64,000 nucleotides of DNA from Orbicella franksi (GCA_964199315.1 OZ116700.1:28706001-28770000), one strand, 5' to 3'. Shown: positions 1 through 64,000, counted from the first letter of the stretch. Program-made: numbers and translations. Notes: generated by a model from the letters alone, not told the origin.

Positions 1-160
1 AGTAGTACCTCTTTTACGTAGTCCGTCGAGTGTGACGCGAAAAAAGGGCGAGAAAAAAATTGTCGTGCGAAATCTGGGGGCGAGAAGCGAAGCGCCCCCA
101 GCTTTCGAGCGGCCATTTTTTTTTCTCGTGCTTTCTGTTTTTGCGTCACATTCGACGGAC
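1..160. mobile_element. Palindromic MITE-like element in a PEX5 intron, followed by a short (GAAATT)n run
   Basis: Inverted arms AGTCCGTCGAGTGTGACGC (near 20-38) and GCGTCACATTCGACGGACT (near 143-161), with GAAAAAAA/TTTTTTTC inner arms. Non-coding. Confidence 0.6.
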
Positions 161-343
161 TGAAATTGTAATTGAAATTGAAATTAAAATTGTAACTGAA
201 ATTGAAATTGTACGCAGACGTTCTCTGAAGATAGATTTATTCTTTACAAAAGGAAGGCTTTTTATCCCTTGATTATCTGGAGCAAGTCGCTGTTTATACA
301 GTTCTGTCCTTTCATTCATTAATTTAAAAAAATTCTTTTGTAG

Positions 344-2066
344 GCCTGTCAAACTTTAAAAGCTTGGTTAAAAGCAAATCCTCGGTAAGTGGGAATGTTT
401 CACTACATCTGAACTGTGCAGCTTTCTACCCAACTAGTTTACTACTAAAAACTAAAAACTCTATTTAACCTCTCATGTCAGATACATGGACCTGGTACCG
501 AATGAGCCTGCGGGAGCAGAGGGCGGCGCGCGGTCGCGGCTTGTGACGTCATCCATGATGTCATCGGAGATGTACAATGAGATTAAAGAGCTTTACATCA
601 CCGCTGCACAAAGAGCTCCAGAGAAAGATATTGACTCCAACGTGCAGGCAAGTACCCTGTTACTCTGTACAGTCTCTGTAACAACGCAAACGAAAGAAGC
701 CCGGAGTAGTTGCAGAGCACTTCTCAAAGTTGTGGAAATTTGCGTTAGGTTAAAAATATTTGCAAAACGTTTGCAACACCAAACTCAAAACCTGAATATT
801 TGTATACACGGTCTTAATGATCACGGGCCAAAAATCTTCAATTTCAGGTATTTTAAAGGCCTTTCAAGGACAAAGCGCGCGTGATCATGCTGTATCGGTA
901 AAAAGACAATGATAAGAACCAATCATGCTAACAGGCTGAGTGGTACAGATTACCTTCGAAACTTAATGTTGATGTATTTTTAATACTTGGTAGCTAAGTG
1001 TGTAACCTAAGTATTCGCACCCTGACATGTACTCCATGTTCTCTTCCTCCAACAGGTTGGTCTCGGCGTCCTGTTTAATCTGTCAGGGGAGTACGACAAA
1101 GCTGTTGATTGCTTCCAGGCCGCGCTACACGCCTTGCCAAACGATGCCTTGCTATGGAACAGACTGGGCGCTACCCTAGCGAATGGCGGGCGCAGCGAAG
1201 AAGCGGTCGATGCGTACAGACATGCGCTGAATCTCAGTCCCGGCTTCATTCGGTGTCGGTATAACTTGGGTATTAGCTGCATAAACCTGAACGCTCACAG
1301 ACAAGCAGTGGATCACCTGCTGACGGCGTTAAATATGCAACGAAAGGTAAATATGGACGGCAGTGAAGAAGTTTTTAAAAGAAAGCTGACGAGAAGGCAA
1401 TATTCTTTTCACAGATTTCTGTTTTCGCTAAGATCCGGGAGCAAGCGAAATGAAACCGAGGGTGGGAGGGGGGAGCGGAATGAATTCTTGGCTGGGGGGG
1501 GGGGGGGGAGGAATTTGAACAAGCGCGAATTACTGCGGACAGAGTAAGAAAACGAAGAACAATAGATATTGCAATTTGCAGCGTTTAATACGAAATAAGT
1601 GTAGCAAAACAGTTTAGCTGCCTTAATTTAACACGAGTTGTGCGACTAATATCATTTTAGAACAAAATTCTGTTTGAAACAATATTTTCAGCCCGCGGTT
1701 TTAGGTAGAGTGGTTGCCAAGTTGCAAATTGTTTCGTCGTAGCAACGACACAGCGGTCGAACGCGCAGCACAGGTGCACTTGTGCAGTTCCCTACAAAAG
1801 TGCAATACACACATTGAAGTGTTAAATTTTTTTAAGGAACGTTCATTTACTGACCCACTTCACCACTCGTTTTAATTACCCAGGGTACAGTTGGGCCAGG
1901 AGGCTCAGTATCGACGATGTCAGATAACATTTGGTCCACACTGCGCATGACTCTTTCACTGATGGGCAGATCTGAGCTTCACAGGGCAGTTGACACTCGT
2001 GATTTGGATCAACTTAACGCTGTCTTTCAAACGGAATCACACGATGATGGTGCAGTGACTGTCTAA
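344..2066 (+). CDS. PEX5: Peroxisomal targeting signal 1 receptor PEX5, last four exons (5' part lies outside the window)
   Basis: Exons 344-384, 482-647, 1056-1346 and 1884-2066 join in frame to [19 protein letters not shown]...DIDSNVQ|[24 protein letters not shown]...[47 protein letters not shown]...QRK|GTVG...[21 protein letters not shown]...TV*. These are the C-terminal TPR repeats and tail characteristic of PEX5. Intron 648-1055 is GC-AG; the others are GT-AG. Confidence 0.95.
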
Positions 2067-2993
2067 GGAGAAAACGTTTCATCGTTCGGTGATCTTATTT
2101 GGACAAGAGAAACAAAGAGCATTTGCCGAAGATTGCGCTAAGGGAAAAAAAAAAGTTCATGTGAATTTTGCGTGAGGATGAAATGAACTTAAGTTAATCC
2201 GCGAACATTCAACTCTATTTACTGAAGTGCGCTCGTTTCTTCCGTTTCTGCGTGCCAACAATAGACAAGAGTAAGATCCGGGGGAACAAACGACGGTGGT
2301 GCTACTTCACGCTTCTGATGTTGCTAAGCGCTAAGCTCCGACACTTGTATATGGTATATAAGGGCAAAATAAAACAGCAACTTTTCCAACATAAATAAAT
2401 GGAGAATTTCGCAGACTTGGTAAGGAGAGGTGGGAAAGAGTGACTTGTATGTTCTCGACAGCCTCTAAAAGTGACAAGCGCTTAAACTGTCACGTGACTG
2501 AGTGTCACGTGACGTCATTTCATGTAATAATTGTAATGGAATATTTAAAAGGTATAATATGTTAATATATGTGTTGTCAATTTTACTGTGGGCTTTGATC
2601 GACGAGGCAAAGCTATCGAATTGGCCTGAGCTTTGTAACCAATAAATATTTTTTTTAACAAAGCTTGTTATTGAACAGAGTTTTGTAAAAATCTATTTCG
2701 ACGTGTTTTTGTGCGAGAAGTAATCTAAAGGTTTTGTGCTTGGGAAAATTGAGATGGAATATTCTATTATGAATTTTCTTTTAAATGAGGCTGGATAATT
2801 CACTTTCAAGTTTCACAAAATGAACTTCACGTGATGATGAAATAAAATGATAACTGAAGAGGATCTTGCTTTTTGCACCTGGTTCCTTTGTTCACCTTGT
2901 GCACTTGATGACGTGGTTTACTTGGTTTTTCACGGGTTGTTGTGGTCCCCATTCTTCACATCTGATTCGTCTTTATTCGTCTTTGTTCTTTTA

Positions 2994-3299
2994 GAGACAG
3001 ACCATTATTTTGAGGTGGGGGGGGGGAGTGAAATTCCTCCCCTCCCCCCAAAAAAATTTCTGTACATTAACAACTGCTGGAAATAAAATTCCTACAAGGG
3101 GTGCCATGGGAAAAATATCAAGCGTTTGCTACGATCTAGGTCCTGATTTTGATGTTAAAACAATTCTTGCACAAGCTATTTCCCACCAATAAAAAGTCAT
3201 ACATTACCTGAGGGTGAGAAAAACAAATTAATGCCCCAGAAGTTTGCCCAACCCACCCCCTCCCCCCTCCCTCGCCTTCAAAAAAATAATGGTCCGTCC
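2994..3299. mobile_element. MITE with terminal inverted repeats
   Basis: The left end GAGACAGACCATTATTTT matches the reverse complement of the right end AAAAATAATGGTCCGTCC. G-runs and C-runs lie just inside each end. No ORF. Confidence 0.65.
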
Positions 3300-3638
3300 G
3301 GCAATTAGTTCACCTGGTTTTCCTGGTTTTCGTGCTTGTTGTTCACCGGGTCTCCTAGCTGGTTCTTGCTTTGTTTTACCCAACTTCCCCCCCCCCCCCC
3401 CGTCCCTCCTCCGCAAAAAAGATCAAAATCGTCGCCAGGTCTATCCATGTGATATCACCGTCAAGTAGTCCTTGTACATATTTCGTTATTGAACCCCCAA
3501 GTGCCTTTTATTGGCGGACGCGGCCAGTTTTATGGCGTGGATGAAGATCTGCCTATCACTGTCACACGTTAGTGGTTTCAAAACTAAAATGGAAAAATGC
3601 TCCGCCTTGAACGCAATTTGAGGAGGCAATCTGCCCCT

Positions 3639-4268
3639 GGGGGTATTCCCTATAATGGCCTACACGGGGAAGCTCCGCACGAAAGGGGGACCTTTTTCAG
3701 GCTTCAGCAGGTCTCAGGTATATAAAAGGGTATGGATTTCACAAGGTGAAAGGGTGAGGAATTCTGTCCTTTAGCTCCATTTAGTTAATTAAAAGGGCCT
3801 TTAGCGTTCAGAAAAAACGAGCACTAATAAGAGTTAATCTCCTTTTATTCTGCCAACAACAGAACACTCAAACCGCAACAACTTGCCCAAAGGGCACGTG
3901 CTTACAATTGGGAGGAATTGGCAAATCCCCCTCTAAGAACTAAATGTCATATGATAACGCAAGAATGTTCTAGAAATGTCACGCAAGGAATGTTGAGGGT
4001 CACTACAGGCCCATAATCAAAATATTTCCAACAGATGCATCTTTATATGGCTGGGTCATTTAAATGACGGAAAGATTTCCTTTTTTCGCGGTTTATTAAT
4101 AGTACGGGCCGGTTATGAAATTCGAAAGCATGTGAAAGTGGCTAGGGCTACCTTTTTTAATAAAGGGTATACGAGAGGGAAGCCTTTTCTGTTAAAATGG
4201 TGTACAAAAGCATAAGGAGTTGGACCTTGGGGAGGGGCATCCCCGTATAAAACTTTGTGAAGTACCCC
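3639..4268. mobile_element. Non-autonomous DNA element (MITE) with imperfect TIRs, probably carrying an internal insertion
   Basis: Left end GGGGGTATTCC...TACACGGGGAAGC versus reverse-complemented right end GGGGTACTTC...TATACGGGGATGC. It resembles a repeat family I recall from coral genomes (not database-verified). Confidence 0.55.
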
Positions 4269-4311
4269 TATCCCCTCAGCCCCTCGGTCCCGGGTAATCT
4301 GCACGATTTTA

Positions 4312-4680
4312 AGGTCAGCATGCACGAGGGGACTAATCCCTGCAACTAGTCCCTGCAACTACTGAACTAGTCCCCAGAAGAGTTTACACGAGGGTGTTGT
4401 CCCACGAACAGTTCACACGAAGCGTTTTGAGGAACAAGTCGCAGGGACATGTCCCAAAAATTCAAACCAGTTTGAATTCGTGGGACTAGTCGCAAGGACC
4501 AAACTTTGGTCCCTGCAACTAGATTTTGAAGCAAAAGTAGCTAGTTCACACGATGGGACTACTTTGGTCCCTGTGACTAGATTTTGAAGCAAAAGTGGCT
4601 AGTTCACACGATGGTACATGTCCTCGCGACTTGTTGCAGGGACTAGCCGCAGGGACTAGTACCCTCGTGTGTGCCGACCT
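4312..4680. mobile_element. PIF/Harbinger-like MITE with TTA target-site duplication
   Basis: TIRs of about 45 bp (AGGTCAGCATGCACGAGGGGACTAATCCCTGCAACTAGTCCCTGCAAC versus reverse complement AGGTCGGCACACACGAGGGTACTAGTCCCTGCGGCTAGTCCCTGCAAC). Flanked by TTA at 4309-4311 and 4681-4683. It has an internal direct duplication of about 58 bp near 4503-4618. Confidence 0.8.
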
Positions 4681-5157
4681 TTACCATACCCCAAAATCGA
4701 GCCCAGAGTTTCTGACGGCGGAGACAGGACGCTTATATGTAGCCGGCCTTTTTCTGCCCTGGCCCTGGAGGAGATGACGATGAATCCGCTCGCTTTTGGG
4801 CAGCGGCCATCAACGGTTTCAGTCCTCCATGGTATAATAGACACTGTAGTGTAACATAGTAACATTGCACCACCAAAAAGCAACATGGCCGCAAGGCCTG
4901 CAGCTGTACGGTGGAGTAGAATAAGCTATTTATAGCTTCTTTTGCATTTTGTTGTTTATATGCTTAGTATAAATGTAAGCCTAGTACTATCTCTGCAGTT
5001 TTTGTTGAAGGGGTTCTGGACGAAACAGCACGGAAACTGTCAAGCCACCTCCAAATTTATCACCTCGACGTTTAAATATCTCAAGCGAAGCTTTAATTTT
5101 ACTCACAAGGAAATCGAAAATTTATTGAGTAAACTATACCACAGGTGAAATCTTATA

Positions 5158-7825
5158 ATGACGAAAGGCGGAGCTAACAAGAAACAGACGAAAGGGCAAC
5201 GGCGCGACGAGCTTGAAAGGAAACGAGATGACCGTGTGAGGCGAAATGCTTTGAAAAAAGAGCGTAAAATTAAAGAGTACCTTGAAGATGATCAAGACTT
5301 TGCCAGCTTCAGTAACCAGCTGGAGGCGCTGGGTTTGAAGATCAAAGACATCCCAGGAGACGGGTTAGTCTAAGGCTATAACATTAACACTCGTTTAACT
5401 TTAACTATACAGCAATAATTTGTAATAATTACTCAACAAACTGTTATAGAATAAGAAAGAAATTCAAGGTTATGTTGAATGTCATTATACTTGGGAAAGA
5501 TGTCTCTGAAAGTTATAGATCTGTAGAGGGACATGAAATATAACCTTGATAAAATTATGTGATAGCACCGTCTTGAAAGGAATCTACCATGAAGTTATAA
5601 AGTTTACTTTTCTAAGCATTAGACATGTTCATGCAGGAGAGGTCGGTTTTAAAAACATACCAATGATAATCCATTTGAAGAAGCTAGTGATAAAAGGGGA
5701 TAACTGACAATTTTGGTTTTTTTTTTTTGCTCCCAATTAGCTGAATTTTTGCATGTGGCCTTCATTTCAGCTGAAAAACATTGCCCTGTAATTTTTTTCG
5801 CTGGGTTGCTCTTCATTTTCGAGAAATAATGTATGCAAAAAAGGCACTTTTCCTAGTGGCATCTTTTGGCGAATGCGAAACAACAGAAACCTTTTGTTTT
5901 GCCAGACAATGAAATCAACGAAGCATCACATTATTTTGTCAGTCTGGATCTGACTGGTAGTTCCAAACTGTTCAGTTACATGTAAATAGATTGAGTAAGT
6001 TTCATTGAGCTGCACATCAAATGAAGTCCACTTGAAGTACTTGTGAGTTGGAGCACAACTGTTTGTCCTCCACACAGCTCCCCAGTAACAATAGCAATAG
6101 ACCATTTCTGAGTTACCCTGTGCCTCTGTTTCAAAATGAGTCCTCATGTGAAACCTTTTGTGTGAAAACGAATTTGATTTGGATGAAAAAGAACCTGTAG
6201 GGGGAACATATTTTCATATGAATGGTTTTGCATGAAGACTCATTTTACCTCTCTATGCTGGAAATCTAGTAACATAAGTACAGAAATCTGCTGAGGACCA
6301 GTGCGTCAGAGATATCTAACTTCTGTACAAACAATTTTCCCTTGCTGTACCCAGAAATTGCTTGTTCCGGGCCTTAGGGGATCAGATTGAGGGAGAGCAC
6401 ACGTCCCATGCCCGGCACAGAAGAGAAACAGTCAGATACATGAGAGATCATAGAAGTGACTTTGAACCGTTTATGGAGGACAATGTGTCATTTGATAAGC
6501 ATTGTAAGTATTGCAAATAATCATTCACAAATCATTTTCTGAGTAATTTAGCTTAGTAATACATGTATCTAAACAGAGAAGACAACTTGTGAACACAACT
6601 GACAAAGCTGAGATGTTTTAAAGAACACAAGTTTTATGTGGTTTCATTTGTTGCCTTCAGTAGAGCAATTATCGAAACTTAGTACTTACGGTGGAAATGA
6701 CAGCATTGTGGCTTTTGCTCGTAACCATGGTGTCAATATTGTCATACATCAACTCAATGAACCTCGATGGGTTATATATGGTGGAGATTACAGCAAGAAT
6801 GGACAAGCTCGAGAGCTACATATTTCTTACCATAATGGTGAACATTACTCATCTGTACGATGCATTAATGACAACACTACAGAACCAGCTTGGATTAAAC
6901 ATAATGAAAAAACATCTGCAGTCACAGCTGTAAGTATTAATTTATATATAGATTTAGCCAAGCCTAAAAGCAGAGCTCCTGATTGCAATAATTATAAGTT
7001 ACCCTGGCTTGAGCCTGCAATCCGATCGAAAACCAGTACCTGGACAGTGGTCAACGTAAAAAAAAGGTGACCTCAGTGAGCTCTAAACTTGAGCCAGCGA
7101 TATGGTGATGTGATACTGGTCAGCACATGCCTTGTTTTGACAGGTGTCAGTTGACCATAACATAGATGTCTTGAATATCAAAGCTGTATGCTGTAAACCA
7201 AGGTTGCATGCCTCAGTCGACATATTAATTTTGCCGAAGTATGGCTGTCACGTTGTGCGACGCCATCATTCTTGTCATTGTGCATGCATACTGTTAGCCA
7301 TGATAACCACAAAGAAAGCAATTTATGGGATCATATGAGTACATGGTGCTCTGCATGGAGGCCCTTTAGGTTGCTTGAGCCCCGCTATAATTTATGAGGT
7401 TGCATCATTGGCATAATTATGAACTTCAGATGAAGACACCAAGGGGAAGAATAAATGGTAGTTTTAAACACATTTTATGTTGACGGACATGTAACTTTTG
7501 GCTGAATTGTTGTTTTTCTTTAGGCTGGAAAACCGCAACCTTCAGAAACCAGAAAGGTGAGAAAGTCTAAAGAAAAGGAAAAAAGAAAAGACACAACAGC
7601 TGATATTGACAACATGGCTTTTCTACAAGGAGACAAGCTCACAGCAGAGGAGTTAGTTATGGCAGCCACTGGATGTAAGGTGCAGAATAAAATACCAACA
7701 GATACATGATTTAAATATCTAGCACATGGTAATTTAAGAAAATAGATGCAATTAATATAAAATTAACAACTGCATCGCAAAATGGAGGCTGGGTGCCTGT
7801 GATATCCAGGAGCTTCCACTATTGG

Positions 7826-7869
<44 letters not shown>

Positions 7870-10335
7870 TGGCAAGCCAGCCATGAGCCCCCACGCAGAA
7901 GGGAGAGCAGGCACCCGTCACACTGTGTGAACAGTGGAAAAGAGGGAGGGAAATGGGGGGGAGGGAGGAAGCCTTGAAGATGAGGTCCCATGAACTGCCA
8001 CGCAAATAACACGCTAGCGCCTGTAACGCTAAACACACTTCAGTCAAAGAGCACATGGGATCTGGCGCATGCCCATGTATGAAATGCCGCTGACTCCAGA
8101 CAACACTGGCGCTCTTTGTTGTTAACTCCGTTAAATTGCATTTAACTGCATATTACAAAACATGTGTAGGGAAAATTGAAATCTTGGACAAAGCAAAAGA
8201 GAGTAAAAATCAACAGTGAGACCACCCAAAAATAAACAAAGTCAGTCTCATGACTCAAACCAACAACTCAGAGTTGTAATTAGCAGTTTTCTCTATGCCT
8301 TACTGTAAGTATTGAACACTGTGCCATATTGTTCAATATGATTTATGGCTTAAATATCTTTGTTATTCATGTCACACTTTTAGTACATTTATGTGGCACT
8401 TTGTTGGTTTCATGATATTTCTTTGTCACAAAACAAAGGACTAATCATTTTCTATTGCTTCTATTTTGAATATAGCAACAGCATTTTTTGGCTTTTTTTT
8501 TCTTGAAAATGGAGCGGAAACTAGCAAAAAAAGCCAGGACAATGTTTTTCAATTTATTTAAAGGCCAAATGCAAAAATGCAGCTTATTTGGACCAAAAAA
8601 AATTTATCAAAATATTCACTTATCCCCTTTTACCACTAGTTACTTCACTGAAGGATATTTATAGTATAAAGCTTTCAAATTACTGAATTAATTTCCTGCA
8701 ATTCTGAATGTTAGAGCTTGTGACATAATTATCATCCTGGACCCTGACAAATGTCTGAATCACTTAATTCCATCAACAGAGAGCTGATTTTGATGTTAGT
8801 TCATGGCTGTATGATTTCCCTCTGGCAAAGTGAACAGTCTTCATTTCATTTTCTAGGACTTGGTTACCATCGCTCAAACTCTTGAGGATAACGCTTATGA
8901 TGTTGATGCCTCCATTCATTACATTCTTCAGTTGATGTGTGTTGCTGAGGACACAGGTATGTTCGGATGAGTTGTAGAGTGGGGACACTACTTGTACTTT
9001 TGGACGGTAATGCATTCTTGTGTGTAATACATGCCCCATGCTCAGTTGATTGCTGAGCTCCTAGTAGGGGTTTTCGGGATACAGGATGTTTATGTTAATA
9101 TTAGCAGGAATACAGGATATTACAGGAAAGGGTTATGGGCAGCATACTCTTCATTGAGGGTGGCAAAGGAGGGGGGAAATACCAATCACACATCACGCTG
9201 AACTTTTCTACTAAATCATGTATCATGGGGCATTTTTTTCACCAATCAGGTGTCATGTAAAAAGAAGTAAGTACATTGCCGATTTTACTCTCTTGCCCCT
9301 ATAAGTGTTGTTAAAAAGAGAATTCTCCCGATTCAACCACAGAAATGCATTGGCAAATATTCCAAACATTTTCCCCAAAAAATGACAATTATTGCTCAAA
9401 ATAAAGTTGATGACCTGTACGGGAGACCGAGAGATTATGTCTGTATCCAGGAGACTTCTGGATAATCTGGGAGAGTTGGCACCATCTGTGAACCGGCTTT
9501 TGATGAGCGTGAAAAAAAATAAAATAGGGCGAGTGAAGCAAGCCTAGCGGGGTGCGATTTTTCCCTCTCCAGACCATTCTTTGTTATATCTGCCTGCCAG
9601 TTTATTTGCTTTCCCTACAACAAAATCAGGAGCCTGTTCACAGGCTAAGTTGGCAGAGATCTTACATGTTTATTTATTGCTTCATTTATGTTTTGTGTCT
9701 ACACATTCCCCATGATGAGACAAAAAATAGAGTATTTTAAAAGTAGGTCACTAATATGTACAATTACATTGATTTCACTAACCACAGTGTTTGTTTCAGG
9801 GTGTTTGTCTGACGAACTTTATGCCACCAGCAGTGAACTAGTAAATCATGTTCCAATGACGGAATGCAATGTGTTGGAATCTGAAAAATCTGCTGACATG
9901 GAAATTAAGGATCTTAATACAAACAATTCTACTGATGAAACATATAGTTGTTCCACTGAGGATAACACACAGTTATCAGATTTGGGGACTAAAGAAGAGA
10001 CAGAAAACAGTAATTTAAATCTATCAAGCAATCCAAAGAGTGAAACTGTACAGGACTTGAGTGAATCCATATCACATGGCGACCATAAATCCAGTAAGAC
10101 TTATGAGCAGCAAGGGGCAAGGCCCAAAGTTGTTGATAGGTCTAAAAACAGACAAGGAACAAGTAATGTGCACTTGAGTAACAAGAAAAGAAAGGAACTT
10201 GCAAAGCAGGAGAAAAAGAAACAAAGGGATGAAAGGAGAAAGGAGGACTCGATTCCCTGTCTTGATTCTGGAGCTGCAGGGGAACAAAATACCAGCAATG
10301 GTATTGTTACTGATTTAGGACTTCTTGCAATATAG
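5158..10335 (+). CDS. OTUD3: OTU domain-containing deubiquitinase 3 (about 471 aa, 6 exons)
   Basis: Exons 5158-5363, 6355-6503, 6661-6929, 7524-7679, 8857-8956 and 9800-10335 are all GT-AG and total 1416 nt in frame. The catalytic loop IPGDG|[10 protein letters not shown] and [15 protein letters not shown] are intact. A UBA-like segment ATGCK|[26 protein letters not shown] and a basic C-terminal [22 protein letters not shown]...DLGLLAI match the OTUD3 layout. Confidence 0.93.
6096..6250. mobile_element. MITE fragment in OTUD3 intron 1
   Basis: AATAGACCATTTCTGAGTTACCCTGTGCCTCTGTTTCAAAATGAGTCC...GAAGACTCATTTT has an internal inverted arrangement. It is a recalled cnidarian repeat family, not verified. 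Confidence 0.5.
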
Positions 10336-10877
10336 AAGTCCGCAAGTCTATTTCTATTTCTAATATTTCTTCAGGAAATGGTCACGTCATATTTCCTATG
10401 AAATATTTTATTTAATATTGTTATTACTTTGGTGCACATGCCAAACATGGGCACTACATGGTATCAATTAACGAAAAAAGCAGTTCTTGCCAAATACTAA
10501 TCTAATCTAATGTCATCTAGCAACATTTAAAAATAAATTCAGTGTGTGCCTTCTCTGTTTCCATTATAAATACTGGGGGGTGGGTGCAAGCTATTGTAGA
10601 CTTCCTTTAGTGTTACAAAATCAGCAAACTTACAAAAACAGCAACATTCAAATTACTCAAGTACACAAACTGATTTTAAAAATATGTAGCTACAAATTAT
10701 AGTTCTCACAAAAGCTAACTACAAAAATAGAATTTCCTTAGTTGTAAGTATAAACAATTTTCTTATTTACAAAATTAATTAAAATGGCCTTGTTAATTCA
10801 CATGATTGTATAAAATTTTGATGTCAAGGTTAGAAAATCAATGACACTCAAACTGATCTGATTCATACTATTTGTTA

Positions 10878-13800
10878 TTAGCTACTGAACAAGTTTGTTT
10901 TGAGCATGATGTTCACAAACTCCTCCTGATCAACTTCACTGTCGCCATCTTTGTCAGCTTCTTGTATCATTTCCTTGAGTTCCTGCTCATTCAACTTTAC
11001 CCCACAGAGTCTGGAAACTTGTTTCAGATTGGTCAATGAAATTTTTCCTGTTTTATCTGTCATGAAAGAAAAAGTTTGGTATTGCTGAGTAAAATACTGT
11101 CAGCAGTTGTAAGTTGGTTATGGTCCAAGCCACATTCAAATATTTTAAACCCTCCTATATGCTAGTTTCATGCACAGCCATTATTAGGGTCATCAAGCAA
11201 CGCTTCTTGTTGCAGCTATGGAAGAGACTAACTCCATGCAGACACCTGATCTTTTTTGAAAGTGAACTCTTATAGCAAATTCCTTTGTACAATAACATGA
11301 AACCTGACAGTACTTTACAACTGAAAAAGCTTAACTTACAAAAGAAGAGTTAACATGATTTGTTACATATAACAGTACCCAACTAGACAATGTACACAAC
11401 ACATTTTTTCATCGTCTTAACATAAAAGGCCTTTTGCAACAGATGGTCATATGGTACAATGTATAATATCAGCCATGCTGGAAGGCATTATACATGTATG
11501 CACTGGGACATAAAAACACAAGGTAAAGTCAAGCTTGACTGATTGAAATTGCTTTGTTTTGGAGGCTGTCACATTCGTTTGCCCTCCAGAATGGAACATT
11601 TTCTGCCATGTGGCTGTTTGTTGCAAAAGGCCTATTTTCACTTCTGCCCTTAAAGTTGTCAAAAAAAATATTGCTACATAACAGTTACAGTGATTTGGTG
11701 TTGGCCACTCACCTGTATCAAACATCTTGAAACCCTAGGAATAAAATAATATTGTAACATGACAAGTACGTACAATACCCAAGATTTTATGTGCTCAAAA
11801 AACTGATACCATGAATCAGGGAAGATTGAGTTTGAACAAAAAAGAAGGGGAGAGCAAATAATTTAATATCAAATTATGCAATTTTTAACTTTGTTTCTGT
11901 TGACTCCCCACAAATCCATTTCTGTGGCACATGGCAAGAACTTTCTGAAGTATCTAGTCTCCCACAAATGAACCCTTCCCTCCTCATAGTTTACTACCAG
12001 AGGTTATTACCACAAGGCTGAAGTGGAAACCTGAAGTGGATCTCATCTGCAAATACACTAACCATTCTACACATTCTCACTTTTGTCCATGTGTGATAAA
12101 TAAAATATTGAGGCAATGTAAATTTCACACTAGTCTTTTTAAAAAGATTTTCACAAAAAAAATGGATAAAAAATGTTATATATTTAATAAATTAAGAATC
12201 ATATAATTTATGCAGATACCGGTACCTGCACAATTTCATTGTGTACATCTCTGCCATCCCCTTGTCTGGCAATTATAAATTCCAAAAACTCATCAAATTC
12301 AATTGACCTGTAGGGAATAAAATGTTGAACAAAATGAAACCATCATGATCAATGAATTTTCCAATCTGTTTTTATTTATTAATTGCTTATTAATTTTCAT
12401 TTTGTGGATTCAACATAATGACCAGCTCACAGTTGGCTTGATAGCTCAGTTTGAGCACTGCACTGGTATTGCAGGGTCATGGGTTTGAATCCCATTAAAG
12501 CCTGCATTTTTTCAGGCTTTATCACCACTACTTAAATTTTGTATTTAACTGTGATGGTCTTTCTTCTTAAGAATTAAACCTTTATTCTGCAGATCAAAAA
12601 ATTAATTATATTCTATTTCAAACAAACTTCTGTTGAATGTTGTAACTTGCAAAATTATGTTATCCACTGGATTGCCAGGTAGCTTTGAAACACTATGTTC
12701 AGACTGCGTCATATACAACGCATACAACTGAAAACACATTAAATTATCTGTAACATTGTTGGATATCTTCAAAACACATTATTATAAGTAAAACCCTACC
12801 CTGATTTGTCAATATCCAAGTCAGCTGGAATTAAAGAAAAAAAGGTCTCAAAGTAAGTTTGGTAGTATATGAAAATGTTTTCATAAGCATCCTTTACCAC
12901 ATCTGTAGGGTATAACACAGACATCCAGGGAGGATGTTACTTTGAATGGTTGGTGGGGCTGTGCTGCAAAGAATCACAAATTCTTGCTTTAGCGTGGTTC
13001 TTTCCACCTTGAATTCTCGAACCTTTTGCTGGAAAGTCTCAGAGTCTCAAGTGTAACGATGTAAATAAAAGTCTCAGATTGATTTAAAAAGATGATTGGT
13101 ACAAAGCATTGTTATAATTAGTAAGAGTCTTTGATCATCTAGAAGTATGTGTATCAAACTAGTACTTTGCAAACTGTAAAGGTGGGAATTATAAAGTTAA
13201 CTAGGCCCTCTCTGGTGTATTATTGTTCATGTAATATTTACATATACATAGCACCTTTTCTGTTTTGTCACATTTAGAACTGAGTATTGTGTTTACCTAT
13301 CATGTCCTCTATGGATTCCCTTGAAATCTTAAATCCTAATGCCCTCATAGCCTTCCTGAGTTCTCGGGCATCAATTGACCTACAAGTTCAACACATTTAT
13401 GATATCCCACAGTCAACCACATACATGTAAACAACAAATGATTTGTAATGAGAAGCTGTTGAATTTCAAGAAGTCAACTATAAAAATTATGTATTACTAA
13501 GCTACTGCATACCACAAGAACACAAGAACTACAAGTTATAAATAACTTACTAGAGAAAAAAAGTTTCTACAGAGTTCCTCAAACACTCATTTACTAGTTA
13601 GGGAGCAGCATTAAAAACAAGTGAAAAAAATCAGGCTTCGGGTGAGGAGCTGGCCTCCACCTCTCTATCTACTCACCTGCATTCTTTTCCTGTTGAAAAC
13701 ATTTCAAGGATCTTCAAGAGGATCTTGATGATTCTCAATCAAGATCTGCAAACATCTTGCTCAAGAATCTTTTAATTAGGATCTTTCCATATTCTTGTCA

Positions 13801-15341
13801 GTATTTTAAGAGATCTTGACCAAGATCCTTGAAAGTAATGTAGGCCCTTAAAGGTCTCAGAGATTCTCAAAGAACCTAACAGGTACATCAGGGTGCATTT
13901 GTCTTATTTTTGGTTTACTTCCCAGCTATGAAAAAATGCCACTGTAACAGACCATTACAGTATGACTGAGCTTAATGCTAACTACTAACTATGCTACCAA
14001 AAAAATAACATAAAAAGCACTATGCTACCAACTATTTTATCAAATATGTTATCAACTACTTTCAATAAAATAAATCCTATAAACATGCAGAATGTACATA
14101 ATTATGTAATTAATGTTTCTTATGAGCTTTATTACTGTAGCAAATGCTGTACAGCTCATTGGAAGTCTCTGGTTTGGTGGTCAGAGCACCCAAACAGGGT
14201 CTCAGAAGTTTTGCTTTGTCCAAAATAAAATTACCTGCTGCTAAAGAGTACTTACCCACTCTTATCGGTGTCAAACACATCAAAAACAAGCTTCAGATCT
14301 CTAATCTCCTGTGGTGTAAGTTGTTCATATGCTCTTGAGGTGACTTTGCCCTTCATGAATCTCCTCTTATTCCGTAGCTCACCATCAAACAAGGCTTGAG
14401 AAAGCTACCCAATACATAAAAACAGAAGAATTACCATGATGTGCGATGAGACCATTGGTTCAATTATGAATCTTGCTGTTAAAAATAGCAACCTCATCTG
14501 TTTTTTTAACCTCATCTGTTTAAGGGTGACAGAGCCACCTTAACATTGTGAAAACAGTCTGGTTCACACTTATAAGGAGATATTTCTAAAGTTTGGTTGA
14601 ACTTTTGCTTGATTTTACACAGGCTGGTGCAAAGTCTGGCTTACATCTAAGGTAAATCACAAACACCTGAACACGTTGACATATTGACTGGGCATGACCA
14701 ATAAGGTGGTAGATTAATGGTAGATTAAACCGCAGGCCTGGAGTAATTCATTTATGTCCCTTCTGTTCTGGATTTCGCTGATGACACAAAAAGATCCCAG
14801 AAATAAATAATTAAAATTCTCATCTAAACATGAAGATTTTTACAATATCAGAGAACAAACACAGAAATGCTGTTGTTTCTGACTAATGATTCATCTGGTT
14901 GATAAATTTTAAGATCAGGAATTTGTCATCTGAGTATTCTTTATTTTCCAATATTTTTTTTCCTTTTTTTGTTCTGTATAAGGCCCTTCTACAATTGTGC
15001 TACTGAAGGAGACGGCTGAAATTCAAGGCAGGATAGCTCCAAAAATATTTCTCAATCCTCTGTCAACATTGGCTAAATTAAGCTTAATTGAGGGCTAATA
15101 TAATTAGAGTCGACTGTCGGAACAAAGGAATTACAACGAAGGTATCAACTTATTTAGCACTCACCCTTTCTCTCGATGAAATGCCACTTCGACTGCTACC
15201 TGCTACGCTGAGTGTCTCAGAAGCCATTTGCTGTACCATGGTTTTGTTTGGGACATTTCCCAGCTGCAGAGAACTTTCACGATCATCTGCAGACTTGCTT
15301 GTTTTCTTTTTGCCCTTTTTCTTGCCCGCTTTTTTCGGCAT
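10878..15341 (-). CDS. Centrin/caltractin-like four-EF-hand protein with Lys-rich N-terminal extension (238 aa, 7 exons)
   Basis: Exons 15341-15165, 14404-14256, 13379-13297, 12824-12800, 12307-12226, 11734-11713 and 11056-10878 are all GT-AG and total 717 nt in frame. EF loops are DTDKSGSIDARE, DIDKSGSIEFDE, DTDKTGKISLTN and DKDGDSEVDQEE. Centrin-type motifs include ELRKAMRALGF and GKISLTNLKQVS...ELKEMIQEADKDGD. Confidence 0.87.
12415..12570 (+). mobile_element. tRNA-derived SINE (degenerate) in a centrin-like gene intron
   Basis: A-box-like GATAGCTCAGTTTGAG and B-box-like GGGTTTGAATCCC, followed by the body AAGCCTGCATTTTTTCAGGCTT. Confidence 0.65.
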
Positions 15342-15559
15342 AATGAGTTAAAAATACGTCCAAAGTATCTCACGTGGACATCTCTCACAGAAAACTCGGT
15401 AGCAAAAACGATTACGAGGATTAGAAAAGAGATCAGATCAAGGAGAAAAAAACTAAACCGTCCGCCATATTGTTTACTTCGTTGTCACGCAGTTACACTC
15501 GATCCAGTTCGCTCTCAAATTTTGATCAATTTTGGGCAACCGGACATTTTTTTAAAATT

Positions 15560-17010
15560 TTATTTACTTATTTATTACAATTTAATGGCAATTAAATCTA
15601 AGTCTAAAGGCATACACAAACAGGCAAAGCCATAAGGATAATCTGTAAAAGAGTGGAACACTCCATGCGAGACAGATCACCATGTAGCTAATCTAAATAA
15701 ATAATCATGTAATAACAATCAAGAAAAAAAAAATTAAATCAAATATTCATTCCTCACTTAAAAACTTCTTCATTCCCGACTTAAAAACTGCCCAACTAGG
15801 AGATAACCTAATATCTAAGGGTATCGAATTCCACATCTCCACAATTCTATTAAAATAAGTGTTTTTAAAAGTAGTCGTTCTATCTAAATTTGTCTTCAAG
15901 GAGTAGTCATCAACATGTCTAAACCTGTGCGCATCATCTTGAGAATAAAAGTTCAGAAACGGAAATACATCCACATTCAAGTATCCATTTAAAGCCTTAT
16001 ACAAAAATGTGACATCAAAAAGATAGCGCCTCTTTTCAAGCGAAAGCAGATTAAGACATTTCAGGCGCTCGTCATAGGTAAAATTCCTTCTTCCGAGAAT
16101 AAATTTTGTTCCCCTCCGTTGTATGCGCTCAAGCTTGTCAATGTTTCTTGCGGTGTGTGGCGACCACACAACTGATCCATATTCCACTTGCGATCTCACC
16201 AACGTGCAGTACAGCACCTTTAGGGTTTCGATGTCCTTCCAACCTCTACAAGTTCTTCTAAGTAGGCCTAAAATTCTATTAGCTTTATTTGTAATGGCAT
16301 CTACATAAGAGTTCCAAGAAAGATGATGGTTAGTAAACAAACCAAGGTCGTGGAACTCATAAACTTCCTCTATGAGCGATTCATTTAGGGTGAAACTAGA
16401 TCTGAATGGTTGTTTCTTCTGGGTAATGCGCATCAACTTGCATTTCTTAACATTGAAGGTCATCCTGTTGTGTTGACTCCAGGTACACAAACTATCTAGA
16501 TCATCTTGAAACATCGTTAGATCACTTGGACAGTTTACCACCCTAAACATCTTGCAGTCATCTGCATAAAGTGCCACAGAACTTTCTTGACTGACCACCT
16601 CAGGCAGATCACTGATGAAAATAATAAAAAATAGGGGACCCAAAATGGACCCCTGCGGCACGCCAGATGGAATATTCAGCCAGCTAGAACATTTTCCATC
16701 AACCACGACTCTTTGTTTACGATTCGATAAATAGTCACCACACCAGGCAAGCAGCGACCCTGATATTCCAAAGTTACACAATTTATGCAGAAGAATTTTG
16801 TGGTTCACGCGATCGAACGCCTTAGCAAAGTCCAAAAACACAGCATCTACCTGAAGGCCAGCATCCAGTGCTTTGCTCCACATATGGTGAGTAAGGACTA
16901 GCTGAGTTATACAGGAACGCCCTTTCACAAAGCCATGCTGCCAAACAAAATTTTATTCCACCTCGCAGCCAGTCCCATATAGATGCTTTTTCAGGGCAGG
17001 AATAATTCTG
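15560..17010 (-). mobile_element. 5'-truncated CR1/L2-type LINE (ORF2 reverse transcriptase and 3' UTR)
   Basis: Uninterrupted ORF 16928-15747 with (WQHGF)VKGRSCITQL, DFAKAFDRVNH, GVPQGSILGPLFFIIFISDL and YADD, ending in FNRIVEMWNSIP. The 3' UTR ends in AATAAATAAGTAAATAAA near 15580-15560. Confidence 0.9.
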
Positions 17011-18009
17011 GTCGTCGTAATTGAAACTTCTCCTGCAAGGTGAGCTCTTTAACCGATAAACAATGAGAGAAATAAAGTAAGTTGGGCAGCTATATTCCTA
17101 AAACCACTACATTTCATATCACACTTCACTCAACACCCTAACACGTTAGCCTAAATTACATTGAAACTTTTTATTATTGGCCTTATTGAGGCAATACAAA
17201 TCCACATGTATATGTCTTGAGTTGGAAGCTTCACTAACCAATATGGTTTTGAAATGTGATGAGTAGCATTGAAAACAAACAGTCGCCGCCGACTGTGGTT
17301 GCGGCAGAGGTGCCCCAAAAGAGGAAAGCTTTACTCACCGCTGACCATCGCGCGGTGCTCCGCACTGTCATAATACTAATCAAGTAATTATTGAAAGGAA
17401 GCTAGATAGAAAGCTTGTCTGAGGGTGAAAAGTTGCTTTTAAAATTCTCTGAACCTGCTCGGTCATTTACTACGACATTACTAAGAGTATCCCAAACGGA
17501 AAATCTAGACGGCTACAACTGTAGGCGGGTTCTGCCAACACAGGCAAATGCTTAGTTTTTTCCTAGCACATAAAGAAGGAACTTACCGAACAAAACGCTA
17601 TTTGTTCTTTTTTGCGTTCTAAACTATGCGGAAGCTTACGTGTAATATACTTGAATAAAAAAGGAACTTATTTTAATCATAATTTTCTAAGTAAAAATTT
17701 CGTCTCTTTTTCGCCTTTAACCATGTGCAAGCTTTGGCCTTCACTTGAGTGATTTCTTGGAGGCTAAAAATAAAAACAAGCAAAAAATGCAACAATTTAG
17801 GCTACGATGTCAGTTTGATTATTGCTGAACGTATTCCCTCGGTTGTAGAGTACTATAAATAGTGCCTCTCTATCCCCACCCCCTGTTTCCCCAAGCGTGT
17901 TTTATGTTTTAGTGAGATTAAACTTGTATGATGAGTATAAAAACATCTAGACGTCTTGTTTTTTGTTGGTCACGTGCCAGTTTTGACGTCATATCACGTG
18001 CTGTAAGGG

Positions 18010-18275
18010 TTTTTCAAGGAGGGGGGAAGGTGGCTCGTACCTTGGGGTAGCAGAATCAATGGGACATGCTCCCAAAATGGTGCAATTTGAGACTTGGAAC
18101 CTAATAGAAAACCGTTTCACTAGAAATGCTAGAAATCACAATAAGGTACATGTCCAGAGAGTTTGCTTTTATTCAAGCCATAACATTCACAACCTTTCTC
18201 AACTTTTTTTTTATGTTTTGTTTCTCCAAAAGGGAATGGCTAGCCACCCAATCCGCCCCCTAAAGCCCCCCCTGG
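18010..18275. mobile_element. MITE-like element overlapping the 3' end of receptor copy A
   Basis: G-rich and C-rich ends (GGAGGGGGGAAGGTGGCT...; ...TAGCCACCCAATCCGCCCCCTAAAGCCCCCCCTG) with a partial inverted match. It has no counterpart in copy B. Confidence 0.5.
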
Positions 18276-21200
18276 TATTGTACTTACTTGTTAATAGACT
18301 ACGCGCATGTAGCTCATGCACTGTGCAGTCAGGATACGAAAGTTCAAACTGGTCTGTTTGTATGCCTTTGTCGCATCTTTCCTTTCTGTACTGGGCGTTT
18401 TGGCAGTGGTCCTCCTTGGCCACTACTCCTTGTTGACCTGTTTTAAGTATGGTATCAATAGCACCACTGTCTTGCACGGCGCCGGTGACAGTAGGCGTGT
18501 CCATTTGTCCTGTTTCCAGCTGTTCATTGACGACGTTACTTTCAGCCAAACCGTGCATTTCGTCTTGCAAATCGTTAAGAGGCAGAAGCAAAGCCAGACA
18601 GCAGGATAAAGAGCAGTGCGGATTTTTGCGCCATTCCGTGAGGTAACGATAGAGGATCAGTGTGTACTGAACTGAAAGCAAATGAGAAATAGAGACAGGT
18701 TTTCCATTACTCCCAGCAAAATAGTTTTAAAACTCTTTTTAAACAGCTAAAATAGTTCGTCTTCTGTGATTGGCGCGGTGATGATACTCAGTCAAGGGAT
18801 TGGTGACTAGTATTTCGACAACCTGGCCGGAAGTGATCACTGTCTCAGTCAAGTGAAAAAAAAAAAAAAAGTGAAAAGCTGTTTGTAAGTCGATGGTCCT
18901 TGGAATCGATATTTCAGATTTGCCCTGGTTATATTGGCCTCAAGACTCGCAAATAGTCAGCACTAGTCAGTTGATGTCAGTTTCGAAAACTCTATCGAAT
19001 CAAGTCAATGTCGTTCTGGATTAATTGAGGTCAGCGTTTTTTGCGTGGAATTTTTGAGGATGAATGTATTGTTTGTAAGGCTCTGGTAGATTCTAGAACC
19101 GGTTTTAACAGAGTTTTGAATGTATGGTTTTGTTCCCAACTTGAGTCTTGTAATCAATACCTTAAGACTTTGTTCTAAGTTTATTAATAATTCAAATACT
19201 TGAATGAATCCAATTGCAATTTTGAAAACGTTTTCACTCGTATATACTCCTTTCTTTGGCCATCGTAGCTTAACAAGAAATAACACGCTGGCGACTGCGG
19301 TGATAAACATGACGATAAAACGCAATGATGGAAAACAATTTTTTTGGTTTTCAATTATTGCGTTTTATTGTCATGTTTATCAACGCAGTTTGTGTTTCAT
19401 TTCTCGTATTTGAAATGATCATTGGGATCTCGACGCTGCTACAACCCAATGATTCATGTGTGATCCGTTTAGATGTGTTAATTCATTAAATTACAATATT
19501 CAGAGGGGAAGCGGCTTGAGCCTTAGCTGGTTTTCATGCGGGTCGTCTATCCTGGTCGAATTGGAGTTTGGTCAATGTTGGTTTTTCAGGACGGAGGAAA
19601 ACCGGGGAACCCGGAGAAAAACCCTCGGAGCAAGGCTAGAACCAACAACAAACTCAACCCACATATGACACCGGGGCGGATTCGAACCTGGGCTATCCCT
19701 GCTCCACGCATTAATAATAACAGGAGTATCCTACCAACAAGAAGGCCAATCACCGAAACGTTTGCTCCAAGTACCAGTATCCTGAATAGGACTGCGTCTG
19801 CGTATTGCTCGCCTGAGCTAAGTGTGTTCTCTGCTGGGATTCTACTGACAGCTCCAACAGCTAAGTTGACAATAGTAACGGCAAGAGATGTGGACATCAA
19901 TCTGTTCTCGAACGCGTCTTGCATGGGACGGATCCAGGAGAACAGCATTCCATACATCCCGGCGATAACCAGTGTTAAGCCAATGTAAGATCTGCTCTCT
20001 TGTCCCACCAGAATCAGAGCGGAGGTTAAGATCACTTTACGAGACATTTCAACAGGTTCCCAGTACCACGAGCGAGGTTTGTAGTTTTCAAAAAGAAAAC
20101 GCAATCCTGTGATCATTTCCATGCTGGGGCCTGGCTTATGGCAACTTTCTGCACCTTTTGAAGCAAACAGTACCCTTCTTTGTCTCCACAGAGCGACGAA
20201 TGAGGCTGCAGGAAGAGCAATGACATAGACAGCGGCTATGTACGCCCCCATGAGTAAATACTGGTACTTTGAACCTTGACATTTTGTCATGTAATCTGCC
20301 TTCAGGTACCTATGACAAAACACTTCGTTTCCATCTCGGCAAAGGTCTTGGCAAGCAAGAGGCAGAACAGCGGCTGTCTTAGAACACGTGCTCAGGTACG
20401 TCACGTAGAGGACGAAAAACAAGTTTTTATACACCAGCTCTTTTGTCTGTGATATCCTTCTCGACTTTTCTTTGACTTCCAAGATTCGGCTTTTCAAGAT
20501 GAGCGCTTTTCTTATTCCGTAATAGATGCCAGACAAGCAAATAACCGCAGCGTTTATTGCCATCATCGCAAATAAGCTTCCAAATGCATCGAGCTGTAGG
20601 CCTGTGAAAAGGCATTGAATGGGTGCAATCTGAAGTATGTTCAACTGTAATACTCCCGAATACTTAGCGATACCCTCCAAGGAATCTGGCCACTTAATGT
20701 ACGAGAATACCTCAAGTAAGCCGTAAGTAACCTGATAAAAGCCAATTACGATTTTGAGTTTGGAGAAAAACATGTCTATGAGTGGCAGTTCTCTGGCCTT
20801 CTTATCTTTTCGTTTGTTTGTCCAAGCCAATAATGCGATGATTATGAATAAAATGACAGTGATGATCGACAACTGCGCCACAATCCACTTCTTTGATGGA
20901 CATTTTGTGCAGATCTGTAACTGCTTATAACATCCTGAGCTGCACACCGCACAAAGTGGACCTTCGTAACCAATCTCACATGGGGAATCCAAACCACCCT
21001 TGCAAGATCCCTCAACCGGGCATTTGTAAGGCGTAGGTATCGGATGAGGAAATCGTACGCTGAAAACATCCAATGCTGGTGAAGATGACAACATATTTGC
21101 AATAAAAAATCTGTAACGCTCTTTATGTGTCTCATTTCGCCATTCCCACCAGTGACCAGATTTCAAAGAAGCATAATCGTCTTTGCATTCCAGTCCTCCT

Positions 21201-24200
21201 TGTCCACATTTGTAACATTTATCGAACATATCCGTTCGATAAAATTCTTCCAAACATTGACAAGCACGGTATCCGGCGAAAAAGTCAGTTTCAGTGCCTA
21301 GAAAGATTCAAAATAACTAGTTTTTGAATGGCATAGTTTTATCATATTACGTCAAAGTTCATATACACACAAGGTGAATGCATCCTATGCTTTCAAAATT
21401 GTAAAATCGTATCCACTAAATATATACATAGTAAACGCAATTTTTGTACCAAAAGTGAAAATTATTTTTTCTTATCAAAGTCATGGACACCTGGGATCTC
21501 GTTGGGGGAGTCAAAGATTTTATTTTTATTTTAGTAGGCACTATGTTTATTTAATTACAAAAGATGGTATTTTAATTTGTATCTAAATACTAGGTGTCCC
21601 CAATAAGAAGAGGGGTGAAATATTAGCTATGATGTCTATAGTCATCTAAAGTTGTTTCTTTATATTTGTATAGGCACATGTAACAAGGCTGTTGATCAAA
21701 ATCCAACATGCTAAAGTAATTATAAAGAAAGTTTCTGATTACAATAAGAAAACAACAAGCTAGTTCAGGGTCACCTAGTGGACAAGCTCTGCAATCCTGA
21801 GTTCTCGTTCCTGGTGTTTTGTCATATGGCACGAATGAACCATTAGGACACTTCTTACAGTTTGTGGCCACGTAACCGACATCGTCAGAATAAAACCCTC
21901 CTGGAAAAATATTGTAACAAAATACAGTTTGATGCGAGACAAAAACCAGCCTTGAGTGCTGTTGTGATATTCTTGGGTTATAGGGTAGGTTTTGGTTCGT
22001 TTTGTCGTGTTAGATGGTACGAAGCCAAAACTGGACTGAATTTCGTTCATTCCCAATATTCCTTCTCCCCTGGTATTTACTTTCTAAAATATTAAAATCC
22101 ACACCTGCCTCGTTATACTTTTAGTGCTGCTGTGCACTTGACATCAATATCAAGCATGACTGAAGCCGGCCATGAACTTATTAGAAATTCAAGGAATTTA
22201 GCTATAAGTAACTGTCAAAGCCCTCGAAAGGAAGGCAAAAGGATAAAATCGTTTTTGCTAACCATATAGGCCGAATCTAGGGACTAGATCATGCGCCAGA
22301 GTTCTGTTGGCGGGATACATGCATAATCAGAGAGTGATAATCTTGCAGTGAAACTCTCACATACCTGGAGGGCATTGTATACATCCTTCAGCTCCTTTAG
22401 AGGAAAAGTTGGAGAATGTTCCCACAGGACACGGTAGAAATGTGTAAGAATACGAGTCATTGTTAGGTATTCCTTTGAATCCAGCGGCCGCTAGAGCGGG
22501 TTTCAAAAACAGGCTTTCCTTCCAATGAGCTTCGACTGCTTCTTTATTGGAATTCAGAGGATTCCTGGAAAAAGAATTCACAGCAAAAACAAAAAGAAAA
22601 CAAAAAGAATATATTCCATTGAAATTACAGTTATTTCTATTTCTTAATCAAATGAAAAGTTATTTAAAGACAAAACATTCGTACAGAACTAAATTGACAT
22701 AACCTTAATCTACTTGCATTACTCTACATTGCTCTACTTATCACATAACTGTACTTATTGCATGGACCTACTTATTTCTTACAGAACATCACTCGTAAAT
22801 AAGTTACTCTCCATTTTGTCCTTACATTTCTACTTGTTATTTACTTTGTTTTCCTCGGTTACCAGCTATTTACAATTAACGTACACTAACTTTTTTTAAA
22901 ATTGCTTAAGTTATCTACACCTAGCTAGGAATACTTACACTATAAAAACAAACTGTAATTAACTATACAATGTGCCCTACATTTCATTCATTGCAAATTT
23001 CTGCTGGTGACCAATTGTCAAATAGCTTTGGCAACTAAGGAATCGTGATACCAAGGCGGTGGCTTAGGTATACATGTATATCAATACTAGCGATGTTTCT
23101 TTAATATTCTAGTTGGCGGACTCACTGGTGCATATTAATGAAGGGACGGTACTTGACAGTGAAATAATGAAATTGATTAATTCCAAGAGACGATGGATGA
23201 TCGTTTCTTGTTAATTCTTGTTAAAATAATTGTATCAATACTTGAGAAGGGCCCATTTTTCATGATATAAATTAAAAAGGTTACAGTTATGAATTAAGAC
23301 CATGCACGGAGGTCGCTGAAGCACCTAGAACTCAAGATGCATTTGATGACAAGGAGGTAATCCGAAATTTAGTTAAGTTGATTAGATTAATCAATTATTG
23401 ATCATTAATTGTGTAATTGGTGGAGTATCGCCCCATTGTTCTTAGAACTAGATACATTACAGTTGTAAATCAAGACCACGAAGGCCGTTGAAAGACTCCA
23501 GATTTAATATCTTTAGCTTCGTCCGCAGTAAGTATCTGGAAAAAAAGAAAAATATGTTGCACGTAAAAATAAATTCAAGGAACAAATAATTTCAAAGAAG
23601 TCTCTGTTAAACAGTAAGTTTAGTATTTATAATTTATTATTTTTTCGAATTGAATATGCTTGTAATCCGTTTTGTTTTGCGACCATACAATGTACCGTAC
23701 GAATTTAAAGATATCTCGTATTCGATATTCCTTCGACACACTGTAAAAAAATTCGAAACTGTTTGCATGTAAAAACTGTAAGACTGGCACTACAAAATAA
23801 TACACCAGCCTCATTGATTGTACGCCATATTGGATTTCATAAACCCAGAAAAGAGGTTTGGCTGTAGAAAACCAAACGAATATTCACCGAAGTTGTTACT
23901 TACATTTTTAAACTGTTAACACCTCGTGTGAATGCTCCTGGTTGGATTGTCTTAATAGGATTGTCCGATAGTATTCTTAAAAGTTGACATCAACAATATA
24001 AAGATATAGTTAGAAAGCCAAATTTATCAATAGTTAGCAATTACGCTAAGGTCCCGACTTGTCTAAGGCCCAGCAGTTGTCTGGATGCGATAAGCTGGTT
24101 AATGCTTTTACCTAGTGGTTTCTTTTTAGTACGCTTTGGTGGGCATATCAGGAGAGTTTAGCCAATTAAGCTTGGTATTGTGACGAGTCGTAGTCGAGCC

Positions 24201-27200
24201 AACAATATCCAAGTCGCACCCAGAGGGTATTATATGGGTGCGTTCCCTTTGGGGTGATCTGGATCAGGATCAGTGATCCAAGATCACTCGGATCATAGTG
24301 CATCAAAGAAACCGACGAATCCGTGATCAGAGTGGATTCATCGGTTCCTTTGATGCACCATGATCCGAGTGATCTTAGATCACTGATCCTGATCCAGATC
24401 ACCCCAAAGGAACGCACCCTATATCAGGTATTTGTATTAAGCCAAATTCGGCTAGAAATATAATCCGGCTACGTCAGGTCTGTGGCATGATATTGCAGGA
24501 TATAAGGCCAGTATATATGGCTTCTGATTGGCTAAGGGTGAATTTGAATATGTTAATCATAAAAAACAGGGGAAAATAACCCAATTATATTTTCAATATA
24601 AATGGACACGTCAAAGGATGGCCGTCAGGAATGTAGGATTTACTTTAAGTAAATAACTTTCTTCTCTTGAAGGGTTAAAATTGCTGTCGATTATCGAACA
24701 ATAAACTGTTAGGAAAGAAAACCACTGAGATTCGCGGATTCTCATTAGGACACTTTAAATATCAATGGATTAAAAAAAAAATTGTTCCGCACTTCACAAA
24801 GAAAAACGTGCAAATTACGATATGTTCTAGTACATACAGATTTTTAAGAAAGACGCTGTCCACAATGGTATCATTTGGTATAGCTGTGATCTTGTTATTG
24901 TGCAGAAATCTAACAATCAATTTATGGACTAAGTATCTCTCAAATAAAGTACTACTGCATATAAGTGTAATTGACGAGGGGTGAGCTCCTATTGGTTATT
25001 AACTAGGCGTGCGGTAAAGATGGCTGGAATATATGGGCCAAGTTCTTCTTTTGCGTGTTTATGGACCGCGATATGGTATCATAAAAACTAGCAGATAAAC
25101 TGCATCTTTGAATGAAATTTTTTTAGTTCTGTTCTTTAAGTTTTGGTTCACGGTATTAGTAAATTTAATCCAAGAATAAACATTCCTCACCAAATTTCCA
25201 ATCAAATTGTATTTTCCTTTCAAACAATTTAAAGAGTTGCCTAGGAGTGTAGGGTATTTGTCGATTGATAAATTTTCCACAAAGAGACTTTTTACCTCAA
25301 AAGAGCAGCTATATACTTTGAATTTGGTGGGCGGATAGAGTACAAAAACAGTTTTCACGGGAATAGATTTGCAGGAGCTCTTGCTCATCTTATTTCTGTA
25401 AGGAGTATCCATAGTTGCAATACTAGGTTTTCCAGGAGAAATTCTTACGCCCTCCCAAAAACTCGAACTAATTATGGCAGCTTCAATATAAGATTTCAAG
25501 GTCCTAAAATCTGGAATGATATCAATGATGATGATGAGCTTTTACCTCTCAGTCAATTTAAAACTTAGTTAAAAGAATTGTTTCCTTTCAAAATTACTAT
25601 TTTTTTTTTATCTTATTATTAGATTGATTATTTCTGACTCCTGGCTTGTTTGTCTGTGATGCTGTGTGTGCGTGAATGTGTGTGTTTTTGTCTGTTTGCA
25701 TTTATTTTTCACCTGACCTTAATAATAATCCCTTATGAACTTGATTATGGCTGCCCTGCTATTTTAGCCCTCGTAGTTATTAAGGGTAGCCAGTACTCTA
25801 TTTTTAATCAGATGAAATTTAAACTGAACTTTGTATTTATATGGGTACAAATAAAATGAAATTGTGGTTGGCCCGTTTGAAAATGAGTTTTTTTTTCGAA
25901 GTTGTCGAAAACGTTAAACTAGGATCTTAATTCAAAAAATTGCAATTTCGGAGATACTCACACAATTTGTACATTTTTCAAACAGGAAAGCAGGCCCTTT
26001 GGTAAATGTTGAAGTTTGTTGAAGGAAAGATCTCTGCAGATAAAAAGTATTGTAGATGAATAATTTGGCTTTTATAAGTACTATCACTGATTATATTGTC
26101 TCTGAATTTTCTCGAAATTTGAATGCTGGTTAATTGGCTTAAGCATCAGTAAGAAATGGCTTTATAGGGTAACGGTTATATAGTAAGACTTTTTAATAAT
26201 CAGAAATCGAAAAAATTCTTTTGATCTCTGAATTTCTTTACTGAGTAGAGAGACAAAGGAAGACAAACAGAGGGAAAAATCGAAAGAGAAAGAAGGAAAG
26301 AAAGAAAGAGAAACGAAAGAAGAGAGAAACGAAAGAATCAATAAAAGCAGGAAAAAATAAGGAATAAATGAAGGAGGAAAGGAAGAAAATAAAAAGAAAT
26401 TAAGAGGAAATCCGATAGGAAATCGAGCGAAAGACAGAAATCTTGTACCAGAATAATGTCACGTATATTAAAATCCTTTTTGTATTTTCTAAAAGCTAAA
26501 GCTATGAGAAATTGCCTGAAGGAACACCAAAAACAATTTTTCATATGAACTCGAGAAAATATATTTCAAAGTTCAGAGAAATTGTGGAAACACAGGCAAA
26601 ATTTCATCATCAGTGTCATTTCACCAGTACTTTCAAGTGTTTCATATGAACTTCAAAATGTGTTTTCGACATTTAATTTGGTGTTGTTAGTAGTGATTTC
26701 TTTTGAGAAGATATTTAAAACAGTCGCACAGAAGTTTGCGCTTTGATGCAAGTAATCTTAGTACAAAGTTTTTTTTCCTCTTGTTACTCGAACTTCAGGT
26801 GGATATCATTAAACTTACAGATACATCAGTACTTTTAGAGGGTAAAACACATCGCCTGTTAAGTTATGAATATTGTTTGAATCCAGTTGCCTGTAATAGG
26901 AAAGTAGAGCTTTAAAATCAACATTTAGGACTTACAGAAATTTAATGTTTAAAAAGCAAAGTTGTATTTTATTGATTGATGGCTCCTGTTGCAGTTTGCA
27001 CGAATGAAAGTTCGCAAGATGAGACCAGAAAACATGCAAGCTTAAGACTGTACTAACAGTGAGCTGATGATAACTTACAGATATTTCAGTCTTGTCAATC
27101 TTGCAAAAATTCCGTCAGGCAGAAATTCAATAGCGTTAGACGTCAATATTCTGTGTAGTGTATTAAGCGATGAAAAAATGATTTATTTATTTTTGGTTAA

Positions 27201-30200
27201 TTTTAGTTTAATTTTAATCAATTTTAGTTAATTTAACTCATTTTAATGTTTCGTGGCGACGTTCGTAAATAAAAAGACAGAAATATTGTCAAGTTTTAAA
27301 ACATTAAGACTTTCTGCAGAAACTGGCACAGTTCCAGGCCATGCATAATGTAACAAAGCTGTTTCACTCACAGATGTTTCATCCATGTTGTCTGTGTGGC
27401 AAACAACTCGTGAGGTAGAAGTTTGATTGCATTTGAGGTAAGATTTCTAGAAAAGTACATCATTCAATAAGTAAAGCTATCAGTATTGTTAGAGGAGACA
27501 CAACGGTCTAATGGTTAGTGAAATGGACTCCGAGTACAACAGTTCGAGCCCTAGGTGGTGTCATGCACTGTGTTGTGTTCTTGGGCAAGACACTTGCCTC
27601 CTTCCACCTAGGTGTATAAACTGGTACCAGCAAATTTAATGCTGAGGGTAACCCTGCGAGGGACTAGCATACCATCCAGGGGGGAGTATAAAGTTCTACC
27701 TGTGGACACCTGAGATAAGTGGAGGTTTGAACTTAAACCTTACCCAGCCTTTATCTAATACCGTATTGCCTTATTTGTTTAATTTCTTTTTCTTTTTCTT
27801 TTTCGTAAAGGTGAATAAGGAAACGGACTGAGCTCTTTTCTCCATTATTACCTTGGTTATTTTTTTCCTGTGGAAACAACTCAAAAAGCCAACTGTTTCG
27901 CGTAACTAATCTATCGTCTCGTACCGATTTCCGTCTGCTAAGCAAACATTTTTAACTTACAGATTGTCCAGAAATGTGAGATTGGAAAGTAATCCATCTG
28001 GTAAAAACTGAAGATTGTTTCCAGCCAATGACCTGTGAGGAGTGTCACATGATTAGTAAGATCTCAGGGACACTTTATTTCTCTAGCGGAGTCTTCTGAC
28101 ATTCCGCGGGTATATTCGATATTTTGTAAACGTATAAATCTAGTTCAATCACGAATGCTGTTTTCTGATTGGCTACTCACTATCTATTCTGTTTTATAAT
28201 ATAGATAGGACCCTGCGCGCACTCTGATTGGTCGAAAGCCGATGATTTATCGGAGTGTTTTATTGTTTTTCGCCACATTGCCTTTAGATCATAAAGCAAA
28301 TGAGGAAGCCTATGCCTTGTGTTACACTGTGATAAAACACTCCGGACATTTCAGAACACTCGAGAAATGCAGAAAACGCTCGCCTGCGGCTCGTGTTTTC
28401 TACATTTCCCTCGTGTTCTCAAATGCCCGTCGGGTTTTATCACAGTGTAATACACGGCTTAGGCTTCTTTATTTGTTAAGTAGATAATGAGTAGCCTTAC
28501 ACTGTGCAGTTGTTGACAAAATGGCGGCCGCTTTACGTTTTCAGTGTCAATAGAGAGAATTAAGAGAAAGTTTTGGACGACTAATAGATTTATACTAAAA
28601 CAGTCAGATTATTCGCTCATAATTTCTATGCGCGATAGAAATCTCGACGTCATAATCTAAATGTTGAAAGTTAACCTGTGATTATATGTATATTCTATAT
28701 GGTGGACATGGCTTAACTGAAACGGTCCGGGAGATTTTTTTCTTTTCCTTTCCTGTTTTTTTTTTTTTTTAAGGGGGGGCGGGTAGGGGGAGGGGGTATA
28801 TCAGTATAAACTGGCCCCTATGCACTTACAGAGTCCGGAGATGTTTCAGTTTCGCAAATATACCGCTAGGTATAAATTTTATAGCGTTTTGTTGCAACCC
28901 CCTAAGAAAGAAACATTGAATCTGTATAATTCCTATAAATTGAAGTCCCGATCTTTACCTTGCAGATATTTCTAAATATTTTCCAACCTTATGAACACGA
29001 TCCCGTGGTTAGAGGGATTCTCTATCATGTGTAGAGCTAGGTCGCATAGTTAAATAGTCCATTCAATGAACTTTCCTTACCCCGTCCTCTCTATATAGGG
29101 GTTGACCTCAGGCTGGAGAAAAGAGACTCTCTCTTCTCTCTCCTGGGTTCAAAACTGATTTAGCGCGGGGAAAGAGAGAGTTCATTTATTACAATAATCA
29201 TAATCATAATCATAATCATAATCATAATCAAGTACAACACAGTGTTTGCAACAATTTCAATTTTTTACATTCAATTGAAACGCGTACGATTCTCACACTG
29301 CCATGCTGTGAGATGAAAGATTCATGTCTAAAAAACAGTTTTGTTTCAAATATGAGAAGAAAAATAAATAATCATAATCAAATCGTAATCATAATCATAA
29401 CCATAATCAAAATAATAACCATGATCATAATCATAATCAAAGATTTATATAGCGCCAGTATCCTAATGTTCAAAGGCGCTTTACAATATCAGAGAAAATC
29501 TTAAAAATAATCTAAAAATTAAAAACATTAGTCTAAAATAAATTGCAAAATGGCCTTTTTATGAGGCGCTTATTCATTACAAAAACGCTATCCAAGTTTA
29601 AAAACACAGGCTGACTCCACTTGCTTGAACCTCTTTGCCTGAAAGAACCTTTTTATCACTTTTATTCCTCTCTGATTATTTATTATTTTACGTAGTATTT
29701 ATACAATTTATATCAATTCTTAGTGTGACTTGATAATGGCGTGAATTAGCTCTACGTCGAAACGTCGTTTTAAAGCAAAATTTCCTGTTAATAAATATTT
29801 TATCGCAGCTTTTTATAGTTAAATGCTTAGAGAACATCACTTCATCTTTGTAGTAAATAGAGGATATTACGTGGGAGCGAGGAGAGACCAAATTTATCTT
29901 TGTGTGTTGAAAAGTATTTTTCAACACGAGGAGAGAAATTTCGTGTCTTCAAGAGACCGTGTAATTTTCTTTTTGTTTATATAAATTTTAACAATACGTT
30001 ACGACGTTTTGGACGATTTTCCGAAGATTTCGGACCATTTTCCGAGGATTTCCGAAGATTGTCCAAAATGTGTCTTAAAACCAGACGAACGTTTTCGAAC
30101 ACTTTCTGAAAATTTCAGAAGATAACCGAAGATTGCCGAAGACTTCCGAAGAAGATATGAAGATGTTCCAATCATACACCAACAGATTTAAGTACAGTCA

Positions 30201-33200
30201 AAGGGACAAAAATGCTATCAAAAATGATATTCTCACATGTGAGGAAAAGGAATGACATCCTTACATGTGGGATATCGTTTTTATCAATTTGTTACCATTC
30301 GGTATACCACTAACTTTTATATAATAATATTCGTTAAACCACCATTTCGCAGGACTAAGAAAACCTGCAGTGAGGGGGCATACTGTGGTTCACTTACAGC
30401 GTTTGCAACTTTGTCAGTGGGGCAAAAACCCTATTAGGTAGAACTGTTAGAAAGTTCGAGCCCAAATACCTGTAGAAAAAAGCGACATTCTATGAAATTA
30501 ATAGCTCTTGGCTGAAAATCGTGGACGCGTTTAAGGCATGAGGGGAAACGACAAGGCACAACTTATAAATAGACTATTTATTTTCAGAAAGAGAATTTTT
30601 CTTTTTCGTGCTATGTAATCAAATTAAGGAAAATGAATAACTTGGGGCTATCACGACTAGAACGTCTTCTGAATCAATTAATCTATACTTATCAAGAAAG
30701 TAATCTTAGTGCCATTGCTCTCCAACCAGGAAAAAAAAATCTTTTGATTTGTCACGTTCTCTCGCTTTTATTCTTTTCTGCGTTATTTCAGCAGTGTTCT
30801 GGGTGCACTTACAGATATTTAAGATTTCTCAGTGGGGCAAACACATTTTCCGTGAGAAAGGCAATAGCGTTTGAGGACAAATCCCTAGAAGAGAACATCC
30901 TTCAATTAGCACAGCTAAGAACATATGAGTAACGAGCTAATTGTTAATTCATTGTTATGCTGCATTTGTATCCTTCATCATACGCCTTTAAGAGCGCTAT
31001 CTGAACAAATTTATAAAGTATCATTTCATTTTGATTGCGATGGCTTGCTCAAAGCTTTGTTGACTGCTTGCTTTAGGCACATAGGCACGTAATGCTCAGT
31101 TACTCATCGCTTAGGCTCTCTCGTAATGCGATGTAATATATCCAACACGAAAGACCGTGTTTGACCACATTTCCAAACACCGAGATCGTAAAAATCTGTG
31201 TTAATTAAGATCAGATATCCAAACACCGTTACGGTCATGATTTCGTTTGTTTAATCTTGATAAACTATAAATGAGTTTGAGAAGTTCATCCATTGAATAT
31301 TAAAGCAACTACTGTAGAGCTTAGACTGTGCGTTTGCCTCGAACGCCGAGAAAGGGAAATGGAGGGAAAGTAGCGAGAGTTGAGACTGCTGGAATCGCTT
31401 TGCTAAGGAATTTTCTTCCTCATTCCTCAGTCAAACTCTAATTTTCTTGCGTAGACTTCCAAAGGGGGTAATTCACGGCAGTGTTTCAGCGTTGCAGTAC
31501 TTAAATATGAATATTTTGCACTTGCGTTGTAAATAATGATGACGAAAGATGCCTTCAGGTTAAAAAGCGCCGTTTTCCTAGCGATGGCATTAGAAAATCA
31601 GTAGTTTAAATAAACTTACAAGACATGCAGGTTTGCCAGGTTAGCAAACAAACGCTCAGGAAGAAATGTAATAGCATTTGAAGATAAATACCTGTGAAAG
31701 GCAGCGTACGTTCAATAAATAAAAATCCTGGAAAAACTTCTCTTTTTCAAGGAGACTAAGATTCCTATAAGTAATTCCGCCAACGAATGAGGGCTTCATG
31801 ATTATTGTATGATCAAATGCAGTAATTCTTGGTCTACCAAATCGAGTATTGCTACTATAAAGCCTTTTTACTCACGTGACCAGTACCCATGCATATTTAT
31901 TGGAAAAAAACGAAAAGTTTACATAAGAAAAGATTTCAACTCCCACAGGATTAGTTTGGTACATCAACATGGCCACCGTTTCATTATTTTGGGACACCAA
32001 TATGGCTGCAGGGACCTCATGTGAAAAACGCTCTGTAAGAGGCGCATCACAAAGACCAAAGACAAATAGACTTGCTATAAGCCGTCGCGCCTCCATTACG
32101 AAGCTGCTAATCGGAATAGCGATCCCTCGTCTTCGCAGTGTTCAACTTTTTAATATTCATTGTTCCTCTTCCTGTTAATTACTCCGGGCCTTACATACAA
32201 CAAGTTCACTTACAGCCGCTCTATAACCTTCAGTTCTGGAAACACATCGTCAGGTAGAAATGTTATAGCGTTCGAGGCTAAGTTTCTAAGACAATGAACC
32301 AGTCAGTGAATACCATCCGTCAGATCATTGAGGTAAATTTAGTATTGGATCAAATCGTCTACAATATAGTCATAAAATACTAATAGCTCTAGATAAATCC
32401 GGTGTCATTGCGATACAATATGACGCCATTATTTCAATTTTGGGTGAAATTAAAGCAATGTAATTTTTCTATCAATGTTTTCATCACGTTTGACTGCACA
32501 ACCACAAAACTGTAAATGTTTCTGATGTCTATGAACACTTTGTTTTACATTTACGACAATGGCGTCGTTATGACGTCATAGATAATGAAATATAAGCCAT
32601 TTTGGATCCGCCATTTTGAATTACTTTGACATGAATGGATTTAGAGACATTGTACGTTTAGGAAGTAGTGTAAAATAACTTAAGGAAGTGGTCAATTCAC
32701 CTTTCAGGCTTTATATCCAACAACCCAGCGTTAACATCGAGAGCAAACGTTTTCGTGAACGGAAACTTACAAATTCCAGATATTAGTCAGATTAGAGAGC
32801 ATTCTCATTCGAAGATGTGAAAAGTTGCTTGAAATAACTTCCCTGAAACAGATAACAACGTTTCTATCTGTATCAATTCGAAAATATACAAATTGAATTA
32901 TTTAGGGATCAGAGATGGCGCAGCGGTGAGACCGCTCGCCTCCCACTAATGGGGCTCGGGTTCGATTCCTGCCAGGTGCCATATGTAGGCTGAGTTTGTT
33001 GCTGGTCCTCGCCTTGCTTCGAGGGTTTTTCCCGGCTTTCCTCCCTCCACAAAAAACAACACAGCTAAGGCTGATGAGGCCTCCTCTTTGAATATTGTAA
33101 TTTATTTATGACCTCTTACCGAACCGATTTCCATAAATGCGGCAAGTAAAGCTTTTTGGAAAGTACAGTGACAACTGTTAAAATGAAATGGTGTAAATTA

Positions 33201-36200
33201 CCAAGAAATTAATATGGGTAATCAAATGGTGACAAGTGACATTAGGAAAAAGTTTCACGCGCGTTTTGTCAAAATTCTAATAATTATTTGAATTTTGACA
33301 AAACGCAAGTGAAAATATTTCTTAATTTGATTACCTTTTTAAAACATATTGGGTGACATATTACGCCACAACGGCGGGCGTCTGACTTGCTCGCTGTATC
33401 GAGAAATTTCGCGCAATTTTGGCAATTCTGTAATTTCACATGTAAAATTATTAATTGAAGCGAAACTTTCACGCCAAAATTATGGAGTAATTTGTCACCC
33501 ATGATATTACAAATGCAATTTTTGATCTTACAGCCACTGAGTCGCTTTTGGAACGCAATGAAGATATGCGAGTAAAGTTAAATTTCTACAAGAAAGGTAA
33601 TTTCCTTCATTATAGCTTCTCCATTCATAAGAGCATCGATTTCCACAATCTAAGGGGAAAAAAATACAAACTTGAATTCTGGACCATTAAAATTGTGCCG
33701 ACATGTAAATGGCGAAAAGCCTATGGAAGACTGAGGATCAAATTACTTAAACATGGAAACAAGAAAAAGGAATTATTCAAATAAGAGAGGCAGGGTTTCA
33801 TATATAACATTTGCAAACATCGAGGAGATTGCTAAGAATACGACGGGCTGTGGAGCATTTCTGACGAGTTTCGAGGTGTTTGGAGATGCGATAAAACAAT
33901 GTCACTTGCGTTTGAAATATCTTCCCAATTGCATCTAACTAAGCAAAACCGTAAAAATAAAATGATAAAAATCTGTCAATTATGAATACAAATCCAAACG
34001 TCGCCACGACTATAAATCATTGAACATTTACTAGCAAGGTAAACTGCATGAAATCAGTTATTCCTGAGGGAAATAAAGTGTAATTGAATCTTTTAAAACT
34101 TTGGTTATATTACGAGACAACAATGATTATTGCTAGTTCTGCTAGAAGGGACGCTTTTGCAGTCTATTCTTAGCTTTTTACACTATCCACGGTGTATGGC
34201 TACTTTGAAAATTGAGTAATTCGGTCTCGTTAAGAGAAAAGGTATTAGATGTTTTCTTTCGAAATATGTCTCACCGTTAAATATGACTGAGAACTCTTTC
34301 ACGTCGGCTCCATACTTGCCAGTGGCCACACAAGAGTAGTTACCTTCTTCGTTCAACCGAATGGTTACATCAGTCTGTGTTGTATTTATTATTACAGTGG
34401 AGTTTCTTGTCAGTGCTGTGTACACAGGAGGAGTTCCTTTGGTTGAACACACGGACAGCCTGAAGCCCGGCAATGTTCGTACCACAGGCTGTTGCAATAT
34501 CACTTTGGGAAAAACTGTCAAAGATTGAAAAGTATGTGAACTATTAACTTGAGGTAAAACATTTGTGACACCTTAGCGAATAGGAAATACTAAGTTTCGA
34601 GCTTAAGGGCTCCATATCTAACACCCGTATCGACAAATTTTGATACTTGCCTGGCGGTAAGTCATATATAGCTATATATGCTCTCACTTTTACTTTTTAA
34701 ATGCATGACTTACCAGCCGAAGTTATACTAGCCACAGAATCTAGTCAGTTCATCGTAACATGGAAATTTAAATAGAGGCAGCAAAAATGTTGTTTTCAAA
34801 ATAAATATGCAGCATTTTCAAGTCTACCAAATCTAGTTGAGCAAATGATCTGATTTTGGCTTTACATAGCTACAAACATAGCGATAAGTACAAAAAATGG
34901 TCCTTGAGAGGAGGTTTTGTGCGTGGCGTATAAATAGCCCTTTCGACATTTTGCGTTTGTCAACCATGGCAACAAGATTTTTGTAAGGAGGACTTCGTCA
35001 TGTATACATCACAACACAAAGATCTATTTTGTGCCTCAGTCTTCTGGCTTATACTTTGTAATTGCCTTTTCCTGAATCACACATTTAGCTGGATAATTTT
35101 GGTAAAGTTTAAAACAGTCACTTACCATTAAAGCACTACTTTTTATCACGAGCCTTTCGCCCTTCTCTTCTCTGGGAAAGAAGTCAGACAACGTCCCACA
35201 ATACCTTGCTACTATTCTGTGAAAAACCTGAAGATGCATTCGTTGCATTCTAACTTAGTCTACTTACCAATTGGGATAGCCGTGAAAAATATAAAAAATC
35301 CTCTTCGTTGCTCAATGTCGTCAGAGTGGAATGTGATCATCACGTGGTCTCCAGTTACAACAACACTCTCCCCTGTCTCTTCGCCACAGTATATGCCAAA
35401 TGTGTGACTTTTACCATCGGTAATCTTCAAGTAGTCATAGCTAACATTATAAAAAACAGTATTTTTTTCACGTCATATGCATAAATATTTTTACTCTCAC
35501 GCGATTGGTCAAAACGCGTCACTTGACTGAATATGACCCAACATCCGAGTGACATTCCCCAACTTTAAAAATACCTCTCGTGTTGCGAAAAATACTTGAA
35601 AGATAATAAACACAGTAGCCTACATTGGACTTTAAAAATGTGCTGGGATATTTTTCTCTGGACATTAACTGTTCCTGGAAGCAAATATTCGAGCATACTT
35701 TCGCGCGAAGTAGAGGCTGTAGATTATTTATATATCAATGATGAATTATAGTTCGAGATCTCTGAAACTGAGGGAAATTTTTTTTTTACTTCTAGTAGAG
35801 ATGCTTACTCGCAATAACCAAAATCTTCTTCCAAGTGAAAATCTTCAAATGAAATATTCAACGCCATGCCTTGTGGGATAACAATGGAATAAACACAGTG
35901 CAAATCGCTTGGGTAATTGTTTGGATATCCGGGACTTTTCAGGGAGTTGTTTACCAAAGAACCACATCCTGCTAGAAGGAAAAAAAAGGTTTGTTTAGCA
36001 AATTCCTCGCAACAACTAAGTAGCTTGTCTGGCTTGTATTGAAAAAATAGACGGTGTTCGAGTGCTTGTTTTGATGAGGAAACTCTGGTAAGCAGCGAAT
36101 AGCTGGAGTTTACCTTTCATGGATAATGAACGAGCAATTTTGTTCGAAGTGCGAAAATATTGTCACAGAAGACAGCTGAAGATCGTAAAATCTTCAAAGT

Positions 36201-37191
36201 AAGGGAAGAATTAAACAATTGATGGATCCAAATACTCACATAGTTTTGTTTATAATGGAAAATTGATAAAATACACAGAATTAGGTTTGTTATATTAAGT
36301 AAATCTGGTTATCCTTGTCAATTCCAGTGAGGTAAAACTAACTTTCAAATCAGCTCAATATAGCCATCGGAGGCGAAGAGGCAATTTTTCATGACGATAT
36401 AATTAGACATAAAATTAAAACAACCGACAGTGAAATGGACCGCTTCTATGATGACACTCAATATGTAAAAATTTTCGTATTTTTCATATAAACAGAAATC
36501 CACCTTCATAGATCAATTGATCATGCCGAATTTAGTAAATATTATACGAAGTTTCAAAAGAATCTGTTATAAACACATGGAAATAAATGAATCAAAACTT
36601 GCCAATTCGTGTAAATAAATGTATGCCCTGGGACAAGCGCTTGCCCCCTGGCGCACATTTCTGGTATTTCTTCGTTAACATTGATAACTTTGGGGCTTAC
36701 TTTTTGCTTGATTGGAAAAAAAAAATGCGAAAGCGTGAAATCTTCGAAGTGGTCCTCTATTATCTTCATAAATCGATCTTTTTCTTTATCCGTTTGGCTG
36801 TTTATAGTATCTTTTGTTTTTTCTCCGTGCCCTTCCGGAACTAGCCCACTTTGAACAAAGTTAATTTTTTAGTATTCAGCCGTGGTGCCAGGAGACAAAT
36901 AATGTCTCGCTCAATTTGACATGTAAACAGTTTTAACGTTCAGATTTGCATTTCTTCGAATCTACTCCCACGTCAAATTAGAAGCATATATTGGAATTTT
37001 TCAGGCAGCTTCCTAATTTGCCAAGTTCGACCAAAATGTAAGCTAGACGTGAAGGGAAAAAGCTCTCCACTTAACTTCTAATTGTCTAGGTTATACACAT
37101 AAATATAAATTTGACACCACTCTTTGAGGACAACGAGCTGTCATGTGGAAGCGTTCTGGCTCTGAACATATCCATTTTCTACGTTATTCAG

Positions 37192-37222
<31 letters not shown>

Positions 37223-37307
37223 GGAAAAAGTTGTTCTTACCCTTAAGAGCAAAGACGTTCTCCTGTTTGCTCCAAATTAGCACAAGGACGAGTGGTAGGA
37301 ACAGCAT
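18211..37307 (-). CDS. Receptor copy A: signal peptide-CUB-Ig-LRRNT-13xLRR-Cys-rich-multipass membrane protein (about 1350 aa)
   Basis: All exons are GT-AG and total 4053 nt in frame: 37307-37241 (SP; an upstream in-frame ATG at 37337 is possible), 35971-35809 and 35440-35268 (CUB), 34514-34275 (Ig), 33649-33532 (LRRNT), LRR exons 32842-32771, 32285-32214, 31691-31620, 30884-30813, 30469-30398, 28901-28830, 28032-27961, 27446-27372, 27150-27079, 26890-26819, 24909-24838, 23975-23904 and 23535-23461, then 22564-22365 and 21900-21775 (Cys-rich), 21297-19735 (Cys-rich plus TM region) and 18671-18211 (tail). The exact 3' end is uncertain because of a donor at 18287. Confidence 0.88.
19480..19695 (-). 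mobile_element. tRNA-derived SINE (5'-truncated) in the last intron of copy A
   Basis: It is the reverse complement of the SINE at 32910-33110: B box GGTTCGAATCC, body CATATGTGGGTTGAGTTTGTTGTTGGTTCT...GGGTTTTTCTCCGG and the shared 3' end GCTAAGGCT...TGAATATTGTAATTTA. Confidence 0.8.
23285..23388 (-). pseudogene. Decayed duplicate LRR exon in an intron of copy A
   Basis: Its 3' 32 nt match the upstream LRR exon end with 6 mismatches after removing a 4-nt insertion, and it keeps a CT|GTAA donor. It has an in-frame TAA and a 17-nt insertion. Confidence 0.6.
24236..24419. mobile_element. Near-perfect palindromic MITE (184 bp)
   Basis: GGGTGCGTTCCCTTTGGGGTGATCTGGATCAGGATCAGTGATC... and ...GATCACTGATCCTGATCCAGATCACCCCAAAGGAACGCACCC are inverted over about 85 bp. 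Both flanks read TATAT. Confidence 0.85.
25370..25860 (+). mobile_element. 3' fragment of a CR1/L2-like LINE
   Basis: The plus frame reads SIHSCNTRFSRRNSYALPKTRTNYGSFNIRFQGPKIWNDIN, an ORF2 C-terminal motif. An AT-rich UTR follows, ending AATAAAATGAAA. Confidence 0.6.
27494..27720 (+). mobile_element. tRNA-derived SINE (degenerate)
   Basis: A-box-like GGTCTAATGGTTAG and B-box-like AGTTCGAGCCC, then the conserved-core-like TGTTGTGTTCTTGGGCAAGACAC...CCACCTAGGTGTATAAACTGGTACC...GGTAACCCTGCGAGGGACTAGCATACCATCCAGGGGGGAGTA. Confidence 0.7.
28140..28640. mobile_element. Nested MITE-like elements in an LRR intron
   Basis: The inner element (about 28200-28480) contains inverted TGTTACACTGTGATAAAAC / GTTTTATCACAGTGTAATACA. 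It interrupts an outer element at a duplicated TAGATA. Confidence 0.5.
29195..29440. repeat. (ATAATC)n microsatellite tracts
   Basis: Direct reading shows runs at about 29195-29230 and 29370-29440. Confidence 0.85.
29860..30330 (+). mobile_element. Dispersed non-autonomous repeat; inverted copies at about 45560-45925 and 57130-57360 (partial)
   Basis: Internal TTTCCGAAGATT repeats and the AAATTTCGTGTCTTCAAGAGACCGTGTAAT end reappear reverse-complemented at 45780-45870 (GAAATCTTCGGAA..., ATTACATGGTCGCTTGGAGATACGAAATTTCTC). Confidence 0.7.
32910..33110 (+). mobile_element. tRNA-derived SINE
   Basis: A box GATGGCGCAGCGGTGAG, B box GGTTCGATTCC and body CATATGTAGGCTGAGTTTGTTGCTGG. Same family as 19480-19695. 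Confidence 0.8.
34275..34514 (-). other. Ig-like domain exon of receptor copy A
   Basis: A phase 1-1 exon of 240 nt: VFPKVILQQPVV...SVCSTKGTPPVYTAL...TIRLNEEGNYSCVATGKYGADVKEFSVIF, with both Ig cysteines and the GNYSCVA F-strand motif. Confidence 0.8.
35268..35971 (-). other. CUB domain of receptor copy A (two exons)
   Basis: GCGSLVNNSLKSPGYPNNYPSDLHCVYSI...FEDFHLEEDFGYC|DYDYLKITDG...GIYCGEETG...VMITFHSDDIEQRRGFFIFF contains the canonical CUB motifs (SPGYP, C-YDYL, YCG, FHSD, GF). Confidence 0.9.
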
Positions 37308-40030
37308 TTTGAAATTGTTGACGGACTTTTCTTCCATTTTTTCACAAATATCGTCCCTTAATAAGGATGTATCTTTCCTGCAAGTAATAAAAGCTAAGTA
37401 CTGTTTAGTTTTGTTTACCACCAGATAGCCTGTGAGAGAAAACCACTGTTGGAAGCCCTTGAAGAATAGAGCTCGTTATGAGGAGCTCTCGTCTGGTCTA
37501 CCGGGCCATGCTTTTAGTTAATAAAATAAAAATAATGAAAATATATCATTTTATGTGTATCAAGAATAATTGTATTTTCCATTCGCGAAACAAACACGAA
37601 ACATTTTTGTATTTTTCTGGTCAGAAAATTCATCTAGAAGTATATCTTCGAAAATTGAAATGTCTTCAAATAATATTGAAAAACTTACGTAAAACAACTA
37701 ATTAAACACGATAGAAGATACTAAACAGAGAAGATGCTGTCCACAAAAATGATCACTATACGAACGGAACGTTGAAAGTGAAATATAAACGAGAAGATCA
37801 TTTTGGCAAACCTTATTCTTTTTACGTGATTTGTAGAATTTTATAAAGCTAATATTTTCTTGTAGTGCTACATGAATTGTCATTCAAAGGAAACCCACAT
37901 GTTTTGATCACTGAAATTTAATAAATAAACGTTTTTTAAGAATCTCGTTTTTTTAATTTGCTATTTGCGACATATTCCAAAGTTCAAGTGTTGAAAGTAT
38001 TGGAAACCAAAACACTTCGTCGGCCATAATGTATTTCAGAAATATATATTTCAGAGTTTCAACCAGTTAAGAGGTAAAATGGATGGCTTCTTGAACACTC
38101 AAGTGAGAAATATTTATGATCAGCACTGCAGAATCACGCAGTCATACAGGTTGAATATTTATGTGAAATATTTGTTAACTTTAGTCCTTTCGAGTGAAGG
38201 CTTAATTCAGAGACCACCATTGAAATAAGAAATAGGTATCTCAACATGCAAAATAAACAATACATCACTTGCAAAAAAATTCGGACGATTTTCATTTCGG
38301 AAGAAAAAAGTGCATGTTCTAAAATACAACATCCGAAATTTAAAGCACCCGAAATATTTACAGAATAGTATAAAACTTTTAAGTAGTTTTAAAACTCTTA
38401 GTTCCCTTCATGGAGCGAGCTCTTGTTGAGGCACTGGTTGAAATACATAAGAATTTGTTTTATTTTGTCATCGGTTTTTCTGTTAAACCTTTAGGGTGCG
38501 GTAAAACTATCATTTCACTGATATTGTTTCAGTCTTATTTGTTTTGCAGGAGCAAATTTACTTTTCTTCGAGATTTATCCGAATCGCGCGACAAAAAGTG
38601 TCCGAAAATTAAACATTCAAAATAAAACGTCCAAAATTTTTTGCAAGTAATGTAGTAATAGAAATAAAAACAATAATAGAAAAAATCGTCTGAACTCAGT
38701 CATTGTTATGTGAAAGTTCGAGTTCAAGTGTTCAAACTACAACGTCTACAGTAAAGGTAAAGAAGGCACTATACCTGAATCTTCCACCCTTCTAGAAAGA
38801 ATTATGTACTCTTGCATAGAGTCATCCTGTGAGGCTGTTGTAGACCTGAAAATCCGCGTGTTTTCCGGAAAATACAACATTTCAATGGCATAGACAACCG
38901 AGTTAACTAAACTGACATACCAGCCCTCACATAAGCGCAGGTGGCAGATAAGCAAATTAAAACCTCGTCAATCATGCAGTTATAGCAATTATAGTATTGT
39001 GGGAGGCTTTTTGGATGTTTCTATTGTTTTCGGTGAAAACCTATTTAAAATTTTCTCACTGAAACACTTTGACGTATTAAAATCTAGTAAACTTCGTGGC
39101 CAAAGTAAGCAAATATCCGAAAGATTCCTTGATTTTTTTGAAATTTGGATCTTAAAAAGAAACCACCCGATTTTTCGCTTACATATTTTCAAAATGTTAT
39201 ACCTTGTATTGGTGAGAGACCAAAGAGTATTCCATCAACCAGTTGGGCACAATCGATGATCCTAAGTGCCTTATGGTGTATTGAAATTCGCAGTGGGAAA
39301 CGTGGGGTAGATCAGAACTTTATTTTTCATTCTTTTTGCTTACATTGATAGATGGAAAACCAAAATTTCAACAGTGCGTTTACAGGGATTTAAGAGTACC
39401 CTTCTGCTCGTAACAGAAACAATCAAACGAAAAAAAAAAAAAAAAAAAGCGAATAATAACTACTAAAAAAACACCCAGCTGGACACTGTCTCTTGGCTAG
39501 CTTGCTATCGAACGCCTATAGCCAGATTTGGTCAAGTTGATAGCATGGGAGTGATAAGTCATTAAATGTGGTTGACTATCGCTTTTGAGAGCTCAAGAAA
39601 CTAAGGCCCCATCCACAGTACACCTGCGGAATTAAAAAACGCAGCAATGAACCGGTCATTTTGGATTTGTGTTTGAAGAAAACTCGGTCAGAAAATCACA
39701 TGGTTATCGTGACGTCAAACATTATGTTGAACAACTGAAAACATGTCCTTAGTGCGAGGCATTTCCTGTTATTCAACAGTCTGTGTGTTCAGGTTTCCTA
39801 ACCAATCAGGAGAACGCGAGTGTCCCAGGCGTAACTAAAAGTCATGTTATCTGTTACACGCGGCCCTTCCAGCGATCATCGTCATCCTGTGAACAGCTAC
39901 TTAGTCGCTAAGTCAAAACTTTTTTCAGGCAAGTTCTCTCTATATATTTTACATATTTACCTTACTCTCTGTTTCTTTAACTTGCTCCTTTGGTAACTGC
40001 CTTCCTTATTTTATTTCCTCGGCGATAGTT

Positions 40031-40342
40031 ATGGCTACACACGGCACACCTACACCCCGCGTTTTAGTTCTGGGCATTCGTTTATTCTACGTTAACGTGA
40101 TTTCATTGAACGTAACCCTGGGGATTTAGATTTAACGTTTAAAATAACGGAACCAGCTGCCATAAGTTGGCCTTGTGTTGGAGGGGGTACAGTGGCGAAG
40201 ACTATCCGACATGATCTGCATGCCGTGCAATCTGTCCGCCCTGACATTGTTATCGTGCAACTTGGCACCAATGATTTATCGTTCCACCCTCATTTGCAAG
40301 TGGGTTCTGATCTTGAGGACTTCGTCCGCTTGCTGCACGATT
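40031..40342 (+). pseudogene. Broken SGNH/GDSL esterase-like ORF, probably retroelement-derived
   Basis: MATHGTPTPRVLVLG(frameshift)HSFILR*RDFIE...VGGGTVAKTIRHDLHAVQSVRPDIVIVQLGTNDL shows SGNH block I (G-H-S), block II (G) and block III (GxND). It is truncated by a MITE-like sequence near 40350. Confidence 0.6.
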
Positions 40343-41377
40343 TGGGCCTACGCATCATCACCGCTACACGAACCGCTAATACGAACTTTGTTATTTCGAA
40401 TTACCCGTTATTTCGAATTCAAAACCATTTACCTTGGATTTGCCGCTCAGTCACTTACTATCAGCCTTGTTGTTCATTATTTCTGTTTACAAATGTCTTG
40501 AGGAGTAAGCGCAAAACTAAATACATTTACAACTGAGATTTTGTACAGTGATTTTATTTGACCCATGAAAGAGCATCTTACTATTTGCGCAAAACATCCA
40601 AAACTAAACAAAAGAATATAATGGAATTAGTGTCTAAGAGTATCTTGAAGCCTTTTTGCCTCTTGTATCTATTAGCTCGTTGGCATTACAAAATAATCCA
40701 ACATGAAAGTCAACTTCTGGTAGAAACTACAAAATTGGCCGAAATTGCCTCCAAATAGCTGTGCGGTCATGGGCAGCTTCCATCAATCGGCAACTTGGAG
40801 TTTTCTGAAGAAAACAGAAACAGATAACAGAACAATTGTTTTGATACTGAATCGTTGTGCTTCAATCCAAAGTTTCGTCTGGATCTGCTATTGAATAGAT
40901 AATGTTTTAGTGAAAAGAAACATTTTTAATTGAAGAGCTTATACCTATTTTTTTTTAGCTTTTTAGTTTACTCTGTAAACGTATGGCGCGATGTGCACAT
41001 GAATGAGATCTATATACACAGTCGCGGTATTATTATTTCAGTTTTACGGGTGCTATTTCATATCCATCCTGGAATTCAATTCCAACCAATTTTCCCATGC
41101 ACGAAATACATTGACGATTTCACAGCAGTTTTTTCGGGTGTGAAGTTTAATAAAGTCCTCTGCGTGATCGTTCCTCTGTTCATTGCTCCATTCTTGGATT
41201 TTAAAGAATTTCTAAGTCAGTTTGGGAAGTCAGAAATCGATGCAAATTTGATTCTATATCATTTAACTATTTCAACGTCTGTGAAATATTTTATTAGATG
41301 TCAATAAATTGTTTACAAACAACGTAAGCCTATGACATTTCGTCTTGTTTTCGTATGTGTGTTGTACTCACAGAGAT

Positions 41378-44300
41378 TCAAAAGTGTGTTTCCTTGACCG
41401 CAATAGAAAGCGTATACATCTCTGTTTGTGTCTTTTTGTGACTTTGGTTCTTGTTGTACACTGCGTCTTGACAATATTCCTCCTGCTCGGCAAACAATGA
41501 GTGATCTTGTTTACCCTCTTCAGGAGAAACATCGATAGCGCCACTGTCTTTCACAGCACCAATAAGGGTTGGTGCATCCATTTGTCCGGACTGCATTTGG
41601 TTGTTAAGAACATTAGTTGCAGCTAAACCGTGAATTTCACCTTGCAAATCATTGAGGGGCAAAAGCAAAGCCAGACAGCAGGAAAATGAGCAATGCGGAT
41701 TTTTCCACCATTCCCGAAGGTAGCAATACAGTACGGTAATGTACTGAACTGCAAACAAACAAACAAGAAGAACAGTTTCATATTTAGGGAAGCACGATGT
41801 TTTTTAGGATCAAATATCTTGCAATAACGCGTACAGAGTTTGAAGACGATCTCGGGATTGTCTTAACTTGGGTACCACATGCCTACGGAGGAGTGAAAAG
41901 ATGAAGACTTGGGACCCTTTACGCCCAATGACAGAGAAGGAAAAGAATGATTTTAGTTCGAAGAGCACCCCATCACAGCATCCAAGAACAGACCAGACTG
42001 AGGACTTTGTTGGGCTCACTCCAAGAGTTGAAGAAGTGTCCTACTCGTCTTTTTATACTAGATAAGCATAGATTTGGGATAATTCTGGCACAATCAGGCT
42101 GACGGAATATTTGATAATGAACCAGCTAATGGTCCAAAAATCAAAAAACGATTATCGGCAAAGTGGTCAATCGTTAACTTTAGAAACTTCAAGGGAGTCA
42201 TTAATTAACTAAAAGATTTGCTTCAAAACAACAAAAAAAAGTAATTAGTTGTGTTATCATACCAAGAAGTAGAACAATCACCGAAGCATTTGCTCCAAGT
42301 ACCAATATTTTGAATAACACTGCGTCTGTGTACGTGTCTCTTGACACTAGTATATCCTCTGCTGGGATTCTACTCACGGCTCCAACAGCTAAGTTGACGA
42401 TAGTAACTGCAAGAGATGTGGACATCAATCTGTTCTCGAACGCATCTTGCATGGGACGGATCCAGGAGAAAAGCATTCCATACATCCCGGCGATAACCAG
42501 TGTTAAGCCAATGTAAGATCTGCTCTCTTGACCCACCAGAATCAGAGCGGATGTAAGGATGACTTTACGAGACATTTCAACAAGTTCCCAATACCACGAA
42601 CGAGGTTTGTAGTTTTCGAAAAGAAAACGCAAACCTGTGATCATTTCCATACCATGACCTGGTTGTCGGCACGATTCGGCGTCCTTTAAGGAAACTATTA
42701 TCCTTCGTTGTCTCCAAAGGGCGATGAACGAGGCAGCAGCAAGGGAAATGATGTAAGCAGTGGATAAGTACGCCCCGACGAGCAAATAGTGGTAGTTTGG
42801 ACCCTGGCATTGAGTGCTGTAATCTGCTTTGAGATATTTTCGACAAAACTCTTCATTTTCATCTCGGCAAAGTTCATGACAAGCAAGGGGCAGGACAGCG
42901 GCTGTCTTGGAACACGTGCTCAGGTACGTCACGTACAGGAAAAAGAATAAATACCTGTACACAAGTTCTTTTGTCTGTTTAAGTCTTCTTGACTTCTCTT
43001 CATCCTCTAGGCTTTGACGTTTTAAGATTATTGCTTTATACACTGCGTAAGAAGCAGCAGAAATACCGATGACAACAGAATTCACGGCCATTATTGCAAA
43101 TAAGCTTCCAAATGCATCGACCTGCAGTCCTTCAAAGAGGCATTGAATGGGCGCAATCTGAAGTATGTTCAACTGTAATACTCCTGAATACTTGGCGATA
43201 ACCTCCAGGGAATCTGGCCAGTTTATGTAGGAGAATACTTCGAGTAAGCCATAAGTAACCTGATAAAAGCCAATTATGATCTTAAGTTTAGAGAAGAACC
43301 TGTCTATTAGGGGGATTTCTTCGGCTTTCTTATCTTTCTGTTTGCTCTTCCAAACCACCACTACAGCAACTGTCAACAAGATAGTCGCAATTATCGACAA
43401 CTGTGCCGCAATCCACTTCTTTGTTGGACATCGTGTACAGATCTGTAACTGCTTATAGTATCCTGAGCTGCATACGGCACAAAGTGGACCTTCATACCCG
43501 GTTTTACACGGAGAATCTAAGCCACCTTTGCAAGATTTTTCAACTGGGCACTTGTAAGGCGTTGGTATAGGATAAGTATATTTTACACTGGACGCATCTA
43601 ACGCTGGTGAAGATGACAACATATTTGCTATAAAATAGATGTAACGCTCTTTATGTGACTCATTTCGCCATTCCCACCAATGACCAGATTTCAAAGAAGC
43701 ATAATCATTTTTGCATTCCAGTCCCCCTTGTCCACATTTGTAACATTTATCAAACATATCTGTTCGATAAAGTCCTTTTAAGCATCGACAGGCACGGTAT
43801 CCGGCAAAGAAGTCAGTCTCCGTTCCTATTGAGAATTAGAAAAAAATGTGAATATTATTTATTTATTCACCGTGCATGCAGTTCATAACTCAGTTGGTCG
43901 GTCAGTGAGTCAGCGAGTCAGCAATAGTAATAGTAATAGTAACAGTAACAGTAACAGTAACAGTAGCAGTAAAAGTAACAGTAGCAGTAGCAGTAACAGT
44001 AACAGTAACAGTAACAGTAACAGTAACAGTAACAGTAACAGTAACAGTAACAGTAACAGTAACAGTAACAGTAACAGTAACAGTAACAGTAACAGTAACA
44101 GTAACAGTATCAGTAACATTAACAGTAACAGTAACAGTAACAGTAACAGTANNNNNNNNNNNNNNNNNNNNNNNNNNNNNNNNNNNNNNNNNNNNNNNNN
44201 NNNNNNNNNNNNNNNNNNNNNNNNNNNNNNNNNNNNNNNNNNNNNNNNNNNNNNNNNNNNNNNNNNNNNNNNNNNNNNNNNNNNNNNNNNNNNNNNNNNN

Positions 44301-47300
44301 NNNNNNNNNNTCCGCCTTACTCTCCAAAGGGAGGTATTGGTCTAGTTACAACAAAGGTTTCAACGTTAACTAATAACAATACAAAAGAATATTTACCATA
44401 TCCGTATGCAATAAATTGGGAAACTCGTACTGCTAATTACTTTTGTGAATTGAGAATCTCTTTGCTTTTTTGAAACATTAAATGGATATATTTACCTATT
44501 ATTTTAGATGTAACCGTGTTTTCTGCTCTAAGTAAATATTTCGTCTTCTCGTTATCACTTAAACTGGGGTAATGGGTGTCAGCGTTTGAAATATGTGAGT
44601 GCAGCTCACGTCTTAATGAGGTACACCCCCGACAATACATCAAGAAATGCTGTTGGTGTTCTATGCAATTTTATTTGAGTTAGTCAGTGGGTCAGTCAGT
44701 GAGTGAGTCACTCAGTTAGTCAGTCAGTCAGTCAGTCAGTGATACATTCATACTAAGTCAGTACTTGAAAATCTTGTAAACAATATGCTGGTCTAGTTCT
44801 TTATTACCTAATGGACAGGACTTGCAATCTTGAGAACTCGTTCCTGGTGTTTTATCAAATGGGACGAACGAACCATTGGGACATCTCTTGCAGTTTTCTT
44901 CCACGTAACCGACATCATCGGAGTAAAATCCTCCTAGAAAAACAGAATATGTTTTTTAATGAAATCCAAAACTGGGAATCACTCTTATATCACACCGGAC
45001 TGGAGCTCGTGCATCCTGCATCCTTTTCAATGAAACAAGGTGAATCTGATTTTTTGAGAAGTTGTCTCTTATTTGATCGTACCACAAATAGTAAAGACGA
45101 CGCTACTTACGGCAACCAAATGTTTGTTATGAATACAAACTGCACTTTTTGACTCGTGGGTAGTAACTATCAACTGCCAACGAAGTGTCATTTTTAAAAG
45201 AAACAATTACAACGAGAAAACACCTCATTTGGATGAATAGTCGATATTCTTGCAGTGGTGACATACCCGGAGGGCACTGTATACATCCTTCAGCTCCTTT
45301 AGAAGAAAAGTTGGAAAATGTTCCCACGGGACACGGTAGAAATGTATAAGAATAATTGTCACTGTTGCGTCTACCGCTGAATCCAGCGGCGACAAGAGCA
45401 TCATTTAAGAATGGGCTCTCCTTCCAAGTGACGTTAATTGTTTCATCAATAGAATTCACCGGATTTCTAGGAGAGAAAGAGAGAGTAATTCCTTTATTGT
45501 GTATAATTTAGTGGTATACCATGTGGTAGCTAGCAAGCCAATAAAAACGCTAACCCACTTGATATTATTTTTATCCACACGTGTCGTATCATTTTTGATA
45601 TCATTTTTTACCCTTTAACTGTACTTAAATCTGTAGGTGTACGATCGAAACATCTTCGCATCTTCCTCGGAGTTCTTTGGTATTTTTCGTAAATCTTGGG
45701 TGTTTTTCAGAAAATGTTTGGCCTTCGAACAACGTTTGGAGAATCATCGGAAATCTTCGGAAGGTGGTCGGAAATCTTCGGAAAATCGTCAAAAGCGTTG
45801 TATGTGGGGATTTTACATAATAAAAATTACATGGTCGCTTGGAGATACGAAATTTCTCTTTTCACGTCGAAAAATATCTCAATGATTCGCTGTACTCACC
45901 CGTAAAATATTTTTTAACACTCGATGTAACATCCTGTATTTCATATATACAGAACAGGTGGTTAAAAGAAATGTTTTGGTATGTCATTAAAATTACTAAC
46001 AGATAAATCGTGCAGCGTCTCAGACCTTGAAACTCGTATTTTAGTGTCCTCAGGGTACGATTTTTTATAACCCTGAAAGAAAGAAAGAAAGAAAGAAAGA
46101 AAGAGAGAAAGAGAGAAAAAAGAGAGATAGAACGAAAGAATGAATGAACGAACGAACGAACGAACGACAAAACGAACAGACGTACTATCGAACGAACATG
46201 TGTATGTGTGTATGAATGAATGAATGAATGAATGAATAAATGAATGAATGAATGAACGAATTTACACCTTACTGCTCACTATTAGTTATTAGTTATAAAT
46301 TAGATTTATTGTAATTCTATTAAATTTTAGATCGTTTTATCTTTTTTTTGTTTTTAGATTTGGGGCTGCGCCTCGCATGGGATACTTTCCCGTTCGCGCA
46401 ATCCCTGTTGGTCTTTACGTTTTATTTCTTTTTGTTTTGCTATATAATTTTATGAACATATATTTACCTATGACACCAATAAAGTTGATAGACATTTAAG
46501 AGAGAATAGTAGAGGCGGATTCAGTATCACTAATTAACCCTTATTCGTAGAGCTTTCTTCTGTCAAAATTTAAGGTGCCTATTTGAGGGACCAAATCTTT
46601 TTTTTCATAACTGGCTTTGCTCTAGACCATCCTTGATGGGATCAATATAAAATTTTCACAAGTTATTTAATTTAAATGAATGTATATTATGGATGTGAGA
46701 AACGAGAAACTTAGACACTAATACCACTGTTTCTTTATCAGTGGTCTCAAAGACAGTTTTCTTCAGGACTTTTTGTATGTGTTATTTGATTCTATTAATT
46801 TTTTTACCAAGAAAAGTGACTATCAAATCAGAAACTGTAGGTTTGATTCTCAGACGGTCGGAAGCGGCTTGCTCTCACTCTAACCCCCCCAAGAAAGTGA
46901 GAGCGAGCCGTTGAGAGTAAAGCTTTAGACTACTTTACATTTGTAAATCAAGACCACGGAGACCGATGAAGGACTCGAAGCTCAATATCTTCAGTTTTGT
47001 CCGGAGTAAATATCTACGAAAGAAAAGTATCGTATAAGAGAGAAAACCTAGAAACAAGGTTTAAAGAAAGCCATGTAAATTTGAAAAAGATTCCCCTTGA
47101 TAGCAATGGTTAATTTGTTTTGAATGTAAAACTTGTGACATTTATAGCTGTGCCAGGTGGAACATTTATAGCTGAGAAAAAATTACTTTGTGTCGACGGG
47201 TTTCTTTTTGTATCTGTAGAAAAATCATAATGTTTTTCTGGGAATTGTTACTTACATTCTTAAACTTTCGATACCAACAGTAAATGCCTCTGGTTCAATC

Positions 47301-50300
47301 GTCTTAATGGGATTGTCTGAAAGCAATCTTAAAGAAAACATTAAAGAAGTTAAGGAGTGACCAAGCTACTTACACGACTGACTGATTGATTCTGGGACTG
47401 TGTCTTACTGAATGTGTCGCTGTACATGTGACCGACTGTGTGATTTTGACTGTCCAACTATCCAACTATCCGTCTGTCCGACTGTATGACTGTCTGACTT
47501 TCTGACTGGCTGTGTCACTGACTGATTGACTGCTGTGTGACAGTGTGACGGTGTGACTTTCTAACTGGGAACAAATTGACTTAGCCAATTTTAGGGTAGC
47601 TCAGAGTCCACGGCAACACAGGGTTGTTAGGCGTTCAATGTCAAAAATGCTTGGACGTTTTCGTGGACACAGCGTCCGAAATGTATTTCTCCTGCATCTT
47701 AAAAATTGTGCGATCTATATGTGACGGAAAATAACAACCATTTATAATATGTTCCTTATTTCCTATAAAAGAATGTTAAGATACTCACAGATTTTTAAGA
47801 AACACGTTGTTGGTAATAGTTCCATTTGATATAGCTCTTATCTTGTTATTGTGTAGAAATCTGGAGATCAGTCAGTGAACAGCACTTGTTTTTAATAAAC
47901 TCAAATCCAAGGTATAACGAAGCTCTTGCATTTTGGTTAGTCCAATAGTTGCAAAGCGTAGTATCTATCATTGGCAAACTCTGACAGGCTAACCAAAATG
48001 TGTCTCTCGAAAAATCTGTAGTTACCCCTGAACTTTGTCGCGAACGCGATTTTCTTTATTTACTAACACAGCGACTGATTTGACATGGAGGAAAAGATTC
48101 TCGCTTCGAGCACATGCTTCGCAGAAGTGGTTACTAAGCCTATAGTCTCGTGGAGTGGTAGCTAGGCCCTCCGCGACACTCCCCAGCCGAGAAATTCTAA
48201 CTGTCAATGTTCGGGATAAAAGAAAATTTCAACAGAACGAAATGGAGTCATTACAGAAAAAAATAAAAAAAGAGTAACAATTTGCGATCAGGATTAAATG
48301 TTCAACAGTTTGTTTAGGGCTTGTCTTGCTTTAACAGCTGCCCTCCGGATTGGGCGCTCATTCCCAAGTTTCTGTCCGCTCCTCTGGTGACTTGCATCAT
48401 GCTGGTCAACCTCACTTCGGCTGGGCTGGACTGGGGTCTCTCTTTGTTCAGCACATTACAAGGGGATGGGAAGTTGAGCGTACGGTTTAGTAACTTCCCT
48501 GACGCTGTCCGGACTGTAGCTGCTCTGATTTCCTCGTCTGTACTTGAAATGAGTTCCTCTGCAACTTCCAGGTACCTAGTGGCGAACTTTCCTTTAGAAG
48601 TATAACGTCTCCTTTAGTAGGTTGGGTTGAGGATTGTGTCCTGGGAGCTTTTAAGTGTCTCTGGGTCCGTTCACGCAAACTCAATACATATTCGTTGAAC
48701 CATAGCTTCCAAAACATGTCAAGATGTTTCTGACCTTTACGCCACATGTCAAGGAGTTTTTGTGAAGAACTCAACTCGCTAAAGAAATCTGGGTCTTGTT
48801 GTCGATCTTCTTCTGCTAAGGAGATACGCCTGTTTTGGGGTTTAGGCTGAGGAAATCTCCTGGGGTGAGTGTGAATCCAGAGCTGAAGTCTGCTCCTACG
48901 TAGACTAATGGAATTGACAACTGCTTCGACCTCTTTTAAAACGGTTTCCCTTTGAACCATAGTAAGACAAATCTTTCCAATACTCTTTCGAAGAAATTGC
49001 TTTACAAGTCCGATAAGTCTTTCATAAAAACCACCCATCCAGGGGGCCAGTTCAATGATGAAGCTGCATTTTATGCCTTTGTTGGCCAGGTAAGTTTGTG
49101 TGTCAGGACTTGTCGTAGAGAGTTGCCAGGCTTCCGCAACAGTTGACTTTACTACTTTGAACCGAGAAGCATTGTCGGAAATTATCTGTTTCGGTTTTCC
49201 ACGTGTGGCAATGAATCTCCTTAGGCATAACAGGAATTGTTCGGCAGTCATGTCATCAGCCACTTCTACGTCAATAGCCCTAACAGCTAAACAAGTAAAC
49301 AGACACAACCAGACTTTTTGGGTTGCTGATAGCTGACTGACTTTCACATACAAGGGTCCAAGATAGTCAAGACCGGTGTAGGTAAAGGGCGGAGATTCTT
49401 CTATTCTTGATCGTGGATAAGGAGCCATTGCGGGCATTCTGTATGGTGCTCCTTGATGTCGTCTGCATCTCAAGTAGATGAGTAGAACTCTTGTTACAGA
49501 TGATCATCCTTGTGGAATCCAGAATTCTCTTCTGATAGCTGTTATGTGTGAGATACACCTGCATGCATCAACTTATCATGGAAACTCTTTATCACCAAGC
49601 TTGTAAAGACATGGTGCCTCGGAAAGAGTTTTGGGAACACAGTATGTTCTGGGAGGTTTTCACTGATCAATCTACCATGGCACCGTAGTACTCCGTTTTC
49701 ATCCAACTGCAGACCTAATTGCTTCTTCAGATGGTGTCTTGAATTTTCTGTGACTGCATTGATTTCTGGTGTGAACGCACTCTTTTGGACATAATTCTCC
49801 CACATGACCTTTGCTTGGCTTATTTCGTCCGATGTAAACTGGCCTTTGATTGTACTCTTCTTCTGTAGTTTTCGGATTAATCGCAAAGCCCAAGCGTTCA
49901 CTCTGAGTAGTTTGGTTAGAGGAGTAATTTCTTTCGTTGATGCCAAAGGGGGCAACTGGCTTGTCAAAGGGCATTTTGCTGCTCTCTCTCGGTATTTCAG
50001 CCAATGTTGCGGTCTCATACATAACACGTGGCCCAGGAGACTGTTTGATATTCTGTTCAGACATCTTGCTGTTAAACTGTGTTGACTTCCACGAGGGCCA
50101 TTGTGATGGATGATCAGTTAACCACGATGGGCCAGGCAACCACAAGTTATTGTGGATAAGTTCATCGGTTAGAACACCTCTGGTAGCCAGATCAGCGGGA
50201 TTTTGTGAAGACACATAGTCGAACTTGATGTCCATGTGTGAGGTAATCTGTCTAAGCCGGTTCTGAACAAACACGGGTAATGGCTTACAAGTTTTCATCC

Positions 50301-53300
50301 AGTGAAGAACACACTGTGAGTTGGTCCACAGAAATCTATCTACCACGGACAACTGAAGTTGCTGAGTTACATAGTTAAGGTATTTCGTTCCGATAAGAAC
50401 ACCTAGTAGTTTCAACCTTGGAATGCTGAGAGGTTTGGCTGGGGCAACGCTTGCTTTGGAAAACACCAGGTTGACAGTTGCTTTTCCATTTACTGAGGAG
50501 TAGAGGTATACTGCTGCTAAATAGGCTTTGGCAAAGGCATCTGTAAAGCAGAACAGTTTGTGTTCATCTCCTCCAATATATCTGGGTAATGGCTGAGAGG
50601 ACAATGGAGTCTGGTTCTCACTTATCTTGCTCCATTCTTGTTGCTGTGACTGACTGAATGTCTCGTCCCAATCTTTTTCTTGTTTCCACAGTTCCTGAAT
50701 GAACAGCTTTGCATTCAGAGTGGCTGAAGAAAAGAGACCCAATGGGTCGTAAATTCTGCTGACAGACTGCAATGCTTCCCTTTTTGTGATCACGTCGGAG
50801 GAGAGATTGTGAGATCCATTGATGAAAATGGTATCTGTGGTCAAATACCAGGAGGTTCCTAGGACCTTCATGGTTTCTGCACTGGTTCGATCACATTCTG
50901 GGATATTCTGGAGAAATTCAGAGGAGTTCGAAGCCCACTCACGAAGATTCATTGATGCGGATTGGAAGAGAGTCTTGGCTTCTTTGTACAGCTCATCTGC
51001 TTGTGTTGATGTTTTAACGCCTGTAATCATGTTGTCTACATACATGTTATCCGCTATCTGGTGAGCGATGGGGTTCTTAATTGTTGCGGCCAACAGAAAT
51101 GGACTGGATATCATACCAAATGGGACTCTGGTGAATCTCAGTACTTGAATATTGTTCTCAAGGGTAGGCTTGGAAGGGTCTTTTAACCAGAGGAACTTTG
51201 TTACATCTAGATCATCAGGTTGCAGGAAGGCTTTCTCCACATCTGCAACTAGCGCCACTTTGTGAAGCCTGAACCTCAAGAGAAGGCCACATAGATCCTT
51301 CAATATGACAGGGCTACGGTGAAGGCTTTCGTTTAGGCTTTGATTCTTCTTTCTGGTCTTTGCGGAGGCGTCGGAGCTTATTAACGGTTTATTTTAGCGG
51401 CATCGATAGTAAGGGCTATTTTAATGTTTTGGTTTCAAAAAGAAGAGGAGAAATTAACAGGAAAAAAAGGGGCTGATGTGGTGTCGAACCGGTCTCTCGA
51501 CAAAACGTTAGTTTATTCGAACTTGATCAAAGGGCATTAATTTTGTAAACATAATACTTGCGTATCCGTCGGCTCGAACAACTAGCGGTCGCTGATTTTA
51601 TTTCATTGAATTCGTTTTTTGAAAACGCTACACGCTCAAATGCTCAAACTTCACTTCAAAAAAAGACCTTGAAAAGTTTATCGACGACGGCATATATAAA
51701 TGGGCGAATCTTTCGATACACTCGGAACTTTATTAATCGAAGGTGTATTTCAATGCGAACTTAAATGGTTTACACTAGCAGCATCAATAGTACGGCCTAT
51801 TTTAATGTTTTGGTTTCAAAAAGAAGAGGAGAAATTAACAGGAAAAAAAGGGGCTGATGTTGTGTCGAACCGGTCTCATGACGACAAAATATTAACCCTC
51901 GCGACGCGTAGCGCTTTCATCGCTTGTGCTAAGGAGACAACGTGACCGCATTAAATTAATGTTATAAAAACAAAACTTGTATCGGCTCGAACAACAAGCG
52001 GTCGCTGATATTCGCTTTTTGAAAACGCTACACGCGCAAACGCTCAAACTTCACTTTAAAAAGAGACCTTGAAAAGTTTATCCACGACGGCATCGATAAA
52101 TGGGCGAATCTTTCGATATACACGGAATGTTATTAATCGAAGATGGATTTCGATGCGAACTTGAACGGTTTATTTTAGGACTAGCAGCATCGACAGTACG
52201 GGCTATTTTAATATTTTGGTTTCAAAAAGAAGGGGAGAAATTAACAAAAAAAAAAAAAAAAAAAAAAGAAGAGGGGCTAATGCCGTGTTGAACTCGACCC
52301 ACTATAATCATACCCGCTTTCGTTGATTTTAGCGGTATCGATAGCACGGGTTCTCGGAAAGGGTGCTTTGGTTTTAAAAAGAAGACAGATAACGAAAAAA
52401 AAAAAAAAATCGATTGTTGTGTTGTCGAACCAAACTTCAGTTTAATAGTCAGCGGCCTGGAGCGCAGCGCTTTAATCGCTTGCGCCATCAAAGCACAGTA
52501 TGCCAAGAGAGACAATTATTTCTTTTTGAAATACTTGTTTCGGCTCCATTAACTACTTTATACTATTCGAAGGTGGACTTAAATACGAACTTGAAAACGG
52601 TTTATTTTAGCACATCGACAGCAAGGATTCTTGGAAAGGGTGCTTAGGTTTTAAAAAGAAGAAGAGAGATAACGAAAAAAAAAAAAATCATCCGAAATGA
52701 TATCGAACCACCACCTGAGGATTTAGTAAATGGACCGCAGCGCAGCGCGTTAATCGCTTGCGCTAACAGAGCAGCGTTACCAGATCGGTTCAATTATTTG
52801 TTTATATTACTTGTTTCAGCTCCATCAACTGGCGGCTAAAGTGACGCTTCGCTGATTTCATTGTTCAGCGAAACAAAAGACTTCTTTTGTTTCTCGTGCA
52901 ACAAAAGATCTCCAAAAGATGCCGCAGGAAAACGGAGTTTTTTTTGCATACGTTATTTCTCGAAAACGAAGAGCAAACCAGCGAAAAAAAATACAGGGTG
53001 ATGTTTTTCTATTAAATTGAAAACCACATGCAAAAATTCAGGCACTTTTGAGTAAAAAAAAAACACACACACAAAATCGTCACTTAGCATGGTTTTGCAC
53101 TCACCCCTTCAATTCTAAGTTTTATTGTTGTCTTCTCAGGTGTCAGTACCTCATGGTGTGGAATGTAGTGTTTCAAGGTGTTTGTACAATTTTCATCTGG
53201 GACGACTTCCACAATTTCCTTCTGTACTTGGTCCTGGATTACGGCATCATATTTCTGGAGATGTTCGTCATTTCGTGACAGTCGTTTGACTTGGGATCTC

Positions 53301-56300
53301 AATCCTCCCATTGCCAGTTCATAATTGGTTGGTAATGATGGAAACTCTTCTTTCCAAGGCCAGGTTACTTGGTAACGTCCGCCTTCAAAGTGGATCGTTT
53401 CGTTAAATTTTGCAGAGATTTGTCATCGTCATTTTCTTGCACAGACTCTCTAATGCCCAGGGTCTCAAGTTTCCAAACCTCTTCAAGGTGTGTCTTTTGT
53501 TCAGCTAATGGTTGCTGGTCATCTGACTGAGCACTCAGATGTACACTGATAGGACTGGATTTGTAGGTCAGCATTGAGATGGAGCTGTCTGGTTTGTCAT
53601 CCTGACACTTCACTCTGCCTGTTAGGATCCATCCCAACTTGGATTCTATGAGGTCTAATCCTGGACTGATTACTTTCATTGAAATGTCACCAGAGGAAAT
53701 ATCACAGTAATAATCATTTCCTAGCAACAGTTCCATGTTGGCAGTTTCTTTAGTTGAGGGTACTGAATCGGCAAGAGGAATGTCCTTAAGTAAGTGACTA
53801 AATTTCTCCGGGTTGAGGTATGCTCGTTGTAGGTTACCAGTTATCTTGGGTACAACATTAAACATTAAATGCAGAGATGATCCATCTTTTGTTAACAGCC
53901 AGAGTTCAGTGACAGTCGTGTGAAGCTCTCTGGGTTTTGATGCACTGAATGTGTACACTGTCAGTGTTTCTGATCCTGTGATTGGCAACTGGAGTTTCTC
54001 TGCTAGCTCATTGGTGATGTAGGTCCTTTGGCTGCCTGTGTGTAGAAGCAATCTGGTGGTCACTTTTCTTGATTTTTGCAAATTTTCTACTTCAATGGTG
54101 GCAGTTTGCATCAGTACTTGTTTATCAGAGGACAGCAAGGTATGTTCTGTAGCAACAGTAGCAGATAAGGGTTCAGTAGCAGAATGTGCCATTTCTGAGG
54201 GCTTCTTAACTGGAAACTTCTTGATGCAGAGACTTCCGTGGTGACGATTTCTTTGTTTGCAGTAAACACACGCCTTCTTCACTGTACAGTTTTTCTGGTG
54301 GTGACCTTGTTTGAGACAAATAAAACAGTGTCCCTTGATCTTTTCTTTCCTAGCTGTCACAGTAGGGAACTTTTGACACTCATCACTCCAGTGTTGTCCA
54401 CTGCAACAAATGCAAATCGTATTCTTTCTTCCAGTGAGATTCTGCGGTAGTTTGGTTTCAGACAGTAATGCACCAGTATTAGTGTTAGAATCAAACTGGG
54501 TGACCTGTGTTGTAGACCACATGTTTCCAACCGAGCCTTTGTAATCAAATTTGTCAGAACTTTGCCTATCTGCATTTTCCCTGTTACTAATGTACCTATG
54601 CAACTGATCTCTGAGTAGCCGTACTGTCCATTCGTCACCATCATTTTTTCTGGTCAGTCAGGTGGATGAGAATATCTTGGGTAACTTAACCATTATCAGG
54701 GACACTAGCATTTTACTCTCAATATCCCCTCCAAGAGCTTCTAGTGATCTAAGGTGTTCTTCAATGAGATCATAGTTCTTGCGTAGGGCTGATGTTTGAC
54801 TTGAGGAGGCAGGTAAATCCATAAGACTAGAATAACGAACATTGATGATGACCACATTTTGTCCATAACGTTCGTTCGACAATTTTATGGACTGTTCGTA
54901 ATTTGCATTAGTCAAGGATTGTCCTGAGATAACATCTGCAGCATCTCCTTCTAGCTGAGATCTGAGGTAATTAATTTTCTCTACTGGACTGAGAGATGGA
55001 TTAGAATGTATGGCTGAGTTAAAGGAATCCCAGAATTCCTGCCATTCCTACCTTGTTTAGTGTCAACTTCTAATTTCTAACTCAGTTTCTCTTGCTCCCA
55101 GGGTAAGTCGCTCTGCCTCAATTTTTAATTTTCGGTGCTCAATTTCGGCCTTCTGCTTTTCGATCTCCAACATCTTCTGTTCGAGTTCAAAGTTCACCTT
55201 ACTTGTCCCTCGTTGTGACTTGAATTCCATTCGATCCTTTATCATGGCCATTTTTGAGCTCAATCCTACCACGACTTCTTCTGCTTGCAAAACAAGGTTA
55301 ACATATTCTTCATAACCTTTCATCACCTTGTCGTGTGCTTTCCCAGTGATTTTTGCAGCGGCTTCAAGTTGTCCGCGAAGGCTTTGATAAACAGTTAAAT
55401 GCTGCTGTAGGCGGTCTCGCTTGTCACGGGTTTCGTCCAAAAGTTGTTCTAAATCACCATCGATGGGACGTTCCTTCATTTCTTTTGCTGCCTCAAGGTT
55501 CATAGTTACATGCCTTTTCCTTGGGTCAATAAGTCTTCTTATGTCACCCAAGTCTGTCATCTTGTCGGCGGGGTCGGTTCAATTCATGGCTGCTGTTGTT
55601 GATTTCGTCGAGCGAGCGAATTCGTAATTTTGTCTTTTTCTTTGTTGACGGTTCTTCTCCGGTTTAAAACAGGCTGTCCTCCACGGAAGATTAAAGTCGG
55701 CGTTTCGGCAGTGGATTTAGCCGCTCTGCTACCATGTCGCGAACGCGATTTTCTTTATTTACTAGGACAACGACTGATTTAACATGGAGGAAAAGATTCT
55801 CGCTTCGGGCATATGCTCCGCAGGAGTGGTTACTAAGCCTATAGTCTCTTGGAGTGGTCGCTAGGCCCTCCGCGACAAACTTAGCCTATGAACAATCGCA
55901 TTGCTTTTATGTGATACATGCGTCATTCATTCCTTTGATAGAATGTGTTCTAAAGATGTGAAAAACCATTGTCTCTCAATAGATTACCATGGGTCGGTCG
56001 ACGGGTCGAAGGATGATGGAAAACTGCTTACGAGTATGACATTAATTTTACAAGAAGTATTTTTCACCCACTTCGCTGACGTTATATTTAAAAATGAGGC
56101 CTTATCCATCAAGTTTGCAATTGATCTATCGATATTCTCGAAACCCTTGCTTTCTCTTACATACTCACATAAATAGTATGTTCGTCAAAGAAGAGAACAA
56201 GCCCTGCGGTAAATATTGAATCTTGTTGAAGGAAAGATCCCTGTGAAATTAAAAATCTCTCATTACATCTCTTCTCTTGGTGTCCTCTGTTGCTCATGGA

Positions 56301-59300
56301 ATTTCTTATACATTATAGGAATGGGTTTTGTGGGATAAGATTATATCCTCATGCTCTAAAGTGTACATGAGATATTCTTTCTTGATGGAATCTACTTGAG
56401 ACATGACATGGAAATGGAACATTTATTATAAATTAATAATAATAATAATAATAACGATAATGATAATGATAATAATAATAATAAATTATTTAATCTTGAT
56501 TCCTCTATGGTGTAATTTCTTGATTTCTTGTTTTGTGTTAGATTCCTACATAATTTTCTTTTTTACAGAATTCAAGTTTAACAATAAGCAGGTTTTGAAA
56601 AACTTAAGTACAAGATGGTCTATGCCAGATGGTATATGAAAGAAATGCCCCACACTTACAGAAAACTAAGCTTTTTCAGAGCAGAAAAGACATCGCCAGT
56701 AAGGTTTTGAATATTGTTTGATTCCAGTTTTCTGTAAAGCAATCATGGTATTTTCTTTCAGAAAAACAAAATTGAGAAAATTTCGTGTTTGCGTTTTCCA
56801 TGCTAAGTTGAACTTTCTTCTAATCAGTAAACTCCGTTACATTCTCTACCAAAATGTTTCACCAGAGACAAGTGATATTGTACATTCCTGACTAATTTAT
56901 GTGTATGTATGCTAGCGAATGGGCGTTATTATCTATATTTAGGTAGTCTTGGTTCCTACAGGAGATTAACCACTGGTAAAAAAATCAAACAGAACACCTA
57001 TTTGAATTGCAATAAAAAGATTGCAGTACATGTCTAAAGCATAATATAGTTTATATGCCACAGTTTTTGACACCAAATCGCCTTGGAACGATATCCTGAG
57101 TAAGTAAAATGTGGTATTATATGTTCATGTCCTTACCAAAAACATCTTTCGGGTAACGTTCGGATACCTTAGATCGCCAAAATCTTTGGGCAAGTTTCAC
57201 TAATCCTTGAAGATCGTCGTAGATCTTCGTAAATCTTTGGGCTATTGTTGGAATTCGTTTTGGCCTTCTGATCAGCCTTGGTAATCTCCGGAATTCTGTA
57301 GGTGTTGTTCGACTGTATCCTTATCAGGGAACTGTTACAGTACAATCTCAACTTCACGAATAGATATTATGATTAAATTGACATCACTGATACTTACTAA
57401 AAGTTACCATACTTCCAATATCGCATCGTTTAATTGATGGCATTTATTTTGTTGCTTAGGGCAGACACATCGTCACCCGCGCTTAACATGTAAACAACTG
57501 ATGAGGAAATAGATTAAACTTTGGGTTTTGTGTTAGATAAACAGTGTAAATAAACAGTGTAATTCCTTCAACGTATGAAGACTTCTTAGCAAACGGTAAG
57601 TTTAAAGTAGCTAAGTTTATAGCTAGTAACAATTCGTACTGTGTACAGGGTAATTTCACTCACAGTATTTGCAGCCTTGTCAGTTTAGCAAACGCTCCGG
57701 CAGGTAGAAACTCAATTGCATTTGAAACCAATTCACTGAAAAAAAGGTTCTATGGTTTGTCAATGATCGTTTTCGTCCATCTCGAAAAAAAGAGAAGCTA
57801 CCTTCAGACGTAAATATCCTTTTACAGTTGGACGTTGCTATGTTACTTTAATGTTTTGTGTTCTCTAAGCTATCTTTGGAAATTTCTTGTTAAGAAAATT
57901 GCTCTTTAGCTAACCCTTTCGTTCTTGCAACACACATACATACACTTTATGTTAACTCGAATTATCAGAGTAGCTCTATTAAGCTAATATCTTCGAGAAA
58001 GAAAAATTCATAAATCAATTAAAGTATTACAATACATAATTAGAACGCTAAAAATACTAAAAGTTAATTTTCTTCATGGCTATCTTAAGCTCTTTTAGTG
58101 ATGTATTGTTCTCATACTGCTTCTAATAATTCCGTATTGGTTCCTGCTGATTTTCGAAAACAGTTCACTTACAGACGGAACATCTGCCTTCTCAGTGTAG
58201 CAAACAAGACTTCAGGTAAAGCTCTAATTGCATTGTAGGACAAATCTCTAGAAAGGAGAATTTTAAGAAACTTCTCAAACTCATGAATAACTCATCAAGT
58301 TTGATTTCATGAATAAACATCTCAAACTCATGATTAATTTATCAAGTTTAAACAAAAGAAATCATGCCCGTGACGGTGTTTGGATATCTGATGTCAATTA
58401 GCGTAGATTTTTACGATATTATACCTCCGTTTTCTCCTTAGTTTTAGTTTTTACGGAGAAGATGTATCAAATACCCATCCACACACCCAGGAGTTCGTCA
58501 AAAATACCCCGCTACGCATCGTATTTTCAACTCTCTTCTTCGTGTTTGGAAATACGGTCAAACACGGTCTTTCGTGTTTACCTCAACAACAATGAAAAAA
58601 TTATGAATTAAACAACACGACACGCTTGTTCTTTCTCGTTTAGTTGCGAAGTAGATGAGCAATTTTACCTTTTTCAGTGACAAATCGCATCCACCCCAAG
58701 GCAAGCACAATTTTGTTCCCTTTGAAGAAATAAGCCCTTGCTAAATGATTCCAAATCCCAATAAAAATTTCGGCTGAAAGCGATTCATTTGGGATGTAAT
58801 TTTGAACCCATCAGTTCACTTTAAAATGCATTTTTCTTAGATACTTTGTTATTTCTACATTCTCAAAAATAATTATGTCGATTCTACATTCAAAATAGCC
58901 ATCGCAAAGCTGGGGTAGTTTATTCAAACTATTCATTGTTTCTTCTACCGGCTATGAGATGCAACATTGAGTGTTAAAAGGGGGTTAAACTTAGCTGGTT
59001 AAAATTTAAACTGCCATCTTAGAAATGAAACCAATGGCTAAGATCTGTAAAACCTACTGATACACTTGGCTATTATGAGCCTCAGTAGCCTGTCAGTGAA
59101 GCTGACATTTTGAGTGTCAGCCCTTCTACAGAACAAAGTTTGCTTTGAGGAAGGAAAAATGCTTTGACGAAGTGTTAGCACTCGAAACGTAGGCTTTACC
59201 AACCCACCATGGTAGTTAATTTACCTATATTAACTTCTGGTAGATAAATAGCAGTGTTACCGCAGCCCAACAGCTTCTTTAATAAACTCATACCTTTGTT

Positions 59301-62300
59301 TAAAAATTACTGATAAATGATCAATGAGCTTATTTCTTTATTGTTAAATGAGATTCCATCACGCTCGTCCAAATCCTTGATACTGGAAAAGTAAAATGAC
59401 TGCAGGAATCATTACTTTTATTCGAGTAACTGGGCTTTAGCTGTTGTATACTTACAGAGTATTTAGAAGTGTCAGGTTGTTAAACACTCCATCAGGAAGA
59501 AACTGGATATTGTTGTTATTCAAAACACTGTCAAATAATAAAACTCGATAAGTAAAAACCAAAGCCAGCCGTTTAAGTAAGGGACTCATTGTTAATATGC
59601 CATTGTGCGGGAAACACCCCATTCAGTAATTAATGGTAACAGGTTTTTCTTTTCTTTAAAATAATCTCTGGTCCGTGTTATAGTAAAACCTAAACCATAC
59701 AGTTGGCTTTATCCTAATAAGGATCTCAACAGAGTAATTTTGCCTTGAATTGGAAACGTATTGAATACATTGAGTAACGATAATGACGGTCAGTAAAGGA
59801 GATGTGTTCAACAGTCAGCTAGTTTGCCAATACTGGCAAATGCCGCCTGAAAACAGAATGCACAGTGTAAAGAAACGAGTGTAGGAAATACACTAGGGAA
59901 TGCAAAAGAGATCGCACTAACACCGTACAAGGGAATGTACAAGGAAACCCATTAGGGAACACAGAAGGAAAGGCCTGGAAAGCAAAGAAGAAATACGGGA
60001 GAACGGGGGCGTTGTAAGCGATATCTTGATGTCTATGCACTTACAGAGATAGTAGCATTTTTTGTGAGGCAAACACTTTGCCAGGTAGATATTTAATAGC
60101 GTTTTCAGATAAATGCCTGTGGAAGGGAAACAACTGATGTTATAAAACGGGCCCATTCACTGGTATTTTTATTAACAAGACACGTTATTGCGCTAACCCA
60201 GACTTTTTTCTTTTCAAATCAGTCAATAGAAAAAGTATTTCTCATATATGACTAAAGTTAAAATGCCGTTTTTTTGGCTTTGTTCAACTGTATTAAACCA
60301 GTGGTATCTACGTACCAAAAACCAGTTGCTCAGAGCTACCTCACGGTTTGCTCATCTTGAAAAGTTTAGCCTAAATTTTTTAATTTCATCGTTTGTAATC
60401 CATATTAATCTTCTCCATCCTTAACGTACTCTTCTCTTTATGGTTTATTATTATCTCTTTGGCTCTTTTCTATCTTAGTAAGCTACTATTTTCAGGTTTT
60501 CTCCATTTATAGGCAATTTCGTACGTGGCTAAAATAACTCAAAATATCGTGACTGAGCTTCTTTAAGGAATGGACAACCTTATCAGGGCACCAGATAAGC
60601 CATAATCTCCCCTGAAAAATGTGACGAGGCGGGTGTGGGTAATACAATTATAACAGTTTCATCGACAACAGTGATTCACTTACAGCGTTCGCAGATTGCT
60701 CAGAGAAGAGAATACTGCTTCAGGAAGAAACGTTAAAGCGTTCGAGTCCAAATACCTGGGATGCATTTTATAAGTAAATGCTAATGGAGTAACAATTGCT
60801 TGCGATTAAGTAAAGAGATGCATTGTGAAACGCCAAATCTTAAATAAGTGAGAGGGCTGGGTGTGCGTTGTTATAGCCGACTTAAAATTAGTGAGAGAGA
60901 AAAACAAATGGATAAGTGATTTCATTAAACGTTAACCGATCTAGCCGTTGATGAGGCAGAGATAATTATTCTAAAGATGAATCAAAGGGATCCTAGGTAA
61001 ATTAATCTTTCGGGGCATACCATGAAAACGAGGTTAATTTTTGAGGTTTTGTCTATGTTTCATTTTTATTATGCTTATTTATATGACATTAAATTATATT
61101 ATATCATACTANNNNNNNNNNNNNNNNNNNNNNNNNNNNNNNNNNNNNNNNNNNNNNNNNNNNNNNNNNNNNNNNNNNNNNNNNNNNNNNNNNNNNNNNN
61201 NNNNNNNNNNNNNNNNNNNNNNNNNNNNNNNNNNNNNNNNNATCGAAAATGCGACGGTACGGTACCGTAAAGCCAAGTAACAGAAGTACAATATTGGGAC
61301 TTACAACCATTTCAGTTTTCTCACGGTGGCAAACACTCCATCGGGAAGGAATTCAATAGCGTTTGAGGAGAATCTTCTGTAAAAAACAATTCAAATAGAA
61401 CTGAAACTATTAATCAAATTTAAGTACTGCATTCGGTAGACTCAGGTCAGCGTTTCTAGGATTTTTAATTAATAGTTTAACACATACTGCAGTAGGTAGA
61501 AGGATTGTGTTGACAGGCGAAATTCCACGTTAGGAGTGAATTGTGACTATTGTCAATGTGCCCTTGTGGTTGATAGACTTTGGATACCACCAAAAACTTT
61601 TCAACTTGTTTGAATAGGGACACTGAAAACTATTTGTTCCCTATCTATTAGGTCTTGTGTCGAGGAGAAGTCTGTTAACTTACATCTCTCGCAGGTTGGC
61701 CAGCTTGGAGAAAACTTCATTGGGTAGAAATCTTATAGCATTTGATGATAAGCTCCTGTGAGAATGTGACATTTATTTTGGTAAGGAAAGCTTTGAAACC
61801 TTCCGTAAAAATTCAAATTATAACAAATCGTTTTTGCGCTAGCAAGCAAAACGTATTTTTACAGTACATTGTTTGAGTGGCGTTGTATCACTAGTATTAC
61901 TTTCGGTTATTACATAATTGCCTTTAAGGAGCTGTGCTATGCTTATACAGATTCAAATTCAGATTCAGATTTTTACTGTTTTGCACTATTTACAAAAAAT
62001 ATAACTTTAACAGTATTTATAGAAATGACATTGATCATTAAGAGAAAAGAAATATAATAGTAAATAGCCAAAATGAACTGTGCTCAGTAACCAAAGTAGC
62101 ATAGGCTTTCGTGTTTGTCACCGGACACGTACAAACAATTGACACGATATATCAATTATATTAATATCAAAAAAGTACAAAAGGAAACGATATATATATA
62201 TATGAAAATAAACGCGTAAAAGGATGGCAGAACGTAGATAAGCTATATGCCGAATATAAGCAGGCTATACAGAAGAGTAGGATTGATTGTTTAAAAGGAA

Positions 62301-63164
62301 TAGTTTATATTTGTTGTAAAAGGAAGTGTAAGGCAGTTTTTTAAAGTTTATTGGAATAGTTTCCCAAAGTTTAGATGAAACAAAAGCGAAAGTAGAGGTC
62401 CTACAGTTATTATTTGCTTTTGGCCTGTGAAAATTTAATTTGGAAGCAAATCTGGTATTGTGGGTATGTATACGTAAAAAGCTTGAATTAGTTCCGTTTC
62501 CAGACTAATGAGCCGTTTCAATTTTAAAAAAAGTTTTTAAATCACGCATAAAATCAAGCGGTTTTTCAACTGATGAAGGCTTAAGAGTTAGCCGAAACGT
62601 CTTGCTAAAATATACAAGTCAGTGACAAAAAACGGCACTTTCATCGATTGAGCCTGTAGTGTAATGAGGTAGAGTTATAAGTGAGTGAGCTTTGAAACCA
62701 AACTTTAACTGTTCATTAAACTCTCGGAGATACTATATATTTCAACACAACGACACAACGTTTTAGCTTTTGGTTATCTGTTTAAGGACGCAAGAAGTTA
62801 CCTTATAACGGCTAGAATCGTATATAGCGTTTTCACGTAACATCATCAAACCTGGGCATTTTGAGTAATGGCGGCGCGTGACATATAGTTACGATCACGT
62901 TTGTTAAAAAAAATACACGTTTATCTCGTAATTTTTAGCCGTTTGAGAAGTTAAAGTGGGAGAAAAAATGTTCTGATAGTGTTTGTTTGTGAAGTACAGT
63001 TAATCGGTGGCCTAGATAACCAAAGTAAGGTCTAGATATTTACTAAATTTTCCGGCCGCCATTTTGAATGACCAAGGACACATTTCACTTACAGAAGTCG
63101 CAGATCTGTCAGGTTGTCAAACATTTCAGCATACAGGAATGCAATCGCATTTGAGGACAAGTCC
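41378..63164 (-). CDS. Receptor copy B (5'-incomplete): at least 12xLRR-Cys-rich-multipass membrane protein, tandem paralogue of copy A
   Basis: GT-AG exons in frame: LRR 63164-63093, 61755-61684, 61376-61305, 60755-60684, 60116-60045, 59527-59456, 58247-58173, 57735-57664, 56731-56660, 47860-47789, 47327-47256 and 47013-46939, then 45466-45267, 44933-44808, 43825-42263 (1563 nt, the same size as in copy A) and 41748-41378. Exon sizes and phases mirror copy A. The N-terminal exons lie beyond the window. Confidence 0.88.
43920..44151. repeat. (AGTAAC)n microsatellite running into an assembly gap
   Basis: Direct reading. It produces the artefactual poly-SN, poly-TV and poly-L ORFs. Confidence 0.95.
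44152..44310. other. Assembly gap (N run)
   Basis: 159 N bases. Confidence 1.
44311..44665 (-). mobile_element. 3' fragment of a LINE (C-terminal Cys motif and 3' UTR)
   Basis: IEHQQHFLMYCRGCTSLRRELH...IIGKYIHLMF resembles the E-x-x-H-F-L-x-x-C-x-x-Y-x-x-L-R C-terminal motif of non-LTR ORF2 proteins. Confidence 0.55.
46075..46260. repeat. Compound tetranucleotide microsatellite (GAAA)n-(GAAC)n-(GAAT)n
   Basis: Direct reading. Confidence 0.9.
47380..47560. repeat. Cryptic GACT/GTGT low-complexity minisatellite
   Basis: Recurrent TGACTG/TGTG units in an intron of copy B. Confidence 0.6.
48036..48178 (-). repeat. 3' LTR of the BEL/Pao element
   Basis: It differs from the 5' LTR at 10 of 143 positions by manual count. 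On the minus strand it is preceded by the purine tract GGCTGGGGAG. AATAAA lies at 48060-48055. Confidence 0.92.
51374..53109. repeat. Insertion of about 1.7 kb with 380-400 bp tandem units inside the BEL RT
   Basis: It splits KLRI|(VY)DASAK. The anchor TATTTTAAT(G/A)TTTTGGTTTCAAAAAGAAG recurs at 51417, 51798 and 52204, with degenerate copies near 52360 and 52640. Confidence 0.8.
55735..55877 (-). repeat. 5' LTR of the BEL/Pao element
   Basis: TGTCGCG...CGCGACA termini. On the minus strand it is followed by a PBS TGGTAGCAGAG (55734-55724), complementary to the 3' end of animal initiator tRNA-Met (...CTCTGCTACCA). AATAAA lies at 55759-55754. Confidence 0.92.
56430..56490. repeat. (ATA/ATG)n microsatellite
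   Basis: Direct reading. Confidence 0.85.
60331..60565. mobile_element. MITE-like element in an LRR intron of copy B
   Basis: Imperfect inverted ends AGAGCTACCTCACG / CGTGACTGAGCTTCT. A recalled coral repeat family, not verified. Confidence 0.5.
61112..61241. other. Assembly gap (N run)
   Basis: 130 N bases inside an LRR intron of copy B. An additional LRR exon could be hidden here. Confidence 1.
61945..62510 (-). mobile_element. 3' fragment of a CR1/L2-like LINE with (TCTGAA)n tail
   Basis: The minus frame reads IHTHNTRFASKLNFHRPKANNNCRTSTFAFVSSKLWETIP...FYNKYKLFLL*. The UTR ends in an ATCTGAATCTGAATTTGAATCTG tail. Confidence 0.6.
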
Positions 63165-63281
63165 CTATGAAAACGCATTATTTAATAAGAAGCCTCTTGA
63201 TTAGTTTGGCGTCTCGCCAAAAAGTCTAAAGTGAAATTTGCACTGCAGTGCAAATTTTAGTGTCTAAATCGTCTCCATGGA

Positions 63282-63550
63282 GGAGGCGCGTGGCCGAGTG
63301 GTTACGGCGCCGGACTTGAAATCCGCAGGTCGCGAGTTCAAGTCCCGCTCTGACCACTAAGCTGGAGTTGTTTCCCGGTAGACCCTAGTTCACCTCCTCG
63401 GTCATGCTAGTAAATAGCTAACTGGTCTGCCTCCCGCCAGTTGGGATTTTTAAACCTATTATGTTTAGTAGATATATTTGTTTCTTTCAGTTAAGTGGCA
63501 TGCCTGTGAACTAGCAAGGTGTAGCTAAGCGCATTGACCACTATAAACAA
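63282..63550 (+). mobile_element. tRNA-derived SINE with a well-preserved head
   Basis: A box TGGCCGAGTGG, GGACTTGAAATCC and B box GTTCAAGTCC, followed by a SINE body GTAAATAGCTAACTGGTCTGCCTCCCGCCAGTTGGGATT rather than a tRNA acceptor stem and terminator. Confidence 0.8.
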
Positions 63551-64000
63551 CAACATTTGAACATTTTGATTTTTCTTTTGAACACGGTTCTCTGGTATTT
63601 CTGGTATCCTATTGTTTTTACCTTTAAAGCTCCTGCTTGAACCCCGCCCATCCAAGTTGACCGTGTGTCTTACCAAAAAAAACAGTTCAGGTTCTGTCTA
63701 GAATGGTTGTGGTGTCACTTCCATGGCAAAACGTGCCGCAAAAATTTCTCGTATCCTAGAAACATTTGCAAACCCCAAAGGCAACAGCAACAAGGGTGCA
63801 GAGCAGAATAATGACTCTACGACGTTAGTGATGCATGTTTATACATTTTTAAGTCGTCTTCTGCAAATTGAGAGCAACGTGAAATGACAGGTTTCTGAAA
63901 ATTTTAGGGATGTAAGTCACGAAGACTAAAGTTTTAGCATTTCTTGAGTAAACACGTGTTTTTTTTTTGTTCTTTCCGAAGTGACGTCATGAGGCAACAA

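What the first reader, a model, noticed from the sequence alone, without database searches (positions are those of the whole stretch)
18211..63164. Tandem family of CUB-Ig-LRR-Cys-rich receptors on a ~9-10-pass membrane domain that is not a recognisable GPCR
Seen in sequence: two head-to-tail paralogues with matching exon sizes. Copy A assembles without stops into SP-CUB-Ig-LRRNT-13 LRR-CPxG repeats-C..GYEGPLCAVC..G.YKQ..C..C, then a membrane region and a cytoplasmic tail. I count 9-10 hydrophobic segments, not 7, and see no rhodopsin (DRY/NPxxY) or adhesion-GPCR GPS motif and no TIR domain. The hallmark motifs are FLFENYKPRSWYWE(L/P)VEMSRKVIL and RPMQDAFENRL. From memory these resemble the fungal Flc/Pkd2 TRP-like (Pfam PF06011) and protist Cys-rich multipass families. 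Inference: an animal-type recognition ectodomain is fused to a channel/transporter-like module. This could be an expanded ligand-sensing receptor-channel family, for example in microbe/symbiont or self/non-self recognition, that standard annotation would call uncharacterised or mislabel as LGR-like.
Basis: partly seen in the sequence, partly recalled or inferred. Interest (0 to 1): 0.88.

Follow-up and report, generated by a model that had tools for sequence, protein, structure and literature searches.

The report
Coral CUB-Ig-LRR receptors on 9-TM module
Two neighbouring stony-coral genes encode cell-surface proteins whose CUB-Ig-LRR recognition head sits on a nine-helix membrane domain related to fungal Flc/Pkd2 calcium-channel-like proteins rather than to GPCRs. 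They belong to a very large family that databases list but nobody has studied in animals.

Summary
Both genes are on the minus strand.

- **Copy A** assembles from 24 exons with canonical splice sites into a 1366-aa open frame: signal peptide, CUB, Ig, LRRNT-like cap, 14 one-LRR exons, ephrin-receptor-like Cys modules, DUF7630, nine TM helices and a cytoplasmic tail.
- RNA contigs confirm the last four junctions. They also show that the CDS ends at 17741, not 18211.
- **Copy B** has the same exon sizes and an intact frame, but it runs off the window. Both N gaps and a BEL/Pao retrotransposon lie in its introns.
- **Membrane domain:** the AlphaFold model (pLDDT 87) matches no solved structure and no GPCR. 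It matches predicted models of a Dictyostelium LRR protein (DDB_G0281931), SadA, yeast Flc1-3 and S. pombe Pkd2. Eleven of 47 aligned relatives hit Pfam PF06011.

The architecture is not new to databases. Co-linear CUB-Ig-LRR-DUF7630 proteins are annotated as "uncharacterized", or mislabelled, in Oculina, Stylophora and Montipora. LRR-bearing relatives occur in sea cucumbers, Dictyostelium and a choanoflagellate, and a relative whose domains I did not scan occurs in a sponge.

Channel activity is inferred only. The best hint is that protist relatives carry EF-hands in predicted cytoplasmic loops. The scan had noted the LRR exon array of this same stretch before (s1-207871).

The parts
17741..37337 (-). 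Copy A gene, CDS span: 24 exons, 1366 aa
   Evidence: All internal junctions are AG/GT and there is no stop. It aligns end to end with Oculina proteins P0210, P0203 and P0200 at 52-55% identity.
37241..37337 (-). Exon 1: start codon and a signal-peptide-like hydrophobic stretch (MLFLPLVLVLIW)
   Evidence: Sequence reading. No signal-peptide predictor was available.
35268..35971 (-). CUB domain on two exons (35971-35809 and 35440-35268)
   Evidence: Pfam CUB covers profile positions 9-51 and 56-110, E 3.6e-10 and 5.1e-10, both above the cut-off.
34275..34514 (-). Ig-like exon
   Evidence: Pfam Ig_2 at E 4e-4, below the cut-off. The co-linear Oculina homologues P0187 and P0210 pass Ig_2 at this position.
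33532..33649 (-). Cys-containing LRRNT-like cap exon
   Evidence: Sequence reading. There is no Pfam hit.
23461..32842 (-). Fourteen single-LRR exons (72 bp; two of 75 bp), all phase 2-2
   Evidence: Splice-bounded scan and assembly. An RNA contig stops matching exactly at acceptor 23535.
21775..22564 (-). Two Cys-rich exons (22564-22365 and 21900-21775), ephrin-receptor-like/TNFR-like
   Evidence: Weak Pfam hits. The junctions 22365|21900 and 21775|21297 are seen in RNA contigs.
20900..21025 (-).
   Evidence: Pfam PF24633: copy B scores 30.8 bits, above the cut-off of 27. Copy A scores 19 bits, below it. The module is present in 45 of 47 relatives.
19739..20893 (-). Nine-helix membrane domain of copy A (residues 135-519 of the 1563-bp exon 21297-19735)
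   Evidence: AlphaFold2 model, pLDDT 87 and pTM 0.84. Foldseek hits to Q54T82, SadA, Flc1-3 and Pkd2.
17741..18671 (-). Cytoplasmic tail exons (18671-18288 and 17763-17741), then the 3'UTR
   Evidence: RNA contigs join 19735|18671 and leave at 18288. The loose end maps to 17763. There is no Pfam hit.
41378..63164 (-). Copy B, the 17 exons present in the window (13 LRR exons, two Cys exons, TM exon, tail). The 5' end is off the window.
   Evidence: Intact 1066-aa frame with the same exon sizes as A. dN/dS 0.11-0.27 against A.
48036..55877 (-). BEL/Pao LTR retrotransposon inside a copy B intron (between LRR exons 56240-56169 and 47860-47789)
   Evidence: Pfam Peptidase_A17, DUF1758, rve and DUF5641. 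Flanking direct repeats are 93% identical.
44152..44310 (.). Assembly gap in a copy B intron, beside a microsatellite
   Evidence: It lies between exons 44933-44808 and 43825-42263. The homologous intron of A (477 nt) holds no exon.
61112..61241 (.). Assembly gap in a copy B intron between two LRR exons
   Evidence: It lies between exons 61376-61305 and 60755-60684, both phase 2-2.

Best explanation
These are two tandem, functional paralogues of a large stony-coral gene family. They encode multi-pass cell-surface receptors.

**Ectodomain.** A metazoan-type head (CUB, Ig, 14 LRRs) is followed by ephrin-receptor-like Cys modules and a DUF7630 module. In the model, DUF7630 packs rigidly onto the extracellular loops of the membrane bundle.

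**Membrane domain.** It is a nine-helix bundle, N-terminus outside and C-terminus inside. It belongs to the pan-eukaryotic superfamily that holds Dictyostelium DDB_G0281931 and SadA. More distantly, that superfamily holds the fungal PF06011 proteins Flc1-3 and Pkd2.

**What is shown.** The gene structure, the domain order, the fold relationship, purifying selection, transcription of the 3' half, and the family's wide distribution.

**What is inferred.** Ligand binding or mechanical pull on the LRR/CUB/Ig head is passed through the stiff Cys-rich stalk to the nine-helix bundle. The bundle then changes cytosolic signalling. The most likely route is control of Ca2+ entry, as in Pkd2. The alternative is the strictly conserved cytoplasmic motifs (FLxENYKxxxWYWE before TM6 and RPMxxxFE between TM7 and TM8) acting on a partner.
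For: **Gene model**
- 24 exons with canonical splice sites and no stop.
- RNA contigs confirm junctions 22365|21900, 21775|21297, 19735|18671 and 18288|17763.

**Domains**
- CUB, DUF7630, and weak Ig and Ephrin_rec_like hits.

**Fold**
- pLDDT 87, pTM 0.84, nine TM helices. Basic residues cluster in the loops predicted to be cytoplasmic, and a 4-Cys hairpin sits outside.
- Foldseek against AFDB Swiss-Prot: Q54T82 E 3e-12 with TM-score 0.64; SadA 4.5e-5; Flc1/2/3, YOR365C, Flc1 of Cryptococcus and Pkd2 at 2e-4 to 1e-3, aligned over residues about 134-519.
- AFDB clusters: many eukaryotic proteins with this module under different ectodomains.

**Sequence family**
- PF06011 hits in 11 of 47 relatives. 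P0245 passes the cut-off.
- 3641 representatives at E<=1e-3 and 877 clusters at E<=1e-100.
- Co-linear homologues P0187, P0210 and P0250.

**Selection**
- dN/dS 0.11-0.27 between A and B.

**Calcium link**
- EF-hand pairs are inserted in the TM1-TM2 loop (P0369, P0371) or the C-tail (P0372, and P0374 of the choanoflagellate Bicosta minor). Both sites are cytoplasmic in my topology.
- Reconstituted S. pombe Pkd2 lets Ca2+ through on membrane stretch (PMC9727806).
Against: - Neither window protein hits PF06011 itself, even at E 0.1 to 1.
- TM-scores to the Flc/Pkd2 models are only 0.35-0.42.
- No solved structure of this fold exists to show a pore.
- Channel activity in the superfamily rests on one protein, Pkd2. 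SadA is described as an adhesion receptor (PMC2173991). The Flc proteins are linked to flavin transport as well as to calcium (PMC9600462 abstract).
- The splice joining the last LRR exon to the first Cys exon (23461|22564) was not seen. Two RNA contigs run 13 nt into that intron and then differ from the window. So a shorter isoform without the LRR head is not excluded.
- No ligand, cell type or expression condition is known.
Confidence: 0.7

Rival explanations
1. Non-conducting adhesion or recognition receptor. The nine-helix bundle is only an anchor and a docking platform that pairs with a partner subunit, as SadA is described and as the CRMP A/B pair is predicted to do. Signalling or adhesion would then run through the conserved cytoplasmic motifs and the tail, with no ion flux.
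For: - SadA is a nine-TM substrate-adhesion receptor (PMC2173991) and is the second-best Swiss-Prot fold match.
- CRMPs with nine TMs and EGF/ephrin-receptor-like modules act as contact sensors for rhoptry exocytosis and are predicted to dimerise through their TM domains (PMC9815656, PMC9670195).
- The most conserved positions here are cytoplasmic (W412, E413, R419, K420, P457).
- The tail has a conserved Cys cluster.
Against: - Relatives carry EF-hands in cytoplasmic loops, and Pkd2 shows Ca2+ permeability (PMC9727806). Both point to calcium.
- Homology to CRMPs was not shown here (one search found none).
- Nine conserved helices are a lot for a mere anchor.
Confidence: 0.3
2. Transporter rather than receptor. 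The bundle would move a small molecule (flavin or a lipid, as proposed for yeast Flc proteins), and the ectodomain would only target or regulate it.
For: - Flc1-3 are named flavin carrier proteins and match the bundle.
- The Cryptococcus Flc1 paper links the family to flavin transport and calcium homeostasis (PMC9600462, abstract seen).
Against: - A large, fast-diversifying LRR/CUB/Ig head and a family of hundreds of paralogues fit recognition, not housekeeping transport.
- There is no structural match to any known transporter fold.
Confidence: 0.07
3. Gene-model artefact. The CUB-Ig-LRR exons and the Cys-rich/TM exons would be two adjacent genes (a secreted LRR protein and a shorter nine-TM protein) that happen to be in frame.
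For: - The 23461|22564 junction was not seen spliced in RNA contigs, and contigs read into that intron.
- Many database models hold only the Cys-rich and TM part, for example P0002 and P0237.
Against: - Phase and frame are kept over all 24 exons, and the Cys exon has no start codon or signal peptide of its own.
- Copy B keeps the same layout.
- Co-linear full-length models exist in Oculina, Stylophora, Montipora, Holothuria, Dictyostelium and a choanoflagellate.
- The short database models are largely ORF calls on genomic contigs.
Confidence: 0.08

Closest known systems
Dictyostelium discoideum 'putative leucine-rich repeat-containing protein DDB_G0281931' (Q54T82)
   Same: An LRR ectodomain and Cys-rich modules on the same nine-helix bundle. 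It is the best Swiss-Prot fold match (E 3e-12, TM-score 0.64, query residues 12-520). RefSeq names some coral paralogues after it.
   Different: It has no CUB or Ig, shares only 18% identity, comes from an amoebozoan, and is itself uncharacterised.
Dictyostelium SadA, substrate-adhesion receptor
   Same: Nine predicted TM helices behind extracellular Cys-rich (EGF-like) repeats, with the N-terminus outside (PMC2173991). Foldseek E 4.5e-5.
   Different: It has an EGF head instead of CUB-Ig-LRR, 10% identity, and a TM-score of only 0.42. Its function (adhesion, phagocytosis) was shown genetically, not mechanistically.
Fungal PF06011 'TRP-like' proteins: S. cerevisiae Flc1-3 and YOR365C, C. neoformans Flc1, S. 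pombe Pkd2
   Same: The whole TM bundle aligns (query residues about 134-519; E 2e-4 to 1e-3, prob 1.0). Relatives of the window proteins hit the PF06011 profile.
   Different: The N-terminal domains differ and DUF7630 is absent. Identity is 8-15% and TM-scores are 0.30-0.42. The window proteins do not hit PF06011 themselves. Despite the name, this is not the six-TM tetrameric TRP/polycystin fold.
Apicomplexan cysteine repeat modular proteins (CRMPA/B, PfCRMP1-4)
   Same: Per the literature: EGF/ephrin-receptor-like Cys modules directly before nine TM helices, with variable adhesive heads. They sense contact and trigger exocytosis, and Dictyostelium homologues are noted (PMC9815656, PMC9670195). 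RefSeq calls several Oculina paralogues 'cysteine repeat modular protein A-like'.
   Different: Homology was not tested here, because no CRMP sequence could be obtained. The heads differ (Kringle, lectin, MAR).
LRR-containing GPCRs (LGR), adhesion GPCRs and Toll-like receptors
   Same: A large LRR or adhesive ectodomain coupled to a membrane signalling part.
   Different: There are nine helices, not seven or one. There is no 7tm Pfam hit, no DRY or NPxxY, no GAIN/GPS and no TIR.

Membership tests
Pfam PF06011 (TRP; Flc/Pkd2 TRP-like) | Match to the PF06011 profile at or above its gathering score (28.5 bits) | tested here: not met
   Copies A and B give no PF06011 hit at E up to 0.1 to 1. Relatives do: 11 of 47 at E<=0.1, best 8.7e-10. 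Pocillopora P0245 scores 29.2 bits.
Pfam PF06011 (TRP; Flc/Pkd2 TRP-like) | Same multi-helix membrane fold as Flc/Pkd2 | tested here: met
   Foldseek against predicted models of Flc1/2/3, YOR365C, Cryptococcus Flc1 and Pkd2: prob 1.0, E 2e-4 to 1e-3. Alignments cover query residues about 134-519 at TM-scores of 0.35-0.42. Both sides are predictions.
Pfam PF06011 (TRP; Flc/Pkd2 TRP-like) | Ca2+ permeability or a role in Ca2+ homeostasis | not testable with these tools
   Only indirect evidence: EF-hand insertions in relatives and the Pkd2 reconstitution (PMC9727806).
DUF7630 / DDB_G0281931-like Cys-rich nine-TM receptors | DUF7630 (PF24633) module directly before TM1 | tested here: met
   Copy B scores 30.8 bits, above the cut-off of 27. 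Copy A scores 19 bits, below it, at the homologous place. The module is present in 45 of 47 relatives.
DUF7630 / DDB_G0281931-like Cys-rich nine-TM receptors | Nine TM helices, N-terminus out and C-terminus in, with strong sequence and fold similarity over the whole module | tested here: met
   AlphaFold model. phmmer finds 207 representatives at E<=1e-30. Q54T82 at E 3e-12. A Stylophora model at TM-score 0.92.
Apicomplexan CRMP family | Conserved core of two EGF/ephrin-receptor-like modules plus nine TM helices, homologous in sequence | tested here: inconclusive
   The architecture agrees. No CRMP sequence was retrieved. The only link is RefSeq's automatic 'CRMP A-like' name on Oculina paralogues.
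GPCRs (rhodopsin-like, LGR, adhesion) | Seven-TM bundle, 7tm Pfam profile, DRY/NPxxY or GAIN/GPS | tested here: not met
   Nine helices and no 7tm family hit. GPCR chains appear in PDB Foldseek only at E>0.1 with TM-scores of about 0.1. The motifs are absent.
Canonical TRP/polycystin channels (six-TM voltage-gated-like fold) | S1-S6 with a pore loop; PF00520 or PKD_channel profile; structural match to solved TRP/PKD2 | tested here: not met
   There is no such hit for A or B. Ion_trans hits 1 of 47 relatives at 3e-4 only. No TRP or PKD2 chain appears among the PDB matches.
Toll-like receptors | LRR ectodomain, single TM helix, cytoplasmic TIR domain | tested here: not met
   Nine TM helices. 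The tail has no Pfam hit.

The most novel reading that the evidence does not exclude
Corals, and other non-vertebrate animals such as sea cucumbers and perhaps sponges, may carry a very large, overlooked class of ionotropic pattern-recognition receptors. In these, a diversifying LRR/CUB/Ig head would directly gate a Pkd2/Flc-like nine-helix Ca2+-permeable module. Binding of a microbe, symbiont or neighbouring tissue would then be turned straight into a calcium signal, without Toll- or NLR-type adaptors. A related possibility follows the way CRMPs are proposed to trigger rhoptry discharge: contact-triggered exocytosis, such as cnidocyte or mucocyte discharge.
Probability: 0.15. Interest if true: 0.85.

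Novelty: new variant of a known kind. Interest (0 to 1): 0.55.

Why it matters
Studies of cnidarian innate immunity that I know of centre on TLRs, NLRs, lectins and scavenger receptors (from my own knowledge, not checked here). This family places LRR recognition heads on a quite different membrane module.

The family appears to be very large in stony corals:
- 877 sequence clusters at E<=1e-100.
- Dozens of distinct Oculina loci in the hit lists.

None of my nine literature searches returned a paper describing the animal members. The coral members are annotated as uncharacterised or given misleading names.

The work also ties together proteins that are studied separately: fungal Flc/Pkd2, Dictyostelium SadA and possibly apicomplexan CRMPs. 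Together they look like one ancient 'Cys-rich stalk plus nine-TM' receptor chassis that carries interchangeable heads.

If the module conducts calcium, this would be a directly testable new route from surface recognition to signalling. That is relevant to coral-symbiont and coral-pathogen biology.

Tried and rejected
- **GPCR, canonical six-TM TRP/polycystin and TLR readings:** rejected on helix count, Pfam results and fold searches.
- **Sequence search of PDB:** one hit at E 1.6 and nothing better.
- **Foldseek PDB and VIA-align wide:** only generic helical matches. Best E was 0.1 and best Z was 8.2, which is within the background stated for helical models.
- **RNA support for the LRR-to-Cys junction:** the single read-laying run confirmed the 3' junctions but not 23461|22564. 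The polyA raw-read runs X23 and X24 gave only repeat-derived partial matches.
- **Transcript-derived full-length protein of this species:** the near-identical hit P0269 is an ORF call of the big exon only.
- **Link to apicomplexan CRMPs:** I tried a long-protein query (P0146, region 1855-2400). No CRMP was found, but EF-hand-bearing relatives turned up.
- **Literature searches:** nothing on the animal family for DUF7630, DDB_G0281931, 'nine transmembrane' with LRR and coral, or ephrin-receptor-like with cnidarian. The 'SadA' co-occurrence with CRMP was a false match to the author name Sadak.
- **Earlier scan notes:** only the LRR-exon note on this same stretch was found.
- **Third copy in the window:** none.
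- **tRNA or SINE explanation of the RNA depth spike at 19579-19775:** no tRNA was found, and the loose-end motif is absent from the window.

Full report
**What is in the window**

The window looks like stony-coral DNA. The nearest named proteins are from Oculina patagonica, and the RNA and DNA runs that hold the sequence are coral samples. The reported genes lie on the minus strand. ORF listing showed two long paralogous reading frames (19586-21253 and 42201-43757), each followed by a shorter tail frame. A translated comparison of the two halves of the region picked out a co-linear series of short conserved exons.

**Gene model of copy A**

I rebuilt copy A exon by exon. All internal boundaries are AG/GT, the phases are consistent, and there is no stop. 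The order is:
- a first exon with a start codon and a signal-peptide-like hydrophobic stretch;
- CUB split over two exons, with each half above the Pfam cut-off (E 3.6e-10 and 5.1e-10);
- an Ig exon (Ig_2 at E 4e-4, below threshold);
- a Cys-containing LRRNT-like exon;
- fourteen exons of one LRR each (72 bp, two of 75 bp, all phase 2-2);
- two Cys-rich exons with weak Ephrin_rec_like/TNFR hits;
- a 1563-bp exon with DUF7630 and the whole membrane region;
- the tail.

The one-LRR-per-exon layout agrees with an earlier scan note on this same stretch (s1-207871).

**RNA evidence**

Contigs of two coral metatranscriptome runs were laid on 18200-24100. They join 22365|21900, 21775|21297 and 19735|18671 exactly as modelled. 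They also leave the window sequence at 18288. The loose end maps to 17763 behind an AG.

This gives a 24th exon and a stop ending at 17741. The CDS is therefore 1366 aa and extends below the reported start of 18211.

One contig stops matching exactly at the acceptor of the last LRR exon (23535), which is consistent with splicing there. The junction from that exon to the first Cys exon (23461|22564) was not seen. Two contigs run 13 nt into the intron and then differ from the window. So the physical link between the LRR head and the TM exon is not shown by RNA here.

Three other lines support that link:
- The frame and phases are continuous.
- Copy B has the identical layout.
- Copy A aligns end to end with annotated Oculina proteins (P0210 covers residues 35-1304 at 55% identity; P0203 and P0200 at 52-53%). 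Their Pfam architecture is CUB-Ig_2-LRR-Ephrin_rec_like-DUF7630.

**Copy B and the assembly gaps**

Seventeen exons of copy B lie in the window (63164 down to 41378). They give an uninterrupted 1066-aa frame with the same exon sizes as A: 72/75, 200, 126 and 1563. Its first LRR exon in the window matches the fourth of A, so its 5' part should lie beyond position 64000.
- The gap at 44152-44310 sits in the intron before the TM exon, next to a microsatellite. The homologous intron of A holds no exon.
- The gap at 61112-61241 sits between two phase 2-2 LRR exons. A hidden LRR exon there cannot be excluded, and would not break the frame.
- A BEL/Pao LTR retrotransposon of about 7.8 kb occupies another copy B intron. 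It carries Peptidase_A17, DUF1758, integrase and DUF5641, and is flanked by 93%-identical repeats at 48036 and 55735.

Between A and B, dS is 0.65-0.9 and dN/dS is 0.11-0.27 in every part. The LRRs evolve fastest at 0.27. This is an old duplication, with both copies under purifying selection. There is no third copy in the window.

**The membrane domain**

Hydropathy gives nine to ten segments. I aligned 47 homologues (A1) and obtained an AlphaFold2 model of the 520-residue exon with pLDDT 87 and pTM 0.84. The model shows:
- nine TM helices at residues 135-162, 172-196, 237-268, 274-309, 342-381, 412-430, 435-455, 461-485 and 494-519;
- a four-Cys beta-hairpin (315-338) between TM4 and TM5;

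With the ectodomain outside, the Lys/Arg-rich loops (TM1-2, TM3-4, TM5-6 and the start of the tail) fall inside. The Cys-rich hairpin falls outside. The topology is therefore self-consistent: N-terminus out, C-terminus in.

The invariant positions are the ectodomain cysteines plus K181, D334, W412, E413, R419 and P457. Most non-Cys invariants lie at the cytoplasmic face.

**What it is not**

There is no 7tm, Ion_trans, PKD_channel or TIR profile hit for either copy. DRY, NPxxY and GPS patterns are absent from the relevant parts. A sequence search of PDB found nothing. Foldseek against PDB gave nothing better than E 0.1 with TM-scores of about 0.1. VIA-align gave a best Z of 8.2 on generic helical proteins, which is within the stated background. 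So it is neither a GPCR nor a classical TRP/polycystin channel, and the fold has no solved representative that I could find.

**What it is**

phmmer against 1.84 billion representatives found 3641 relatives at E<=1e-3 and 207 at E<=1e-30.

*Named members*
- Corals (Oculina, Porites, Montipora, Acropora, Stylophora, Pocillopora), sea anemones (Actinia, Nematostella) and a jellyfish.
- The sea cucumber Holothuria and the sponge Oscarella.

They are called 'uncharacterized', 'putative leucine-rich repeat-containing protein DDB_G0281931' or 'cysteine repeat modular protein A-like'. Some are mislabelled as Tolloid-like 2, carboxypeptidase N subunit 2, LRRC15 or IGFALS.

*Fold matches*
- Foldseek against AlphaFold models of Swiss-Prot ranks Dictyostelium Q54T82 first (E 3e-12, TM-score 0.64). 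That protein is itself an LRR protein.
- Dictyostelium SadA follows (4.5e-5).
- Then come yeast Flc2, Flc1, YOR365C and Flc3, Cryptococcus Flc1 and S. pombe Pkd2 (2e-4 to 1e-3). These are aligned over the whole bundle.
- AFDB clusters and the ESM Atlas show the same module across eukaryotes under many heads: TIG, Sushi, FN3, laminin-EGF, beta-helix and ephrin-receptor-like. It is often named 'TRP C-terminal domain-containing protein'.

*Pfam*
- DUF7630 is found in 45 of 47 aligned relatives, and PF06011 in 11 of 47 (best E 8.7e-10).
- The CUB-bearing Pocillopora protein P0245 passes the PF06011 gathering score.
- The two window proteins themselves do not reach PF06011. I therefore place them in the wider superfamily, not in the Pfam family as defined.

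**Function**

*Known biology of relatives*
- SadA is a nine-TM substrate-adhesion receptor (PMC2173991).
- Reconstituted S. pombe Pkd2 passes Ca2+ when the membrane is stretched (PMC9727806).
- Flc proteins are linked to calcium homeostasis and flavin transport (PMC9600462).
- Apicomplexan CRMPs have nine TMs behind EGF/ephrin-receptor-like modules. They are proposed host-contact sensors for rhoptry exocytosis and are predicted to pair through their TM domains (PMC9670195, PMC9815656).
- I could not test homology to CRMPs, because no CRMP sequence came into the session.

*EF-hand relatives*

That last search did uncover long relatives with EF-hand pairs.
- In P0369 and P0371 the pair is inserted between the parts that align to TM1 and TM2.
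- In P0372 and P0374 it lies after TM9. P0374 is from the choanoflagellate Bicosta minor.
- Both sites are cytoplasmic in my topology.

This independently supports the topology and ties the module to calcium.

*Best reading*

A surface recognition or adhesion receptor whose stiff Cys-rich stalk couples the head to a nine-helix bundle. The bundle controls a cytosolic signal, most likely Ca2+ entry. A non-conducting, partner-dependent receptor is the main rival.

**Novelty**

However, the architecture is already present in public proteomes, and an LRR head on this module predates animals.

What appears undescribed is the animal branch as a receptor family, its size in corals, and its link to Flc/Pkd2 and SadA. 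I found no paper on it among the open-access texts searched. That library omits most subscription journals.

Noticed in passing
window 48036-55877 (minus): A BEL/Pao-type LTR retrotransposon of about 7.8 kb lies in the same orientation as copy B, inside one of its introns. It has gag-like, DUF1758, Peptidase_A17 and integrase frames, and its reading frames are broken into several pieces. Internal tandem repeats of about 400 bp lie at 51383-52288.
   Followed up: partly
window 19735-20150 versus 42263-42680 (3' third of the big exon): Synonymous divergence between copies A and B drops to 0.40 in residues 382-520, against 0.94 in residues 135-381. This suggests gene conversion over the most conserved cytoplasmic motifs, or very strong constraint there.
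   Followed up: no
window 19579-19775: RNA contig word depth jumps to about 860-1200 here, against about 8 on the neighbouring exon. Many short contigs continue into unrelated sequence. A dispersed, highly transcribed repeat seems to sit in the intron just after donor 19735. No tRNA was found there.
   Followed up: partly
window 22564-22577: Two RNA contigs match through the acceptor at 22564 for 13 intron bases and then diverge from the window. One of them is spliced at the next junction. This could be a retained intron from a divergent allele or species, or an alternative 5' end giving a head-less isoform.
   Followed up: partly
P0369, P0371 (Logan transcripts); P0372; P0374 (Bicosta minor): Relatives of the nine-TM module carry an EF-hand pair, either inserted in the TM1-TM2 loop or after TM9. 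The listed precomputed Pfam domains show other relatives with CAP-Gly (PF01302) or discoidin/F5_F8 type C (PF00754).
   Followed up: partly
window 15747-16928 (minus): A non-LTR retrotransposon reverse-transcriptase fragment (RVT_1, E 3e-20). It may abut or overlap the roughly 0.9-kb 3'UTR of copy A that the RNA contig implies.
   Followed up: no
window 1134-1547 (+), 6636-7070 (+), 40192-40536 (+): Flanking frames: a TPR exon (several TPR profiles pass); a frame that looks like an OTU-type deubiquitinase to me but has no Pfam hit; and, between the two copies, a GDSL-lipase-like fragment just below the cut-off (30.5 against 32.9 bits).
   Followed up: no
window 43848-44345: A long trinucleotide microsatellite, read as (Asn-Ser)n in one frame and (Thr-Val)n on the other strand. 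It flanks the first assembly gap and probably explains why the assembly broke there.
   Followed up: no
Oculina patagonica proteins P0237 and P0303: The two closest Oculina proteins (80% and 78% identity to the copy A TM exon) carry gene numbers only four apart on one 38.5-Mb contig (ACROYT_G022988 and G022992). The tandem arrangement may be conserved between coral genera.
   Followed up: no
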